Part shown: positions 1 to 64,000 of the stretch, piece after piece
Position numbering within the stretch: position 1 is the stretch's first letter
Layout: each line of letters starts with the position of its first letter
Origin: a virus
Strand: one strand, 5' to 3'
Length of the DNA: 64,000 bases
Virus record (IMG/VR): IMGVR_UViG_3300035053_000267
Coordinates: 1-64,000 of that record
Made by a program: the position numbers and the translations under genes
The notes under the pieces: generated by a model
Seen by the model: the letters and a program-made list of their open reading frames with translations, nothing else
What the model was told of the DNA's origin: nothing
Databases searched by the model: none

Positions 1-141
1 GCTTTCTCCCACGTGTCGTAAGGGGAAGTATCGCTCCCGTCAGGAGAAACATAATATGTACCAGCCTGTACAGTGCCGCACAAAACCAGTAATATGTATA
101 AAAAATACACTCTATTCATAGTTATACCCTTGTATAGTGTG

Positions 142-816
142 TTAATACGCCAAATGCATATCAACAATAGTCTCAACATCAGGAGACGATGGAAACACAA
201 GACGTCCATATATGCTGCTGTTAGTGCTGCCATCCCAGACTCCGAAGCCTCCGAACTGGCTTACTCTGGAAATAAATGCGTTAGTAGTGTAGCTGAATCT
301 AGTGACCTCTTCCAGGTATACGTTAGGATCAAGGACATCCACTATTCCTGAATACTCCATGTTTGTACCATCAATAACTCTTACATAATCATTGGTCCAG
401 TATAGAGATACATCCACACCCATGTCGATCATAGTGTCCCCGGGAGCTATGGAATCTGCCGGATGAAGAGACAGAAGAGTAACGCTTGCACGCCATATAG
501 CAGAGGTTCTAGGACGGTCCGGAGAGCTGTAAAACGTAAGACTGACAGGAGTCATGGATGAGTATATATCATTTGTATCAGATATATACACGTCTCCCAT
601 AAGAACATCTACAACATCCGACAGATTGGTTACTGTAAAATCATTAGTAACTGCATCGCAGTCTATGACTATGGACATATTGGTCTTAGACGGAGTATAG
701 TCGCTAGTCCCAACTCCAGAGCCCTGAAGTACGCCATCATGATATATCTCATCAGAACTGCCTAAAAGAGCAAAGAATCCGATTAAAAAACCTATAATAA
801 TACATTTATATTTCAT
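142..816 (-). CDS. Hypothetical virion/exported protein with hydrophobic N-terminus
   Basis: ATG 816 (MKYKCIIIGFLIGFFALLG) overlaps the upstream stop (ATGA). Confidence 0.6.
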   Translation of the reverse strand: MKYKCIIIGFLIGFFALLGSSDEIYHDGVLQGSGVGTSDYTPSKTNMSIVIDCDAVTNDFTVTNLSDVVDVLMGDVYISDTNDIYSSMTPVSLTFYSSPDRPRTSAIWRASVTLLSLHPADSIAPGDTMIDMGVDVSLYWTNDYVRVIDGTNMEYSGIVDVLDPNVYLEEVTRFSYTTNAFISRVSQFGGFGVWDGSTNSSIYGRLVFPSSPDVETIVDMHLAY

Positions 817-1517
817 GCCAGTTTTCCAAGTTGAAGAAGTCCATCGCTGAACTTTGTTCCGTTTTTTCCATAGTGAGCAACAAATGTTACAGTGGGAAGA
901 TCCCTGGACCATGGGCTGCATTTGTCATGACAGTCAAAATGAGGCGGCAAAGCCACATTCCAATACACATAAGACATAGCCGGAAGATACATGTCTCCAT
1001 ATTTTTTATACGCATCTTCATGCTCTCCGATAATAAACGGAGTTCTTATTTTCCATGGATCATCCGGTCTTAAACCGGAAGTTAAAACAACTTTCCACTC
1101 TCCATCATCAAAATAAGCAGTCCAGTTGCCACGGGGCAAGCTGTCAGGCTCTCTGGCGTAGGCCACCCAGGCACCGGCATATATTAAAGCATGCTTATCA
1201 ACTTCCCAATCAGGCTGCGTAGTAAGTTCGATCCTGTCTGACGCTCCGGACGGGTATTCTTTATTGTCGTAACTGCCATTGCATGAAGGCACCGCTTTGG
1301 CTATAAGGTCACTTACATCAACAACCATAAGATTAAGACAATGCTCTTTAACAACAGTGAAAGAAACATTCCCAATAGATACAGTGTTGCCATCATCAGG
1401 AGGGCTGGTACCCTGGTCTGATGTATTTATATATTCTCTTATGTCCGCAGTTTTCTGCTGCATAGCACCAGTTAAAGCATCAAGTTCATCAAGTTTTTTA
1501 TTAAGTTCCTTATCCAT
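813..1517 (-). CDS. Hypothetical protein
   Basis: 234-aa ORF with RBS, tightly packed in operon. Confidence 0.7.
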   Translation of the reverse strand: MDKELNKKLDELDALTGAMQQKTADIREYINTSDQGTSPPDDGNTVSIGNVSFTVVKEHCLNLMVVDVSDLIAKAVPSCNGSYDNKEYPSGASDRIELTTQPDWEVDKHALIYAGAWVAYAREPDSLPRGNWTAYFDDGEWKVVLTSGLRPDDPWKIRTPFIIGEHEDAYKKYGDMYLPAMSYVYWNVALPPHFDCHDKCSPWSRDLPTVTFVAHYGKNGTKFSDGLLQLGKLA

Positions 1518-1526
1518 TACTTTCCT

Positions 1527-4250
1527 TTAATCATGAGTGCAGATTAATCCGTTGGTAACGTAATAGTTAGTTCCGTCAGCAAGAAAAGAACCTGTCCATG
1601 TTTTTGACGGAGAAATACTCTCAGGTGCTATGTTGGTTATGTTCTCACCGTTGCCTGCCCATCCAACTCGATTAGTGATGTCAGCATAAAACTCACCGCC
1701 GTTTTCATCCATACTGAAAATGGGGTTGCCACTTTTATCCGATATTACGAATCCTCCGTTATTGGGCAGCTGGATCTCGAAAGCAGAGGCATTTGCATAT
1801 ATATTTGAACCAAGTATAAATTTAATTGAACCACACACAGCGTCTGAAGTAAGAACGTCTGAGTTTCCATTAAATCCGGCAGTTTGAAAATACATATCAG
1901 GACCTGCAAAGGCTTCTCCCGTAGGCGGAATGCCGCCTACACTTGTTGTTTCAATTACAAACGGATCAGGAGATTCTTCATTGACTTCCTGCTCGGATTT
2001 TATCAAAGTGAACACACCGGTAGGACATGTTAAAGCACCTGACATTGTAAACCCACTGACAGAACTGACAGTAAGGCAGCCGGAAGTGGCGCTGATATTC
2101 AATATGGCATTAGAGCTCCCATCATACACTGTGAAGTCGGAACCTCCATCAGAATGATTATTTGTTCCCAAGTATAAATTAAAATCTCCAGCATAGTTTC
2201 CGGAGCCCATCCACATATTAACACCACCTCCACGCTGGGCTGTGGCCGCATCTCCACACATTATATCCAAATCAGGAGCGTCATAAGGAGTCTCTCCATT
2301 ATCGGTCTGAATGATGATATTCTTCTGCTGCAAGTCACTTATTTCGTTCTTAATTTTTATTTCCGGACCCTCTACAACCATACTTCCATTAACACGAAAT
2401 ACGCCGGCTGTACCCTTCCAGGAAGCATCATCTCCAGAGCCTCCTGAGCCCAGATTAAACTCTATATCCCCACCGTTTCCAGCCTTTCTGGATCCAGCGT
2501 ACATATCATCGCCACCGTCTCCGGTTGTTACCTTAAATCCCCCGCCTGAACCTCCCTGACCATTATACCAGGCGTCCCCGCCGTTACCTAAATTAACTCT
2601 GAACCACCCTCCCGTATGCGCTTCGCCAGCATTCTGTGAATCATCTCCTTTACACGTCTTAAGCTCTATTGACGGAGCGTTACTGCCGCTGTCAGCTGAT
2701 CCAGAAGCTATAAAAACAATATCAGTTATATTGCCGTGGAAATTGTTTGCGTACATGTCGTTGCTTTCCAAAGTAATATCATACTCATAGGTATAAGATG
2801 AGTAGACTTCTTTTGCTCCGCTTGTAACTCCCCAGCTTACATATTCTCCATAATATCCCTCCTTAAGCTGAATAACAGACACTTCACTGTACGCGCCTTG
2901 ATTAGTGCTTACAGGAACGTATAAATCGTATATTACGTTAGTTGCCGTGTTAGTGACATAGAGGCCTTCAGTAGGCATGCCGACATCAAACTTTGTAACA
3001 TTAAAACTGTCTGAAATCAACTTGGATACAGTTAAAAATGAACACACATTAATATGCTCAGTAGTAGTGTCTATACTGGCTCCGCCCCATAGAACCATAT
3101 ACGTGCCATAGCTCCCCCGGTTAAGCGTAGATGGCGGAAACACTGACATTCTAAGGCAGTTGTTAGACCCCAGTTCAACTGCTCCAGCTATATCGGCAAA
3201 AAACTCGGGAGCTTTAAAAGCGTATCTCCCACTGTAATTTGTCTGCATGGCATTAATGTTATCGGCATGAAGCTGATCACAATGTATGACACTATCAGAA
3301 TTAAGAGCACTGTTAAGATTAAGCCTGTAATTAAACGTTATATTGCTGTTAAAAGAATCAATATTTACAGACTCAACACCATCTGTATGCGTTATAGATA
3401 CTTCCCTCGGATTATTTACCTGGAACACGCCGCATGTGCCCAACTCGGAAGGAGGGCCTTCTACTGTACCGGCAAGACCTACATTGAGAATAATATCTCC
3501 ACCTCTGCCGCCTAACCCATCGGGCTGATAAGTAGTCGATTTATGCCCACCGGCTCCCGCACTAACAATAAAACTTCCACCAATGCCTCCAGTAAGCGCA
3601 TTGTAAGATGTTCCACGCCCATCAGCTAAATTAAAAACAACGTCTCCCGACTTAAAGCAATCGTCGGAACTATACATATGATCCCCTTCAGCTGTGGCTA
3701 TAACTATATCTGGAGCGTCAGATAAAGTTGCCGCACCCTTACCTATAATATTAGTTAAATTAAGTATCTGCTCTGCGTACAGATTAGAGTCTATAACTAA
3801 ATCATTATTAACTTCAGTTCTGCCATAGACTTTGTTTGTTTCGAGACAGTTAGTTAAAATAATGTGACTGAACACGCCTTCAGCAGCGTTGGTCAGATCT
3901 TTTTGATTGGCGTTTATATCAGCGATAGCCCCGTACAGTGCCCAGCCTTGAGCACTTATTACATTTGTATCAGGACCATAAACAAGCCACCCGGAATTTG
4001 TCTCATCCACTCTTAAAGACCTGAAAGCATCGGCTGATTCGTCCCACATCCACAAATTAGTGAACAGAGTGTTAAGATCACTCTCTCCAAGAACGGTAAA
4101 ATTATAGTTTACCTTTTCACGGGCTTTACGGAATGAGTCTGTTCTGCTGATCATCTTGTATGTGGGAGCCGCCCACACCAAAGCACAGAAACAGACCGTA
4201 AACGAAACGAACATTGCTGCTATTTTATTTCTCATATTATTCCTCGACAC
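1527..4250 (-). CDS. Gly-rich tail fibre/adhesin-like protein with signal-peptide-like N-terminus
   Basis: 907 aa; repeated GxGG beta motifs (GGRGGDIILNVG, GNGGDIEFNLG); C-terminal YVTNGLI. Confidence 0.55.
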   Translation of the reverse strand: MSRNNMRNKIAAMFVSFTVCFCALVWAAPTYKMISRTDSFRKAREKVNYNFTVLGESDLNTLFTNLWMWDESADAFRSLRVDETNSGWLVYGPDTNVISAQGWALYGAIADINANQKDLTNAAEGVFSHIILTNCLETNKVYGRTEVNNDLVIDSNLYAEQILNLTNIIGKGAATLSDAPDIVIATAEGDHMYSSDDCFKSGDVVFNLADGRGTSYNALTGGIGGSFIVSAGAGGHKSTTYQPDGLGGRGGDIILNVGLAGTVEGPPSELGTCGVFQVNNPREVSITHTDGVESVNIDSFNSNITFNYRLNLNSALNSDSVIHCDQLHADNINAMQTNYSGRYAFKAPEFFADIAGAVELGSNNCLRMSVFPPSTLNRGSYGTYMVLWGGASIDTTTEHINVCSFLTVSKLISDSFNVTKFDVGMPTEGLYVTNTATNVIYDLYVPVSTNQGAYSEVSVIQLKEGYYGEYVSWGVTSGAKEVYSSYTYEYDITLESNDMYANNFHGNITDIVFIASGSADSGSNAPSIELKTCKGDDSQNAGEAHTGGWFRVNLGNGGDAWYNGQGGSGGGFKVTTGDGGDDMYAGSRKAGNGGDIEFNLGSGGSGDDASWKGTAGVFRVNGSMVVEGPEIKIKNEISDLQQKNIIIQTDNGETPYDAPDLDIMCGDAATAQRGGGVNMWMGSGNYAGDFNLYLGTNNHSDGGSDFTVYDGSSNAILNISATSGCLTVSSVSGFTMSGALTCPTGVFTLIKSEQEVNEESPDPFVIETTSVGGIPPTGEAFAGPDMYFQTAGFNGNSDVLTSDAVCGSIKFILGSNIYANASAFEIQLPNNGGFVISDKSGNPIFSMDENGGEFYADITNRVGWAGNGENITNIAPESISPSKTWTGSFLADGTNYYVTNGLICTHD

Positions 4251-5091
4251 AAAAATCGTAAAGCTTCTCAGACGCTATCTGTATGAAATCTTCATACACC
4301 TCAACAATTTCATCGACTATGCCTGGATCGTCCATTCTCCAGCTGTCTTTTCTTGTAAAATCAATAAATGTAGTCCTGTTTTCTCCTAAAACAGCCTCGG
4401 CTTCGTATTGAGAAACAGAGGCGTAACTGCTTTCCAAGTATAACCCAAGAATGTATTTGAGCCAAGAAATATATCCTGTAGGTATTTCCGTTGTTTTATG
4501 AATATGCTCGGAATCCATGCCCGTGCCTATACTGAAGGTTTTGATATCCTCCAACGGAGCCAGTTTATGTTTGAGAATGCCTGATATACCTATCATTATA
4601 GGATTATTCTCTACCAGACCTCCATCGGCATATCCCTTCCACGGATCAAAGTATGTAGGAGCCGCACATGATGCTCTTACAGCTTCCCATACAGGGAATT
4701 TTTTATCTCCATCATCCATATTGGTGAATACTTTGGCTTTTCTCTTATGTATGTTCCAGGCCGGAATCCAGGTCGGCTTCTGTAAGCCTTCAAGATTAAA
4801 ATTAAAATACCTGTGCAGATTCTCGTTAAGACTACTGTCGGAATACCGTGGGGTCCACAGCTTATATTTTCTCCACCACCTGCCTGAAAATATATTATGA
4901 ACTCTACTGTCAAATACATCAAACAAAGTAGATGCATCGTATCCTGTTGCCAAATACGCGCCACATAAAGAGCCTACAGAACTGCCCACTATAGCATCTA
5001 CATTAAAAACATTATCAACCATTGACAGGACTTTAGCCTGAAAAGCTCCCAGACAGCCGCCTCCTGGAAGTACAAGTAGTTTGAAACTCAT
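4237..5091 (-). CDS. Patatin-like phospholipase
   Basis: GGGCLG oxyanion motif, GSSVG nucleophile elbow, ASCAAPTYF, DGG. Confidence 0.92.
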   Translation of the reverse strand: MSFKLLVLPGGGCLGAFQAKVLSMVDNVFNVDAIVGSSVGSLCGAYLATGYDASTLFDVFDSRVHNIFSGRWWRKYKLWTPRYSDSSLNENLHRYFNFNLEGLQKPTWIPAWNIHKRKAKVFTNMDDGDKKFPVWEAVRASCAAPTYFDPWKGYADGGLVENNPIMIGISGILKHKLAPLEDIKTFSIGTGMDSEHIHKTTEIPTGYISWLKYILGLYLESSYASVSQYEAEAVLGENRTTFIDFTRKDSWRMDDPGIVDEIVEVYEDFIQIASEKLYDFCVEE

Positions 5092-5903
5092 GACGAACTG
5101 CTCCCTGTTATATCAAACTGATAAATAATATCCGTTGTCGGAATAAGACGTAACTCAATACTGTCATAAATGACAGGAACTCCTCTATACGAAATAGTTT
5201 TAACTTTTTGAACCATATATCTTTCATCTGTCTGGCCGTTTACCCACACATCTTTAGTGTCCACACACGGGCACACTATGCCTCTGGCCACTGTAACGGC
5301 ATTTTCCGATGTGCCGCCGGCCTGGGACTGCTCTATTCTTTTAGGAGCATTTCCTGACTCGGATATATAATAGGACACCGGATCGAAATAGCCTCCTACA
5401 ACGCCTGTACCGTAACACACATCGCACTGTCCGGACGTTATGTCTCCTGTATCGAAGTCTAAGCACTCTGTACAGGCTGTCCCCCAATGCCTTCTTTTGA
5501 GAAGGCAGCCGCATATACCGGTGTAAGTCCGCATATACATATACTCTTTTCTCAATATCTCAGACACTATGGAACTGTCACGATTCGATAGATTGCCAAA
5601 AGCGTTTTTGACATTAGAGGCATACACGTTACCGTCTGTATCCGTCATTTTAACATAGTAATAAAGACGGGGAACAATGCCGTATATGCGTCTTACAGTA
5701 TCTTCCAGCAAATGCCCGTCGGTAACTGTTCCTACGGACTCCCAGGCACCTACACCGGATCTGGATCTGAAAACCTCAAATACACATGTACCGTTTACAG
5801 GGAACTGAGGATTAAGATCCCAAGTCACAATATTTACACCGCTGATAACATTATAAACACTGACTTTGGCAAATGGATTAATCATTTTTGGTATACATAT
5901 CAA
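5088..5903 (-). CDS. Putative head-closure/neck protein with Zn finger
   Basis: CTEC...CDVCYGTGVVGGY; lies downstream of the capsid genes. Confidence 0.55.
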   Translation of the reverse strand: MICIPKMINPFAKVSVYNVISGVNIVTWDLNPQFPVNGTCVFEVFRSRSGVGAWESVGTVTDGHLLEDTVRRIYGIVPRLYYYVKMTDTDGNVYASNVKNAFGNLSNRDSSIVSEILRKEYMYMRTYTGICGCLLKRRHWGTACTECLDFDTGDITSGQCDVCYGTGVVGGYFDPVSYYISESGNAPKRIEQSQAGGTSENAVTVARGIVCPCVDTKDVWVNGQTDERYMVQKVKTISYRGVPVIYDSIELRLIPTTDIIYQFDITGSSSS

Positions 5904-5906
5904 AAA

Positions 5907-6926
5907 TCAGCAGTAACCGGATCCTATATATCCAAATCCGTTGCCTATATTGATCTCCAATTTTGTATTTTTAATAAAATCCCGCCATTCCCCAAGATAC
6001 ATAGAAGACTGTGTTAAATACTCATTAGCTTTATTTTTGTCGTCTACAGAAATACCACCTGTGGAATATGGAAGATGATTCCTGCTGTATGACAGTGCCG
6101 CTATTCTCAGTAGATAACCTATAACAGCATTCATCCAGAAGAACCTCCACCGTCCCGGGAAACTGGATACTGTGTACGATGTCTTAGGCTGGTATAAAGC
6201 ATTAAATTCATCTACAGGCTTTTTAATGGCAGTTATGATTTCCTCATCACTGAACTCAAGAGCGTTTATAAGTATATTTTGCGTTATACAGACGTCCCTC
6301 ATGTTAAGACGTACTTCAGGTATGGTTAAAGCTCCATTGGAATCTGTGAAAAGACTTTTCTCTATACAGAACCAATAAGGCACGGCGAAATACAGTTTAT
6401 CCCCATTCGTATCCGTTATCATTACTTCTGAACGATAGACTCCGGCATCTTTAAGATACCCTGCCGGCAGTATGCAGCTTACAAGGCCTGGGTTCTGCTG
6501 CTCAACTTCGCATACCTTTACGAACTCGGCCGTGTTGGACATGTAAGTGTCTCTTACAATAAAGCCTGCATTGTATCCGGATATAAACTTAAGATCCGTG
6601 CTGGTAGAGCTACTGGAATCGTCCTCTCCCGTGTATACAGTGTCTTCTTCAGTTATTGACGTTATATCCACGGGAAAACCATTCAAATCCCGTAAAGGCA
6701 GGATAAGTTTAACATTAGTCTGATTTTGCAGTACCCTTATAACCGGAGTGCCGCTTTGACAGACGGACCTTCCTTTATCATACGTGATAGATTCAAACTC
6801 TGTGCTTCCTTTACTTATGTTAGAATCCGAGTCTGTGGGGTCTGTAATGTCCACAGCTCCCTCAGGCCATACAGTATTAAACGACGGGTAACAGCTCATT
6901 AATGCTCCAAAATAAAAAGAGTCCAA
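5907..6926 (-). CDS. Putative neck/head-tail adaptor protein
   Basis: C-terminal VRLNMRD...FSDEEI...YSTGGISVDDK pattern and position in head module; start uncertain. Confidence 0.5.
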   Translation of the reverse strand: MDSFYFGALMSCYPSFNTVWPEGAVDITDPTDSDSNISKGSTEFESITYDKGRSVCQSGTPVIRVLQNQTNVKLILPLRDLNGFPVDITSITEEDTVYTGEDDSSSSTSTDLKFISGYNAGFIVRDTYMSNTAEFVKVCEVEQQNPGLVSCILPAGYLKDAGVYRSEVMITDTNGDKLYFAVPYWFCIEKSLFTDSNGALTIPEVRLNMRDVCITQNILINALEFSDEEIITAIKKPVDEFNALYQPKTSYTVSSFPGRWRFFWMNAVIGYLLRIAALSYSRNHLPYSTGGISVDDKNKANEYLTQSSMYLGEWRDFIKNTKLEINIGNGFGYIGSGYC

Positions 6927-7008
6927 TATTTCTACTGGACTCTATTATATCGTTGTCAATACCTGTTTGACAAGCAAGTAAGCCTGACAATTAAATATTG
7001 CTACTATG

Positions 7009-7527
7009 TTATTCCGTATGCTGCTCAATAACAGTGACAGACGCACCATCCGTAACGAACCCTACCGTCACCCTGTATCTGGCCGCAGGCAGGTCTGTAA
7101 GATTAATTAGAGCATCACATGTCACGCTTCTTGCGTCTACAAGACACCAGCTACCCTGAATCGGATCGGGAGCCGTACCGGCATACGACGACAAATGAGG
7201 CCCACTCCAGACCCACACAAGAATATCCGCATGACATACATCCGAATTAGCGGCAATACGGGTAGAATAAGTTCTTACTTCGCCGAGACAACCATCCTCC
7301 GGAGGGTCAAACTCGATAAACAGCTTTAAATGCCCGTTATAACCCCTCGATGATGCTTCATAACTGACAGAGCCTGAGTTCTGCACCATTTTAGACGAGT
7401 CTATATCAAGCCTTATATCGTCTGATACAGCATCTGGACCTGCGTCAGCAGAAGTAATCCCAGACCTGTATACGCGCCTGCCAGTCAGAAAGGTTACGTC
7501 ATAATTCGATTTTCTTCCTACACTCAT
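7009..7527 (-). CDS. Hypothetical virion protein
   Basis: 172-aa ORF in structural operon. Confidence 0.6.
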   Translation of the reverse strand: MSVGRKSNYDVTFLTGRRVYRSGITSADAGPDAVSDDIRLDIDSSKMVQNSGSVSYEASSRGYNGHLKLFIEFDPPEDGCLGEVRTYSTRIAANSDVCHADILVWVWSGPHLSSYAGTAPDPIQGSWCLVDARSVTCDALINLTDLPAARYRVTVGFVTDGASVTVIEQHTE

Positions 7528-7535
7528 TTATAGCC

Positions 7536-7850
7536 TTAGTCAGCAATAAAGGCGTCACTTATTTCAGGGTCCTGCAAAATAGCTCCGGACAGCGAATAAG
7601 TGTCATCAGACGAACCGGCAACCAGAGCCGCAAGGCTCTTAGAAGCGGACTTAACAATGTCATTAGGAGCCTGAGCCGCAGACTTAACCTGGCCACCTTC
7701 CTGAAGCGAACTGAGAATAGCTGCAATCTTAAGCAGTTCTTCAGCATCTTCACGGGTGTTTACAGGTATACCGGCGGCTGCGCATTTATTCAAAAACACA
7801 GGAGCATACGCTTTATTAAACAAAACATTCTGAATCTTTTCTTCGTTCAT
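7536..7850 (-). CDS. Hypothetical K-x-A-motif protein
   Basis: 104 aa, RBS, two VKSA motifs. Confidence 0.65.
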   Translation of the reverse strand: MNEEKIQNVLFNKAYAPVFLNKCAAAGIPVNTREDAEELLKIAAILSSLQEGGQVKSAAQAPNDIVKSASKSLAALVAGSSDDTYSLSGAILQDPEISDAFIAD

Positions 7851-7870
7851 GTCGTATCCTTATCGTTATT

Positions 7871-7900
7871 GGCAGGAGGCCCGCTAAGGAGCCCCCTGCC
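7871..7900 (-). terminator. Stem-loop after capsid gene
   Basis: GGCAGGAGGC...GCCCCCTGCC imperfect inverted repeat. Confidence 0.4.
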
Positions 7901-7916
7901 CACCAGTACGTGTCCT

Positions 7917-8864
7917 TTACGAAGAGCTTGAACCGGAAGAGAAGTCGACGCGGGCGATGCCGGCGACGTTTCCGATAGATGCACCAAACTCCATATACGA
8001 GAAGAACTCGATCATATAAGCTTTGCGATCCACATACATGGTAATGTCTTCAAGAATGAAGTGCTTACCAAGATACTTAGGCTCAGCGAACATAAATATC
8101 GTGTTATCAGGAACGAGATCGCGCTTAATCGTCACAATCCATTTAACTCCGAGCAGAACCTGCTCGCCCCAACCGTTACGAGCCACTTCCTCAGAAAGGT
8201 CGCCACCGAGTTCATCGCGGCCCCACTTCTGGAGTTCTTTGACCGTCACGTTGTTGATCAGCGCAACTTTGGTTTCCAGATGAGCAGGCGTCTGAGGCAT
8301 AATTTTCAGAGCGTCATTGACCGTATCGCGTGTAATACCACCATAAATGGTCTTCCACTGAATGGTTTCCGTAAGGCTAACCTCAGTATCGGCACCGCCG
8401 AGAAGAGTATTGATAGTAGCGATAAACTTGCCGTCTTTTTCAGCGGCAATATCTTTAACACTGTTATCACTCAGAACCTGACGGATATCCATATCATACG
8501 TGCGCAGACGGGAAACGTCCTGTTCCCACTTTTCACTGGCTACACGACTGAACATAACCCGATACTTCGGACCCGCCATGAGGCGGCCTTTAGGCATGGT
8601 GCCATAAGGTATGGAAATGGCGCCCGGGCTTTCCGGTTCCTTTTCGACAATCTTGACGTTATTATCAGTATCAACCTGCTTATCCAGGTCGTCGTTGGTT
8701 ATCTTAATGCCGGGCAGGATAGGGTCCATGAAACTTTCTTCACGCAGCTTCATGCGCGTAAATTCAGTAGCCGCATCCTGGGCATTCTTTTTCAGGCCTT
8801 CGTCATCAGACATGATCTGATCCAGCCAGATTTTATTCATTGCTTTTCCGTAGTATTCACTCAT
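7917..8864 (-). CDS. Probable major capsid protein (HK97 fold)
   Basis: 315 aa; strong RBS (AGGAGA); follows scaffold and decoration genes; VPDNTIFMFAEPKYLG...IGNVAGIARVDF. Confidence 0.7.
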   Translation of the reverse strand: MSEYYGKAMNKIWLDQIMSDDEGLKKNAQDAATEFTRMKLREESFMDPILPGIKITNDDLDKQVDTDNNVKIVEKEPESPGAISIPYGTMPKGRLMAGPKYRVMFSRVASEKWEQDVSRLRTYDMDIRQVLSDNSVKDIAAEKDGKFIATINTLLGGADTEVSLTETIQWKTIYGGITRDTVNDALKIMPQTPAHLETKVALINNVTVKELQKWGRDELGGDLSEEVARNGWGEQVLLGVKWIVTIKRDLVPDNTIFMFAEPKYLGKHFILEDITMYVDRKAYMIEFFSYMEFGASIGNVAGIARVDFSSGSSSS

Positions 8865-8892
8865 TGTATTCTCCTATATATAAAAGCTTGAA

Positions 8893-9447
8893 TTACAGCG
8901 CAAGGCTGGAACTTGCTTCAGTACTGATGGCCGGAAGCCATACAGGCCAAAAACAAAGCACATTCTTGTTGTACTCGTTAGTGCGGCTTCCGTCACTGAC
9001 AACACCACAGATGTCGTCCACATAAGCCACACCAGGACCCAACTGGCCTTCGTCTGCATCGCCAGGAGCTCCGGCGGTCAGAAGAGTATTGGGTGCATAC
9101 GTTTCAGTCGTATCGAATTCAGTGGTTTCCAGTTCGTAACCACCAATGGCAACCAGGCCCGACATGCTCGCAGCGATTTCATCCGAGTCGTTACGCATAC
9201 CGGTAATATTGCCGTCATCACCAATCACATCGAAATCAGTGCTGCTGTTCATAGCAAAAATAGCCATTCCCTGAGAAGCGAGACCAAGCTGCATTTCTCC
9301 ACTGGCATTGAGCGAACAGACATCACCTTCGGTGATGGCGCTGGAAGTGGAGGACAGAGCTGCAACTTTATCAACTACGTTGATATCCGCGCCCCAACCC
9401 TTCACTGGATTAAGTTCGTGATCAAATATCTGAGCAGGAGTACTCAT
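8893..9447 (-). CDS. Putative capsid decoration/cement protein
   Basis: 184 aa, beta-rich, directly upstream of the capsid gene. Confidence 0.5.
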   Translation of the reverse strand: MSTPAQIFDHELNPVKGWGADINVVDKVAALSSTSSAITEGDVCSLNASGEMQLGLASQGMAIFAMNSSTDFDVIGDDGNITGMRNDSDEIAASMSGLVAIGGYELETTEFDTTETYAPNTLLTAGAPGDADEGQLGPGVAYVDDICGVVSDGSRTNEYNKNVLCFWPVWLPAISTEASSSLAL

Positions 9448-9475
9448 ATTTATTACCTTTCTTATTTACTTTTAT

Positions 9476-9823
9476 TTACGCTGTGTAACCAAGAAGACGA
9501 GCTTCAAAAACTTCATCTGAGGTCTGTTTAGCAGCGGTATGTCCCTGCTTATCAGTACTGCCAAGTTTTACAGGCTGAACAGATTCCGCAGTTTTCTTTA
9601 TAGTGTCAATAGCCGCCAGAGGGTCACTGGCCAGCTGTTCAGCTTTAGCCTGTTTCGTCTCTGATTCTATCACACCCTGATTCACCAGCAAATCAACCAG
9701 GTCATCGGCAGAATCCTTAAAAGCCTGCTTAATGCGGACATGATCCTGCACAATGGGGCTGACCTGACGGATATACTCAGCGACTTTCTTCAATGTATTT
9801 ACACTAATAGCTACTTGTTTCAT
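9476..9823 (-). CDS. Hypothetical head-assembly protein
   Basis: 115 aa, helical, K-x-A motifs. Confidence 0.6.
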   Translation of the reverse strand: MKQVAISVNTLKKVAEYIRQVSPIVQDHVRIKQAFKDSADDLVDLLVNQGVIESETKQAKAEQLASDPLAAIDTIKKTAESVQPVKLGSTDKQGHTAAKQTSDEVFEARLLGYTA

Positions 9824-9842
9824 AGTATTATTATACCTTTTC

Positions 9843-10910
9843 TTATTTTTTCTTGCTAGACTTATTAGCGAGTTTCTTTTGAAGAATAGACTTAACTGCG
9901 GATTTCAACGCGGCAGTCTTTTCCTCGCCTGGGACGGGCTCTTCCGCCAAATCTTCAGGGCTGACTCCAGAAGCTGCCAGAGCTTCAACAAGCTCATTAA
10001 TTTCATCTTCGGATACTTCAGCCTCGGCCTCTTCTTCAGCATCAGCCGATTCTACAGGTGCGCCAGCTTCTTCTACAGGAGCGCCAGCTTCTTCTACGGG
10101 AGCACCGGCAGCAGCAGCAGCTTCCGCAGCAATAGCTTCAGCTATAGCCGGATCCTGCATGGCAAGCTGTTCCAGCATAGCCGGATCAATGTCGCCCTGG
10201 GCCGCCTTGGCGAATCCAGTAATATACTCAATAACGTTAGCGGCATCGGCAGACGCCTTTTTCACAGTATTAATAACAGCGGCCTGTTTGACCTGCTCAA
10301 TGCTTTGAGAATCAAGAGCCTCAATAACATCTTTAGCTGCCTGACGCCCTGCTTCTTTAAGAGCAGCATCTTTTTCACTCAATTCTTCCTGAGACTCATT
10401 TTTGGATTCATCCTTATCATTTTTAGATTCGTCCTTATCATCCTTGGATTCGTCTCCGGATTTATCTTCGTTTTCTTCAGCTGTCTTAACAGAGGCAGTA
10501 GCTACAGCAATATCAGCCAGAATAGAATCTGCAAACTCTTCAAGAGAGCCGTATTTTTCAGTACCCGCTTCTGCCGGATGCGAAGTTCCGGGGTCGTCCT
10601 TTTTGTCTTTCGCAGAAGAAGTCTCATTAGCCGGATCTTCACCGGTGGCTTTTGCTTCCACTCCCTGATGAAGAGCAGGGGTATTTTCGCCGCCTGGGCC
10701 TTTTTCGCTGTTATTTTCAGCATCCTCAATAGACTGACCAGGACTCTGGTCTGAAACGTCCTTAGAGTTCTCGCTGGAGCGTGCTCCTTCAGGAGCCGGC
10801 TGGGTTCCATCATCCTCGCTACCGGAAGGGTGAGACGTCGAAGCTTCTTCAGCCGTCTTCTTAATGCCGGTTTCGAGCAGCCATTTATCCAAATTGTTAA
10901 GTATACTCAT
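9843..10910 (-). CDS. Acidic low-complexity scaffold-like protein
   Basis: Glu/Ala-rich; repeats DESKNDK and GAPVEEA; many K-x-A motifs; first gene of capsid operon. Confidence 0.55.
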   Translation of the reverse strand: MSILNNLDKWLLETGIKKTAEEASTSHPSGSEDDGTQPAPEGARSSENSKDVSDQSPGQSIEDAENNSEKGPGGENTPALHQGVEAKATGEDPANETSSAKDKKDDPGTSHPAEAGTEKYGSLEEFADSILADIAVATASVKTAEENEDKSGDESKDDKDESKNDKDESKNESQEELSEKDAALKEAGRQAAKDVIEALDSQSIEQVKQAAVINTVKKASADAANVIEYITGFAKAAQGDIDPAMLEQLAMQDPAIAEAIAAEAAAAAGAPVEEAGAPVEEAGAPVESADAEEEAEAEVSEDEINELVEALAASGVSPEDLAEEPVPGEEKTAALKSAVKSILQKKLANKSSKKK

Positions 10911-11125
10911 ACTTTGTTCTCCAATTCTACTTTTTCGTTGCCTGACAACAATATACTGTCACATTGCTCTAATAGTGTTACATTTTTAACTCTATAAGTC
11001 AATGACAATAACTGACATCCACTAAAACTTATTAAGAATATTATATTGTTTGATTCTCGTATGCAACCTTATTTTTTTGATACACATATCAAAAGCTCTG
11101 ATAGCTAAAAAAAAATAGAAATTAT

Positions 11126-11158
11126 GCAGTGGAAACGGCTTTAAACCATTTCCACTGC
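11126..11158 (-). terminator. Intrinsic terminator-like hairpin
   Basis: GCAGTGGAAA...TTTCCACTGC followed by a T-run on the - strand. Confidence 0.55.
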
Positions 11159-11165
11159 TTTACTG

Positions 11166-11495
11166 TCATTCTTTTAATTTCTTCTCCATAGCGTCTAGAT
11201 AGTCGAACAGAGCCTTATTGCTTCTGGAATCAATAGATTCAGAAGCAACAATATTATCAGGCAGCACGACTACATCCTCTATAGGTCTGGCCGTACCAAA
11301 TCTGTTACATGCGTCATAGTGCAACTCATTAAACAGATATCTGTCGCCAAGCTTATATCTTATTCCAATAAAGCCTTTTTCACCATTTTTTGTAACACAC
11401 ACGCCCAAGCTCAGATTTCTGCTTTTAAGGGTGTATACGTGTCGCTCTTTACAATCATCCAGAGCTATCATACGCTGTTCTCCTCTAATACACAC
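11166..11495 (-). CDS. Hypothetical protein
   Basis: ORF; true start possibly 11471. Confidence 0.6.
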   Translation of the reverse strand: MCIRGEQRMIALDDCKERHVYTLKSRNLSLGVCVTKNGEKGFIGIRYKLGDRYLFNELHYDACNRFGTARPIEDVVVLPDNIVASESIDSRSNKALFDYLDAMEKKLKE

Positions 11496-11842
11496 GGACC
11501 AGAAGGATATTCTCCTGCCCCAAGATCATGTTTAACATCGAGTCGAAAGATCTCCAGTTTTGTCTGAGCCATAATTTCCGAAAACCCGGCAGGTCCCGCA
11601 CAGAACGAATGCGGAACCTTATCTATATGAAACACATAGATCGAGTCACCCGGCAAAAAGGTTACAGGGGTTTCCTCGGACAATTTGACTCCAAAAAACT
11701 CATTGAAGAATTTCCTGGATTTACTGCACGGGTTAAACAGAACTGAATCTTTCGGAATACTGGAAGCATCACAGGGAGAAAGATTCAAATTAACCTCTCC
11801 CTTTATGTTTGCCAAGTCGAAACCAAGCGATATATAGTTCAT
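11468..11842 (-). CDS. Hypothetical protein
   Basis: ORF with AGGAGG RBS. Confidence 0.65.
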   Translation of the reverse strand: MNYISLGFDLANIKGEVNLNLSPCDASSIPKDSVLFNPCSKSRKFFNEFFGVKLSEETPVTFLPGDSIYVFHIDKVPHSFCAGPAGFSEIMAQTKLEIFRLDVKHDLGAGEYPSGPCVLEENSV

Positions 11843-11886
11843 TATACTCCTCCTGTTTTACTGCATTAAGTGTACAGCCTGTTATT

Positions 11887-12537
11887 TTATGGGCTCCATA
11901 TGGCGTTACCGTTAGGACTCCATGAACAATTATAGAACTGTATAAGATTACCGCCAAATGCCTTTTTTATTCTATCCAGAGCATCAGCAACACCTCCTAA
12001 GGCCGTATTGTCAAAAAACACCATGCCTTTAGCCGCACTGACGGACTCATGTATGATGGAGAACTCTTCAAAAACGTCTTCAGCGCGGTGTGATCCGTCC
12101 AGCAGAACGAAATCCATACACCGATAAATCTTATTCTCCGATACTAAGTCCTCCAAAACCTCCGTACTGTCTCCGTGTCTGAAGTCCACATAATCGCTCA
12201 GTCCTGCCTGAGCCACATTAGCAGCTGCTTTTTTCAGCAAGTCCTTGTCTATATCTATAGTGATAACCCTTGAAAGAGATTCAAGGTCTTTAAGAACCTG
12301 AGCCAACATTATTGTTGAAAACCCCAGATTAGTGCCAGTCTCTATGACTACAGCCGTAATGGGACGTGTCAAGTGACACAGTAAAGAGTAATAGAGCAGA
12401 TTCCACGATGGATAGCCCATACTCAGGCCTGTTTTGTCTTTCGCGTCGGATATGTCCCACACATCGACCTCCTGTGAGGAAACAAACCTATTAGGGATCA
12501 GGCTCTTTCTGTAGTTAAATATTCTTCGATTCGTCAT
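11887..12537 (-). CDS. Class I SAM-dependent methyltransferase (Methyltransf_24-like)
   Basis: VIETGTNLGFST, ITIDID, GDS, DFVLLDGSH, FFDN. Confidence 0.85.
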   Translation of the reverse strand: MTNRRIFNYRKSLIPNRFVSSQEVDVWDISDAKDKTGLSMGYPSWNLLYYSLLCHLTRPITAVVIETGTNLGFSTIMLAQVLKDLESLSRVITIDIDKDLLKKAAANVAQAGLSDYVDFRHGDSTEVLEDLVSENKIYRCMDFVLLDGSHRAEDVFEEFSIIHESVSAAKGMVFFDNTALGGVADALDRIKKAFGGNLIQFYNCSWSPNGNAIWSP

Positions 12538-12551
12538 ATTCTCTCCTTATT

Positions 12552-12740
12552 TTAATAGGCTGCTATTTTATACCTCAAACGGATAAGACTATATAGAGTG
12601 AAAACACTTACTACCAGCCCCATCATGATTAAACGCATGAATCTTTTTTCAGTAAACTGTGTATATTTTTTAAACAACACGTCATAAACCACATCAGCAA
12701 ACATATACGCTATCAGCATGCTTCCAAAGAACTCAATCAT
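12552..12740 (-). CDS. Small membrane protein
   Basis: ATG 12740 with GAGG RBS; two hydrophobic segments. Confidence 0.5.
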   Translation of the reverse strand: MIEFFGSMLIAYMFADVVYDVLFKKYTQFTEKRFMRLIMMGLVVSVFTLYSLIRLRYKIAAY

Positions 12741-12756
12741 AATTACCTCTCTCTCT

Positions 12757-13383
12757 CTACTGTGTTTTGAGCTTAGAAAGCAACTTCCGCGCTTCTTTTT
12801 TATACCTACTGGAAGCATAACACATAATGATTCGCAGATCTGCATTAGTGGGTCTCTGCTTAAGTAATTGCTGCCACGCTTTTTCTTTCCACTTATTTGG
12901 AGCAAAGCATACAATATATTGCAAATTTTCATCAGTAGGCTTTTGCTCAAGTAATTGCTGCCACGCTTTTTCTTGCCACTTGTCGGGGGCATAGCACACA
13001 ATATATTGCAGATCTTCATTAGTGGGGCTCTGCTCAAGTAACTTATGCCACGCTTTTTCTGCCCACTTACTGGGAGCGAAGCGCACAATAAGTCGCAGAT
13101 CATTATTTTGAAAATATCCTTTGCTCCACATTTTACCAAAGTTGGCATCAAAATCTTTTATAATATTTTTAAGCTCCTCTGGTAAATCATCTGCCCAAAA
13201 GTCACGTCTCTCATACTCAATGCCACCTTTAACGCCCCAGAACACTCTTATTGCTCCATGACCTAAGTAGTCGTTGTCACGACACCCTGAGAATTTTTCT
13301 CTGCCCTGGGCAGAGAAGACCTCTTTATCTGTTAAGTAAAAAAGTTTGTTATCTTTTTCAATCCAACTTATGAAATCGCACAT
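12757..13383 (-). CDS. 29-aa helical-repeat protein, paralog 1 (4 repeats)
   Basis: Shared N-domain MCDFISW...GHGAIR plus PTNxDLxYIVCYAPDKWxEKAWQQLLxQK repeats. Confidence 0.8.
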   Translation of the reverse strand: MCDFISWIEKDNKLFYLTDKEVFSAQGREKFSGCRDNDYLGHGAIRVFWGVKGGIEYERRDFWADDLPEELKNIIKDFDANFGKMWSKGYFQNNDLRLIVRFAPSKWAEKAWHKLLEQSPTNEDLQYIVCYAPDKWQEKAWQQLLEQKPTDENLQYIVCFAPNKWKEKAWQQLLKQRPTNADLRIIMCYASSRYKKEARKLLSKLKTQ

Positions 13384-13404
13384 GTTTACTCCTTAGTTGT
13401 CATC

Positions 13405-14373
13405 TTAGAGCTTAGAAAGCAACTTCTGCGCTTTTTCTCTAAACTTACAGGAAGTGTAGCGCACAATAAATCGCAGATCTTCATTAGTGGGCTTCTGCTT
13501 GAGTAATTGTTGCCATGCTTTTTCTTGCCACTCACCATGGGCATAGCACACAATATATTGCAAATATTCATTAGTGGGTCCCTGCATAAGCAGCTGCTGC
13601 CATGCTTTTTCTTTCCACTTACGGGGAGCATAGCACACAATATATTGCAGAGTATTATCAATGGGCTTCTGCTTGAGTAATTGTTGCCATGCTTTTTCTT
13701 GCCACTTGTCGGGGGCATGGCACACAATATATGGCAGGTCTATATTAATAGGCTTCTGCTTGAGTAATTGTTGCCATGCTTTTTCTGCCCACTTATCGGG
13801 AGCGCACAGTATGATATCTCGCAGATCGTTATTAGTGGGTCCCTGCGTAAGCAGCTGCTGCCATGCTTTTTCTGCCCACTTATCAGGAGCGTAGCACACA
13901 ATAAGTTGCAGATCCTCCTTAGTGGGTTTCTGTTTAAGTAATCGTTGCCATGCTTTTTCCGCCCATTCGTCAGCATAAACATAGTGCACAATATATCGCA
14001 AATCATCATTAGTAGGCTTTTGCTCAAACAATTGCTGCCATGCTTTTTCTGCCCACTTACTGGGAGCGAAACGCACAATACGCCGCAGATCATCATTTTG
14101 AAAATATCCTTTGCTCCACATTTTACCAAAGTTTGCATCAAAATCTTTTATAAGATTTTTTAACTCCTTTGGCAACTCCTCTGTCCAAAAGTCACGTCTC
14201 TCATATTCAGTGCCACCCTTAAACCCCCAGAACACTCTTATTGCTCCATGACCCAGAACATCATTGTCCTTGCACCCTGAGAGTCTTTCTCTGCCCTGAG
14301 AGGAAAAGACTTCTTTATCCGTCAGATAAAATAATTTATTGTCTTTTTTGATCCAACTTATGAAATCGCACAT
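13405..14373 (-). CDS. 29-aa helical-repeat protein, paralog 2 (8 repeats)
   Basis: Same architecture as paralog 1; AGGAGG RBS. Confidence 0.8.
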   Translation of the reverse strand: MCDFISWIKKDNKLFYLTDKEVFSSQGRERLSGCKDNDVLGHGAIRVFWGFKGGTEYERRDFWTEELPKELKNLIKDFDANFGKMWSKGYFQNDDLRRIVRFAPSKWAEKAWQQLFEQKPTNDDLRYIVHYVYADEWAEKAWQRLLKQKPTKEDLQLIVCYAPDKWAEKAWQQLLTQGPTNNDLRDIILCAPDKWAEKAWQQLLKQKPINIDLPYIVCHAPDKWQEKAWQQLLKQKPIDNTLQYIVCYAPRKWKEKAWQQLLMQGPTNEYLQYIVCYAHGEWQEKAWQQLLKQKPTNEDLRFIVRYTSCKFREKAQKLLSKL

Positions 14374-14542
14374 TTATTCCTCCTTAATTGTTTGAAATAC
14401 AGCCGACAGGGAGTTGCACCCTGCCGGCTGTAGTTAATTAAATCAGATCACCTCTGACGGTCGCCGTGTTAACGCAGGTCGGCTCTGCGGTAAGGATTGA
14501 TTAAATGTCTTACAAGTAAGTATGCCTGTTTTTTTGCGCTAT

Positions 14543-14956
14543 TTAAGCAAACAGGATTTTCCTTATCTTCATCAGCTCTTTCCTCTTATAGGAGGGATCC
14601 GATTCAAAAGAGTCAGGAACCAGAAAGATAGAGTCAGGACTGCGGCTCACTGATCCTTCACCGGTGAGCAGGTAGCGGAACAAATTCCACACGTCCTCCA
14701 GCCTCTCTCTCTGCATACTGCCTATAAGCCTTGAATTTTCCAGAATATCTTCTGGAAACGTATGGGTATTCCATACGCTCAACACCGAGCAACCCGGCAA
14801 CCCGGTGTCAGCAAGAAGCTCTCCCTCCTCGTAAGGAAGGTCACGAGAGCTGAATGGGACCATCATCCAGACGCCTTCGTCCCAGTGTTTCAGCACCAGG
14901 AAACTAACAGGCTCACTGGAGAATGTCCTTATTTCCCCTTCTAACATGGATATCAC
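14543..14956 (-). CDS. Hypothetical protein
   Basis: ORF with AGGAGG RBS. Confidence 0.6.
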   Translation of the reverse strand: MISMLEGEIRTFSSEPVSFLVLKHWDEGVWMMVPFSSRDLPYEEGELLADTGLPGCSVLSVWNTHTFPEDILENSRLIGSMQRERLEDVWNLFRYLLTGEGSVSRSPDSIFLVPDSFESDPSYKRKELMKIRKILFA

Positions 14957-14979
14957 CTCCTTACAACGATTTGAAATCG

Positions 14980-15345
14980 TTACTTACTGTTTATCTTTGC
15001 CACCAGTTCTCTGGCGGTCCACAAACCCCAGGATCCGGTTTTACACGTAGGACGGATTCTGCTCCTTATTTTGGTTACTACGTATGCAGTGGCCTTAGGG
15101 TTTGCAGCAGCAACATCGGTACATGTTAACTCTCTATCCAGCATTTCCGTAGAAAGAGTCAACTCTACCGACACGACGGCAGCAGCCGCCTCCGCCAAAT
15201 GGTAGGGCAATGTTCCTACAATTACATGCCCTAGCACATCTTCTCTTGTGGGATATGCCAGTCCTTGCCCCCTTATCCCACGGCGGGCAAGCCAATCCAC
15301 CAACCCCTGGTGTCTGGTGGATATTTTGACCTCATAGGTCTTCAT
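14980..15345 (-). CDS. Hypothetical protein, Csx16-like small alpha/beta fold
   Basis: STRHQGLVDWL...GHVIVGTLPYHLA resembles the Csx16/VVA1548 family; from recall only. Confidence 0.45.
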   Translation of the reverse strand: MKTYEVKISTRHQGLVDWLARRGIRGQGLAYPTREDVLGHVIVGTLPYHLAEAAAAVVSVELTLSTEMLDRELTCTDVAAANPKATAYVVTKIRSRIRPTCKTGSWGLWTARELVAKINSK

Positions 15346-15676
15346 GGTACCTCCTATTTTTTAATTCACAGATGGAACACCACTGCTTCTCGTGTGGGTC
15401 CCATAAGAATACGGGAATGGTTTTCCCTTCCCGTTCCTGTTTGCTGGCCCGGATCAGTTTGCTGAGCTCCGCCGGGCTGCAGTCTTTGAGCAGAATTGCA
15501 TCAAAGACACCTTTAAACCCTCTGGAGCACGTGTCCAGTATCACGGCCACGTACCCGTCGGGGTCTCGGGGACACAGGGTGCATGGGACAACATCAGAAA
15601 GTCCCATTTTTTTCGCCTCTGTGAGTTCCCTATCTGTGCGGCTCGAATTGAGCCTAGAAAAATGTGCTGCACGCAT
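15332..15676 (-). CDS. Hypothetical protein
   Basis: First gene after promoter motif; AGGAGG RBS. Confidence 0.6.
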   Translation of the reverse strand: MRAAHFSRLNSSRTDRELTEAKKMGLSDVVPCTLCPRDPDGYVAVILDTCSRGFKGVFDAILLKDCSPAELSKLIRASKQEREGKTIPVFLWDPHEKQWCSICELKNRRYHEDL

Positions 15677-15713
15677 GTCAACCTCCTTTTTTGGTTCGTA
15701 AACGTTTACTTTA

Positions 15714-15742
15714 TATTATTCCCATAAATCAGGAAGAATTAA
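15714..15742 (-). promoter_or_regulatory. Putative phage promoter TTAAWY-N16/17-(A/C)ATAAT
   Basis: TTAATT-16-AATAAT; related motif at 43129, 49922, 54433, 56677, 56744. Confidence 0.5.
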
Positions 15743-15746
15743 CCAG

Positions 15747-16418
15747 TCACAAACCTAAAAAAGAAAGAGTTCCAAGCGCATGTCCAAGAAAATGAGCGGA
15801 CTTACTGTTGATACCTAGTTTACTTTTTATCTCACGTATGTCCTGCATTTTCTGAAGAGCTCTGGCAGCCTCCGTCCTTTTCTCAAGAATATCTCTTGAT
15901 TCAGGAAAGAACACATTAGAGCCGTAGCCTCCTTGGCTGTACTTGTCCACTATGTGATCAACAGCCCGCCGAACCTGTTGATCATCGGTCATGGAGGGAA
16001 AGTGAGATTTACCATAATTGTAAGCACGTAAAATAGAATCATAAGGGTCTTTTTCAGCTGTTTTATCGGCGTCGCTCACTATTCTGGCAACTGTAGATTC
16101 AGGGCGCCCCGATGAAGCTCCATGCTCTCTTACTGCCTCTAAAAGAAGATTGAAATCTCTATTAGAAATCCTGTTTCTTATATCCTTGTCCTCTTTCAGC
16201 ATACTATAGCCGTGTTCAGGGTGATTATCGCGTCCTCTGGATATTCCTACATCGTGAAGAGCGGCTGCAAGATCAATAAGATCAGATTTATCGGGAGCAT
16301 ATTTGGACGAGAGTACTGAAGCGCGATCTCTAACTGATTTTATGTGGTTTAGATCATGCCCTTTATCAAACGTACGATATAAATCAGCATATCTGTCTGG
16401 TAAGTTAGGATCGGACAC
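15747..16418 (-). CDS. HD-domain phosphohydrolase
   Basis: GHDLNH...AALHDVG...HPEHG...REH...SDAD. Confidence 0.85.
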   Translation of the reverse strand: MSDPNLPDRYADLYRTFDKGHDLNHIKSVRDRASVLSSKYAPDKSDLIDLAAALHDVGISRGRDNHPEHGYSMLKEDKDIRNRISNRDFNLLLEAVREHGASSGRPESTVARIVSDADKTAEKDPYDSILRAYNYGKSHFPSMTDDQQVRRAVDHIVDKYSQGGYGSNVFFPESRDILEKRTEAARALQKMQDIREIKSKLGINSKSAHFLGHALGTLSFLGL

Positions 16419-16439
16419 AGCTAAACCACCTATCTTAAC

Positions 16440-17888
16440 TCATGCATAGTTCTGAACAACGCACATTAAATCAACAAAATCATCGTTAATACGGCTGCAT
16501 GCCGCTATTTTATACTTGGCATACGCACGGGCCATGAGCTCAGCTGTATTGTCCCCGGCAGAGGAAATTTTACGGATTCTGATGTCCGGCTTCCTGTTTT
16601 TGATGACCATAATAGACATCCTGCGCACTGCCGGCTCATTATCAAGAGAACAGCCCTCTACACATTCGTTGATAATGTCGTCTATACTGGGAGGAATAAG
16701 CTTGTTTCCAAACTCAAGAGAATCGGCAGGTGTCGGAATGTCGTTCTCCATTACTTTGCTGAATATACCCGGCATAAGTTGTTCCGCGCGGGCAAGAGAA
16801 GGACCGAACTTATCAATATCATTACCGGATATAAGCCTCATGAAATCCCTCAACGACAAAACTATCTTACGGTCAGCAAACCCGCCTAGAATATCCTCTA
16901 CAGGACAGGTGGAATTGACCAGTTTCTGCATTATTTTATCATGTATAGGCGTGTACACATCGTTATCAAACGAGAGCTTCAGCTTAAGTATAGGAGACTC
17001 AGGATCTGATATGCCCTCTATCTCTTTTTCAAGCTCTGAAAGTTTCCTTAATACAGATAGTTTACTGCTCTTATTCAATCCGTACACGTCATTTCCGGAT
17101 ATATCCAGAACAGATGCCAGTTCAGCCGCAGAAACCACGTTATCCAATGCTGCCACCTTCTGCAATCCAAAAGCAATACGGTCGGCCGGTGTTCCTACTT
17201 TGGATATATCAAAAAAAGTCATATGATCGTTAATAGCGTTAATAGAGTGTCCGTCTTTTGTAATAGAGGCCATATGATTTTTAAGATGATCACAGTATTC
17301 CGACTGTTTAACTGCTTTATTGCCGCATATGGAGCATATATCATATGGTACAGTACACGACATGGACCAGGCGACAGGCTCTCCAGATGCCATTTTATGC
17401 AGCTCTTCTCCCCATTCGCTGTCTGGGAGTTTGACTATAAGCTCTACACGTTCAGCTGCATCATGAAATGCTGATTTAACTACATCACCGTATATTTTGT
17501 CGCCTTTATTGTGTCTGTGGTCTTTATAGACGTGTGCATCAGTGACAAAAGTACTGTGTGTGTCCTTAAGACCTTTTTTAACATTATAGTTTTTTATGTC
17601 TTTTCCATCTGGAATAGAAACGTCACAGGCTGTTTTATAAAAAATATCACCATTGCGGTTGCCTGGAAGATTAGGCGCAGCCCCCATAGCAATTAAATGA
17701 ACAAAGGAGTGCCCTTTTTCAGGTTTGATGTCCGACAGGTCGCCGAAAACCCTGGTACCGGCTTTTTTCCTTATCCACGAACTGTCAACACCTTTTAAGC
17801 ACACATCAACAAGCGACGACAGAGGGTCCGAATGGTCGTACCTTGAGGGCAGCACTGTTTTAATAAATGTATTGTTACTCATAACCAC
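16440..17888 (-). CDS. Prohead/capsid maturation protease with inserted Zn finger
   Basis: NRNGDIF, VYKDH, WSMSC, CSICGN...CDHL, FFDISKVGTPADRIA. Confidence 0.7.
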   Translation of the reverse strand: MVMSNNTFIKTVLPSRYDHSDPLSSLVDVCLKGVDSSWIRKKAGTRVFGDLSDIKPEKGHSFVHLIAMGAAPNLPGNRNGDIFYKTACDVSIPDGKDIKNYNVKKGLKDTHSTFVTDAHVYKDHRHNKGDKIYGDVVKSAFHDAAERVELIVKLPDSEWGEELHKMASGEPVAWSMSCTVPYDICSICGNKAVKQSEYCDHLKNHMASITKDGHSINAINDHMTFFDISKVGTPADRIAFGLQKVAALDNVVSAAELASVLDISGNDVYGLNKSSKLSVLRKLSELEKEIEGISDPESPILKLKLSFDNDVYTPIHDKIMQKLVNSTCPVEDILGGFADRKIVLSLRDFMRLISGNDIDKFGPSLARAEQLMPGIFSKVMENDIPTPADSLEFGNKLIPPSIDDIINECVEGCSLDNEPAVRRMSIMVIKNRKPDIRIRKISSAGDNTAELMARAYAKYKIAACSRINDDFVDLMCVVQNYA

Positions 17889-20359
17889 TCTTCCTGTTCC
17901 CGGGCTTTGATAGCAAGGTCTCTAGCAAATTCTTTATATGTATCGGTATATTTCGGCCAAAGCAGCTCTACAGGTGGGTCAGCTGGATCATTGATATTGA
18001 CACTGGACGGATCATCAACCTTAATTAAATTTCCAATAGACTCAAAGAAACCAGGAGTATATGGAGCTGGTTCGTACTCCATTATAGGCTCAGGACCAAA
18101 ACCAGTCATCCGTCTGATCATATCCCATATAGTGGCACTACTCCCCTCACTGCGCTGATCTAGATCCAATCTTTTAGGAACCATTTTAATATTTCTTGGA
18201 TTTACTGTTTTGCGCGGCTGTGTAACCTCGTCGACATCGGTATGTACACTCACTGACGGCGACTCTTCAATGTCGTGGTTTTTGTCCTGAACAGCCAGAT
18301 GCTTATACAAATGGCCGCCGGCAGCACCGGCTGCGGAACCCATTAGAGCTTTTCTAACCGCCTCCATGAGTCTGTCCTTCCCTATCTTATCTGAAGACAT
18401 ATACCCATAGGTTCCAGCCCCTAAGCTGCCTATAGACGCTCCTGTAAGATAAGGAAGAACCTGTTCAGACATGAGCAGATCCTTAAATGTAACTGCCCGA
18501 CCCTTCAGATCTTCGGCCAGTTCTTCCAGTTTTTCTGTTACTTTGTTAGAGGATTTAATAAAACTTTCAGCCAGATTAGAGGCATCTTTACTTATGCCGA
18601 GATGTTCATTGGCAGACCCTTCTTTGCCCAGACCGGTCCATTCCATGAAATCCAGTATGTCCCTGTCAGTAGGCGCTCTATCAGATGAAGAAGCAGTACT
18701 GCTGCCACGATGCCATGTACCTGTGTTGCCGCTTAACGGAACATCAGTATCTGGAGCGGGGAGACCTAAAGGCTCACCATAAGTACCATAAACAGGAAGA
18801 CTTTTTGTATTGAGATCAGGCCTTACGAATATAGTCGACACAGGCCCAAAAGGTCCTTCTTTTGTCTTGTCGTCTGATTTGCCACCTGATTCATCTTCTG
18901 GTTTATCCTTTGGTGGTTTTTCTGATTTAGGAATATAATTATTGACGTCTATCTTCATAGGCTCTTTTTTAGGAATATAATTATTGACGTCTATCTTCAT
19001 AGGCTCTTTTTTGTCGTATACCTCTTTACGAACTTTAGCCTTCTCAATAATATTCCTTTCCTTGTCGCGTTCGGTCTTGGCTACATCGGAAGCCATACTG
19101 CCTACGCTGGAAAGATCATACATATCCAGACCACCGGATTCCACTGCTTTCCTGATAACAGATTTAACAACCATAGGAGCCTTTAAAAGATCAGGATACG
19201 ATTCCATCAGCTTATTAAAATAACGGACAACTTCTTCAGGAGGAGCAGCAGACAGAACCTCATCGTTACGCAGGAAATCATTTAAAAGCATAGTTGCTCT
19301 AATGTTGTTTTCAGTATCCCGTACCCCCGAAGTAACAGATGAGGCGAATACATCCTCTATGTCCTCACCAGATAGACTATATTTATCTGTCAAACCCTGG
19401 CCGATACTGCTTACCGCATTCAAAATTGGAAGGTTTTTATACACCCCTCCTACTATACTGGAAGGAATAAAAGCTTTTTTTTTAAGAAGTTTTTTGCTTT
19501 TCATATCAAAAACTTCCTCAAAATTACCAGCATCATTAGAGGCTACCGTGTCTACAGACGATATTTTACAGTATTGACGTGCAAGCTCAACAATACCTGC
19601 CAGCTTCTTAATACCCTCAGTCGGAGTATCTATCTCGTATTCAAAGGCTTCTGCAAGTTTCTCTATACCAACAGATTTGAACTTATCCGCTGCTTCCCAT
19701 GCCCGGCCCACTTCGCCGAGTTTAGACTCTTCATACACCTCATTAAGCAGAGGAAAAGCATTATTAGCTGTTTTACGCATGACGTAATCTGCGCACTTTG
19801 AAAAGCTCTCAGCATCAACAGGACGAAAATAGTCTACAGCGTCCTGTATCGCGTTAACAAGCTTATAGTGTATTTCAGCCTTTTTATCCTTTATTATGCC
19901 GGCCGCAGCCTTGATATGCTCAGTCTCTCTGAGAGCCTGGAACCAGTCGGCATCGGGAGTGTCTGTAAATGACTTAGCAGATAGATCCCCTTTAATAGTC
20001 TCAGGAGCCGGTTCGTCATAATATATTGTATCATGAGTGTCTGAAAACAGAGCAGACTTATGCGTCTCAACAGAAGGAGTCTTGACGGTAGAAGGATACA
20101 TAATAGAAAAAACAGACTCAGTATCCGCTAAATCCACTGATTCAGCTTTCTTTATGGCGGGAGCCGTTTTAAGATGATTAGCAGTCCTGGAAACGTTAAA
20201 GGCCTCTACAGCCCGTTTAGTCATTTCAGGAACCAGTTTATAGACTGTAGCGTATTTAGCAACCGCCTCCGAAGGATCAGTACCACTGCCTGCTTCCCTC
20301 AAAGCGGCCTGCGCTGCCTTGAATATACGAGTCTCGTCAGAATAGCTTAATAAATCCAT
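17879..20359 (-). CDS. Large K-x-A-rich putative internal head protein
   Basis: About 826 aa from MDLLSY; many K-x-A motifs; Gly-zipper segment; 14-aa tandem duplication. Confidence 0.6.
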   Translation of the reverse strand: MDLLSYSDETRIFKAAQAALREAGSGTDPSEAVAKYATVYKLVPEMTKRAVEAFNVSRTANHLKTAPAIKKAESVDLADTESVFSIMYPSTVKTPSVETHKSALFSDTHDTIYYDEPAPETIKGDLSAKSFTDTPDADWFQALRETEHIKAAAGIIKDKKAEIHYKLVNAIQDAVDYFRPVDAESFSKCADYVMRKTANNAFPLLNEVYEESKLGEVGRAWEAADKFKSVGIEKLAEAFEYEIDTPTEGIKKLAGIVELARQYCKISSVDTVASNDAGNFEEVFDMKSKKLLKKKAFIPSSIVGGVYKNLPILNAVSSIGQGLTDKYSLSGEDIEDVFASSVTSGVRDTENNIRATMLLNDFLRNDEVLSAAPPEEVVRYFNKLMESYPDLLKAPMVVKSVIRKAVESGGLDMYDLSSVGSMASDVAKTERDKERNIIEKAKVRKEVYDKKEPMKIDVNNYIPKKEPMKIDVNNYIPKSEKPPKDKPEDESGGKSDDKTKEGPFGPVSTIFVRPDLNTKSLPVYGTYGEPLGLPAPDTDVPLSGNTGTWHRGSSTASSSDRAPTDRDILDFMEWTGLGKEGSANEHLGISKDASNLAESFIKSSNKVTEKLEELAEDLKGRAVTFKDLLMSEQVLPYLTGASIGSLGAGTYGYMSSDKIGKDRLMEAVRKALMGSAAGAAGGHLYKHLAVQDKNHDIEESPSVSVHTDVDEVTQPRKTVNPRNIKMVPKRLDLDQRSEGSSATIWDMIRRMTGFGPEPIMEYEPAPYTPGFFESIGNLIKVDDPSSVNINDPADPPVELLWPKYTDTYKEFARDLAIKAREQEEWL

Positions 20360-20372
20360 AATCAACCTGTTT

Positions 20373-21197
20373 TTATAAAGAAACCTGTTTCTCAACTTTA
20401 CCTAGTTTACCAGTTTTATCTAACTGTGCCAATCCCAAAGATATACCATCCACCAGACTCTTAACCTGTTCATCCACACTTCCGGAAGCTGCACCCTCTT
20501 TATTACGCATTTTATCCGTAAATACAGCGTACTCTTCCACTATATCATGATGCGTATACTTAGACGGCAACCGGGTAAAGGCAGAAAGAAGAGCCTGACG
20601 GGTAATTTGACCTTCAAACAGCTCATATATTGTCTCTTTAACCTTTGTAGACAGAGGTGCATTACTTATAAACTCCTCTAAAACCGCTGTATCACAATAG
20701 TACGCTACAGTTTTCCACAGGAAATTATAGTCACCTCTGCTGGTATCATCACCGGCAACAGGCATTAGAACCTCCTGAATAACATAGAGAGGGTGTTTAA
20801 GCCTGTCACGTATATCATAGAACACATCCTCATAGAGAGACACACCGGCAACATCGCATCCGGTCTTTTCCGCTATTGTCTTTTTTGGAGCCCCGGCTAT
20901 TATATAGGCTTCAACGGCCCATTTCATATAGTTATCCGCAGTAAACAGAGTGTATGCCTGGTGCATGCTCGGATATTTGGTAAAAATAAAGGAACTGTCC
21001 ATATGCTTGTAGTTCCCTTGTTCCACCTTGGCCTTATACTCTTTTAAAAAGCGTATAAACTTAAAAGCCATTCCTGTACTCCGGTCGAGACCTCTGGAAT
21101 TAACATAGCCGTTAGCGGCATTTTTAGCAAGAACCCATCTCCAGTCAGGAGCTCTTAAAGGATTTTTATCTCGTCTGCGTATTCTTTCTCTTGCCAT
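20373..21197 (-). CDS. Hypothetical protein
   Basis: 274-aa ORF, start coupled to upstream stop. Confidence 0.7.
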   Translation of the reverse strand: MARERIRRRDKNPLRAPDWRWVLAKNAANGYVNSRGLDRSTGMAFKFIRFLKEYKAKVEQGNYKHMDSSFIFTKYPSMHQAYTLFTADNYMKWAVEAYIIAGAPKKTIAEKTGCDVAGVSLYEDVFYDIRDRLKHPLYVIQEVLMPVAGDDTSRGDYNFLWKTVAYYCDTAVLEEFISNAPLSTKVKETIYELFEGQITRQALLSAFTRLPSKYTHHDIVEEYAVFTDKMRNKEGAASGSVDEQVKSLVDGISLGLAQLDKTGKLGKVEKQVSL

Positions 21198-23638
21198 TAA
21201 AGATCTGCCTCCAGCCCTGATGAACCTCCAAGAATGTCAAAATCATTGTCTATTTCCTTCTTTTTAAGAAACAGTACAAGATTTCCAAGATTTGAAAAAC
21301 CGTCTTTAATAGAGGTTTCAAGCTCTGTAAGTTCCTCTTCACCATACGTTTCCGCAAATTTATCTATATGCCAATAAAACATAATCAGTATACGGCCCAG
21401 CCTGTCCAGGCCTACCATGAGATCCGATATATATTTGTTTATGGCGCTTGATATATCCATGGTCTTAATAAGACTGGCCATGATTCCGGTATCCATAACT
21501 TCTTTTTCACCGGTCTGAGCCAGCTGGAATATAGTCTGTACGTCCTTATCGTCCAACACGTTATAGTCGCTTGGGGTAGCCTTCATCTGGCCTGGAACCA
21601 TCATAGTCTTACTGGATGGACCCACGCCCATAACCCCGGGAGGGACCCCTACCATGGAATCAGCTGCCGACACAGGAATATTCGTGGAAGGTGCTATAGG
21701 AATACCTGCATCAGCGTATGGGACAGCAGTTTTAACAAACACGGAATGAAATTTATTGGAATCGGCCTCATTAAGTATACTTAGAGCCGCATTTTTACTG
21801 AGTCCGTAAGATGTCATAAGCTCTGAGACCATACTTTTACGACCGTATATGTCAGGACTGTCGGGAAACCTGTACTGCCTGTAGTCGGCCATGACAGTAA
21901 CAGGAACCAGACCTGCTGATTTTATCAGATGAGCCTCGAAACAGTCTATATCGCCCGGATACCAGTCTCTGGCACCTTCACAGCTTAGTACTTCATCTTT
22001 AGAAGGCTTGGCAATTTTGTATATTTCTACATCATCAGGGATAAAACATCCGGCGGAGTTAACTACAAATGACGCCGTCTTTCCCGGTATAAACACATGT
22101 TGATTAAGATATTTTAAAGACTCTGGAAGCTTCTCTGTATTAATATGAAGACGCTCGTGGGGAGGACTGTCGCTTACAGGATAAGAAACATTTAACCCGG
22201 ATCTTAAAACAGCTACAATATTGCCCTTCTTTTTTCCTATATAGTTAAACGGTAAACTGAATTTGTTTCCTTTCTTAAAAAAATAAACGTTTCCCGTAAC
22301 CATATTCTCTTTTTTAACTTTTGTAAATACCTTGCTCAGAGACAGATCCGGATAATCGTGTGTTGCAAGAACTGAACCCTGATCCACTATCATATCCTTT
22401 TTTGTATTAACATCTATAATACAAAGATTTTCAGTGGCACCGCTGTGAAAATCGAATCCACCATTTATAATAAAACAGTCGTGAAAAACCCCATCATCGC
22501 CAAACACTGAATAAAATCCGGTGTCTGTAGGAGTGGCCACTGCCGAGGATCCGTTTCTTGGAAGAACTGTAGACACATTAGAAGATGCCCGTTTGTCTAT
22601 AAAAGTGAAACCCTCTCTGACCAGATCCTCTCTGTGCTCTCTGGTAAGATCCCTGTTTACCAGATCGGCATTACTGTCTGTAACAACCGTTATCCTGCTG
22701 TTCGTGTCGTCTTTTGAGGAAACTTTTCTTAAAGCCGGATTCAAAGGAGCCACAGTAATCATGCTCAATCTGTTTCTCAGATCGTTGGCATTGTTTATTC
22801 CACGTGATTTGAGCAAGTCTATGACATCCCCTACAGGACGGGCTCCCCTGTAGAACCCCCTGGCAGCTATATTGCGTACATAATAGTTAAACAAAGCCCT
22901 GTCTATGTCCTTTTCTTTAAGCTCGTCATCAGATGGCGGCCGCAGTTCTTTCTTATTTTCAGACGATACATCGTCATAAACCAAATCATCGGCCTGTATG
23001 TGCTCTTTCATCAAATCAGCAAACTTTTTGTTCTCACGTATGGTGTTTGCGACTATTTTAAGAGGAAATTCGCCGTATTCCCTGACAACAGAGGCCAATT
23101 TAGTTCTTTCTGCGGATTTTTTATATATTTCAGAATTGGGAGACGCATAAAATAATGGCAGACAAGGTCTTATGTCAAATTTACTGCCTATCAGGCATTT
23201 CCCGTATACATTATCTGTACCGTCATATTCACAAAACGAGTTTTTTGAGAACGGACTGTCAAAATACTCATTAAAAGACGGCTCATATTTGGCTAGGTCG
23301 CTCATAGTGGTTTCGTCTGGGCCTCCCATGACCGAAGGTTTGCGGGATAAAATATAGTTTACCCAATTCTCCTCCAGGGGAACTACTGTGTTCTTGCTTT
23401 TAATATAGATACTGTCACAGCCTTTAAGCTCTCCCCTGATAAAGAAGGACACTACATACAGCCAGGTTTTTTCAATCTTTATACCAAATACCCCCGCTGC
23501 TTTAGTGTCATCTTCATTTTTATCTAACAACTGAAAACCAATAAGATAATCAAGAAGTTTAGGGGCTCTGTCCCGCAAATGTACATAGGCCAGATTAGAG
23601 AAAGTGGTCTCGAATTGAGCTTCATCAGCACTAGGCAT
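21197..23638 (-). CDS. Large putative virion structural protein
   Basis: 813 aa, first gene of operon, K-x-A motifs. Confidence 0.6.
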   Translation of the reverse strand: MPSADEAQFETTFSNLAYVHLRDRAPKLLDYLIGFQLLDKNEDDTKAAGVFGIKIEKTWLYVVSFFIRGELKGCDSIYIKSKNTVVPLEENWVNYILSRKPSVMGGPDETTMSDLAKYEPSFNEYFDSPFSKNSFCEYDGTDNVYGKCLIGSKFDIRPCLPLFYASPNSEIYKKSAERTKLASVVREYGEFPLKIVANTIRENKKFADLMKEHIQADDLVYDDVSSENKKELRPPSDDELKEKDIDRALFNYYVRNIAARGFYRGARPVGDVIDLLKSRGINNANDLRNRLSMITVAPLNPALRKVSSKDDTNSRITVVTDSNADLVNRDLTREHREDLVREGFTFIDKRASSNVSTVLPRNGSSAVATPTDTGFYSVFGDDGVFHDCFIINGGFDFHSGATENLCIIDVNTKKDMIVDQGSVLATHDYPDLSLSKVFTKVKKENMVTGNVYFFKKGNKFSLPFNYIGKKKGNIVAVLRSGLNVSYPVSDSPPHERLHINTEKLPESLKYLNQHVFIPGKTASFVVNSAGCFIPDDVEIYKIAKPSKDEVLSCEGARDWYPGDIDCFEAHLIKSAGLVPVTVMADYRQYRFPDSPDIYGRKSMVSELMTSYGLSKNAALSILNEADSNKFHSVFVKTAVPYADAGIPIAPSTNIPVSAADSMVGVPPGVMGVGPSSKTMMVPGQMKATPSDYNVLDDKDVQTIFQLAQTGEKEVMDTGIMASLIKTMDISSAINKYISDLMVGLDRLGRILIMFYWHIDKFAETYGEEELTELETSIKDGFSNLGNLVLFLKKKEIDNDFDILGGSSGLEADL

Positions 23639-23684
23639 AGCTTGATTCCTGTTTAAAATCTTCTAATATGTTGCAACTGTTAAT

Positions 23685-23714
23685 ACTATACCATATGTGT
23701 ATTTGTACAGTCAA
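23685..23714 (-). promoter_or_regulatory. Sigma70-like promoter
   Basis: TTGACT-18-TATAGT with TG extension, upstream of 23638. Confidence 0.45.
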
Positions 23715-23783
23715 ACCCTTATTAAAACACATTCTGATAGGCCCCGAATTCCAAAAATAGGCATAGTGCAGATCCTATTCGGC

Positions 23784-23801
23784 TTTGATATGCATATCAA
23801 A
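23784..23801. promoter_or_regulatory. 18-bp perfect palindrome (operator-like)
   Basis: TTTGATATGCATATCAAA; identical copy at 49704-49721, variants at 11076 and 5887. Confidence 0.5.
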
Positions 23802-23890
23802 ACTTTAAATAGGTAAAAAAAAACAAAACAGCAATAATGGCCATAAAGTACAGCGCCCCGCAATAAAGCAAGGCGCTGCGATCAATTAAA

Positions 23891-24127
23891 CTATTCCTGA
23901 TCTGTATCGGAATCTTCCAGCTGCCAATCGGGTGTCCATATAGGGTTCGGCTCTCTATCTATAAGTGTAAATGCTGTATCACAATACCGACATCTGAGAT
24001 TAGCCCCTATCTTAACTTCGTCATTATTGGCATGATTCTCATCATAGTCCTTTTTAATAGAGGCAAAACAACACCTCATAACCCCGCCTGTTTTAACTCT
24101 GGTATCAGTAAATTTTACTTTTTTCAT
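23891..24127 (-). CDS. Small Cys-rich hypothetical protein
   Basis: GGVMRCC...CRYC. Confidence 0.6.
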   Translation of the reverse strand: MKKVKFTDTRVKTGGVMRCCFASIKKDYDENHANNDEVKIGANLRCRYCDTAFTLIDREPNPIWTPDWQLEDSDTDQE

Positions 24128-24294
24128 TTTATTACCTTTGAGCAGGGCCTGCAACAGCAGTCATTAACCACAAAATCATGCACCATATCCAAGGCCTGCT
24201 TTGATTTATCCGGATCATCCGTCTCGTGCGAATACCTATTATACAGTTTATTGGCCATATTATAGACTATTTCCAACGCTTCTTCGGTTTCCAT
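24124..24294 (-). CDS. Small hypothetical protein
   Basis: METEEALEIVY with AGGA RBS. Confidence 0.5.
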   Translation of the reverse strand: METEEALEIVYNMANKLYNRYSHETDDPDKSKQALDMVHDFVVNDCCCRPCSKVIK

Positions 24295-24526
24295 GATTTC
24301 CTTTCTTTTTAAATAAACCAACAAAAAACTCGATAACACGACTATAGAGAGACTGTTTACTGTTTTTAGCTTGCTCTATAAGATCATGCTCATAAACACC
24401 GCAGTAAATGCATCTTCGCATGCCTGTACACGGAATTTGTCCCGACCATGCAAAAGAGTGTTCATTACAGGTAATTGTTTCTATTTTGCCCAGCCACATA
24501 ATAGTTCTAACACATCTAGTTATCAT
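24260..24526 (-). CDS. Small Zn-finger-like protein
   Basis: CNEH...PCTG.RRCIYCG. Confidence 0.55.
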   Translation of the reverse strand: MITRCVRTIMWLGKIETITCNEHSFAWSGQIPCTGMRRCIYCGVYEHDLIEQAKNSKQSLYSRVIEFFVGLFKKKGNHGNRRSVGNSL

Positions 24527-24582
24527 AAAAAAATAATCTCTCTGCCTGTTATTCGGAACCGTGACTCTTTTCGTTGAAGCGG

Positions 24583-24873
24583 CTACAGTTCCAGCCGATC
24601 AATCATATTGTTCACACGGTCGCCAGTCGCGGCAACCTTATCCGCAAACGACATGAGCCTCTCCGCAAGCGGTACGAGCTGCGGGCACTCGGAGCACGTG
24701 CCATGGTCGATCGGCGGCTCCTAGCGGAGCACGGCGTGAAGGCGATCCTCCAGCCGCCCCATGCTGCCGTCCACCTGGCTCATGGCTTTTTCGATCCCTT
24801 CCATCTGTTCGTTTACCTGCGACGTCCGTTGCTTCTCCGCATTATATACTGGTGTCATTTCATTGTTCGCCAT
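24583..24873 (-). pseudogene. Coiled-coil phage gene with internal in-frame TAG
   Basis: MANNEM...HAVLR*EPPID...RLEL*; TAG at 24721-24723; AGGAG RBS. Confidence 0.55.
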
Positions 24874-24953
24874 TGTTCATCTCCTTTTATTCATTTCCTC
24901 TGTGGCCTTACACAGCCTCATGCGCTGCGTACTTCGTTCTCATCGGACGATAG

Positions 24954-25256
24954 TTATCGCATCGCTTGCACTTCTAATTCATCTTTTTCCTTTACTGACG
25001 TTCTGTGCTCGTTGGAATATGTACAATAAGCCGAAATATGCTCCGGTTTATCAGTATATCCTCGCAGGATAATTACGTGCGCGGCAATCTCTTCTACCTT
25101 ACAGTCTTTGGCGACGAAACGGACAGCCTTTCCTTCCGAGTCCATCACGAGGAACGTCCCGTCCCTCCCAAGACAGATAGTAGATAAAGGAAACTTGTCC
25201 TGCTCCTTTCTGCCAAGATATTCAATCATTACATCGTAGAGTTTATTCATTGTCAT
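24954..25256 (-). CDS. Hypothetical protein
   Basis: ORF with AGGAG RBS. Confidence 0.55.
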   Translation of the reverse strand: MTMNKLYDVMIEYLGRKEQDKFPLSTICLGRDGTFLVMDSEGKAVRFVAKDCKVEEIAAHVIILRGYTDKPEHISAYCTYSNEHRTSVKEKDELEVQAMR

Positions 25257-25275
25257 CCGCTCCTTTTTTCAATGC

Positions 25276-25533
25276 TCAACTTATTGTTGACGAAGAAACA
25301 TCCTCTGCCGAAACGATCCGATACTGTGATGCCCCATATCCCATATAGCACATCAGCATCTCGACTGCTTGCACTGCGTTTGCTCGACAAACCGTAAAGA
25401 CAATTTCTTTCGCCTTAAATGGATATTTGCGCACTTTATATGGCCTTACCGTTACTTGACAATATCTTTTCACATTTTTCCCTCCTGCTTGCGCCCAACA
25501 AAAATTTACTTCATCTCGCTTAAAACCGTTCAA
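25276..25533 (-). CDS. Hypothetical protein
   Basis: ORF; start uncertain. Confidence 0.45.
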   Translation of the reverse strand: MNGFKRDEVNFCWAQAGGKNVKRYCQVTVRPYKVRKYPFKAKEIVFTVCRANAVQAVEMLMCYMGYGASQYRIVSAEDVSSSTIS

Positions 25534-26372
25534 GATGCGTACTGTTTGGTAGCCTGTTTATACTTTAATGTGATCCCAGCTAAGGTAAGCACCCGCTTCA
25601 ATAGATATAACAAGATATTACAGCAGGATCCGTCACAGTGCTTACGGTGGTCGTCAGCTAATCGGATCGCGTTCTCTTTGATTGCTTGTTTTTCTGTAAT
25701 ATGCTCTATTTCATTGTTTTTTATTTTAATCGAGCTGGTGACACTTGCCCCACATGAGCTGCATTCTCCGTGCTTAGTAGTCGTACAAAGATGCGTAGCA
25801 GGATCAAGATCATTAAATAACTCACGATAACATCTCTCGCATAAAATCTGATCACCATTCACAACAATCAGCTCGTAGACTTTCGGAAGAGGCAAATCAT
25901 CTATAGCCCTTCCACACTTGATGCATCGCGTTTTCATTCCGGTCCCTGTCCCGTCAGGCAGGCATGAGATTGTATTATCAAACCACGTCTCATTGTGCCC
26001 GCACCACGGGCAAGACCAGACCTCCGCAGGCTTATTGCCGTGTTCGGTGGCATTATGTCGCCCTTCGGTTTGCCCATCAGCAGGATGCTCACTGCCTTGC
26101 TGCTCAGCAGTAGCGCCGAGCAGATCAACATCCAGCGTGTCCACTCGCACCAGTTTGACCAGCGTTTGCGGGCATCCATAGTCACATCTCATCATCCACC
26201 GCAGGGCATCTTCATGCGTCCCCGCCTGATGAGCCACCGAAAACCCCTCGCAACCATAGTCAGCCAGCACAAGGTAGTCGCCTTCGTCATCCTTAATTTT
26301 GTCGCTTCCGTTAAAGATCATCATTCTCCTTTCATGCCCAAAAAGATGGATTATTTTAACTAGTTTCCACAA
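25530..26372 (-). CDS. Hypothetical mosaic protein with Zn ribbons
   Basis: CPWC...CIKC and CERC...CSSC; looks like several small genes fused. Confidence 0.5.
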   Translation of the reverse strand: MWKLVKIIHLFGHERRMMIFNGSDKIKDDEGDYLVLADYGCEGFSVAHQAGTHEDALRWMMRCDYGCPQTLVKLVRVDTLDVDLLGATAEQQGSEHPADGQTEGRHNATEHGNKPAEVWSCPWCGHNETWFDNTISCLPDGTGTGMKTRCIKCGRAIDDLPLPKVYELIVVNGDQILCERCYRELFNDLDPATHLCTTTKHGECSSCGASVTSSIKIKNNEIEHITEKQAIKENAIRLADDHRKHCDGSCCNILLYLLKRVLTLAGITLKYKQATKQYAS

Positions 26373-26656
26373 TCTTTCCGTGAGCCTATTTCAGTTTCCA
26401 GCGCGACTATAATGCTGCGTGCCATATAAACAAGATGCTCATCCTCATTTTCATATTGTGACACATATTTTATCTCGTCACGAACGCGCCTCAGATTATC
26501 TGCCGAAAACATATTTATTCCGGACATTAATGTGAGAAAAGCGTCGTACAACTTGAACGCATCCAGCTGCTCAAGCATGGTTCTATTAGAAACTATAGTT
26601 CTAATGTTATCTATTTTATCCTGTAGTTCTTTACAGTTTTTGCAATATTCGCTCAT
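26360..26656 (-). CDS. Hypothetical protein
   Basis: Start MSEYCKNC. Confidence 0.55.
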   Translation of the reverse strand: MSEYCKNCKELQDKIDNIRTIVSNRTMLEQLDAFKLYDAFLTLMSGINMFSADNLRRVRDEIKYVSQYENEDEHLVYMARSIIVALETEIGSRKDCGN

Positions 26657-26676
26657 TTTTCGCTCTTTTTTATTAA

Positions 26677-27234
26677 TTATCGCTGGTTGGCAACACGGCG
26701 AATCCCGAAGTCCTTGGCCTTGATCTTCACCTTTCGTCCATCGTCGTGCCACCATACCACGCCCTCGATATCGCTCCCCGGTCCCTTGAACCACTCCCGC
26801 AGTTTGTCGAAGGTGCGTGGTGCGGCAACGGGATGCTGACCGTGCGGAACGAGCGTATGCGAGTTAAATCCTTCTGGGTTGCCTTGCACCTTTGGCCCAA
26901 TCAGTTCATAAGTGCCGTCCGGTTCTTCCCCGGTAAACGCTTCACGGAACCAGCGGTCTTCCGGCCCGTCTCCAACCGGACGCCATCCCTGCTGCTTGCC
27001 CGTATTCGGGTCAATATCGCAAGCAGGCTCAAAGTCAGGCGGAAAGGCCTTACCTCGCTTCACTTCATATCGCTTGAACAGTTGTCCATTACGCACCATG
27101 CAGCACATCCCGTCCCACTTCCGAGTTGCGGTGCCTTCACCGTTCAGTACCCATTCAGCACCTGGTACGACTTCATCCCTCACGAGTCTATCCGTCTCAT
27201 AATTTCTCTGAAACAAGCTGATAATCTTCTGCAT
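26677..27234 (-). CDS. RNA ligase-like nucleotidyltransferase
   Basis: Motif I TRKWDG, YELIG, EGVVW, KIKAKDF; ATG 27234 with AGGAGA RBS. Confidence 0.7.
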   Translation of the reverse strand: MQKIISLFQRNYETDRLVRDEVVPGAEWVLNGEGTATRKWDGMCCMVRNGQLFKRYEVKRGKAFPPDFEPACDIDPNTGKQQGWRPVGDGPEDRWFREAFTGEEPDGTYELIGPKVQGNPEGFNSHTLVPHGQHPVAAPRTFDKLREWFKGPGSDIEGVVWWHDDGRKVKIKAKDFGIRRVANQR

Positions 27235-27565
27235 TACTGTTCTCCTTTTGTTCTTTCTTCTTATCGTTCGCAGTTTATACATGTACCGCACTGTTGGGCA
27301 GATAATGCCCGCGACACTCATCTTGCTGCGGAGCGCATAGCCTGCCATCAGTTACCATGAGCAACACGTCTCGACATGTTAATTTCAATCGCACACGGTA
27401 TGCGGTTGGATGCCAAACATACCAGGCCGCTGATTCATTGCGGTACTGCCGCAGGTCTGAGCCGGTTGACCGCATTGCGGACAGTGCCCGAGACTGACGG
27501 GCAAAGCGCTGGGCTGTTGCCTTTATTCGCTTTCTTTGCTCACTCACTCCTAAACCTCACTTTCA

Positions 27566-27694
27566 GAGACAAAGGGACGAGTCATGCCGCCCGGCATCGG
27601 TCAATCGTGTGCGCACACGCAGTGGCAAAGCTGCGAACGGCGTCCCGTTGCCCTTGTCCGGCAGGACTCGAACCTGCGACCCGATCCCTGTCTC
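27566..27694 (-). ncRNA. Candidate structured ncRNA with tRNA-like T-arm
   Basis: Closing stem GAGACA..GGGA/TCCCTGTCTC, four internal hairpins, GCAGG-TTCGAGT-CCTGC. Confidence 0.4.
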
Positions 27695-27712
27695 AAAGTT
27701 GTCAATATACGC

Positions 27713-27771
27713 CTCCAACAAGGCGCAGCAAGCGACTCCGCTTCGCTACGCGCTTGAGCTAGTTGTTCGCG
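27713..27771 (+). repeat. attC-like site
   Basis: CTCCAAC...GTTCGCG, 59 bp; near-identical to 30532 and 34333. Confidence 0.8.
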
Positions 27772-27965
27772 ATAAAGTTCTTTCCTTCAATACCGCAGTT
27801 CAGGCTTTTTGGCTTGATCGGGCGTTTGCGTTGCGTTTCACGACGTGCCAAAAACGGAGACGCAAAATGACATAGCTCGTCCCGCCAGTGCAGGCAGTCT
27901 TCGCATTTTGGATAACAAGTCAATTCAGGGGACATGTGCCCCGCTGTGCGTTTCGTGTTACTCAT
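27759..27965 (-). CDS. Cassette ORF, Cys-rich
   Basis: Starts inside site 27910; ends ANN* inside site 27713. Confidence 0.5.
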   Translation of the reverse strand: MSNTKRTAGHMSPELTCYPKCEDCLHWRDELCHFASPFLARRETQRKRPIKPKSLNCGIEGKNFIANN

Positions 27966-28010
27966 GATCGTTCTCCCTGGGGCACATGCCCCTGATTTCC
28001 GGCATTGGGC
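27910..28010 (+). repeat. attC-like site (degenerate R')
   Basis: GGATAAC...TCAGGGGACATGTGCCCC/GGGGCACATGCCCCTGA...ATTGGGC. Confidence 0.65.
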
Positions 28011-28192
28011 GGCACACGACAGCCACACCACGGGCAATACCGTATTGCTGGCAAACTGATGGCAACGCCATTCAGGGCCGCATGCTTACATGATGCGTGG
28101 AGTTTGCCCCAATTAGGAACAAACTTGCCACATTTACAGCGTCCAACCATGCGCCCAACAAGGCGCTGGACCGCTACAAAAAATCCGCTCAT
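27962..28192 (-). CDS. Cassette ORF, Zn-ribbon-like
   Basis: RBS and ATG inside site 28153; YCPWCG. Confidence 0.55.
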   Translation of the reverse strand: MSGFFVAVQRLVGRMVGRCKCGKFVPNWGKLHASCKHAALNGVAISLPAIRYCPWCGCRVPPNAGNQGHVPQGERS

Positions 28193-28231
28193 ACTTCGCT
28201 CCTTTTTTGATGGTCAGCTTGTGCGTTCGGC
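28153..28231 (+). repeat. attC-like site
   Basis: GCCCAAC AAGGC GCTGGACC...GGTCAGC TTGTGC GTTCGGC. Confidence 0.85.
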
Positions 28232-28322
28232 ATCAGGCACCCCGGCATGGGAACGGGCATCGGGGAATCGAACCCCAAGCAGCCAGCCATACGCCCGTCA
28301 GGTTTGCCTACCCGTGCCTGAT
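28232..28322 (-). ncRNA. Non-coding cassette with tRNA-like minihelix
   Basis: Terminal IR ATCAGGCAC/GTGCCTGAT; ACGGGCGT/ATGCCCGT stem; GGGG-TTCGATT-CCCC. Confidence 0.45.
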
Positions 28323-28384
28323 TCCGAACAAATCGTTTCACAAACTACCTCGCTTCGCTCGGAGTGTGAACTCCGGCGTTGGGG
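28323..28384 (+). repeat. attC-like site
   Basis: TCCGAAC AAATC GTTTCACA...TGTGAAC TCCGGC GTTGGGG. Confidence 0.85.
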
Positions 28385-28536
28385 CGACCAAGAATCTCGC
28401 GCACAAGGCGCATCCACTCGCCCTTGATTTCGTTCTGAATCTTCTCGTCGATCTGTTCCCACTCTTGCCGCAACCCGCGCCTGTCGGTGAAGTCGGTCAC
28501 TATCGCATCAACAATCAGTTCTGCCGTCTTGTCCAT
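28345..28536 (-). CDS. Cassette ORF, hypothetical
   Basis: MDKTAEL...DFTDRRGLRQEWEQID; GGAGGA RBS. Confidence 0.6.
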   Translation of the reverse strand: MDKTAELIVDAIVTDFTDRRGLRQEWEQIDEKIQNEIKGEWMRLVREILGRPNAGVHTPSEAR

Positions 28537-28553
28537 CCTGTCCTCCATTTTTG

Positions 28554-28613
28554 CCCCAACAAAGGGCTGCAATCTACCTCGCTTCGCTCGGAGCTTGAGC
28601 CCCGGCGTTGAAC
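28554..28613 (+). repeat. attC-like site
   Basis: CCCCAAC AAAGG GCTGCAAT...CTTGAGC CCCGGC GTTGAAC; same family as 31263 and 34798. Confidence 0.85.
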
Positions 28614-28643
28614 TTGACATCCGCCAGCCTCCTGTGGTATTCT
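28614..28643 (+). promoter_or_regulatory. Cassette-internal sigma70-like promoter
   Basis: TTGACA-18-TATTCT with TG extension. Confidence 0.55.
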
Positions 28644-28677
28644 TCGCTCGTGTTTGACCTTTAATAGGAGTCTCGTT

Positions 28678-29163
28678 ATGACACCATATGAACTTGGAAT
28701 TAAAGTTGCACAACAACGCAACGTGTCCGGACACCTGAAGCAGGCGTACGCCCAGGGGCTTGCGGAGGTGTTTGAGAAGAGGGCCTTTTTGGGACTCGGA
28801 CGCCCAAAACAGCGTCCCCAAGCGCCTACTTACACGCCGCCGGTGATGCCCGATTTTCGCCTGGATCCGAACTTTGAACAGAAGGTTCTAGCCGCCATGC
28901 GTAAGGAATGGGGCGAAAGTTTCAACCCAGGAAACTGGACTAACGTCGACGTCGCCGACGGTACTGACGAATTCGATACTATGGAATCCGCCTTGGCTCT
29001 GCAGGAGGCGCTCGGCCTCCCGGTAAGCCTGGACAACATACCGGACGAATTGATGCCGATTGGCGACGCCGCAGCAGACTGGCGCCCGCTCCTCTCTGAA
29101 TTGCAACGTGCTCTAAAAGCCCAACAAGGTGCTCCAGCTTACTCCGCTTCGCTCCGAAGCTGA
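28678..29163 (+). CDS. K-x-A-leader protein with acyl-carrier-protein-like C-domain
   Basis: AGGAG RBS 28666-70; GTDEFDTMESALALQEALG...IPDE versus ACP GADSLDTVELVMALEEEF..EIPDE. Confidence 0.6.
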   Translation: MTPYELGIKVAQQRNVSGHLKQAYAQGLAEVFEKRAFLGLGRPKQRPQAPTYTPPVMPDFRLDPNFEQKVLAAMRKEWGESFNPGNWTNVDVADGTDEFDTMESALALQEALGLPVSLDNIPDELMPIGDAAADWRPLLSELQRALKAQQGAPAYSASLRS

Positions 29164-29178
29164 GCTTGATCGTTGAGT
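29119..29178 (+). repeat. attC-like site (canonical architecture)
   Basis: GCCCAAC AAGGT GCTCCAGC...GCTGAGC TTGATC GTTGAGT. Confidence 0.9.
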
Positions 29179-29504
29179 TTCTTAGAAGATAAAACTCCGC
29201 AAAGCAGCACAGCTTTATCATCTTCGTTGCTGCATCCTTCTTCAATGAGACCGGCCGCTGTTTCAAGCCCGCTGTTGTACGCATGGCATTCTGCACAGGC
29301 GTATATTCGCAATCCGCACCTATCTCCTTTCCAATACGCTTTTTCATTTCCGCAGTCGCATGGTATATTCATCTCATTACTTTCCTCGTTAAAACCCAAC
29401 AAGGTGTCGGTGCGTATATCCGAAAGGGCACGTTCTGCATCCATATCCGGGTCCATGCTCATTAACTCAGTAATCAATTTCTTGACCGTCAGCCTGGCCG
29501 TCAT
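29139..29504 (-). CDS. Cassette ORF, hypothetical
   Basis: Ends LNDQAQLRSEAE* inside site 29119. Confidence 0.55.
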   Translation of the reverse strand: MTARLTVKKLITELMSMDPDMDAERALSDIRTDTLLGFNEESNEMNIPCDCGNEKAYWKGDRCGLRIYACAECHAYNSGLETAAGLIEEGCSNEDDKAVLLCGVLSSKKLNDQAQLRSEAE

Positions 29505-29683
29505 TTTGGCTCTCCTGTTTTATTGTTCATTAACGCTTGTTCTGCCGCCTTGACGTGCTCGCAACATTGTCCGGTGTTTGCTTCACAGCGACATTCAAGC
29601 AGCCCGCGTAACGCCGCTCGCAATACCGAACAGTCGCATTGAGTGGGTACTTGCGCCCCGCTCGCGTTTTCTACATCACTCAT
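29501..29683 (-). CDS. Small hypothetical protein
   Basis: AGGAG RBS; stop overlaps next start. Confidence 0.5.
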   Translation of the reverse strand: MSDVENASGAQVPTQCDCSVLRAALRGLLECRCEANTGQCCEHVKAAEQALMNNKTGEPK

Positions 29684-29995
29684 GGTTTACTCCTTAGGGC
29701 AACTGCCCTTGATTTGTGGCGCTCACAACATCCAAGATGCGCCCGATCACGGGATGGCTTTTAATTTTATACGGTTTTTAAAAGAATATAAAGCCATTGA
29801 AGCACATTAACCACCAGCCACACAGCGCCAGCGATAACTGCTACGTTAATAAGAAATGTGAGCGCGATCATAATTATACGCACGGCTATAAATTGTTTGG
29901 AATTTACCATTTTATCCCTTTCACTTCATTATTCATTTAAAAAATAATCCGCGTGACGATGTCTACTTCTTCTTAACTGCGCCCATATCTGAACC

Positions 29996-30268
29996 TCACA
30001 CTCGGCGTTGGTAATCTACCGTCAGGTCTTCCACGGTGTAGTCACCAATGCGATCAAACACCCCAATCACGCCACCACACTGGATGCCGATGTTTACGCA
30101 CAAGTCCGCGTCTACGCACTCTTCCAGCACGTCCTTCTGCTGCCTGCGCGTGAGGCGGGCTAATCGACGTATCGAAGGAGGCCCCTTCTCTGGGTCAAAC
30201 TGCTCGCGCCGAATGATGCCAACAAGACGATCGAGCATACTGTCAATTACGCTTAGCTCCACTGTCAT
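29996..30268 (-). CDS. Hypothetical protein
   Basis: GGAGGTG RBS. Confidence 0.55.
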   Translation of the reverse strand: MTVELSVIDSMLDRLVGIIRREQFDPEKGPPSIRRLARLTRRQQKDVLEECVDADLCVNIGIQCGGVIGVFDRIGDYTVEDLTVDYQRRV

Positions 30269-30511
30269 TCACTCACCTCCATAGCTGGGGCGGCATGCTT
30301 CCCGCAGCACTTCGTGTCCTTTGTCCGTCATACGGAAATACTCATCCGGCACGAACGACTTGCAGCCCGCCGACACCATCAGCCCAGCCTCGATCAGCTT
30401 TTGCATGTCGGGGCTGTCCCCGCAATACAGCCCACCAGCGGCCCGGTGTGCCGTGTGATCCAGTATCGCCAGTTGTTCCTTATTCAATCGCTTCCAATTC
30501 ATTTCACTCAT
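30269..30511 (-). CDS. Small winged-helix-like hypothetical protein
   Basis: MSEMNW...LIEAGLM...YFRMTDKGHEVL; AGGAG RBS. Confidence 0.55.
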   Translation of the reverse strand: MSEMNWKRLNKEQLAILDHTAHRAAGGLYCGDSPDMQKLIEAGLMVSAGCKSFVPDEYFRMTDKGHEVLREACRPSYGGE

Positions 30512-30531
30512 TCTTCTCTCCTTATTCAGAT

Positions 30532-30588
30532 TGCCAACAAAATGCAGCAAGCGACTCCGCTTCGCTACGCTTGAGCTAGTTGTTGTCT
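30532..30588 (+). repeat. attC-like site
   Basis: TGCCAAC...CTTGAGC TAGTT GTTGTCT. Confidence 0.8.
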
Positions 30589-30983
30589 GTACTGATGCCG
30601 CATGGCAGGTCTTCTGGCCCAAGTCCCTCGCAACAATCCACGCAGATGCGTCTACCTTCCCCAGCCTTGTCGAACGGCTCAGTGTAATGAACCTCGTACT
30701 CGTTGCCGCAGTTGGCACACGTCACAATGGTGTTGGACGGGACAGACAACAAAGCAGTGGATGCTATCGGCGAGTACGCCGAAGCGTCACCGCCAGCGTT
30801 GGGTTTACCAACGAGTTGCATCGTCTCAAACATCTGAACATAGTTGACGGTGCCATCGTCTTGCACAATCACCCACGAGTCACCTGTCGCTTGCGGCGTG
30901 TAGTCCACCACTCCGCGCAAACTCGATCCGTCGCTGGCGAAAACCACCAGCACCCTGTCGTCCTTCTCAATCCTGTTTTTCAT
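30576..30983 (-). CDS. Two-cassette fusion ORF (SH3-like part plus Zn ribbon)
   Basis: Reads in frame through site 30744. Confidence 0.6.
   Translation of the reverse strand: MKNRIEKDDRVLVVFASDGSSLRGVVDYTPQATGDSWVIVQDDGTVNYVQMFETMQLVGKPNAGGDASAYSPIASTALLSVPSNTIVTCANCGNEYEVHYTEPFDKAGEGRRICVDCCEGLGPEDLPCGISTDNN
30744..30804 (+). repeat. attC-like site (intragenic)
   Basis: AGACAAC AAAGC AGTGGATG...CGTCACC GCCAGC GTTGGGT. Confidence 0.8.
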
Positions 30984-31009
30984 CTTGTTCCTTCCCGCCT
31001 TGCTGGGAA

Positions 31010-31071
31010 ACCCAACAAGACAAATCGAGCCTACTTGCTACCGCTGCGAGACTGCTTTGCAGCGTTTGGGG
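31010..31071 (+). repeat. attC-like site (degenerate)
   Basis: ACCCAAC...TTTGGGG; both ends match neighbouring sites. Confidence 0.55.
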
Positions 31072-31245
31072 CTAGTAAAGTTCTTCCCATTCATTGTCGC
31101 CATTGCCCGTGTACTGGCTCACCGTCTCGCCGTCGATCCGCAGCAGCACGCCGCCATCCTCCAGCACGCCAGCCTTGTAGTCGTCCAGCAATTCCGCGTC
31201 GGCAATGTGCGCTCTGCCCTTGTAGTCAACACTCACGTATGTCAT
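31072..31245 (-). CDS. Cassette ORF, acidic
   Basis: MTYVSVD with GGAGGA RBS. Confidence 0.55.
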   Translation of the reverse strand: MTYVSVDYKGRAHIADAELLDDYKAGVLEDGGVLLRIDGETVSQYTGNGDNEWEELY

Positions 31246-31262
31246 CTTGTCCTCCAATCCAG

Positions 31263-31322
31263 CCCCAACAAAGGGCTTCAATCTACCTCGCTTCGCTCGG
31301 AGCTTGAGCCCCGACGGTGAGC
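31263..31322 (+). repeat. attC-like site
   Basis: Near-identical to 28554; R' changed to GGTGAGC. Confidence 0.75.
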
Positions 31323-31514
31323 GCTGCATTGGGCATATAATCTTAGCCAGCGTGATACGCTTTGATTTGCCCCGCGTCCTCTTCGTCCCAAGCAACACCA
31401 GTAAGGGCGTCTACGATGTCAGGAATGTCTGTGTTTGTCAGTTCGTGGATTTTCTCCACCGCGTCACCTATCAGAATCAAGTGGTTCAATTTCATCGTTT
31501 TCCTTCCCGTCCAT

Positions 31515-31587
31515 GCCCAACAAAAGCATGGACAACTGCGTCATTTTCGCTTCGCTTCAATGCCGAGTGTCATGCTCGGCGTTCGAC
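31515..31587 (+). repeat. attC-like site
   Basis: GCCCAAC...GCATGGACA/TGTCATGC...GTTCGAC. Confidence 0.85.
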
Positions 31588-31769
31588 AGACGAGCGAGTA
31601 TGCGGCGTGATTCCCTTCCCAGCGTAACGCCGGGGCGCACAATGCTGCGCTTGTCGATGTCTGCTTGTCCCTCGGTCATCTCGACGATTGCCCGCACCAG
31701 CTCCAGCGCGGGGCATGTCGAACAAGCGGATGGACAACTACCTTCATTCGTCGCGCTTCGCTTACTCAT
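31557..31769 (-). CDS. Cassette ORF
   Basis: Starts inside site 31717, stops inside site 31515. Confidence 0.45.
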   Translation of the reverse strand: MSKRSATNEGSCPSACSTCPALELVRAIVEMTEGQADIDKRSIVRPGVTLGRESRRILARLSNAEHDTRH

Positions 31770-31796
31770 TTCGGAGTGTCATCCTTTCCGTTAGCC
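31717..31796 (+). repeat. attC-like site
   Basis: GTCGAAC...GGATGGACA/TGTCATCC...GTTAGCC. Confidence 0.85.
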
Positions 31797-32002
31797 CTAC
31801 AGCCTTCGTTGCGGCATCCGTTCGGCGTGAGGCCGCACTTCTTGCAGTAGCCCGAGTGCAGCATGGCGTTCAGGTTGTTTGCCCAGTGCCACAGATCATC
31901 GTCTTGCGGACGGGCAAACTCCATCATCTCAATGCTCACCCCGGAAGGGCGAACAAGGCGTCCGACCGTACCCGAAACAGCCGCTTGCGGTGTTTGGTTC
32001 AT
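31766..32002 (-). CDS. Cassette ORF
   Basis: MNQTPQ start in an ATGA overlap inside site 31948. Confidence 0.5.
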   Translation of the reverse strand: MNQTPQAAVSGTVGRLVRPSGVSIEMMEFARPQDDDLWHWANNLNAMLHSGYCKKCGLTPNGCRNEGCRANGKDDTPK

Positions 32003-32050
32003 GCTGTGCCTTTCTCTGGCTGTTTCGATCCGGTCAACTCTGCGTTGGGC
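31948..32050 (+). repeat. attC-like site
   Basis: GGCGAAC...GACCG..CGAAACAGCC/GGCTGTTTCG..CGGTC...GTTGGGC. Confidence 0.85.
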
Positions 32051-32241
32051 ATATGAGGCTCTATCAGCGTAATCGTGCATCCCTCGCTGACCGCCCATTC
32101 TTTTTTTGTCTCCATGTCCTGAAAGTACCACGAGTCGCCCGTTGCCGAGGGCGTGTGTAGTACCTTGGCCCGACTGCAAAGCGTGTACTGTGCATTGTTG
32201 AAGTTAACACATACAATGTCGCCTTCCTGAATTGATCTCAT
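31999..32241 (-). CDS. Cassette ORF, related to N-half of 30576..30983
   Basis: Shared TPxATGDSW motif. Confidence 0.6.
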   Translation of the reverse strand: MRSIQEGDIVCVNFNNAQYTLCSRAKVLHTPSATGDSWYFQDMETKKEWAVSEGCTITLIEPHMPNAELTGSKQPEKGTA

Positions 32242-32268
32242 GTTGTCCTTTCCGGCCTTGCGGTACGT

Positions 32269-32326
32269 GCCCAACAAGGCCAATCGACGGTACGGCTATT
32301 CGCCGCCCGTCATTGCTGCGTTGGAC
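32269..32326 (+). repeat. attC-like site
   Basis: GCCCAAC AAGGC CAATCGAC...GTCATTG CTGC GTTGGAC. Confidence 0.85.
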
Positions 32327-32493
32327 GTATCGTGTTTATCGAGAATCATGTTCACAGACCCAAGGCAGGATGTGAACGCGGCGCGTCCATCCGGACCAGC
32401 CAGTTGACTGTTTTTCGCAACCTCAAGTTCGCGCTTCAAGTCGCGCAAATCGTCCAACAAAGAAGTGGACGCTACCTCATTTCGCTCGCTCAT
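32296..32493 (-). CDS. Cassette ORF
   Basis: Starts inside site 32452, stops inside site 32269. Confidence 0.55.
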   Translation of the reverse strand: MSERNEVASTSLLDDLRDLKRELEVAKNSQLAGPDGRAAFTSCLGSVNMILDKHDTSNAAMTGGE

Positions 32494-32535
32494 TCTTCGC
32501 TCCCTTCATTCTGATCGTCACTTCCGGCGTTGGGC
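32452..32535 (+). repeat. attC-like site
   Basis: GTCCAAC...GAAGTGGACG/CGTCACTTC...GTTGGGC. Confidence 0.85.
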
Positions 32536-32708
32536 GTATAATCAGGGTTGTGCCAGACCGAAAACCCGTTCCGCTGCAAAACATCTGCGGCCACGCTGGT
32601 CTGACAGAAGCCGTCCGACCCGTAATCCGTGTCCAGTTCCTTCGCCTTGCGAATGATGTCATTCGCGCTGGCCGGTTCGTCATCAATCATGTACTTTTTT
32701 TCGTTCAT
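32490..32708 (-). CDS. Cassette ORF
   Basis: AGGAG RBS; ends PNAGSDDQNEGSEE*. Confidence 0.6.
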   Translation of the reverse strand: MNEKKYMIDDEPASANDIIRKAKELDTDYGSDGFCQTSVAADVLQRNGFSVWHNPDYTPNAGSDDQNEGSEE

Positions 32709-32734
32709 CGCTTTTCTCCTTTATGTTACGGAAC

Positions 32735-32793
32735 GCCCAACAAGGCGCTCCAGCTTACTCCGCTTCGCTCCGAAGTTGAGCTAGTTATTGAGT
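32735..32793 (+). repeat. attC-like site
   Basis: Near-identical to 29119; R' ATTGAGT. Confidence 0.8.
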
Positions 32794-33302
32794 TTCCACG
32801 CAATAACACGAGTTTTGCTTTCGTCAAGTTCGCTGTTATTGGAGAAGCAAAACCGAGGATCGGTCGGTTCCTCTAGTGTCATCTTATCCTCGGTTATTCG
32901 ATCTGTGCGATAATGCAGAACCTTGCAAATCAAAGGTGCGCTGAATGGTGGGTGACTATCAGCGTGCCAGACATTAAAAGAAACCCAATGATCGCTTGGA
33001 ACAGACGCGGAAACCGCGCCGCTAAAGTGTGCGTTCGGCATACGTTCCCTTGCGGCATCCCACGCCTTTCGGACCATCGGATCGGCGTGACTTCCAATCC
33101 AATGTCCACCTTTCGTCCCGACCTCAACGACGTACCAGTGCCACCAATCGTATTCCGACTTCCAGCGCAGAACGCCGCCAGCCTGTTTCGTTGTCTCAAT
33201 CTCATCCGCCCACGCCCACGCAGACAGATGCCGAACAAGACGTTTAAATTTATCTTTCACTCGCTTCGCTCCTTTCAGAAAACTCAATTTAGGCGTTGGC
33301 AT
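32781..33302 (-). CDS. Two-cassette fusion ORF
   Basis: Reads in frame through site 32983; start uncertain. Confidence 0.5.
   Translation of the reverse strand: MPTPKLSFLKGAKRVKDKFKRLVRHLSAWAWADEIETTKQAGGVLRWKSEYDWWHWYVVEVGTKGGHWIGSHADPMVRKAWDAARERMPNAHFSGAVSASVPSDHWVSFNVWHADSHPPFSAPLICKVLHYRTDRITEDKMTLEEPTDPRFCFSNNSELDESKTRVIAWKLNN
32983..33039 (+). repeat. attC-like site (degenerate, intragenic)
   Basis: ACCCAAT...CGCGGAAACCGCG...GTTCGGC. Confidence 0.6.
33230..33301 (+). repeat. attC-like site
   Basis: GCCGAAC...CGTTTAAATT/AATTTAGGCG...GTTGGCA. Confidence 0.7.
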
Positions 33303-33603
33303 CTACCCCCCACACGTCCCAAATGAACGCATGGACGTTCTCTTTGTCCCAAGCCTGCCGCGTCGCCCATCCGTCCTCTGATTCAGCAGGGATTCCGTGG
33401 CTGTCGAGCCACGTCCGGTACTCTCTCAAAAAATCGTGGTACTGACGCGGGGCCTGTGTTACCGCATGGATATACTCGGCAAGCGCAAGGTGGTCATCAA
33501 GGCATGTTCGGCACCTGTCAATCCAACAGTCAAAGTGATGCCGAACCGGAAATACCAACAAATCAGTAGAGGCCGTATCCATTCGATCGCTTTGTTCATT
33601 CAT
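33289..33603 (-). CDS. Cassette ORF
   Basis: MNEQSD with GGAGG RBS; ends DANA*. Confidence 0.55.
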   Translation of the reverse strand: MNEQSDRMDTASTDLLVFPVRHHFDCWIDRCRTCLDDHLALAEYIHAVTQAPRQYHDFLREYRTWLDSHGIPAESEDGWATRQAWDKENVHAFIWDVWGVDANA

Positions 33604-33770
33604 GCTAAAACCTCCCTTACCTCTGCACCATCCCATGTCGCCGCATACAACCATACACCGCGAACACACCACCGGCTGCACCTGACCGGACGGACGCGCG
33701 GGTTTGTCGATGTTTGCTGTGTGTTAGTTTGTGTATGTTTCTTATCCATTATTTACTTCCATTTCGCTCG

Positions 33771-34001
33771 TCAGGTGAATCGGGAGGTAACAGACAACCA
33801 TTGCGGATGTATCCCGCACCCGTCTACGCCGGGCAGCGCGACCTCGTAGTGGCAATCGTCGCCCTTATACGCAGTATAATCATGGGTAATTTCGCCTATC
33901 ATGCCGTCAATGGATTCCGGCCAGTCATTTATCCAGTAGCCGCGATCCTTCATCCAAGTAGACGCCCCACTTTTCACCTTTACGAATGTTCCAACCTTCA
34001 T
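33771..34001 (-). CDS. Cassette ORF, SH3/KOW-like
   Basis: MKVGTFVKVK; AGGAG RBS. Confidence 0.6.
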   Translation of the reverse strand: MKVGTFVKVKSGASTWMKDRGYWINDWPESIDGMIGEITHDYTAYKGDDCHYEVALPGVDGCGIHPQWLSVTSRFT

Positions 34002-34012
34002 ATTATCTCCTG

Positions 34013-34072
34013 CGCCAACAAGGCGTTCCAGATTATTTCACTTTGCTCAAAATCTGAGATTTGTCGTTAACT
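34013..34072 (+). repeat. attC-like site
   Basis: CGCCAAC AAGGC GTTCCAGATT...AATCTGAGA...GTTAACT. Confidence 0.75.
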
Positions 34073-34323
34073 GACGCCGCTGGTCCCATACTTTGCTGGG
34101 CTGTGCGTAACATCCGTTTCGCTGTTTCGTGACGGGATTCGTCGGAGTACTTCATTTCGACCTGATGCAGCAACTCGCAGTACAGGCCGTTCAGGCGTTT
34201 GTTTTCCAGTTCAAACCGCAAGACCTCTTTATGCAGGGCTTCGTTCTCTTGCTCAAGGTCCGTTATATATGCCGCGCTGGTTTCCGGCAACTCGCCCCGT
34301 TCTATATCGCTTGGTTCTATCAT
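34033..34323 (-). CDS. Cassette ORF, coiled-coil
   Basis: LYCELLHQVEMKYSDESRHETAKR; AGGAG RBS. Confidence 0.6.
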   Translation of the reverse strand: MIEPSDIERGELPETSAAYITDLEQENEALHKEVLRFELENKRLNGLYCELLHQVEMKYSDESRHETAKRMLRTAQQSMGPAASVNDKSQILSKVK

Positions 34324-34332
34324 TATATACTC

Positions 34333-34391
34333 CTTCAACAAGGCGCAGCAAGTGACTCCGCTTAGCTACGCGCTTGAGCTAGTTGTTGGGC
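34333..34391 (+). repeat. attC-like site
   Basis: Near-identical to 27713. Confidence 0.8.
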
Positions 34392-34392
34392 A

Positions 34393-34569
34393 TCACAACC
34401 GTACCCCGTCCCAGTTGACGCTGCTGAACCACACAGGCATGTGGTCAATGCTCTCGCGGTCTTCCTTGCGCCTCACGGCGTCTTCGAGGTCTTCCTCGGT
34501 CAGAACGCCGTGCGTGATCCGCGTTGTGTCCTTGTCCGTCTTCCAATATGCGTCATAATTGATTTCCAT
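34393..34569 (-). CDS. Cassette ORF
   Basis: MEINYD; has its own stop codon. Confidence 0.5.
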   Translation of the reverse strand: MEINYDAYWKTDKDTTRITHGVLTEEDLEDAVRRKEDRESIDHMPVWFSSVNWDGVRL

Positions 34570-34596
34570 CGTTCCCTTTCCGGCCTTGCGGGACAT

Positions 34597-34654
34597 GCCC
34601 AACAAGGCCAATAGAGCGCACGTCTAACGCCGCCGCTCATTGCTGTCGTTGGGC
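34597..34654 (+). repeat. attC-like site
   Basis: GCCCAAC AAGGC CAATAGAGCG...CGCTCATTG CTGTC GTTGGGC. Confidence 0.85.
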
Positions 34655-34785
34655 GTATACTTCTGTGTCCAGTCCGTCACTTGATGCTCTGCTGGCATCT
34701 TGTCTCCGCACTTTGGACACTTAGCCATGTCCTTCCGTTTTGGTACATTCACTGTTCCGCACCACTGACAATGCATCTGTTCCAT
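34624..34785 (-). CDS. Cassette ORF, Zn ribbon
   Basis: CQWC...CPKC; GGAGG RBS. Confidence 0.55.
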   Translation of the reverse strand: MEQMHCQWCGTVNVPKRKDMAKCPKCGDKMPAEHQVTDWTQKYTPNDSNERRR

Positions 34786-34797
34786 GGTCGTCCTCCC

Positions 34798-34857
34798 GCC
34801 CAACAAAGGGCTGCAATCTACCTCTCTTCGCTCGGAGCTTGAGCCCTGGCGTTCGGT
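34798..34857 (+). repeat. attC-like site
   Basis: Same family as 28554; R' GTTCGGT. Confidence 0.85.
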
Positions 34858-34935
34858 GCCAATTCATTGCACCGCCAGCACTCCATGTCGTAATCGTTGT
34901 TCAGTTGCCCACAGTGATCGCATGTTCACGTCGGC

Positions 34936-35017
34936 ACCGAACAAAACGCTGGAAAACTATCTCCGCTTCGCTCCGAAGTCTCCGCTTCGCTCCGAAGTCT
35001 CAGCTTCTGCATTGGCT
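34936..35017 (+). repeat. attC-like site with 19-bp internal tandem duplication
   Basis: ACCGAAC...(TCTCCGCTTCGCTCCGAAG)x2...ATTGGCT. Confidence 0.75.
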
Positions 35018-35199
35018 GCAAGGTCGCGCAATACCTTAGCCGCCCACTCACAGCGTGCCCGAATGTTCTCCCGCTCGCTCATCATGGCCAAGCTGACGCG
35101 CTCGTGTCGCATGAACCATTCCTGGTGCTTGCGGAAGATGTCGTCAAAAACGTCGGCAGCAGCCAACAAGGCGCTGGAGTCTATCGTCTGTCCGCTCAT
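34957..35199 (-). CDS. Cassette ORF
   Basis: Starts inside site 35161. Confidence 0.55.
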   Translation of the reverse strand: MSGQTIDSSALLAAADVFDDIFRKHQEWFMRHERVSLAMMSERENIRARCEWAAKVLRDLAANAEAETSERSGDFGAKRR

Positions 35200-35238
35200 T
35201 CTTCGCTCCCTTCTTGACCGTCAAGACGGTCGTTCGGT
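35161..35238 (+). repeat. attC-like site
   Basis: AGCCAAC AAGGC GCTGGAG...GTTCGGT. Confidence 0.7.
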
Positions 35239-35399
35239 TTCCAAAGCCCAAACGTGAACAGCCGTCCCCAGTCTATGAGTAGTGACTTCCAAAGAGGAAC
35301 TCGCATGTCTGGCATAAATGATGGCGTATCAAGCCGATTGAAAAACCGAACAAGGCACTTCAGCGCACCAATGAAGCCGCGCCAACCTTTCTGTTTCAT
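35196..35399 (-). CDS. Cassette ORF
   Basis: MKQKGW start inside site 35345. Confidence 0.5.
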   Translation of the reverse strand: MKQKGWRGFIGALKCLVRFFNRLDTPSFMPDMRVPLWKSLLIDWGRLFTFGLWKPNDRLDGQEGSEE

Positions 35400-35450
35400 T
35401 CTCCACGTCCTTCCTGCGGCTTCATTGGCCGCTGAGTTTCGGCGTTCGGC
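35345..35450 (+). repeat. attC-like site
   Basis: ACCGAAC...CAGCG..CCAATGAAGCCGC/GCGGCTTCATTGG.CGCTG...GTTCGGC. Confidence 0.88.
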
Positions 35451-35674
35451 TCGTATCCACAAGCGCGGCATGGGTATGGCCGTGAGCCAGAAATTTCTGC
35501 GCCGCATGATACGCAGTGATACGAGGCTGTCTGATTACGGGCATGGTGAGCCGCTAAAGCGGCGCCGGTCAGCCGCGTGCCCGCAAGGTCGATGAACGGC
35601 TCAGCCGAACCACTGGATGCAGGCTGACCGCCTGCGGTTTCTGTGGTTGCGGTGTTCGTAGATTCATCTTTCAT
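35396..35674 (-). CDS. Cassette ORF, Zn ribbon
   Basis: CVSC...CRAC; starts inside site 35604. Confidence 0.55.
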   Translation of the reverse strand: MKDESTNTATTETAGGQPASSGSAEPFIDLAGTRLTGAALAAHHARNQTASYHCVSCGAEISGSRPYPCRACGYEPNAETQRPMKPQEGRGE

Positions 35675-35733
35675 CGTCTGTGTCTCCTTCGGTTTCTGAT
35701 TGTTCCCGGCGGCAGCTGATCCTGCCGTTCGAC
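35604..35733 (+). repeat. attC-like site
   Basis: GCCGAAC...GGATGCAG/CTGATCC...GTTCGAC. Confidence 0.8.
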
Positions 35734-35930
35734 ACCATACACCGTATGCTGGAATAGAATCCGGTCAAGTGTCGCCTCCACTTCATCGGCCTGTGCTCAA
35801 ATGTGTGAGGCTTACACTTTCCGTCCGGCTTCATCAGCCCATCCCATCGGCATTTCCATGTTTCAGGGTGCTGATGCGGGCAGGGTGTCGAACCAGGCGC
35901 TGGAGAACTATCGTCAATCCGCTCGTTCAT
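35664..35930 (-). CDS. Cassette ORF
   Basis: Starts inside site 35887, stops inside site 35604. Confidence 0.5.
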   Translation of the reverse strand: MNERIDDSSPAPGSTPCPHQHPETWKCRWDGLMKPDGKCKPHTFEHRPMKWRRHLTGFYSSIRCMVSNGRISCRREQSETEGDTDDER

Positions 35931-35973
35931 TCTTCACTCACTCCTTTCCGAAGTCTCAGCTTCGACGTTGGCC
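35887..35973 (+). repeat. attC-like site
   Basis: GTCGAAC CAGGC GCTGGAGA...TCTCAGC TTCGAC GTTGGCC. Confidence 0.88.
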
Positions 35974-36221
35974 TCAAAGACGTGGAACACGAGCCCGCCG
36001 CCGTGAAGCTGAAACGTGCCGATGTAGTCACCGGGATCAGTAGCGCAGCAATGGCCGGTGCCGTACACGCGGAACGTCCGACGTTCCTGCGGGGCGTTCG
36101 AGTCCACCAGCGCCCACAGTTGCGGTTCGCCGTGCTGTTCTTGCACTGTCAGGATCTTCGCGCCTTGCGGCATGTCCAACGTGCATTCGGTGGTCAGTGT
36201 CCATTTCCAGATTGTTCTCAT
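35934..36221 (-). CDS. Cassette ORF, conserved-looking small phage protein
   Basis: MRTIWKW...MPQGAKILTV...LWALVD...YGTGH...YIGTFQ...FHVFE. Confidence 0.75.
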   Translation of the reverse strand: MRTIWKWTLTTECTLDMPQGAKILTVQEQHGEPQLWALVDSNAPQERRTFRVYGTGHCCATDPGDYIGTFQLHGGGLVFHVFEANVEAETSERSE

Positions 36222-36249
36222 GCTGTCCTTTCTGCTCGGTCAACCGTGA

Positions 36250-36307
36250 GGCCAACCAGGCGTTGGAGAATACGGCTTACAGCCGATTCTCAACTTTATC
36301 GTTCGGT
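36250..36307 (+). repeat. attC-like site
   Basis: GGCCAAC CAGGC GTTGGAGA...TCTCAAC TTTATC GTTCGGT. Confidence 0.9.
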
Positions 36308-36894
36308 TGAACTTCCGCAGGCCAGCGCCACTTGCCACGATCAAGGCATTCCACAATGGCGAGCGCCACGGCGGCTACCTGCACGGCTTCCTCTCGGATG
36401 TGCTCGGCGGCTGGCCCTCCAAACCGATCATGGAGTGCGCACTGGCACAGCTCGCCGTATTCCTCGCCGAGCACTGTTAGGTAGGCAAACGGGTCATGGT
36501 TTTGCTCGCCCCACTTCTCATCCTGCCGCCGCCGTTCTTCGAGCACGTCAACCAGTGCAACCGAACAAGGCGCTTCACTCGTACCGACAAAGGCCGGTTT
36601 TGCGTTGTCTGTCATGTCATTTCCTTTCTCCGGCTTTTGCTGGCCGGTCAGCTTGTCGTTGGGCTCCTCTGGTCCAAGGCCACAGCAGCCCTCCTCGGGG
36701 TACTCATGGAACCACGCCACGTGATCGTAGAAACGGCGCGTCTTCCCGTCGTCGTCGAGAACACCCTGCTCTGGTCCGTCAGCAATCTGGATTTCAGACT
36801 CTTCTTCTTCAGGGTCGTCCTTCGGGCCAAGAGGCGCGACGATCAACCCACAGAACTCAGCCAGCGTCCGAATCTCCTTGATCGTCAGTATCAT
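36277..36894 (-). CDS. Two-cassette fusion; C-part is a MazG-like nucleotide pyrophosphohydrolase
   Basis: ERRRQDEKWGEQNH...GEEYGE...EEAVQVAAVA; reads through site 36560, which also holds an internal ATG. Confidence 0.7.
   Translation of the reverse strand: MILTIKEIRTLAEFCGLIVAPLGPKDDPEEEESEIQIADGPEQGVLDDDGKTRRFYDHVAWFHEYPEEGCCGLGPEEPNDKLTGQQKPEKGNDMTDNAKPAFVGTSEAPCSVALVDVLEERRRQDEKWGEQNHDPFAYLTVLGEEYGELCQCALHDRFGGPAAEHIREEAVQVAAVALAIVECLDRGKWRWPAEVQPNDKVENRL
36560..36664 (+). repeat. attC-like site (intragenic)
   Basis: ACCGAAC AAGGC GCTTCAC...GGTCAGC TTGTC GTTGGGC. Confidence 0.75.
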
Positions 36895-36920
36895 TGCTTT
36901 CCTTTCTGCTGGCCGGGTAA

Positions 36921-36978
36921 GCCCAACCAGCATTTCGAGCGTACCGGCTACCGCCGTCCGCTCAAATCGTTGTTGGCA
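36921..36978 (+). repeat. attC-like site (last clear site)
   Basis: GCCCAAC CAGCA TTTCGAGCG...CGCTCAAA TCGTT GTTGGCA. Confidence 0.85.
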
Positions 36979-37123
36979 TCTTCAATGATGGTCGATCTCG
37001 ATCCAATTGGCGTCCATGTCACAATCCGCAAGCGGGTTTCCTGCGCTAATGTCGTGACGGTAGCCAGTCTTGTACTCGATCCATTCTTCAATTTCGCGTT
37101 CTGTTGCCCCCGTCTCGGGCACT

Positions 37124-37396
37124 TCAATGACGAGCGACACATTGTATTGCTTCATCTCGTTCCTTATTATTTATAAGATTTATCAGCTCCTCTGGTAAAT
37201 CATCTGTCCAGAAGTCGTTTTCTTCACACTCAAAACCATATTTAAGACCCCAAAATTCTCTTATTGCTCCATGGCCCAGAACATCGTTGTCACGCCACCC
37301 TGAGAGTTTTTCTCTGCCATGGGCAGAGAATACCTCTTTATCAGTTAAGTAAAATAGTTTGTTATCTTTTTCAATCCAGCTTATAAAATTGCACAT
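37124..37396 (-). pseudogene. Truncated copy of the helical-repeat protein N-domain
   Basis: Near-identical to the paralogs for about 70 aa; no repeats. Confidence 0.6.
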
Positions 37397-37462
37397 GTTT
37401 ACTCCTTAATTGTTTGAAATGCAGCCGACAGGATGCAGCTCCCTGTCGGCTGTACGCTGTTA

Positions 37463-38347
37463 TTATGTTTCAAGCTTAGAAAGCAACTTTTGTGCTTCTT
37501 TTTTATACTTGCTGGGAGCGCGGCACACAATATATTGCAAATCCTCCTCAATGGGTTTCTGCTTAAGTAATTGTTGCCACGCTTCTTCTCTCCACTTATC
37601 GGGAGCGCGGCACACGGCATATCGCAGATCCTCCCTAGTGTGTTTCTGCTTGAGTAATTGTTGCCATGCTTCTTCTCTCCACTTGTCGGGAGCATAACAC
37701 ACAATATATTGCAAATCTGCATTAGTAGGCTTTTGCTCAAGTAATCGTTGCCATGCTTTTTCTTTCCACTTACAGAGAACGTGGCACACAGCATATCGCA
37801 GATCTTCATTAGTGGGGCTCTGCTCAAGTAGCTGTTTCCATGCCTTTTCTGCCCGCTTACTGGGAGCGAAGCGCATGATATATCGCAGATCCATATTAGT
37901 GGGCCTCTGTTTGAGTAATTGCTGCCACGCTTCTTCTGCCCGTTTGTCAGTAGAACGACATATAATCAGTCGCAGATCGTTATTAGTGGGTCCCTGCGCA
38001 AGCAGCTGCTGCCATGCTTTTTCTGCCCACTTACTGGGAGCGAAACGCACAATACGTCGCAGATCATCATTTTGAGAATGGCCGTTTCTCCACATTTTAC
38101 CAAAGTTTGCATCAAAATCTTTTATGAGATTCTTTAACTCCTTTGGCAACTCCTCTGCCCAAAAGTCACGTCTCTCATACTCAGTGCCACCTTTAACGCC
38201 CCAGAATTCTCTTATTGCTCCGTGGCCCAGAACATCGTTGTCACGGCATCCTGAGAGTTTTTCTCTGCCATGGGCAGAGAATACCTCTTTATCCGTCAGA
38301 TAAAATAATTTATTGTCCTTTTCAATCCAACTAATAAAATTACACAT
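37463..38347 (-). CDS. 29-aa helical-repeat protein, paralog 3 (7 repeats)
   Basis: Same architecture as 12757 and 13405. Confidence 0.8.
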   Translation of the reverse strand: MCNFISWIEKDNKLFYLTDKEVFSAHGREKLSGCRDNDVLGHGAIREFWGVKGGTEYERRDFWAEELPKELKNLIKDFDANFGKMWRNGHSQNDDLRRIVRFAPSKWAEKAWQQLLAQGPTNNDLRLIICRSTDKRAEEAWQQLLKQRPTNMDLRYIMRFAPSKRAEKAWKQLLEQSPTNEDLRYAVCHVLCKWKEKAWQRLLEQKPTNADLQYIVCYAPDKWREEAWQQLLKQKHTREDLRYAVCRAPDKWREEAWQQLLKQKPIEEDLQYIVCRAPSKYKKEAQKLLSKLET

Positions 38348-38363
38348 TTATTCCTCCTTAGTT

Positions 38364-38645
38364 TTATCTTTCAAAAATCAGAGAATCAGCACTTACAGTG
38401 TGCCACCCACACATATCAGCGGCCATTCTCCTTACTTCTCGATTAATTCTATCTTGTGCGTCGCTATAAGTTAGATAGTCAACCCGAGGCAGTGAAAATA
38501 ACTTTTTAGGAAAAGGCACCCACTTTAACTTACGCCACCATAAGTACCCACACCATTCACGATGCTCAATGCGAAATATTATTCCATTAGTAATGACGCG
38601 AAACTCTTTAGCGAGCTCTTTAGCTATCTCATCTATTTCTGGCAT
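38364..38645 (-). CDS. Hypothetical protein
   Basis: AGGAG RBS. Confidence 0.6.
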   Translation of the reverse strand: MPEIDEIAKELAKEFRVITNGIIFRIEHREWCGYLWWRKLKWVPFPKKLFSLPRVDYLTYSDAQDRINREVRRMAADMCGWHTVSADSLIFER

Positions 38646-39097
38646 ATGCTGTTTGCTCCTTTATTTTTCTGATTCCGAAGATGCCAACGCCACCAGGTCT
38701 TAGCTCGTCTGTCTGAGCGACCATCGTTCTCCCATACAGCAGGGATCAGCACATCCACCTGCCCGGCCTCCACCGACAGCAAACCGACCTGAGCCTGCTT
38801 AAACTTATCCAATGTTCTTAAACGCATCTTATCACAGCGCTCCCGGGGCATTGCAGCAAAACTGGCATTGACAAATGCACGATTACCTTGCGCCTGCATT
38901 ATTACCTGCCTGACATTGGACATCTTCAATTCAACAGCTACTGCACAATCCAGTGGCGGCACCGACCTCCCTGTGCGAGGATGGAACCGAAAGCCAATAA
39001 CATCACAGTAGCCGCTCAACAGGCATTCATGGGCATCCTCCAGACCATCGGCTGCCAGCCAGTCAACAATTGGCTTCCTCATATCGTTCTCAACCAT
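38633..39097 (-). CDS. PD-(D/E)xK nuclease-fold protein
   Basis: E...CDVIG...AVELK...QA. Confidence 0.55.
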   Translation of the reverse strand: MVENDMRKPIVDWLAADGLEDAHECLLSGYCDVIGFRFHPRTGRSVPPLDCAVAVELKMSNVRQVIMQAQGNRAFVNASFAAMPRERCDKMRLRTLDKFKQAQVGLLSVEAGQVDVLIPAVWENDGRSDRRAKTWWRWHLRNQKNKGANSICQK

Positions 39098-39137
39098 TAT
39101 CCGCTCCCTTTTAGAGGATTATTATATTTTCTACAAT

Positions 39138-39395
39138 CTACCAGCATTTAAATTGAGGCAGAAACCCGCTGCCCCCGCACGCGCAGCAGGTTTCCATGCT
39201 ATCAGCCTCTTTGCCCGAACCATGACATTCAGGGCATGCCTCTACATCTCCTGAACCTAAACATACTGGACAGACCTCTGTACAGGCAATATCTCCAGCC
39301 AGGTCGGCTGCTTTATCATTAGGATAAACCTGTATATTAGTTTGTGAGTACAGAACATCTACAGTTCCATCCCCTTCGCATTTAGGGCAGATCAC
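39138..39395 (-). CDS. DnaJ-type Cys-rich Zn-finger protein
   Basis: Four CxxCxGxG motifs. Confidence 0.75.
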   Translation of the reverse strand: MICPKCEGDGTVDVLYSQTNIQVYPNDKAADLAGDIACTEVCPVCLGSGDVEACPECHGSGKEADSMETCCACGGSGFLPQFKCW

Positions 39396-39572
39396 AGCTT
39401 CTCAACCCCTTTACGAATCAGATCAATAAGATTAAGAGCCTTATTCTTACAGCCACACACATTAGACGTTCCTACATCTTCGCCTCTATTTTCTTTAAAA
39501 GGACAATTAACCGATGTACATCCCAATGTAATAACTACAAGCTTTGCAGCGTATCTAACCAGTCTCAATCCA

Positions 39573-40589
39573 CTAGCCACCGAAAACCTCCTTAAAAGCT
39601 CTAAGCTGATTTGGAGCAAAGTTCTCATTAAACAAAGCCCATTCCCAGAATGAAAATATGACATTGATGTTCTTGTTCACAGCCTTTTTAAGAAAATCAA
39701 CGTATCTGTAGTACGCGGCCTCTCCTCCCAGCATTCCATCCACTTTTTCCTCATTCATAATAGGAACAGTATATCCACTGTAGTTCAGATTGTTGTGAAT
39801 ATGCATATAGTCAGCTTTAAAAGGAAGCTTATCATACAGAGAAACTTTAAAACCCTTATCACTGAAATACTTATAAAACTCCTTGCACCACCTTACAGAG
39901 GGGCCTCCATCTACAGTATATTCATTAGCACCGATAATAATCCAGTCTTCCATTCCCGCACACCTCTCCACTATGCTGTCAAAATAATACAGCAATGAGG
40001 AATTCATAGATGTCACATCCAAAGGTGACAAATGTGTGGTATTAAAGTCCAGGACATCGAGAAGCAAAGTCAATTTAAGATCTTTACACTCACCTATAAA
40101 ATACTCGAAATAATTCCACCATTTACGAGGCTGATTCCAAGGCTGAAATTCAGATCGCTTAAACAGGCGTCCAGCCTTATCAGTAAAATCAGAGCATGTC
40201 GTCAGTCTAAGCTGAGTAGCATTGATAGTATTGGTGTTTTCTATAGTATCAAACACCTCGGCCAGTCTGCCAGCTATAAGGGAACAGGACCCTCCAGTGT
40301 ACCATGTCAGGATAAACGGGTCTCCAATGCCGTTAAAACACCCTATACTAGGTGGCGTAGGCTCTTCTATAGAATAGTCACTGATTATTCTATAAAGATC
40401 CATTCCAGCTGCCTGCATCTCAAAAAACCTGGACAAAAGACGATTATCATCAATTCCGCTAATATGTCGGTACAGATGAGAGCCATATCTGTACATTTCA
40501 TTTAAAATACTTAACATTTCATTTTTAGTGTGCAAATCCATATCGTTCCTCCAATAAATTACATCATTTTTAATGTATACCTCTTCCAA
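39573..40589 (-). CDS. Putative glycoside-hydrolase-like TIM barrel (clan GH-A-like)
   Basis: GANE candidate acid/base motif, HIH, PIMNEE, FW. Confidence 0.4.
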   Translation of the reverse strand: MEEVYIKNDVIYWRNDMDLHTKNEMLSILNEMYRYGSHLYRHISGIDDNRLLSRFFEMQAAGMDLYRIISDYSIEEPTPPSIGCFNGIGDPFILTWYTGGSCSLIAGRLAEVFDTIENTNTINATQLRLTTCSDFTDKAGRLFKRSEFQPWNQPRKWWNYFEYFIGECKDLKLTLLLDVLDFNTTHLSPLDVTSMNSSLLYYFDSIVERCAGMEDWIIIGANEYTVDGGPSVRWCKEFYKYFSDKGFKVSLYDKLPFKADYMHIHNNLNYSGYTVPIMNEEKVDGMLGGEAAYYRYVDFLKKAVNKNINVIFSFWEWALFNENFAPNQLRAFKEVFGG

Positions 40590-40594
40590 TTATT

Positions 40595-41173
40595 TCAATT
40601 AAGCAGTGTCTTAAAATCTTCATTTTTTCCGATAAAATCACTATTAGCTCTATAAACGTTTTCCCAGTTAGTATCGTCGACTATAATAATGCATTTATCC
40701 GACAGGTAAGGAAGCATACATGTAAGCCCATTAAGCTGACTTTCATATGAATGGTTCCCGTCATAAAAATAAACATCTACAGAGTCTTTAAGATTACGTA
40801 TCACAGAGCGAAAATCTTTTTCAAAATTGGCGTCTATGATTTCGCACTTCCACTCCTGATTAAATGCTTTTATATTTTTAAACGCAATATCCTTGTTTGT
40901 TGTATTTCTATTAAACTGAGAAAAATTATCAACACCCAGGCCGTAAACGTCATTAAATAGAACAGCACTTAATAAGCTGCAGCCACAATATACTCCTACT
41001 TCAAAATATGTACCTCCTTTAGCATACACTGCCACTAATTCATTTATAAGAAAGCGTATATTCTCCGTACTCATGCCTCTGACACCATTGTCTCTAAGAC
41101 ACTTCATTCTCCTGTTTAAAGGATGTGGGTCCTTCTCAACGTCTTTCCAGTTATCTAAAATATCATCAAACAT
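40595..41173 (-). CDS. Class I SAM-dependent methyltransferase (Methyltransf_24-like)
   Basis: FEVGVYCGCS, VDNFS, FYDGNHSY, IVDD. Confidence 0.85.
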   Translation of the reverse strand: MFDDILDNWKDVEKDPHPLNRRMKCLRDNGVRGMSTENIRFLINELVAVYAKGGTYFEVGVYCGCSLLSAVLFNDVYGLGVDNFSQFNRNTTNKDIAFKNIKAFNQEWKCEIIDANFEKDFRSVIRNLKDSVDVYFYDGNHSYESQLNGLTCMLPYLSDKCIIIVDDTNWENVYRANSDFIGKNEDFKTLLN

Positions 41174-41456
41174 TTTACCTCCAATCAGATGTAAAAAAAG
41201 CAAACGCAGTTCATTATATTATTCCATTTTATAAAGATGTAATGAAGCAATATATAAAAAAAAAGCACACCACCACTGCCATCAGCACCAACCATTCGGC
41301 CGTCTTCGCGAATCGCGAATCGCATATATATATATTGTTCCATATTGTAATGCAGAAGAGTCTCGCTAAGGAGGTCGGACAGGGGTTGCCCTATGAAAAA
41401 ACGAGAACTCTTCTGCTGCAAATAGTACACTGTTCAGGACCTATTGCTCCTTAAAC

Positions 41457-41705
41457 TTATTCTTGAATATCACATACCGGCCTTATCTTTTGCCAGCAGA
41501 CCGCACCTGATCCGGGCAATGTGACTTCTTCATACCCGTTTTCAGCCATTGTCTTTCTGTGATAACACACACCCGCAGTGACGATAGCTGCCACCAATAC
41601 AATCACCATCGCCACAAGAGTCCAGAATGTGATCCAGTACCTTTCGTCAGACGATAACGCACACATCGAGTCCATTATATTTCCTTTCTTCATTGGAACC
41701 GGCAA
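41457..41705 (-). CDS. Small membrane protein
   Basis: Single hydrophobic segment. Confidence 0.55.
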   Translation of the reverse strand: MPVPMKKGNIMDSMCALSSDERYWITFWTLVAMVIVLVAAIVTAGVCYHRKTMAENGYEEVTLPGSGAVCWQKIRPVCDIQE

Positions 41706-41856
41706 TCAGTTTACCGTCTCTCTATGTTCTTTTCGGCAATATTCACAATAAAAGGAATATCCACTGTCCTGAGCCAGGAGATTTTAACACCTAACCTGGC
41801 TCTTGCCAGACGTACCTCCTCTCCTTATTACAGCTGTTTAAGCCTATTCCGCCAGT

Positions 41857-42231
41857 CTACCTGGCCGGCCTTTGTTTTTTACGCAGTACCGTGCCTTTAC
41901 CCTTACATACCGGACACGACTCATTACTGTTAACAACAACATGAGCACCTAAATTCTTAAACTCATTTTCGATGCTCCTTGTATTACCGGCTCCTCCACA
42001 CACAGGACAAGTAAAAAACACAGGCTTCTCATCCACACACGTGTCTTTAACAACGTAATAGGACTTTGAATTTCCACACACTGTAAACAAGAGTGAACTG
42101 GAAATTGTAGTCTTCATATCAGACACAATAGCGTCGGGGACCCCCAGAGTATTAGTCCCAACAATCTGAGCACCATAATTAACTAATGAAGAGAAAACCT
42201 GTTTGTTTCTAGCAACCACCTTTATCATCAC
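41857..42231 (-). CDS. Protein with DnaJ-type Zn finger
   Basis: CPVCGGAG...CPVCKGKG. Confidence 0.65.
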   Translation of the reverse strand: MMIKVVARNKQVFSSLVNYGAQIVGTNTLGVPDAIVSDMKTTISSSLLFTVCGNSKSYYVVKDTCVDEKPVFFTCPVCGGAGNTRSIENEFKNLGAHVVVNSNESCPVCKGKGTVLRKKQRPAR

Positions 42232-42271
42232 ACCACCTGACTAGTTTGAACACAATAGTTTACACGATAAA

Positions 42272-42300
42272 AAAGAGCGCAGCTTTTAAACTGCGCTCTT
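42272..42300 (-). terminator. Intrinsic terminator
   Basis: AAGAGCGCAG...CTGCGCTCTT plus T-run. Confidence 0.65.
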
Positions 42301-42306
42301 ATTGAT

Positions 42307-43026
42307 TTACTTCTTCTTGAATTTTCTCTTTATTTTCTGCCAATATTCACTTATTGTGTTCTTGACAGTCTCCTCCTCCTCGTCCAGTTCTTCCGGTGTT
42401 TCGGTTAGATCGGCCCCACAGCCTGGACACCATTTCCACGCCCCACTGCAAAGATACCCACACTCGGGACACGGTATAGTTGCATAGAGCGGCTCATACG
42501 GGAGCTGAATAGTCCTTTCCATGTCGCCGACTTTAAGAACCAGAACTCCTTTCGACGTAAAGTCAATTTCTCCGGAATTCTTGGTTTCGCAGACTAGCGT
42601 CATGCCTGCGTTCTTACCCGTTATGAGAGACTTGGTGATAAGGGCCATAACCGACTCAGATTCCACCAGCTCAACACGCTTACCGTTATACGTCAAGCTG
42701 ATCTCTGGGATGTACTCAACTTCTCTGAGTACATCCTGGCAGCTCACAACCACCAGAACTTTTCCCTGCAATTCATCATCGGAAATGAGCTCCTCTACAT
42801 CTCCTGGATCCACTTCCGGATCATTGCTTATAAAGCGCAGGGCTTCTTCGGGAAGAAGCAACGTAGTCGTCGCTTTAAATTCCCCTGCTTTGACATTCAG
42901 AGCTTTCTCAATAAAGCCCCCAAACGTCTGGTCGGGTTGCCCCGCATATGCCAGGGCCATTACGACCATCATAACCAGTGTTGTAATTATTGCCAGTGCT
43001 CTCATGTATTCCTCCTTATTTTGCAC
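42307..43026 (-). CDS. Exported protein with C-terminal Zn ribbon
   Basis: Signal-like N-terminus; CPECG...CPGCG. Confidence 0.65.
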   Translation of the reverse strand: MQNKEEYMRALAIITTLVMMVVMALAYAGQPDQTFGGFIEKALNVKAGEFKATTTLLLPEEALRFISNDPEVDPGDVEELISDDELQGKVLVVVSCQDVLREVEYIPEISLTYNGKRVELVESESVMALITKSLITGKNAGMTLVCETKNSGEIDFTSKGVLVLKVGDMERTIQLPYEPLYATIPCPECGYLCSGAWKWCPGCGADLTETPEELDEEEETVKNTISEYWQKIKRKFKKK

Positions 43027-43035
43027 TAACTGAAT

Positions 43036-43066
43036 AAAAAAGCTACGACACTTGCCGTAGCTTTTT
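43036..43066. terminator. Bidirectional terminator-like hairpin
   Basis: AAAAAGCTACG...CGTAGCTTTTT. Confidence 0.5.
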
Positions 43067-43128
43067 CACTATAATTCCTCAGCACCTGCCAAAGAATATA
43101 AAGCATATTTATATAATGCTTTACATCA

Positions 43129-43157
43129 TATTATGCCACTCGTTATGCCCAATTTAA
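43129..43157 (-). promoter_or_regulatory. Putative phage promoter at the head of the 43-24 kb accessory region
   Basis: TTAAAT-16-CATAAT, with AGTGG before the -10. Confidence 0.5.
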
Positions 43158-43268
43158 GCTCAACACCAAAAGCGGTTCAGCCTCGCATATTAAACCGCTC
43201 GGACAATACTGGATAAGCTCTTACAACAACAAGCTAGAAAGCACACGGCTTAAGCCGTGGGTCACTAA

Positions 43269-45116
43269 CTAGTACTCACCTTTTGTGTATAGTTTTTTTC
43301 CAAAATCCTTACCCTGAACCAGAGAAGGAATATATGATTCGCTGTGAATCTTAGACTCTCTGCCTCTATGGGCGGCTTCAAGAAGATTATCTTTTAAATA
43401 AAAACCACCAAGTCTGGCCTGCCAGTCTGGAGTTTTAGCAAGATTTTCCAAAGCTCTAAGCATAAAAGAATTGAACGGCGGTGGATCGTCATGGGCTTCC
43501 ACATATTTAACATTATGTTTTTTAAGTTTATCCAATACAGGTTTAGTAATGCGAGTACCTATAGAGTAGTGCAATACAGGCTTTTCAAGATACTTATTAG
43601 AGGCCGTACTTACAGGCAAGTGTCTGGTACCATACCTGGGCTTATATTTTCTCTCTACCGACGAGTATTCCAATATGTCGCCAGGTAAACCCGGAACTCC
43701 ATCAATATCATTTACATGAACATGATTAACCAGACCCCTGGCTACCAGCTCTACATTGCGCCTGTTTATGTTAATGCCCTGATCTGTATACGCTTTTTTA
43801 AATAAACGTATAAATTCCCTTCTGCCTTCACCAAGCCCCTTGTACTTAACAAGATCCGACGGATTAGGAATGCCGGTTGACAGAACATCTCCGGAGTAAA
43901 CCCTGTCACCTTCTTTTACCACAGGATCAAAACCCTGATTAATATGGTGCTTTTGACCGCTTACATAAATATACTTGCCCCCCTGAGGAGAATCTTCAAT
44001 TTTAGTCACTGTACCGTCTTTTGATGAGACAGCAGCAGCTCCCCTGAAAGATTTAGGAACCTGTATAAGCTGATTAACAAGCTCAAATCCACTTGGCTCG
44101 TCCCCTTTTTTCTCCTTATCTATGCGTCCACCCTGGTGCTTAACATTAAGAGCCATCTGAGTCGTGGGCTCAGCAACTGCCTGTGCAGCTGACATACCTA
44201 CGTTCTCACCGATATCAGGAAATCCTCCTTTTTCCCGTATTCCGGCACACCTGGAACAGACTCCTGCGGCTGCATTGCATGTCACAGGGGATCTTACGAC
44301 TATCTCATCATCCTCTATACTGTCCAACACTTCAGGAGTTATAACAGTACCGGCAGGATAGTCGCCATATTGTTTAGCAAGAAGAGCTCCTAAATTGTCT
44401 TTGTCCTCTCTATCGACCACCATACCCCTGTCGGTCTTACAGTCGTTCTCAGTGACAACCAGTCTATGTGCAGCCTGCTTTAACTGTTTTCCATAAAATC
44501 CTGTATCAGCTGTTGCTATTTTTGTAGATAGAAGTCCTTTTCTGGCTCCATACGCCCCGGCCCAGTACTCAGCAGGATCCAGACCCTCGCTATAACTCCT
44601 CAACATAGGTATAGGCACTACCCTGTCTTTATTGTCAGCCACTAAAAGATTTCCAACAATAATGCTCCGCATATCAGAAAGCTTTCCCCTTGCTTTAGAC
44701 ATGACCTGCTCGGCAAAAGAGTTACCACTGGCTGCTGACTCGTCAAACATGGTTTTCTGAATGGCATCCTGGTTCTTAAGAATGAGACCGACAATGGCTT
44801 TATTTTTTTGATCGTCAGTCAGCCTGGGAGACTCTGACACTTTTTTAATATCTCTTTTGAGCCTGTCTATCAGCATCCTGGTTTTAGGGGGCTTGGCCAG
44901 ATCGTCTATAGACAGACTGACACCTGTCTCGTACGCTACCTTTGCACCTAGACGATGAAGGTCCTTGGTGGCCTTACGGTACGCGTCCTGACTCATTTCT
45001 CTTTCCATACGGTCGAGAACATCTTTTAAATCATCTGAAGTAAGAGAAGTATAGTCTCTGTACTCAGAGGGTAAGGCCTGATTGAATATAACTTTTCCAA
45101 CAGTAGTTTTAATCAT
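43269..45116 (-). CDS. rpoC: RNA polymerase beta' subunit, C-terminal half
   Basis: TTVGKVIFN, bridge helix GARKGLLSTKIATADTG, RSPVTC..GVCSRC, trigger loop GMSAAQAVAEPTTQMALNVKHQGG. Confidence 0.93.
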   Translation of the reverse strand: MIKTTVGKVIFNQALPSEYRDYTSLTSDDLKDVLDRMEREMSQDAYRKATKDLHRLGAKVAYETGVSLSIDDLAKPPKTRMLIDRLKRDIKKVSESPRLTDDQKNKAIVGLILKNQDAIQKTMFDESAASGNSFAEQVMSKARGKLSDMRSIIVGNLLVADNKDRVVPIPMLRSYSEGLDPAEYWAGAYGARKGLLSTKIATADTGFYGKQLKQAAHRLVVTENDCKTDRGMVVDREDKDNLGALLAKQYGDYPAGTVITPEVLDSIEDDEIVVRSPVTCNAAAGVCSRCAGIREKGGFPDIGENVGMSAAQAVAEPTTQMALNVKHQGGRIDKEKKGDEPSGFELVNQLIQVPKSFRGAAAVSSKDGTVTKIEDSPQGGKYIYVSGQKHHINQGFDPVVKEGDRVYSGDVLSTGIPNPSDLVKYKGLGEGRREFIRLFKKAYTDQGININRRNVELVARGLVNHVHVNDIDGVPGLPGDILEYSSVERKYKPRYGTRHLPVSTASNKYLEKPVLHYSIGTRITKPVLDKLKKHNVKYVEAHDDPPPFNSFMLRALENLAKTPDWQARLGGFYLKDNLLEAAHRGRESKIHSESYIPSLVQGKDFGKKLYTKGEY

Positions 45117-45807
45117 GCTGTTCAGCCCCCAGGGTTCCCAGAATCCCACCGCTGATAGCACTGTACAAAAGCTCAGGCCACATATATGTGTGTTTGGCTC
45201 TATTAAGAGTTTTTCTGTACTTTACTCTATCTTTAGGCGGCAGATTCATTTTACGAAGTTTATCAATAGCTATTTGAGTAGCTTGACTTTCATTTATGTA
45301 TCCCGGAGTATTAACCAGAGCCTGTACGGCAACGGAAGCAAGAGGTCCGGTCCAAGGCTTGCCGGTAATCCTGCCGGCCGCATAGCCGGCAATAGGACTA
45401 AGACCCGTTAATAGCGAAAAAAAAGGCTTAAGTTTTTTCTGATTAAACCTGGATAAGCCTGGAGTTTTCTCTATAGACTGATGCCCAAGCTCATGAGCAA
45501 TAACGCCTAAATTACGAAAGGAAGGATCATAGGCCACTATGCCGCTATTATGATAGTTTTCAGGCAGCCCAATCTGTTTGGCGCGATTAGGAGCAACATA
45601 CATGGCATTATTCAGGCCGGGAATAGAGACAGCCTCCATCCCCGACCCTTCCATCAATTTGTCAATATCTTTTAAACTGGCTTTAGGCAAATCCCTCATC
45701 GCTGAGTCTACATACGCTTTAGACGCAGTATTAATGCCGTATCCAGCAGCCATAAGAGCAGCAAGAGTTCCGACATCTTTCAGAGTGATTTTAGCCTTTT
45801 TACGCAT
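45109..45807 (-). CDS. Zn-metallopeptidase-like membrane/virion protein
   Basis: AHELGH...NESQA. Confidence 0.65.
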   Translation of the reverse strand: MRKKAKITLKDVGTLAALMAAGYGINTASKAYVDSAMRDLPKASLKDIDKLMEGSGMEAVSIPGLNNAMYVAPNRAKQIGLPENYHNSGIVAYDPSFRNLGVIAHELGHQSIEKTPGLSRFNQKKLKPFFSLLTGLSPIAGYAAGRITGKPWTGPLASVAVQALVNTPGYINESQATQIAIDKLRKMNLPPKDRVKYRKTLNRAKHTYMWPELLYSAISGGILGTLGAEQHD

Positions 45808-45808
45808 T

Positions 45809-46084
45809 TTATTTTCCTAGAATGACGTCAGCAAGATCCACTTTAAGCTTAACAATTTTACGATCAATCTCTGAAAGTATATTATCACACTTATCAGCTT
45901 CATTAAGATACCTGACCTGAACATCTAGAACATTGCTCTTGCGCTCTAATAGATTATTGATCTCAACATAATAATAGGTTAAATCTTTAACATCGTTGCA
46001 CTGTGCTGGTTCTTTGTCTTTACGCCCACAGGTCTTTTCAATTTCCAGCAACGTTTGCTCTAATTCGTCTAGGTTTAAAAACAC
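45809..46084 (-). CDS. Hypothetical coiled-coil protein
   Basis: GTG start with GAGG RBS. Confidence 0.55.
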   Translation of the reverse strand: MFLNLDELEQTLLEIEKTCGRKDKEPAQCNDVKDLTYYYVEINNLLERKSNVLDVQVRYLNEADKCDNILSEIDRKIVKLKVDLADVILGK

Positions 46085-46098
46085 TGTAATCTGCTCCT

Positions 46099-46746
46099 CT
46101 AATTTAGTTGTTTTTTTAACTTGTTCTGAATCTTCTTCGTCTCTTTTTGAAACCTGGAAAGCATATTGCTTCCTGTCTCTGTACCTTTATAGTGATTATA
46201 CCATTTCATAAACTTGCCAGGTTCTTTTCCTCCATTTATATTTAAAGCATGCTGTTTAAATACCGGCTCAGCTCCTTCGGCATACTGTCTGACCCTATTA
46301 ACATAGTTTAACGTCTCATCAGGCAGTTTTCTGTATTCAGGACTTGTCTTAAAGGCCTTTTGAAAAGGACCGTAATTATACTTTTGCAAGGCTACTTCAG
46401 ACGTATTCTGTTTATCTATGTTAAAAGGAGACTCAGCAGTAAGCCCTCTAAGCCTGTCCACGTACTGAAGTGCTGCTCTGGCCGTCGTAGCGGCATCCCT
46501 GTTATTAGTGACACCATACTGATTTAAAAGCGGATTGCTCATTTGAAACATACCATACCGATTACCTGCTTCATTTAAAGCATTAGTATTCCAGCTACTC
46601 TCAGCTCCACCCATGCCGCCAGCAATAAGTTTAATATCGGAAACAGGGGCATTAGACAGGCCGCGTATCGCGTTATTAATGGCAGCGGTCTGCCCAAGAG
46701 TACGCGGCGTATACTTACTAGAGCCTCTGAATATATTAGTCGGCAT
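46099..46746 (-). CDS. Lytic transglycosylase (SLT-like)
   Basis: AESSWN, YGMFQM, KYNYGP, ETLNYV. Confidence 0.8.
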   Translation of the reverse strand: MPTNIFRGSSKYTPRTLGQTAAINNAIRGLSNAPVSDIKLIAGGMGGAESSWNTNALNEAGNRYGMFQMSNPLLNQYGVTNNRDAATTARAALQYVDRLRGLTAESPFNIDKQNTSEVALQKYNYGPFQKAFKTSPEYRKLPDETLNYVNRVRQYAEGAEPVFKQHALNINGGKEPGKFMKWYNHYKGTETGSNMLSRFQKETKKIQNKLKKQLN

Positions 46747-47111
46747 TATTTATTGAAAAGTTTATTAGCACCGGCCGCCCCTAAAAAAGCACCAAGACTT
46801 GCCGGAGCCCAACCATATCTGACTGGAACAGCCGCACCAAGACCGGCACCGGCAACCGCCCCTAAAAGCGGAGCTACTTTATTATCAGGTTTTTCCTCTA
46901 CCTCTTTTTCCCTGGCATCCATAAGAGCCTTAGCCGCCAGCAACCTGCTGATGCCAGCCGGCTCATGGGGCTCATCAATATACCTACCATAAGGAACAGT
47001 TCTGTTGGAGTCGGTATAACCAGTTACGCGAGGGTACCCATATGAAAAATTTATAACGGGCTGAGGGTGGGCCGTGCCTATATTATTCTGTATGTACGCT
47101 TTCTTATTCAT
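46746..47111 (-). CDS. Gly-zipper putative virion protein
   Basis: GAVAGAGLGA...GAFLGAAG. Confidence 0.55.
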   Translation of the reverse strand: MNKKAYIQNNIGTAHPQPVINFSYGYPRVTGYTDSNRTVPYGRYIDEPHEPAGISRLLAAKALMDAREKEVEEKPDNKVAPLLGAVAGAGLGAAVPVRYGWAPASLGAFLGAAGANKLFNK

Positions 47112-47135
47112 AATTAACCTTTTACCTTATTCCTA

Positions 47136-48497
47136 TTATTCTTCATGCAGCGATATAAAAGACGGAGCTCTCAGCGCCCCGCTGTTAAACACATCCTGAT
47201 AATTAACTCTGGCCTTTCTTCCAATATATGCACTAGGATCGTTGGTCATCATTTCTCTGTCTTCATCAGAAAATCCAGTTCCAACTATGCCCTTTACGGG
47301 TCCTCCCGGCTGAGTACTGTACGCAAATCTGCTGTTCATATCCTTAAATTTACCACTTCCAGTAAGAAGATCTTTTATATATACGTCCATCTCCGGACGG
47401 ATCTTTACCTTAATGGGTTTACCTCCTGAAAAAGGATAAGATATCACACCTTCTCTAGTTCGTAAATTACTTTTATCCAGTATCTTATTCCACAAATTAC
47501 GTTTTTCTTCCCGAGTATATGCATATTCAGGCTCATGTAGCTGATTCCCCATGCCTATGGCTTTAATAAAGTCCTGTATAATGGCTCTGCGCTTATTAAC
47601 CGGCATATCATACCATTTATCGGTATTGGTTATTTCCCCGAAAAGAGCCATGTGAGGCTTTATGCTCTCGACAGCCATTCTTTTTCGTGCGTTTTCCGGC
47701 GTAGAGTTCAGCAAGGCAGATAAAGTACTATGAGGTACAGCTTTATTGTTCTTTGAGGCCCATAATTCACCTACAAACTGTCTGTTCCTGTATTCCGCAG
47801 GAACAGTATCCGGCTGTTTAAACCTGAGACGATCCGTATGAACTATAGGTTTTCCTGACTTATCAGTTCTATAACTCATAATTCTTACACTATCGTTCAT
47901 AACGGATAGAAGAGCCTGTGCTCCATCTATTTTTTCACTTAAAACCGAGTCATTATTAAACAGTTTGTCTATTTCAGCGGCAGAAACCTGTTTATATTTA
48001 GGTTTTTTATAGTCCACGGGCTTATTAGGAGTCGTGTTAACTACAAGCCACGATCCCCCTTGAGTCTGTTTGTCCCTTTTTGACCCACTACCGGCCGTAT
48101 CTTTCATTCTCAGCATAATAAAATACTCGGGGTTCTTTTTATCAGCTGTAAGAAACCTTATATAGTTATTACTGGCATCAGTAATGATAATCTTGCCATC
48201 ACGCTCTTTTTTTACTGTACCTTTACCGTATCCGGACGGTATTTTGCCTTCAAAGTCCTTATACGAATACCCGTGGACTGGTTGCTGATACCAGACTCTT
48301 TTGTCTCCCGGTGCAGGTATCTCCTTCTTTGTAGCGAAGGAATACAGCCCTGTACTTGGCGTACCGAACCTTACATCTCTGTGTTTACCGGCTCGCTGGG
48401 CATCATGTTGCTGCACAACGAAATCAACAGGATTACCTGTAGGTAAATCAGAAAATCTTCCAAACCGTCTATAATTATAAGAAGTCTTAGAAAGCAT
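47136..48497 (-). CDS. LigD 3'-phosphoesterase domain fused to ATP-dependent DNA ligase
   Basis: QQHDA..HRDVRF, H.YSYKDFEGKIPSGYGKGTV; EKIDG, EGVI, VGTGFS, LRAPSF. Confidence 0.85.
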   Translation of the reverse strand: MLSKTSYNYRRFGRFSDLPTGNPVDFVVQQHDAQRAGKHRDVRFGTPSTGLYSFATKKEIPAPGDKRVWYQQPVHGYSYKDFEGKIPSGYGKGTVKKERDGKIIITDASNNYIRFLTADKKNPEYFIMLRMKDTAGSGSKRDKQTQGGSWLVVNTTPNKPVDYKKPKYKQVSAAEIDKLFNNDSVLSEKIDGAQALLSVMNDSVRIMSYRTDKSGKPIVHTDRLRFKQPDTVPAEYRNRQFVGELWASKNNKAVPHSTLSALLNSTPENARKRMAVESIKPHMALFGEITNTDKWYDMPVNKRRAIIQDFIKAIGMGNQLHEPEYAYTREEKRNLWNKILDKSNLRTREGVISYPFSGGKPIKVKIRPEMDVYIKDLLTGSGKFKDMNSRFAYSTQPGGPVKGIVGTGFSDEDREMMTNDPSAYIGRKARVNYQDVFNSGALRAPSFISLHEE

Positions 48498-48553
48498 AAA
48501 AAACCTAGATTTATGCTTTATTATACGTCACCACCGGGATTAAATAAAGGATA

Positions 48554-48769
48554 TTATTTCCTGGATTTTTTTAACTCCTTCTTTAATCTGCATTTAATCA
48601 CCTCAGTAAGAGAAAAACGGCTTTGCATCCATTGATTCCACGTTATCTCTAAAGAAAGGCGCTCATCTGTATCTAAAAAATCAGCGAAGACACATATAAC
48701 CTCGCCTACCAGGCTGACACCTATATTAGATGCACCTAAATCATGTTTTAATTTAAATAGATCTTCCAT
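48554..48769 (-). CDS. Hypothetical protein
   Basis: Packed ORF. Confidence 0.5.
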   Translation of the reverse strand: MEDLFKLKHDLGASNIGVSLVGEVICVFADFLDTDERLSLEITWNQWMQSRFSLTEVIKCRLKKELKKSRK

Positions 48770-49076
48770 GTCTAAACAAGTGTCTCGATTTGAAAAACGA
48801 TATCCATTGGTTGCGTGACAAGCAGGCCGTTAATAGAGCTCCATTTTTGTACACTCTACAGACTGCTTCTCCATAAACAGTATCGCGCTCTTTCATAATA
48901 TAATAGATATTGCCAAACGGATCAGCCCACATCCCATGCTGCTCAACATTAGTGCCTCTAGAAAACAGATGAGCCACATGACCTGCACATATATTAAAAA
49001 AATTCACAACCATAAAAGAACAACATAAGCCTATCATAACAAGACAGGGAACACACAGCAAATAATACATATTCAT
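48753..49076 (-). CDS. Hypothetical membrane protein
   Basis: Hydrophobic N-terminus. Confidence 0.5.
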   Translation of the reverse strand: MNMYYLLCVPCLVMIGLCCSFMVVNFFNICAGHVAHLFSRGTNVEQHGMWADPFGNIYYIMKERDTVYGEAVCRVYKNGALLTACLSRNQWISFFKSRHLFRHGRSI

Positions 49077-49086
49077 TACAATCTCG

Positions 49087-49464
49087 TTAAAGCATTATAG
49101 TTGACTTCTTCTTTTTAGAGTATTTTTTTCTAGATGCTTTTTTTCTTAAAACCTTGTCGGCTGCTTTTACTGACTTAGTACTCTCTTTATCTTTAGTGTT
49201 CTCAGTTTTTACAGGCTTACTCTTTTTAACTTTAAACTTAATGGCCGCTCCATCGCCGTACACTATATCCTTTTTCAAAAGGGAATACCTGAGATCCCCT
49301 CTCCTGTCATAGGGCTTAACATTAGCTCTTATAGGCATCCCATTGCGTACAGCAATATCAGCTTCAATATCTTTAAGAAGTTCACCAAACTGATAGGCAA
49401 CATCGCAGTCTGTAAAAGGACACGTTGGGTTCATTTCAATTACTAAATTCAAAAAATGTTTCAT
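49087..49464 (-). CDS. Hypothetical protein with Lys-rich tail
   Basis: Basic C-terminus. Confidence 0.55.
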   Translation of the reverse strand: MKHFLNLVIEMNPTCPFTDCDVAYQFGELLKDIEADIAVRNGMPIRANVKPYDRRGDLRYSLLKKDIVYGDGAAIKFKVKKSKPVKTENTKDKESTKSVKAADKVLRKKASRKKYSKKKKSTIML

Positions 49465-49715
49465 AGGTCAAACTCATAAATCCTTTCAGAATTAAGCAGT
49501 AAACTTTTAACTCCATCTTCCGTAATATTATTAAAATAAAAAACCGTAGTCTTCCTGGATATGTTAGTAGTGGAAAGAACATCATACAGTTTGTCTATTT
49601 TTTCATTCTGTTTTTTTATGTGATCCATTATATACAGGGTACTGACCGATGCGCTTGGCGTAGTACACCCGAAACATAAAATAAAAATCAATACTATAAA
49701 GTTTTTGATATGCAT
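49461..49715 (-). CDS. Putative lipoprotein
   Basis: LILCFGC lipobox-like segment; AGGAG RBS. Confidence 0.5.
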   Translation of the reverse strand: MHIKNFIVLIFILCFGCTTPSASVSTLYIMDHIKKQNEKIDKLYDVLSTTNISRKTTVFYFNNITEDGVKSLLLNSERIYEFDL

Positions 49716-49736
49716 ATCAAACTCCTTTTTTAAGTG

Positions 49737-49813
49737 TGGTCGGAGAGGCAGGATTTGAACCTGCGACTTCGTGGTCCCAAACCACGCGTACTGCCAAACT
49801 GTACTACTCTCCG
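49737..49813 (-). tRNA. tRNA-Pro(TGG)
   Basis: Full cloverleaf; CGTGG-TTTGGGA-CCACG anticodon arm; GTTCAAATC; encoded CCA. Confidence 0.93.
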
Positions 49814-49821
49814 ATTCATAG

Positions 49822-49895
49822 TGGGCCCGGCAGGATTTGAACCTGCGACCAGAGAATTATGAGTTCCCTGCTCTAACCAGCTGAGCTACAGGCCC
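49822..49895 (-). tRNA. tRNA with CAT anticodon (Ile2 or Met)
   Basis: GGGCCTGTAGCTCAGCTGGTTAGAGC, loop CTCATAA, GTTCAAATC; no encoded CCA. Confidence 0.9.
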
Positions 49896-49921
49896 GAACA
49901 AATAACAAACTGAGTTCATTA

Positions 49922-49951
49922 TATTATGCCACTAGCATCCTTTTGGTTTAA
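49922..49951 (-). promoter_or_regulatory. Putative phage promoter for the tRNAs
   Basis: TTAAAC-17-CATAAT, with AGTGG. Confidence 0.55.
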
Positions 49952-50682
49952 GATTAACCTTTTTTTCCATCCTGGAAAGATCAGGACGCATACCAATAAA
50001 ACGACCAATATACTCTAAACACCTGGCATCTGTCAACTCAGCAAAAGCTACTTCTAATGTATTATCAGGATAAAGCTTTTTGAATCTCTCCCACTGGCTT
50101 CTGGTTTCCTCCCAATAAAACTCCAGAAAAAATCTAAGTTTATCGAAATCCGGTCTGCCATCAGTGTACAATGAAAAACCATCTATATTTATTCTATTCA
50201 AAACACACCGATCAGTAGGATCAAAAAATGACCGCTGACGCAGCCCTTTTAAAAAAAGACCTGAAATGCTTTGATCCCCTTCTTTTAAGACGGAGCCTGT
50301 GCCTTTTAAGAAAAGAATTAACTGTATCTTCTTTAGGCCTTTCTATATAAATCACTTTATAATCCATATCAGACATTTTAGGCAGAGCCCAGCATGTCCA
50401 CTTCATTTTAAGATCAGTTACAAAAACCCTACCAGCCTCTCCAACTCTAGATACAATCGAGTTAACAGTACGTCTCTGTAAATCAAAAGCCTCATTAGAA
50501 TCAAGATCATTAAGTTTTTTCAGCTTAGAAATATAAAACAGTTTAGACCTCATATTCTCGTGAAAAGTGACCCCATCTTCTGTTTTAAATACTCTGGTTT
50601 TACTCCACGCGCCGTGACCAAAACAGGACGACAGAAACGCAGTCCCCGTTCTTCCAGTTGTGAACAAACAATTAATCTGCAT
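49932..50682 (-). pseudogene. Sulfotransferase-like P-loop gene split by a 1-nt frameshift
   Basis: TTGRTGT, FHE, IYIER..DTVNSF; removing one base from the run at 50247-50257 joins both ORFs. Confidence 0.55.
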
Positions 50683-50807
50683 AAAACACCTCACATATAG
50701 TTTAAAGCACCACAAAAAAAAAGAGCAAGGACGCTTCATCCCTACTCTTTAATGCCAATAGCTTGTCTGCCTACAGCCAACGAGCAGACAGCAAAAAGCG
50801 AAATTTA

Positions 50808-51479
50808 TTAAATACGAGGCCCGTACTCAGGCTGAGGAGCGCCCAGATTTGACCTCCGTCTCCCAACGGGACCAACAGGAGCCGTACGAACCCCATACTC
50901 ACGCTGCGGGTTAATCAAGTTTGCCGCCCGACTCCCAATAGTCTCGAAAAGAGGATCATTAAGATAATTATGCCAAAAGCTCGTAGGCAAACCGGGCTCG
51001 TCCGACCTCCAATCTATTCTTTTAAACAGATTAGCAGCAGAATACGGATTAAGCTTTGGATCGTTCACAATCTGTGAGAACGCAGATACATCATTGTTAT
51101 CTTTTTTAACTGGAGTGTCATCTTTTTTAACTGGAGTGCCATACTCATTAAAACCATAACCAGCTATAGCTCCAAGAGCGGCCCCAGGCCCAACTCCTTC
51201 ACTAAATCTACCCTTAAGCAGTCCCTGATTAAACAGACCTCCGCCTACACCCCCTATGCCGGCACCAACAGTCGTAGAGAGTAGCTTTCTTTGAACTTCA
51301 GGATCACTAAAATACTCTTTAATAGACTGAACTATACTTTTAGTACTCTCTTTAATGCCATCTGCATTCTCAGCTACACCAGCAGCTTTAAACATATCTA
51401 CAATATCATTAGAAGCGGATTTAGACAGTCCAGCTTCTTTACAGTACCCTATTAATCCTTGTTCAAATGGTGTGCTCAT
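50808..51479 (-). CDS. Gly-zipper K-x-A putative virion protein
   Basis: Paralogous to 51486..51971 (FEQG..YCKEAGL, YFSDPE). Confidence 0.65.
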   Translation of the reverse strand: MSTPFEQGLIGYCKEAGLSKSASNDIVDMFKAAGVAENADGIKESTKSIVQSIKEYFSDPEVQRKLLSTTVGAGIGGVGGGLFNQGLLKGRFSEGVGPGAALGAIAGYGFNEYGTPVKKDDTPVKKDNNDVSAFSQIVNDPKLNPYSAANLFKRIDWRSDEPGLPTSFWHNYLNDPLFETIGSRAANLINPQREYGVRTAPVGPVGRRRSNLGAPQPEYGPRI

Positions 51480-51485
51480 GACTAT

Positions 51486-51971
51486 TTAATTCCAATCTAT
51501 TCTATTATACAAATTTTCAGAAGAATACGGATAGTAAGGAATCCATGGATTAGATTTAGCCGCACTTTGATAAGTCGGCACTTTAGGGCGGCTATACGTA
51601 TCCAATATCTCTTCCTGACGATCAATATTTTCTACTCTATCTTTTGACCCAGTGCTTTTTCCAGCCTGCATTATTTTCGGCCAGTAATAACCACCAAGAC
51701 CACCAAGGCCTCCACCTAAAGCTGCGCCACGCCAGAAAGAGCCACCACGTAGCATATTAGCTAAACCCATTCCACCGCCACCTAAGGCTACACCTGTAAG
51801 TGTTCTGGAAAGCATTTTCTGATTCTCTGGATCGTTAAGATAATTCGATACAGAGTTTAAAAACCCACCTTCTTCAGCTTGTTTTACTAATTGAACGACT
51901 AGCTCAGAGTCTTGTTCGTTTAAATTAGCTTCTTTACAAAACTCTCTAGCACCTTTTTCAATAGCATTCAT
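51486..51971 (-). CDS. Gly-zipper K-x-A putative virion protein
   Basis: GAALGGGLGGLGG; VKQAE. Confidence 0.65.
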   Translation of the reverse strand: MNAIEKGAREFCKEANLNEQDSELVVQLVKQAEEGGFLNSVSNYLNDPENQKMLSRTLTGVALGGGGMGLANMLRGGSFWRGAALGGGLGGLGGYYWPKIMQAGKSTGSKDRVENIDRQEEILDTYSRPKVPTYQSAAKSNPWIPYYPYSSENLYNRIDWN

Positions 51972-52001
51972 TGGATCGCCTTTTTTACATGTACTGTACT
52001 G

Positions 52002-52220
52002 CTACAGTTTAATACTTTGAACTTCAGGAATTTTATTATACCCTAAAATGTTTAAAATGTCATTAAATCCTTTTTCTCCAGCAGTTTTAAACCAGACGGC
52101 GTCATTTACTTTCATTCCAACCGCAATAGGTTCTCCACTATCTAGTGCCACTATCACATTATTAGCTCCACTTAAAACTACAGGCTCCTTATTACCGCTA
52201 GTTTGAGAAAAAATAATCAT
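52002..52220 (-). CDS. Hypothetical protein
   Basis: Coupled ORF. Confidence 0.6.
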   Translation of the reverse strand: MIIFSQTSGNKEPVVLSGANNVIVALDSGEPIAVGMKVNDAVWFKTAGEKGFNDILNILGYNKIPEVQSIKL

Positions 52221-52885
52221 TGTGACAGCTTCTTAAGAGCATTCGCCAGTTTATATGCCGCAGGCTTTATATTCTGACCTTGCGAAGCTCCATAAATAGC
52301 CTGATTGGCCCCTGGACCAAGCGGGCCGGCAGTTGCCGGCATCCCCGCAGAGGGGTCTCCAACTGAACCAGCACCCATGCCAAACCCCTGAGCGGCACCA
52401 GGCACTGCGCCAGCCTGTTCGGAAGGAGAAGGAGTCATCTCAGTCAACAAAGCTTCAAACATACCAGCGATATCAGATACAGCCTGCTCAAGAGACTGCA
52501 GTCTCTGTTCAATCTGTTTATCACCTTCAGATCCTGAAGAATTATTCTGTTTTTTGTCTTCATCCTTGTTTCCGGACTCGGACATAACTTCACGCACCGC
52601 ACTGACAACATCATCATATGTCAACGCAGAAGAGGGAGGCTCCGGAGAGGGACCAGGCCCCGGAGGCAAGGGCTCGGCAGAGGGGGTGGAGCCTCCCATA
52701 GCACCAAAAGAATCAACAGGCATTGCAGCAGGATCAGCAGACATCATAGCAGCCTCCGGTGGGACGGGGCCAGCAGGTGACGCCATAGGCGGCGCTCCCT
52801 GAGCTTCTGGAAGCATAGGTACAAAAGAATGCTTATCCATACCTTGCAAAGAATCAATAACTAAATCAAAAAGTTGTTTATTCAT
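52217..52885 (-). CDS. Pro/Ala/Met-rich hypothetical protein
   Basis: Low-complexity ORF. Confidence 0.65.
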   Translation of the reverse strand: MNKQLFDLVIDSLQGMDKHSFVPMLPEAQGAPPMASPAGPVPPEAAMMSADPAAMPVDSFGAMGGSTPSAEPLPPGPGPSPEPPSSALTYDDVVSAVREVMSESGNKDEDKKQNNSSGSEGDKQIEQRLQSLEQAVSDIAGMFEALLTEMTPSPSEQAGAVPGAAQGFGMGAGSVGDPSAGMPATAGPLGPGANQAIYGASQGQNIKPAAYKLANALKKLSQ

Positions 52886-52922
52886 ACCATTTATTTTACG
52901 AAAATCGAACGGGCTCCTCTCT

Positions 52923-53324
52923 TTAACCCAGTGAGTTGGCCAACTTGTTAAAGGCCTTAACTGCTTTCTTTTTTAATACAAACTTTGTAATGAGTTTATC
53001 AGCAACAGCCTTCTTATCGACACTGTTTTCCTCCTGATCGCCGTCATCTTCTTCATCAGATTCTTTAGACTGAGCCTGATCACACTCAGCTTTCTTTTCT
53101 ACATCCTCATCATCAGTTGATTGGGTGTCCGGATCGCTGCGCTCTTCTTCCTTGGGGGTCTCAGTATTTTCAACGCTGCCTTCAGAGTTTTCAACGGTTT
53201 TGTCAATTTTAATGCCCTCATCTTCAGCAGCCTGTATTACCTCTTTTTTCAGGTCATCACCTTCAGCTGCCGACTTATGGACAGTATCATTACTAGGATT
53301 CTCATACACATAAATAGAAGTCAT
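52923..53324 (-). CDS. Acidic K-x-A protein
   Basis: HKSA, EKKA, DKKA. Confidence 0.65.
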   Translation of the reverse strand: MTSIYVYENPSNDTVHKSAAEGDDLKKEVIQAAEDEGIKIDKTVENSEGSVENTETPKEEERSDPDTQSTDDEDVEKKAECDQAQSKESDEEDDGDQEENSVDKKAVADKLITKFVLKKKAVKAFNKLANSLG

Positions 53325-53366
53325 AACATGATCCGTTAGCTAGAGTTAGATTCAAATTATGGTAAT

Positions 53367-53396
53367 AATTATCACACATTAGAAGGGCGTAGTCAA
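53367..53396 (-). promoter_or_regulatory. Sigma70-like promoter
   Basis: TTGACT-17-GATAAT. Confidence 0.45.
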
Positions 53397-53408
53397 CCAC
53401 TAAAACAT

Positions 53409-53438
53409 AAAAAGAGGGCCAATTTACGCCCTCTTTTT
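53409..53438. terminator. Intrinsic terminator
   Basis: AAAAAGAGGGC...GCCCTCTTTTT. Confidence 0.6.
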
Positions 53439-53443
53439 AACGT

Positions 53444-54328
53444 TCACTGAATTACTGCTTTATTTATAAGGTCCATAATGTCAGACTCTTTGAGCATTTT
53501 AGTAGTTTTGGCCAAAGATCCATCATCGGACACCCAACTTACAGCGTCTTGTTGCCTCACTTGTGTAAAGTTTAAAACATCTGTTCCGTCGTTAAAGTCT
53601 ACACAAAACAAACTTAAACCAGAACCACGCGGATCAGGTGCCACCGTTATGGCAACGCTCGGATGGTTATAACAGTACACCCTCAGGCCCCGCTCTACGC
53701 GGTTAGCCATTGTAATGACTGCTTTAAACTTACCAGACGGAGTGTCAAACGTCCGCAGACTGGAGAACTCCTCGACTTCATTCGATTCCACGCCAGCCTG
53801 CACTATAGTCTTAACAATAGTGCCCCCTATTTCTTTCATAAGTTCCAATAAAGGAACCTTGGAGGTACCTAAAGTCGCGTCAGTCCGTATACTTGTAAGC
53901 TCCCCAAACCTGTGTATTAAGGCCTCCGCTATGGGGTCACTATAAACCAGGTGCCTGGGAATCCCCAGATATTCAGATCCGGACCATACTCCTTTATTGT
54001 CCAAAACAGCACAAAATTTTACCCAGTTGAACGCCGCCTTAGCTGTACCCAGTAAGTGATAATAATTCAGAACCAGAGAAAATGCAGAGATCTCAGGGCT
54101 ATTCAGCTGGTGATGATCAAAATTATGAGTCAGCGGGCAATGTACGCCCCCAACATCGACAACCCATTTGTCTCTGTCATCAAGCATATGAGTAGTTACT
54201 CCATTGGAAGAAACTCTCTGTACCTGTTCAACATTCTCCTGAGATGCTATAATGCAGCATGCCAGAAACTCGTCAAAATGCGCACCACCAGTGTGTGTTA
54301 TAATTTTCATAATAAGTATTTTTTGCAA
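53444..54328 (-). CDS. MYG1-family (DHH-like) exonuclease
   Basis: ITHTGGAHFDEFLAC, VDVGG, FDHHQ. Confidence 0.8.
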   Translation of the reverse strand: MQKILIMKIITHTGGAHFDEFLACCIIASQENVEQVQRVSSNGVTTHMLDDRDKWVVDVGGVHCPLTHNFDHHQLNSPEISAFSLVLNYYHLLGTAKAAFNWVKFCAVLDNKGVWSGSEYLGIPRHLVYSDPIAEALIHRFGELTSIRTDATLGTSKVPLLELMKEIGGTIVKTIVQAGVESNEVEEFSSLRTFDTPSGKFKAVITMANRVERGLRVYCYNHPSVAITVAPDPRGSGLSLFCVDFNDGTDVLNFTQVRQQDAVSWVSDDGSLAKTTKMLKESDIMDLINKAVIQ

Positions 54329-54444
54329 TCTTTATAAACTGCAAGGACGCCTCTCTTCGCCCGTTTAGTGCCGACCTTCCTCTTAACAAAAAACAGCAAA
54401 CCGCAGCTGAATAAAATTAAGAGCGTACAATATATTATTCCTAT

Positions 54445-55101
54445 TTACTGGAAATAATGAAGCTTAAATATATCGTATTTTCTGGTAAGATACGGCACTC
54501 CATCACTATTAGAATACAGCCATGCCAGAACAATCTGTTTAGACTTCTTACCAACACACAATGAATCTGTGTACTCCCCGACAGACCTTATCTTAAAATC
54601 TGAAGCAACGTCCGCAGACGTAAACTCATTAAACACAGCCATGACCTCTTTGATAAATAAAGGCCGGCCCAATAAAGACATGTAATACCTATTTACACTT
54701 CCATCTCCGTCCATATATCCTAGAATAAACTTTTTACAGGGATCGGCGTAGGTCCTTATGTGCTCAGGAAAAGTATAATTATACGTTTTTCTAGGAATTA
54801 TATTAAATTTTCTTAAATCCTTAGAGATCTGATAAGAAGTAAATCTCAATCGGCATACATGGCACTCAGTGCCTTTAACTGTACGACAATAATCCTCCAC
54901 CTCATTTTCAGCCTGCACAAAATCTCTGAATTTAAGAAGATGATCAAAATCAGCATAAGCCAGCTCAAGACCGATCCTGGACTTTTTGGATACAGTCCCG
55001 TCGGCCGCTAAAAACCCGGCCCAATATAACGCCTCTTCAGTATAAGGATAACTGAAGACGTTTTCTTTTACGTAACCTCTTTTTGACATTCTTTGATGCA
55101 A
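54445..55101 (-). CDS. Free-standing LAGLIDADG homing endonuclease
   Basis: YWAGFLAADG and FILGYMDGDG. Confidence 0.85.
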   Translation of the reverse strand: MHQRMSKRGYVKENVFSYPYTEEALYWAGFLAADGTVSKKSRIGLELAYADFDHLLKFRDFVQAENEVEDYCRTVKGTECHVCRLRFTSYQISKDLRKFNIIPRKTYNYTFPEHIRTYADPCKKFILGYMDGDGSVNRYYMSLLGRPLFIKEVMAVFNEFTSADVASDFKIRSVGEYTDSLCVGKKSKQIVLAWLYSNSDGVPYLTRKYDIFKLHYFQ

Positions 55102-55298
55102 TCCATGAGGTTTCTAGCCAGACGTTGCTGCTGCGTAACATGCTCCTCTATGGCTTTGATAAACAGAGAAGACCTGGAATCCAAATTAACATCATGATCA
55201 TGAATAATATCAGCCATATGACGAAGCATATAAGCCACATTAAACATATCTACATATATGGTTACCAGGTCGCGATAGTTACAAGCCATAATCCACAC
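55068..55298 (-). CDS. Small hypothetical protein
   Basis: ORF; likely start MACNY. Confidence 0.45.
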   Translation of the reverse strand: MWIMACNYRDLVTIYVDMFNVAYMLRHMADIIHDHDVNLDSRSSLFIKAIEEHVTQQQRLARNLMDCIKECQKEVT

Positions 55299-55305
55299 CT
55301 ATTAG

Positions 55306-56477
55306 TTGACTTATTATTCATAGTTGCATATTATATAAAAATGATTAGAACGGTGTCAATAACGGTTCCTGTAAAAGCAGAGGAGTACTTACCTCTGCTT
55401 AAAGAGGCGTCTGCTATTTTCAATCAACACGTTGAGTGGGCGTTCACTGAAGGAACATATAATAAAAACAAAGCCCACCATGCACTGTACCGTACTATTC
55501 GTGAAGAGTATCCTGAGTTCCCGTCAGCACTAATTCAGTGCGTGCGCGACACCGCAATGGAGGCGATTAAACGAGACAAGTTCAGACACAGACCCTCAAA
55601 GAAGGAAACTTCCGGTATCCGACTCAATAAACTCCTAATTTCAGTTAAAGGGGCTTGGGTATCTTTAGTACATCCAGGAAAGCGTTTTAGGTTTAAAGCC
55701 TCATTTCCTGATTTCTTCAGAGAAGTAATTGAGAATGGAGAGTTCAGGTCCGCTACGCTATGTTACTTGAAGAAAGGTAACAGGATTGTTTTAAATCTAT
55801 CTTACCAGTTAAACAACCCTGAATCCTCTAAAGGCTCCAAGGTATTGGGAGTAGACCGTGGAATTTACAACTTAGCTTCTACTTCAGATGGAAAACACTA
55901 TTCTGGATCTGAGGTAAGAGCACAGCAACGAAAGCACTTATACAAGAAGAGACAGCTCCAAGCAAAAGGTACGAAGTCTGCAAAGAGAAAACTTAAGAAG
56001 ATCTCTGGTAGATACGCACGGTTCAGCAAGGACGTCAACCACTGTATAAGCAAGAGCATTGTATCCGAAGAAGGTCTAAAGACGATAGTTCTAGAGGATC
56101 TAAAAGGGATACGGTCTCAGAGAAGAGGCAAGAAGTTAAACAAGTGGTTGAGCTCGTGGAGCTTTTACCAACTTCAAACCTTTCTTAAGTACAAAGCAGA
56201 GGCCCTAGGAATCAGCGTGGATTACGTAGACGCCAGGTACACCTCTCAAAAATGTAGCTCTTGTGGTTACACAAGCAAGGACAACAGAAATAAACACTCG
56301 TTTACCTGTATATCCTGTGGCCACTCTGAAAATGCCGATACGAATGCTGCTAAAAACATTAAACAGAATTATCTTATCTCCTTACTTGATAAGGAGCAGG
56401 CTGCTGTCAATCAGCCAAATGTCTCACAGGATCTCCTGTAGGGACAAGCTCACCAGCTTGTCTAGTGAGCAGTTGAC
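55306..56477 (+). mobile_element. IS200/IS605-family TnpB-only element
   Basis: TTGAC at the left boundary; right-end hairpin GCTCAC...GTGAGC ending AGTTGAC; no tnpA. Confidence 0.75.
55341..56441 (+). CDS. tnpB: RNA-guided endonuclease TnpB
   Basis: RuvC GVDRG, VLEDL, ADTNAA; Zn finger CSSC..CISC; promoter TTGACT-17-TATTAT before a leaderless ATG. Confidence 0.92.
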   Translation: MIRTVSITVPVKAEEYLPLLKEASAIFNQHVEWAFTEGTYNKNKAHHALYRTIREEYPEFPSALIQCVRDTAMEAIKRDKFRHRPSKKETSGIRLNKLLISVKGAWVSLVHPGKRFRFKASFPDFFREVIENGEFRSATLCYLKKGNRIVLNLSYQLNNPESSKGSKVLGVDRGIYNLASTSDGKHYSGSEVRAQQRKHLYKKRQLQAKGTKSAKRKLKKISGRYARFSKDVNHCISKSIVSEEGLKTIVLEDLKGIRSQRRGKKLNKWLSSWSFYQLQTFLKYKAEALGISVDYVDARYTSQKCSSCGYTSKDNRNKHSFTCISCGHSENADTNAAKNIKQNYLISLLDKEQAAVNQPNVSQDLL

Positions 56478-56676
56478 TGTATCATTCATAAAACCAAGGT
56501 CAAGCCAATAGCTAAAAAGAAGCAGCCTAGCAGGCGAATCTATTCAGCTGCTTCTTAGTGTCTACAGGGTGCACTGTAAAACAAACGGGCAGGAGAGAAT
56601 TCCATAGTGGATGCCTCACTCCCCTGCCCGTCAAAGCGCCTGTGTGTATTGTCCTCATGGATATAGGGGCGCATAT

Positions 56677-56773
56677 TATTATTCCACTCCAACACACCTG
56701 ATTTAACCTCAATTATAATTCTTTCGCTCTTAAATCAGCACATTATTATTCCACTTAACTGCGGCATAATTAA
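56677..56773 (-). promoter_or_regulatory. Two tandem copies of the phage promoter motif
   Basis: TTAAAT or TTAATT -17- AATAAT, both preceded by AGTGG. Confidence 0.5.
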
Positions 56774-57045
56774 TCAGGAGGCTTGACACATCGCCACCCA
56801 TTTCTCCACAAAAAACGAGCTACATCGTATGTGGTATAGTCCCCGTTTTTATTATGAATGAACGTATCAGGCACCCCTATACCGTGTAACGCTTCATGTA
56901 GCTGAGAATGAAGAGCTTTTATAGAATTACCTTTAAGAACCAGCATGTTTACAGGCTCATCGCTTGTTCTATCGTCAGTGAGCCCTTCTATGGGCTCCAC
57001 AAAACATATATTATACTTAACCCCATTAAATGTGTGCGTCTTCAT
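56770..57045 (-). CDS. Small HExxH protein
   Basis: LHEALH. Confidence 0.55.
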   Translation of the reverse strand: MKTHTFNGVKYNICFVEPIEGLTDDRTSDEPVNMLVLKGNSIKALHSQLHEALHGIGVPDTFIHNKNGDYTTYDVARFLWRNGWRCVKPPD

Positions 57046-57358
57046 AGCCTGCTCTTAAAGTGACAGGAAGATAATGCAGTAAAAACAACCTGACCGAAGC
57101 TTCACCTATTTTTTCAGTTAAACGCTTTAAAATAGCTTTTATAGGTGCAGTATTCATAAATACTTCTTCAACTTCTTCAGTCCATGCAAAATCGGACGCA
57201 CGTATATTCTTCTTATTTTCCGGAAGATCAAACTGATCCCATACGGCCCGGTTAAGCATGGAAAAGAGCTGGTCTGTACTTTTATTCCTGACGGACCTGC
57301 GATCAGGCAGTTTAGACAGGTCCACTGTATCAATAACTTGAGAAAATCTACTGCTCAT
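57026..57358 (-). CDS. Hypothetical protein
   Basis: Coupled ORF. Confidence 0.6.
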   Translation of the reverse strand: MSSRFSQVIDTVDLSKLPDRRSVRNKSTDQLFSMLNRAVWDQFDLPENKKNIRASDFAWTEEVEEVFMNTAPIKAILKRLTEKIGEASVRLFLLHYLPVTLRAGYEDAHI

Positions 57359-57639
57359 AAATGCATCCCCTTTGTAGTAAAATCATCTTTATGAACCAGT
57401 TTAAACCCGGAAAACTGCGCACTGTCATTATACACAGGAACCAACAGAATCTCAGCCCCACTCCTGTCTTCCAAATGACCAGTAAGAGAGGAATTATAAT
57501 CTGTTAAGAACACACTGGCATGTTTATCATACTCTATATCGCAAACGCTTTTAAGATTTATCACACGATATATTTTAAAAATAAATATCTCCGGCGGAAA
57601 CGGAGAATACACTTTGCCACATTCCGCAATAATACTCAT
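57355..57639 (-). CDS. Hypothetical protein
   Basis: Coupled ORF. Confidence 0.55.
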   Translation of the reverse strand: MSIIAECGKVYSPFPPEIFIFKIYRVINLKSVCDIEYDKHASVFLTDYNSSLTGHLEDRSGAEILLVPVYNDSAQFSGFKLVHKDDFTTKGMHL

Positions 57640-57647
57640 GATGCCCT

Positions 57648-59045
57648 CTAAATTTTTACACTGGGAACAGCAAATCCATCAGAAGATATGAAAGTATCAG
57701 CCCCCTCCACAGATAAACCATATCCACACTCCGTTTTACCCGAACTCTCAACAGAATATACTTCAGACCAAAAAATCCTATCATTCATAACTATATCTTT
57801 CCACCACGATAAGACAATACCTTTGTGCTTATTTATGTGCTTTATAATTTTAACAGCAGAGTCCCTGTTAATGAGACCGCTATAGCTGTTTAAAAGAACA
57901 ATACGATAAAGATCACTGTAACCCTTTTCATGCATGGACCCCGTTGCAGCTTCAAGAACTTCAAAAGGCAGCGGAACGCTGTCGTGTTTAACAGCTGTGT
58001 TTGCATAACTACAGGACCCGAAAGCATAGTCAGACTGTAAAAAACCTTTATTAACACATATGTCGCACTTATTTATTGCTATACGCCATCCTGACCGTCT
58101 GGACCCGGCCTCAACGTAAAACATATTGTTTTTAATACCAAGGTGGTCCAGAAAAGTACGAAAAGATCTGGCGAATCTAAAGTGACGGGTAAACATAATA
58201 AAATTATCTGTATTCAGCTTATGAGAATCCATCATTCCTGAAACGAATCCCCACTTAAAGTCTGAACCGGCCGTTACGGCAATGCTGGGTATACTTCTTT
58301 TAGCAAAAGAACTTTTAATCTTATCCAGAATCCAACGTATAAACTCTCCTTCAGAAACAGATATGCCGCGTCGTTTGAGATAGGTTTCACATTTATAATT
58401 AAGGATACTGGTGTTTATTTTAGTTGAGTCTATGTTATTATCGACATACCCTGAAAGAAACCCAAAGATATATCCAAGCTCAGAATCCAAATCAAGATTA
58501 GTTCCTACATACAGCATATCACAGTAAATATGAGTATTAACCGGCTCTGCTACATGTCCAACTATAGGAACATAAAGACCAACTGCCTTGTCTGGAGACA
58601 CAGTACAGAAATTGGCCGCATCAGAGTTAAACCCATAAACAGCTTTACTATTGTCTGTTGTAAGTATTTGGTGACCGGTAGACAGATTCACCAGAAAAAC
58701 ATTCTGCTCAGAATACCTTCTGAAATAAGACACTTTATGAAGGCTTAAACCAGAAGCCCCGGAGTATGAACCGACATACAACTCAGGACAGGCACTATAT
58801 GCCTCTACATTTCTTAAAACTCTACAATCATCTTTTGCTCTGGGAAAATCAGCTAGATCAATTATAAACTTCCTATATGCAGGAACGTCGGACACACACT
58901 CACGCAGTTTCCAATGATCCTCATCCCCCCACCAATACTGGCTCCACTTACTGTTATTAAAATAGTGCCCGACAAGATCAGCAGGCTTTACATACACTGC
59001 TGCATCTGAAAAGTGGCAACCATAAGCTTTATCTTTGTTTGTCAT
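57648..59045 (-). CDS. Orphan degenerate intein-like (Hint plus LAGLIDADG) protein
   Basis: CHFSDAAVYV (block A), STGHQILTTDN (block B), GYIFGFLSG and GFVSGMMDS, YGLSVEGADTFISSDG (blocks F/G) lacking the terminal HN. Confidence 0.7.
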   Translation of the reverse strand: MTNKDKAYGCHFSDAAVYVKPADLVGHYFNNSKWSQYWWGDEDHWKLRECVSDVPAYRKFIIDLADFPRAKDDCRVLRNVEAYSACPELYVGSYSGASGLSLHKVSYFRRYSEQNVFLVNLSTGHQILTTDNSKAVYGFNSDAANFCTVSPDKAVGLYVPIVGHVAEPVNTHIYCDMLYVGTNLDLDSELGYIFGFLSGYVDNNIDSTKINTSILNYKCETYLKRRGISVSEGEFIRWILDKIKSSFAKRSIPSIAVTAGSDFKWGFVSGMMDSHKLNTDNFIMFTRHFRFARSFRTFLDHLGIKNNMFYVEAGSRRSGWRIAINKCDICVNKGFLQSDYAFGSCSYANTAVKHDSVPLPFEVLEAATGSMHEKGYSDLYRIVLLNSYSGLINRDSAVKIIKHINKHKGIVLSWWKDIVMNDRIFWSEVYSVESSGKTECGYGLSVEGADTFISSDGFAVPSVKI

Positions 59046-62000
59046 TTAATTATAACAGGCTGGTCTACTTCAACTTCGCCTCTGTTATACGCATTAACGG
59101 CTTGCTGAACTGTATCAAACACTATAGGTTTCTTAGTTAAATCTTCTTTATGCGTGGCCCTGTGAAGACCTATGAGAAATTCGTGACTTGGAGCGTATTG
59201 TACTTGAAAATCAGACATTTTACGTATGTTCTTAGATGGAAGCATTTTTTCCTTTGCTTCCTCAATAGCCTCATCAGACACTGTAACATGAAAATTCATG
59301 GTATCCCCATCAAAATCGGCGTTCATGCCTTTGCATATCTGCGGGGGGACCTTGAATGAGTGACCGCGAGTCAATACGGGCTTGGCGGCCAATATGCTGT
59401 ACTTATGAAGAGCTGGAGCCCTGGAATACAGTAAAGGCCTATGTTCCATTTCTTTTAAAAGAGCCCTCTCGGCCTCAGGGGTTTTATTCATATACATTCT
59501 GATTGCATCGGCTTTAGATCCTTTACTGCCTATATCACGAATAAGACGCCGTATAACAAAAGGCTTGTACAGCTCCCACGCTTTTTCCTCCGGAAGCCCA
59601 ACCTCGTCTATGTCGAGATTAGGATCAGGGGAGATCACAGCTCTACCGGATAAATCCGTAGTAGTCGATATAAGTGTACGTTGAAACGTACCGGACTTGG
59701 GAGACGCTCCGAACACTTCTTTTAAAAGACCTTTAATACCTTGCGCTTTTCTTTCTTTTTTAACCGGGGTTCCGAGCCCTGTCACAGCTTTAAAGTTATC
59801 ATATACATTAAGAGCAGCTTCTCCTCTCATATCCGGAGTCAGCTTATCCTTCATCTCAGAGTAGTTCTGATTGGCATGCATTAAATCTTTATACAGAAGA
59901 TTCGAACCAGCTACCATCTCAAACTTGTTAGTAGCTGTAATAGGTCTGTATACAGGAGGAAGAACAGCCACTTTAGATACAACCAAGTCTTCCGGCTGTA
60001 CGCCCATTCTCCTTAAACCATCTAGATATTTCATTTTTTTAGCTGCAAGATTTTTGGCAGTTTTACTGCTGGTTGTATTAAACAGATGCTCCTGCGCCCT
60101 ATACATTTTATCAATATCTATATGTGACAAAGCTTTTTTAATCGCAGCAGATCCAGTGCCGACATCAGGAATAGACTCCTTCTCGGCAATAACATTTCTA
60201 TACTGCTTTTGAGTCAGTCCCAGAAGGTACCGTATAGGGTCTTCAAATACCGGCTGGGGCATAGGCACACTCAAAGTTATGTGCCCAAACCTGTTTCCTC
60301 CGTGGCCCCCGGTAATGCCCCTGTCAAATAGACCGCCTTTTACCGGCTCCATGGACTGCTCACCCATAAGGCCTTTAGCGTAATTCTGCTTCCACTTTAC
60401 TGTTTCAGGACTCTTTATTTCTCCGCTGCTTATAGCCTCCACATCTCTATCTGTCATGGCAGCCAAGTGAAGATTATTACCTTCTCCCTTTACATTTATT
60501 CCGGAAGCCTGAAGAGTTGCTATAAACTTTTTATACGTTCCCGGTACCTTGGGGGGAGGAGGATTTATGCCCAGCATTACAGCATTCCAATAATCCTGAT
60601 TCTGCTGTCCTTTTATGTTGCGTATATCTTTAATGTTTTTAACAGCCCCGTGAGCGAGCAGGGCCTCCATCTCAAGCATACCAATTCTTTTTGGATTATC
60701 CTCGTCTATCCCTTTAGATGGAGACCCTTCTGATGTGTAAGAACCAAACGCCCTTCCAGACTCTTTCGATTCTGAAGTATGTTGAAGTTTGAGCATATAA
60801 GGAAACCCAACAAAAACATCTTTAATATTCTTATCTGTAGCCGGATCATATATCGTTTCTTTATCTTTAACACCGTGCTTACTCATTTCACTCTTAACAA
60901 AGTCTATGAGACTGTCGTCATTAAAGCCGCGTACATAATAGGGCTTGCCTCTTTTTCGAGCTATTTTAGCCAAAACAGCTTCATACAGCTGGGCAGGATT
61001 GTGCCTTGATATCACACCAAGAGGATTAAGGAGCATCTCCAATGTTTCACCGGACTCATCCTTAGGCATCTGATCATCCGGTATTATTTTACTCACGGTA
61101 CCTTTATTGCCAAAAAATCCACTAAACTTATCACCAACCTGAACCGGCATATATGTCTTAACAGAGATTTTAGTGCCGCCATCATCATTCCAGGTATCAG
61201 TGACAATGCCGGGAGTGTCGTGTTCCCATTCCACTGAAGAATCAGAGAAATCTCTACTCTTACCCCTATACAGCATGCCAGATCCTTTGGACGTCTTCTG
61301 CTTCACAGCCAGAATGAGAGGATCACCTTTCTCAACTACGGAACCAGGCGCAACAACTCCTGATTTATCTATTTTATCCAGCTGCTTTTTTGAATAGACA
61401 CTGGGGAAAACAGACATATGCTTAAGCTTGCTTTGAGTAGTAAACTTATCCCTGTCCAGTTTATCTGTGTACATGTGCTCAGAAGCAAATTTCTTAGCAA
61501 GTCCCTCCGATATGACTATACCATCTTCGTATGAATAGCCTTTATAAGGCAAATACCCGGCACGAACATGAGCTCCAAGAGCAAGATCACCAGACTTGTC
61601 CGTATAGTTACTCGATGCAATAATCTGCCCCGGCTTAAGAACATCCCCCGGCTGAACTAAAGGCTCATTACTTATATAGGATTTTCTGTTGTACGGCATG
61701 TTATTGTACAGCTCAATGGTTTTAGTTTTACCATCAGAAGTCTGTATGACCACTTCATCGTCAGTTACCGACCTGACAACCCCTTCAGTATCCGACCTAA
61801 CCACTCCTGCGTATTTTCCAGAAAAATTAAAGAAATCAACCCCATCTTCGTCAACAGGTCTCACCAGTGGTGCTTCTCTGTTTTTAACAGAAAGAGCCTG
61901 ATTAATGTATTTACTCCCCATAAGCAGTCGACCGCCTTCAATAGCTGAAAGCATGGGAACAAGGTTTGAATTAAGATTGAATTGTCCAGAGGCACTGTAC

Positions 62001-63454
62001 AGCTCGTATGGTACTTTTTCCGGATCCATCATCTTCATTTGACCATTACTTATGCATTTTACTTTTTTGCCAGTTTTAGCTGCCTTTTCGTGTTCGCCCG
62101 GAAAAGCAATAGGCATGCGGGAGACTACCTGGGGCGGCAAATAAATGCTCTTTCCGCTTTTAGAGTCTTTCAACCTGGTGTAAAGCTCACGATCTACGCC
62201 TTTATACGTGTTCCAGGCGATACGCCCATCTACCCCGGGATTAGAGGACTCAGGAGACCTTATAGGGTCTATAAACCCAAAATGCGACGGCTGCAAAGCT
62301 CTGGCCTCATCAGGAACCGCTTCAGCACTGGGCAGGCCTCCGACTCCCATTCTGGTTATCCTAAGGTTTTGATCAATGGCATCCATAGGATTAATCTCTT
62401 CCAGTGGAGAGGCAACTCCGGAAAGATAAAACACACTGTCAACATGAGAATCCAGAGCGCTGGGAGAGATTTTTTTCAAACTTTTATTCAGAGTAGCCTT
62501 CCACAGCAACTTCCGGGCAAGCATGCCACTGTCTTTAGATATTCTCTCTGCAAAAAAATCCTCTGGTCCCCATGTCTCCTGAAAAGCCAGAGAGTCCCTA
62601 TCATCGGTGTCTGCTTTACCTTTGGATATATTGACAAGTTTTTCAGACGTCTTGAGAAGAACTTCAGGAGTCACATTAGTATACGGACTGCCGAGAGTTA
62701 CCCCGACAACCTCAGGATCCAGTTTAAGCTTAGAAAAAACTTCCAACCAGTCCTTATCCGTAACGTCCTCCCCAACAGACTTCTTAGCTCTGGACTGAGT
62801 AAATTTGTTCCACGCTTTATTTAGAGTTTTTACATCCTCATTCTCAACAAGATTTACCCTTAAAAGCTCAGGACCCCAGTGTTTCTCCATATCCCTGTCT
62901 TTAATACCCATCGCTTTAAGTATCGGGTAAGCTTTTAAATTCGCCTGACCCACTTTTAGTTTAAATACACCGCTTGAAGGCTCCATAAACATTCTAAAGG
63001 ACGGTCCGCCTGACAGGATATTGAAATGAGCCTCTATATCCCCGTTATTTTTCTTACGAGTGAATATACCAGAACGAAGTCGCATCTGATTGGCTATGGT
63101 ATACTCATTGCCTCCTACTATGTAAGTGCCTCTCTGGGTAAGATATGGGACGTTTATAACTGTGGTTCTTTTCTGGTCTATAGGTTTATTGGTAGCCTTA
63201 TCCACCAGGGTCCAGGTCCCTTTAAGAGGCCTGTGAAGAGAAGACCTGTTAAACAGTGCCTTCTTCTGCTCCTTTAAAGAAAAATCACGAGTATTACCAT
63301 ACTCTAAATCATTAAGCTCCAGCCTGTATTTGGAATTCTCAAGAGGAAACCTCTCCTTCAATGCCTGTAGAGTGCCACCATACACGGCCTTTCTAGTAGT
63401 GTCAAAATCCAGAAAATCCCTGACACCGACTGGTAAGTTAACTCCACCACGCAT
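59042..63454 (-). CDS. rpoBC: RNA polymerase beta fused to the N-terminal half of beta'
   Basis: beta motifs SPES.NPG, GYSYEDG, GDKFSG..GNKG, YMLKLQH; beta' motifs GHITL, LPPVYRP, SGRAVI, RAPALH, NADFDGD. Confidence 0.95.
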   Translation of the reverse strand: MRGGVNLPVGVRDFLDFDTTRKAVYGGTLQALKERFPLENSKYRLELNDLEYGNTRDFSLKEQKKALFNRSSLHRPLKGTWTLVDKATNKPIDQKRTTVINVPYLTQRGTYIVGGNEYTIANQMRLRSGIFTRKKNNGDIEAHFNILSGGPSFRMFMEPSSGVFKLKVGQANLKAYPILKAMGIKDRDMEKHWGPELLRVNLVENEDVKTLNKAWNKFTQSRAKKSVGEDVTDKDWLEVFSKLKLDPEVVGVTLGSPYTNVTPEVLLKTSEKLVNISKGKADTDDRDSLAFQETWGPEDFFAERISKDSGMLARKLLWKATLNKSLKKISPSALDSHVDSVFYLSGVASPLEEINPMDAIDQNLRITRMGVGGLPSAEAVPDEARALQPSHFGFIDPIRSPESSNPGVDGRIAWNTYKGVDRELYTRLKDSKSGKSIYLPPQVVSRMPIAFPGEHEKAAKTGKKVKCISNGQMKMMDPEKVPYELYSASGQFNLNSNLVPMLSAIEGGRLLMGSKYINQALSVKNREAPLVRPVDEDGVDFFNFSGKYAGVVRSDTEGVVRSVTDDEVVIQTSDGKTKTIELYNNMPYNRKSYISNEPLVQPGDVLKPGQIIASSNYTDKSGDLALGAHVRAGYLPYKGYSYEDGIVISEGLAKKFASEHMYTDKLDRDKFTTQSKLKHMSVFPSVYSKKQLDKIDKSGVVAPGSVVEKGDPLILAVKQKTSKGSGMLYRGKSRDFSDSSVEWEHDTPGIVTDTWNDDGGTKISVKTYMPVQVGDKFSGFFGNKGTVSKIIPDDQMPKDESGETLEMLLNPLGVISRHNPAQLYEAVLAKIARKRGKPYYVRGFNDDSLIDFVKSEMSKHGVKDKETIYDPATDKNIKDVFVGFPYMLKLQHTSESKESGRAFGSYTSEGSPSKGIDEDNPKRIGMLEMEALLAHGAVKNIKDIRNIKGQQNQDYWNAVMLGINPPPPKVPGTYKKFIATLQASGINVKGEGNNLHLAAMTDRDVEAISSGEIKSPETVKWKQNYAKGLMGEQSMEPVKGGLFDRGITGGHGGNRFGHITLSVPMPQPVFEDPIRYLLGLTQKQYRNVIAEKESIPDVGTGSAAIKKALSHIDIDKMYRAQEHLFNTTSSKTAKNLAAKKMKYLDGLRRMGVQPEDLVVSKVAVLPPVYRPITATNKFEMVAGSNLLYKDLMHANQNYSEMKDKLTPDMRGEAALNVYDNFKAVTGLGTPVKKERKAQGIKGLLKEVFGASPKSGTFQRTLISTTTDLSGRAVISPDPNLDIDEVGLPEEKAWELYKPFVIRRLIRDIGSKGSKADAIRMYMNKTPEAERALLKEMEHRPLLYSRAPALHKYSILAAKPVLTRGHSFKVPPQICKGMNADFDGDTMNFHVTVSDEAIEEAKEKMLPSKNIRKMSDFQVQYAPSHEFLIGLHRATHKEDLTKKPIVFDTVQQAVNAYNRGEVEVDQPVIIK

Positions 63455-63462
63455 ACTGCCCC

Positions 63463-63999
63463 CTATTTATAACCAGAAGATTGCGGCTTTACATTTCCAA
63501 CAGTATCGCGCTCAAGCTTATTGAGATAGCCATTTTGATTTTTAATGCCACCCAGACTGCCCTTAAAAGCAGACCCCAAATAGCCACCCAATTGCCCAAA
63601 ATTAGAAAAGACACTTTTACCAATATCTAAAAGACCAGAACCAATACCTTTAAACTTATCGAAAGTACTGAATATCTCTTCCATTTTTTTAACCTTCTGA
63701 GGAAGAGTACGCACCGTGTTGGATATGGCCCCCCAATCGGCGTTATCATTGAACTCTGAATTAAGTGCCTTTAAATTACGCAAAGTTTTACCAAATTCCG
63801 GGTCAGACAACAGGGACTTAACTTCTTTTACGTTATTAGAAAAGTTACCAGACGGGTTCTTAATATTTGCATACCACTCGCCGGGTGCCCCCAAAGTGTT
63901 AAATACTTTACGACCTACACCGCTGTCATCCCAACCTCCTGAAGCTCCCCCCGCACTTTTAATTCCACCTAATTTAGCTATATCCAGTGTTTTAGGCTG
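63463..63999 (-). CDS. Hypothetical putative virion protein (5' partial)
   Basis: Frame open to the window edge; IKSAG motif. Confidence 0.55.
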   Translation of the reverse strand, partial: QPKTLDIAKLGGIKSAGGASGGWDDSGVGRKVFNTLGAPGEWYANIKNPSGNFSNNVKEVKSLLSDPEFGKTLRNLKALNSEFNDNADWGAISNTVRTLPQKVKKMEEIFSTFDKFKGIGSGLLDIGKSVFSNFGQLGGYLGSAFKGSLGGIKNQNGYLNKLERDTVGNVKPQSSGYK

Positions 64000-64000
64000 T

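Follow-up and report, generated by a model that had tools for sequence, protein, structure and literature searches.

RNA polymerases (RNAPs) in which the C terminus of beta is covalently joined to the N terminus of beta-prime, as in the phage fusion protein described here, are found in Helicobacter and Wolbachia, whose RpoBC is a cellular protein of ~2900 aa, with an intact beta-prime and its zinc-binding domain, accompanied by alpha, omega, and host sigma factors. Work on phage multisubunit polymerases has, to our knowledge, dealt almost exclusively with the phiKZ/AR9 group. These jumbo-phage RNAPs are two-barrel and alpha-less, with a beta-prime split past the catalytic barrel and one virion-borne form; the phages have two enzyme sets, in which beta is also split, have no sigma factor, and their enzymes are far more divergent (PMC7598289, PMC7824862). 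Salmonella phage Arash offers a closer comparison. Its gp206 and gp216 rank among the most abundant virion proteins by mass spectrometry and are labeled simply beta and beta-prime in the original paper, where fusion and split are not described (PMC10585845).

The window, i.e., the whole 64,000-nucleotide stretch that was analyzed, belongs to a viral contig of 111.7 kb, estimated to be 57% complete, with a full genome estimated at ~190 kb. Two of its genes are the only recognizable RNAP on this contig. They and their immediate flanks comprise the following features:

59042..63454, minus strand: beta-beta'N fusion gene (P0001, chain 1), 1470 aa, frame open throughout (Pfam, PDB matches, Salmonella rpoB/rpoC alignment)
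60443..60505, minus strand: fusion junction, where the end of beta meets beta-prime residue ~19 with almost no linker
60272..60334, minus strand: deletion site of the beta-prime zinc-binding domain (E. coli 67-98, four Cys), from the Salmonella alignment
59303..59323, minus strand: codons of NADFDGD, the catalytic Mg-binding motif, residues 1378-1384, uninterrupted
45109..45807, minus strand: 232-aa ORF with a HELGH motif, whose 3' end overlaps the beta'C start
43269..45116, minus strand: beta'C gene (chain 2), 615 aa from the ATG at 45116, in an ORF open from a GTG at 45161 (Pfam Rpb1_5, PDB beta-prime match at 1e-48)
43244..43259, minus strand: terminator-like hairpin directly after the beta'C stop

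The initial annotation had read the 1470-aa ORF as beta followed by beta-prime through NADFDGD, and the order of the Pfam domains bears this out, with Rpb2_2, Rpb2_3, and Rpb2_6 (E-value 4e-53) over residues 173-907 and Rpb1_1 and Rpb1_2 (5.5e-24) over residues 1114-1403. Complete beta corresponds to about residues 1-993 (window 60476-63454), and residues 994-1470 are the beta-prime equivalent of E. coli 19 to about 551. The rest of beta-prime, which had been placed ~14 kb away starting from TTVG, was found as described: an Rpb1_5 ORF (7e-27; 43269..45161, minus strand) starts at the TTVG motif, across a gap of 13.9 kb. Its likely true start is the ATG at 45116 (M16). This codon overlaps the stop of the next gene upstream, the HELGH ORF, for which there was no match in Pfam or PHROG. 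A complete RpoBC fusion, of the Helicobacter or the phage single-chain type, was also considered and rejected in view of the stop codon at 59042-59044 and of beta'C lying 13.9 kb off.

The best solved-structure matches of both chains are bacterial beta and beta-prime, with E-values of 1e-72 to 1e-47 (4.6e-72 for the beta match in PDB). In the fusion protein, the beta barrel with its two catalytic lysines (GDK...GNKG, residues 774-785) aligns with Salmonella and Bacillus, as does NADFDGD with their beta-prime, and the catalytic residues are invariant in a family alignment that includes this protein. On the motif map, the bridge helix, second zinc site, and trigger loop are all located in beta'C, whose four cysteines are exactly the second-zinc-site residues. 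While every catalytic element is retained, the two-chain enzyme lacks 1) the lineage-specific inserts and 2) the beta-prime zinc-binding domain, as judged by alignment with Salmonella rpoC. A short Gly-rich stretch replaces this domain, and the fused-clade members shown have the deletion, too. Conservation is poor in the sigma-binding flap tip and clamp helices, and the rifampicin pocket of the fusion protein is changed in the alignment (V146A, Q513S, F514P, D516E, H526Q, S531T, and I572D). These findings uphold the earlier description of a streamlined bacterial-type phage RNAP and indicate that the two genes encode a pared-down bacterial-type two-barrel polymerase built of two chains.

We then have to ask whether this layout is real. 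An assembly error at the fusion point, which the initial annotation had raised, is refuted because the same junction recurs in more than 120 independent protein clusters (E = 0), in 247 viral contigs, and in the cultured phages Arash and D69. Placement in a cellular rpoBC operon is refuted as well, since terminase, portal, and major-capsid homologs mark the contig as viral and no ribosomal-protein genes adjoin either polymerase gene.

No alpha or sigma gene had been noticed in the window, and this now extends to the entire 111.7-kb contig, where a six-frame HMM search detected no sigma-70 r2/r3/r4, no TIGR02937, and no alpha or omega (PF01000, PF01193, or PF01192), with the proviso that very divergent substitutes for these two subunits could escape. 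Nor did this ~57% complete contig contain an SNF2 helicase or other partner. In the family, alpha was not found in eight genomes at least 90% complete or in Arash, with the same proviso, and near-complete genomes have a single polymerase locus each. Arash has sigma-like genes, as do 11 of the 12 family contigs with a completeness of 78% or more, among them the complete genome G003. The family thus appears to have its own sigma-70-family factor, whose gene is absent from our partial contig. Since this contig is partial and has no sigma gene, sigma dependence of the window phage is extrapolated.

The fused-and-split layout is a property of a whole phage clade, shared family-wide, with Arash and Vibrio phages D69, D148, and D181 as cultured relatives. 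Single-chain relatives encode beta'N and beta'C in one frame with no stop, in ORFs of 2008-2207 aa without inteins, the sole apparent exception (L056) being a phage in which TGA is recoded as Trp. Polymerase trees built on a query-anchored alignment with FastTree and IQ-TREE agree on the branching order: bacteria, then another phage type, then the fused L040, then the split and fused clades. The window polymerase is sister to L034 (support 99), within a 20-member clade (100), within the wider split clade, for which SH-like support is moderate (88-90); support for the sister fused clade is 93-99. Both the earliest family branch (L040) and the sister clade encode the whole enzyme as a single chain, the near-linkerless junction is conserved across fused and split clades, and chain 1 stops within a few residues of the ends in split-clade loci. 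Since beta-prime is contiguous in every outgroup, the break is best read as derived, and it appears to have arisen once, with moderate clade support. What is new is the indication that the split clade descends from relatives making the whole enzyme as one chain. The best 80 bacterial loci included no close relative of the phage family and were ordinary rpoB-rpoC pairs, 23-29% identical.

In 18 of the 21 scored split-clade loci, beta'C lies 0.9-3.6 kb downstream of chain 1 (full range 0.9-5.4 kb), and the 13.9 kb found here is the largest spacing among scored loci. The gap holds the following features:

57648..59045, minus strand: free-standing intein-like ORF (d465), 465 aa, whose ATG overlaps the fusion-gene stop as ATGA
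55083..56441, plus strand: TnpB/OrfB_IS605 gene (Pfam Cas12f1-like_TNB 9.6e-24, OrfB_IS605 4.4e-10)
54445..55101, minus strand: free-standing LAGLIDADG homing-endonuclease-like gene (Pfam LAGLIDADG_3 4e-6)
52002..52220, minus strand: small ORF, with a homolog directly upstream of beta'C in L006 and L021
49737..49895, minus strand: tRNA-Pro(TGG) and tRNA-Met(CAT)
47136..48497, minus strand: ATP-dependent DNA ligase with a LigD-type phosphoesterase domain

The TnpB element is an inserted mobile element, on the strand opposite to the polymerase genes between which it lies. The 14-kb distance is a local, secondary effect of inserted mobile and accessory genes. The 465-aa ORF is homologous along its full length to inteins sitting at the NADFDGD/T site in relatives, two of which (L034 and L045) carry an intein at NADFDGD. 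It has neither the terminal Asn nor the first LAGLIDADG acidic residue, and it stands behind the stop codon, in a frame other than that of chain 1. A true intein was rejected on the grounds that the ORF is free-standing, in another frame, and missing the terminal Asn; it is better described as an intein derivative. By eye, Cys10 of this ORF may match intein Cys1, a pair not made by MAFFT. The position of the ligase gene varies among relatives.

The polymerase genes, which had been noted as sitting beside putative virion genes, lie in the head module between portal and major-capsid homologs. Arash has the same succession of genes (portal, polymerase, gp218-like, gp222-like, capsid); here, the portal homolog is at contig positions 66669-68432 and the other members are in the window:

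21197..23638, minus strand: 813-aa gene, weakly related to Arash virion protein gp218
16440-17888: gp222-like gene
7917..8864, minus strand: major capsid protein homolog (Arash gp226, 31% identity, E-value 1e-33), at the far end of the head module

The 813-aa gene directly follows beta'C in relatives; here, 19.6 kb of accessory DNA lies between them. Large phages usually encode the proteins they package in the head module, between portal and capsid genes. In addition, polymerases of relatives bear N-terminal GNAT, SET, and 2H-SAK modules, of a kind seen on injected polyvalent proteins. In Arash virions, gp206, gp216, and the sigma factor gp10 yielded 3516, 1210, and 467 spectra, respectively, in a list of 116 proteins that includes ribonucleotide reductases and into which, as the authors allow, abundant infected-cell proteins may have been carried over (PMC10585845). 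Since this list looks over-inclusive and carry-over is allowed for, packaging is a tentative reading even in Arash, which is only 31% identical. The initial suggestion of a possibly virion-packaged enzyme has thus gained indirect support, from Arash mass spectrometry and from the portal-to-capsid gene order shared with Arash, and we infer packaging from Arash proteomics, head-module position, and the effector domains on relatives' polymerases.

Taken together, these findings make it probable that the window comes from an Arash-like phage with a two-chain, alpha-less polymerase of single-chain ancestry, with a gap of local origin between its genes, which would use a sigma factor, be insensitive to rifampicin, and be packaged. 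The order of events indicated by the single-chain relatives is acquisition of the beta-beta-prime fusion and loss of the zinc-binding domain in the family ancestor, with beta-prime broken once, later on, at a loop of poor conservation (E. coli 553-569). In the scenario we propose, the two chains would assemble non-covalently, like cyanobacterial beta-prime halves, and the covalent beta-beta-prime link would take the place of the alpha-dimer scaffold that is missing from the family. Promoters would be read with the family's sigma-70-type factor, the gene of which is predicted to lie off the partial contig, and the enzyme would be insensitive to rifampicin. Its synthesis would be late, and it would be carried in the capsid and injected, making phage transcription independent of the host polymerase. 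Some genes may be transcribed by the host polymerase, given sigma-70-like hexamers in several intergenic regions.

Several other readings of the locus deserve to be weighed. It is conceivable, though rather unlikely, that the polymerase is real and unpackaged, with the host RNAP transcribing early genes and the phage enzyme, as a non-virion-like polymerase, taking over for middle and late ones. This would fit with the sigma-70-like hexamer pairs in some intergenic regions (e.g., 55359-55330, with 12/12 matches) and with the seemingly over-inclusive Arash virion proteome, in which abundant enzymes may be carry-over. However, the promoter-like count is at chance (44 vs. 42.4 expected), the family has only one polymerase locus, and its genes are inside the portal-capsid head module in every relative examined. 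Detection of Arash gp10 alongside both polymerase chains and the fusion of effector-type domains at the N terminus in relatives also argue for a packaged enzyme, which we favor.

The two remaining readings concern the break itself. That the 14-kb separation reflects an assembly chimera, or a split gene that is decaying and non-functional, is very improbable. The spacing is indeed the largest scored, and there are mobile elements within the gap, but neither ORF is disrupted and no catalytic motif is missing from them, chain 1 has the same end point, to the residue, as its counterparts in all split-clade relatives, flanking gene order and strand follow the family order on both sides, base composition is even over 40-64 kb, and ~5-kb spacings also occur in Arash and two metagenomic relatives. 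Least credible of all is protein trans-splicing, in which the intein-like ORF would be part of a split intein that rejoins the halves into one beta-prime. Although this ORF begins right at the chain 1 stop codon and its relatives are true in-frame inteins of the same polymerase, it is cut off from chain 1 by a stop codon and a change of frame, its C-terminal Asn is missing, and there is no intein C-segment at the N terminus of chain 2. Moreover, no d465 homolog was found downstream of chain 1 in other split-clade loci, and the related inteins are at NADFDGD/T rather than at the split site.

This family is much closer to the bacterial enzyme than the phiKZ/AR9 group is, yet it does without alpha, omega, and the zinc-binding domain of beta-prime; one-chain and two-chain forms both occur naturally. 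It would therefore be a natural experiment on 1) the purpose of the alpha scaffold, 2) permissible cut sites in beta-prime, and 3) the minimum for sigma-dependent transcription, and its enzyme, being compact and probably insensitive to rifampicin, may serve for orthogonal transcription. Arash, which is cultured, makes these questions testable. The locus also illustrates how selfish elements (inteins, homing endonucleases, TnpB, and cassette arrays) gather around and inside an essential phage gene. More tentatively, and with rather less than even confidence, we propose that this is the simplest known sigma-dependent cellular-type RNAP: one chain of ~2050 aa or two, free of alpha and omega, with its own small sigma, and capsid-borne. 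Such an enzyme would need no help from the host polymerase to transcribe the whole 180-200-kb genome and would do so even in the presence of rifampicin; the joining of beta to beta-prime would have permitted alpha loss.

How does this enzyme compare with known systems? The beta-prime of cyanobacteria and plastids (gamma/RpoC1 and RpoC2) is likewise cut shortly past the catalytic barrel and assembles non-covalently, and the best structural-database matches of the phage chains include cyanobacterial ones. The initial annotation had put the phage split near the cyanobacterial point. It is near, but not at the same site, since the phage cut (E. coli 553-569) falls ~15-35 residues upstream, as estimated from hit coordinates, and beta is a separate subunit in cyanobacteria, whereas it is fused in the phage. 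An RpoC1/RpoC2-type split was rejected on these two grounds, and the two splits are of independent origin. In comparison with phiKZ/AR9, the Arash-like family has one enzyme set, a whole fused beta, a sigma-70-type gene, and a sequence much closer to bacteria; PHROG matches to jumbo-phage RNAP families are weak, and none is in the top 60 structure matches. Single-chain phage polymerases (L014, L030, L048, and L040) are members of the window enzyme's family and share its junction, zinc-binding-domain loss, and catalytic core, but their beta-prime is unbroken, in one ORF with 27-36% identity to the window enzyme. The closest layout is that of Arash gp206 (1525 aa) and gp216, and of D69, D148, and D181, which have the same beta-beta'N fusion and a separate same-strand beta'C, flanked by a portal gene on the upstream side and by a gp218-like virion gene on the other. 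Arash encodes two Pfam-recognizable sigma factors and an SNF2 helicase beside beta'C, none of which is on the window contig, and its halves are 4.8 kb apart (0.8 kb in D69), vs. 13.9 kb here. Its chains match ours at 31 and 27% identity over 96-99% of the length. Arash is a distant member, and the Arash-type cultured polymerases and the window enzyme both fall in the split clade of our trees.

The viral record is linear (111,747 bp, with a completeness estimate of 57%), the window being its first 64 kb, and carries nearly all of its genes on the minus strand, including two polymerase genes.

59042-63454, minus strand: chain 1 (P0001), open for 1470 aa, with Pfam Rpb2 domains 2, 3, and 6 at residues 173-907
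43269-45161, minus strand: chain 2 (P0002), with Rpb1 domain 5 (Pfam)

In chain 1, the Rpb2 part is followed by Rpb1 domains 1 and 2 (Pfam, residues 1114-1403), and the distance between the two chains is 13.9 kb. The ORFs, their domains, and this gap bear out the initial annotation, which had described a 1470-aa beta-beta'N fusion and a distant beta'C. The true start of chain 2 is likely ATG 45116 (M16) given that alignments with relatives begin around residue 12-20 and that this codon overlaps with the stop of the gene upstream. The latter, a 232-aa ORF (45109-45807, minus strand) that overlaps the start of the beta'C gene, has a HELGH metalloprotease-like motif and no family match. Pfam and PHROG scans of 30 neighboring ORFs mostly gave no match.

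We found this fusion to be widespread. In a search of 5.8 billion proteins, over 120 clusters matched chain 1 at E=0 and 39-53% identity; their proteins are mostly 1437-1496 aa long, and some lie on contigs of up to 225 kb. A scan of viral contigs identified 247 relatives when the query was an alignment, and none when it was a single protein. Only four deposited phages have the fusion, Salmonella phage Arash and Vibrio phages D69, D148, and D181, and beta'C is separate in all four alike. Arash gp206 shows 31% identity to chain 1 over 99% of its length. The best 80 bacterial loci were ordinary rpoB-rpoC pairs (23-29% identity), so these loci include neither a prophage copy nor a cellular source. 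Both an assembly error at the fusion point and a location within a cellular rpoBC operon, either of which would have undermined the initial reading, were checked: the layout recurs across the family and the record is viral. As judged from sequence, the layout is a family trait and no artefact. Several chain 1 relatives (P0024, P0033, P0034, P0035, and P0037) have N-terminal GNAT acetyltransferase, SET methyltransferase, 2H-SAK ("Swiss Army Knife") phosphoesterase, DUF5661, or LNS2 modules.

The best matches among solved structures were bacterial beta (E 4.6e-72) and beta-prime (E about 1e-47 to 1e-48), with cyanobacterial chains among the top ones and no phiKZ or AR9 chain within the top 60. 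We aligned the phage chains, using MAFFT, with Salmonella rpoB/rpoC, four other bacteria, and ten family members, which revealed the following missing segments.

Segments absent from the phage chains in the MAFFT alignment
Beta: 225-344, 938-1049, and 1126-1179
Beta-prime: 1-18
Beta-prime: 67-98, the four-cysteine zinc-binding domain
Beta-prime: 151-179
Beta-prime: 553-569, exactly at the break between the chains
Beta-prime: 943-1127
Beta-prime: 1377-1407

At the fusion junction, the final residues of beta continue directly into beta-prime residue ~19. The NADFDGD motif, two beta lysines, the bridge helix, the trigger loop, and the second zinc site are all retained. Chain 1 has only two cysteines among its 1470 residues, and chain 2 has four, which are those of the zinc site. 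The phage enzyme is of bacterial type and pared down, and the streamlined bacterial-type polymerase proposed at the outset finds support both in the structure matches and in the missing segments. In the phage chains, conservation is poor at the flap tip and clamp helices, the parts that grip sigma in the bacterial enzyme. Positions of the rifampicin pocket are altered (V146A, Q513S, F514P, D516E, H526Q, S531T, and I572D), and since several of these are classical resistance positions in rpoB genetics, we predict that the phage enzyme is insensitive to rifampicin.

We compared both chains with 80 viral loci, which sort into two groups. In the split group (mostly 37-56% identity to the window), chain 1 ends at the same residue as in the window, and the downstream distance to beta'C is 0.9-1.7 kb for 13 loci, 2.2-3.6 kb for another four, and ~5 kb for two more; L013 (34% identity) is also of the split kind, with a gap of 1.0 kb. 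In the fused group (27-36% identity), beta'N and beta'C share one frame with no stop between them, in ORFs of 2008-2207 aa, or of up to 3008 aa where inteins are present. Trees were built from a query-anchored alignment using FastTree (81 rows) and IQ-TREE (LG+G4, 53 rows), and they agree on the branching: bacteria, followed by a phage type with reverse gene order, the fused locus L040, and finally the split and fused clades side by side (support of 88-90 and 93-99, respectively). As a check on the initial reading, this phylogeny with cellular and phage RNAPs places the window within the phage split clade, apart from bacteria, together with its sister L034, Arash, L013, and L051. Since no outgroup and no member of the fused clade has a broken beta-prime, the break is derived, and one event is enough. 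The whole family has the beta-beta-prime fusion and has lost the zinc-binding domain. The reverse-order lineage (L057-L069, Rhizobium phages RHph_TM30 and relatives, and Vibrio phage Va2) has separate bacterial-like genes, beta-prime then beta, with a compact beta-prime of ~880 aa, and is sister to the fused family in both trees.

Two other accounts of the break were considered. A second, independent split was suggested by locus L056, but the in-frame stops in L056 and the related L035 are all TGA. Within the alignments, two of these fall where the family has tryptophan and a third in a column of mixed Leu/Trp; reading through TGA gives a 2019-aa ORF for L056. This points to recoding of TGA as Trp in a large phage (the L056 record is 210 kb and 100% complete), and hence to a recoded single-chain form. 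The other account, a break or trans-splicing at an intein site, is at odds with the L045 intein, which sits, as in L034, right after NADFDGD and before the T, and not at the split site.

An ORF related to inteins abuts chain 1.

57648-59045, minus strand: intein-like ORF of 465 aa, starting at the chain 1 stop (ATGA overlap)

This ORF aligns along its length (23% identity) with the in-frame inteins of L034 and L045, both exactly after NADFDGD. In an exhaustive profile search, most of the relatives listed, and most of the strongest, lie within proteins of more than 1500 aa, usually 1400-2200 residues into the protein; two of these proteins (P0012 and P0023) are known chain 1 relatives. A search for near-length homologs found only the ORF itself. 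It has neither the terminal asparagine nor the first acidic residue of the endonuclease, and the NADFDGD of the window's own chain 1 is uninterrupted. We read the ORF as an intein derivative that is now free-standing, which may be a homing endonuclease like yeast HO or a decaying remnant. The polymerase gene of the family is a hot spot for selfish insertions. There are five of 1.0-1.5 kb in L034, the closest relative (locus 10001-20494), at least one being the intein at NADFDGD; many homologs of 1800-2450 aa (P0007-P0013, P0021, P0039, P0043, and others) carry intein and LAGLIDADG domains; and a homing endonuclease interrupts the polymerase gene in D148 and D181.

Relatives have the portal gene first, then a few other genes, chain 1, an interval of ~1 kb, chain 2, a gene of 800 aa, and three more conserved genes. 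On the window's contig, the order and strand of all these genes are the same, with two added blocks. The first is the 13.9 kb between the chains, which contains the intein-like ORF, a LAGLIDADG endonuclease, a MYG1-like gene, two tRNAs, a DNA ligase, several unknown genes, and the first of two transposon-type genes.

Window 55083-56441, plus strand: TnpB/OrfB_IS605 gene, between the polymerase genes and on the opposite strand
Contig 68726-69775, minus strand: second TnpB/OrfB_IS605 gene, just beyond (upstream of) the portal gene, ~5 kb upstream of chain 1

The second block, of 19.6 kb, separates chain 2 from the 800-aa gene. A GC-richer stretch at 24000-40000 (0.48-0.54 vs. 0.41-0.43), with many short ORFs on both strands, falls in it. 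The 14-kb gap has a local explanation, an added block of DNA.

The absence of alpha and sigma genes noted for the window extends to the whole 111,747-bp contig (~57% complete), where profile searches gave no match for sigma r2, r3, r4, TIGR02937, or A2 (a sigma profile built here), nor for alpha, omega, or SNF2. In Arash, as in several relatives, an SNF2 helicase adjoins chain 2, while none was seen on the window's contig. The search for partners also covered Arash and 12 family contigs with a CheckV completeness of 78-100%. A single polymerase locus and no recognizable alpha were found in Arash and in each of the eight genomes that are at least 90% complete. Pfam Sigma70_r2 matches Arash (twice) and 5 of the 12 contigs, four above the family cut-off. 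Of the seven other contigs, six have a sigma-like gene (ORF of ~245-300 aa) according to A2, which was built from these matching genes; A2-positive contigs include the complete genome G003, from the window's own sub-clade. The sigma-like proteins match Sigma70_r3 above the Pfam cut-off and r4 below it (near the cut-off in one of four). The G003 gene is ~37 kb past chain 2 and, if this order holds, that of the window's phage would lie past the contig's left end. Sigma-70-type promoter sites occur at chance, and a phage-specific promoter motif was sought in 41 upstream regions and by 7-mer enrichment, which gave only Shine-Dalgarno sequences and T-runs. Terminator-like hairpin-plus-T-run sites in 42000-62000 number 27 vs. 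14.6 ± 3.5 in shuffled sequence (about twice), an excess that fits an enzyme recognizing intrinsic terminators.

The polymerase genes lie between a portal homolog (contig 66669-68432) and homologs of three virion proteins of Arash, where the order is the same.

21197-23638: gp218 homolog
16440-17888: gp222 homolog
7917-8864: major capsid protein homolog

Some chain 1 relatives have GNAT, SET, or 2H "Swiss Army Knife" modules at their N terminus, and such domains are characteristic of polyvalent proteins that are injected. Virion mass spectrometry of Arash detected gp206 more than any other protein (3516 spectra), with 1210 spectra for the chain 2 homolog gp216 and 467 for the sigma gp10, although its authors caution that abundant enzymes may be carried over (PMC10585845). 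Taken together, the Arash proteomics, the position and order of the genes, and the modules of relatives make it likely, by analogy, that the polymerase is packaged in the virion.

These findings show that the split polymerase is real and that its earlier reading holds with refinements, to which we add 1) single-chain sister forms, 2) a single origin of the break, 3) a family sigma factor, and 4) a local cause of the 14-kb gap. Reviews on jumbo-phage and viral two-barrel polymerases (PMC7824862 and PMC10770324) do not describe this fused-and-split family, nor do the title and abstract of PMC7598289, and a full-text literature search found no further relevant paper on the architecture. The Arash paper names the two proteins beta and beta-prime and does not remark on their composition (PMC10585845). 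The enzyme is already present, unremarked, in a published phage.
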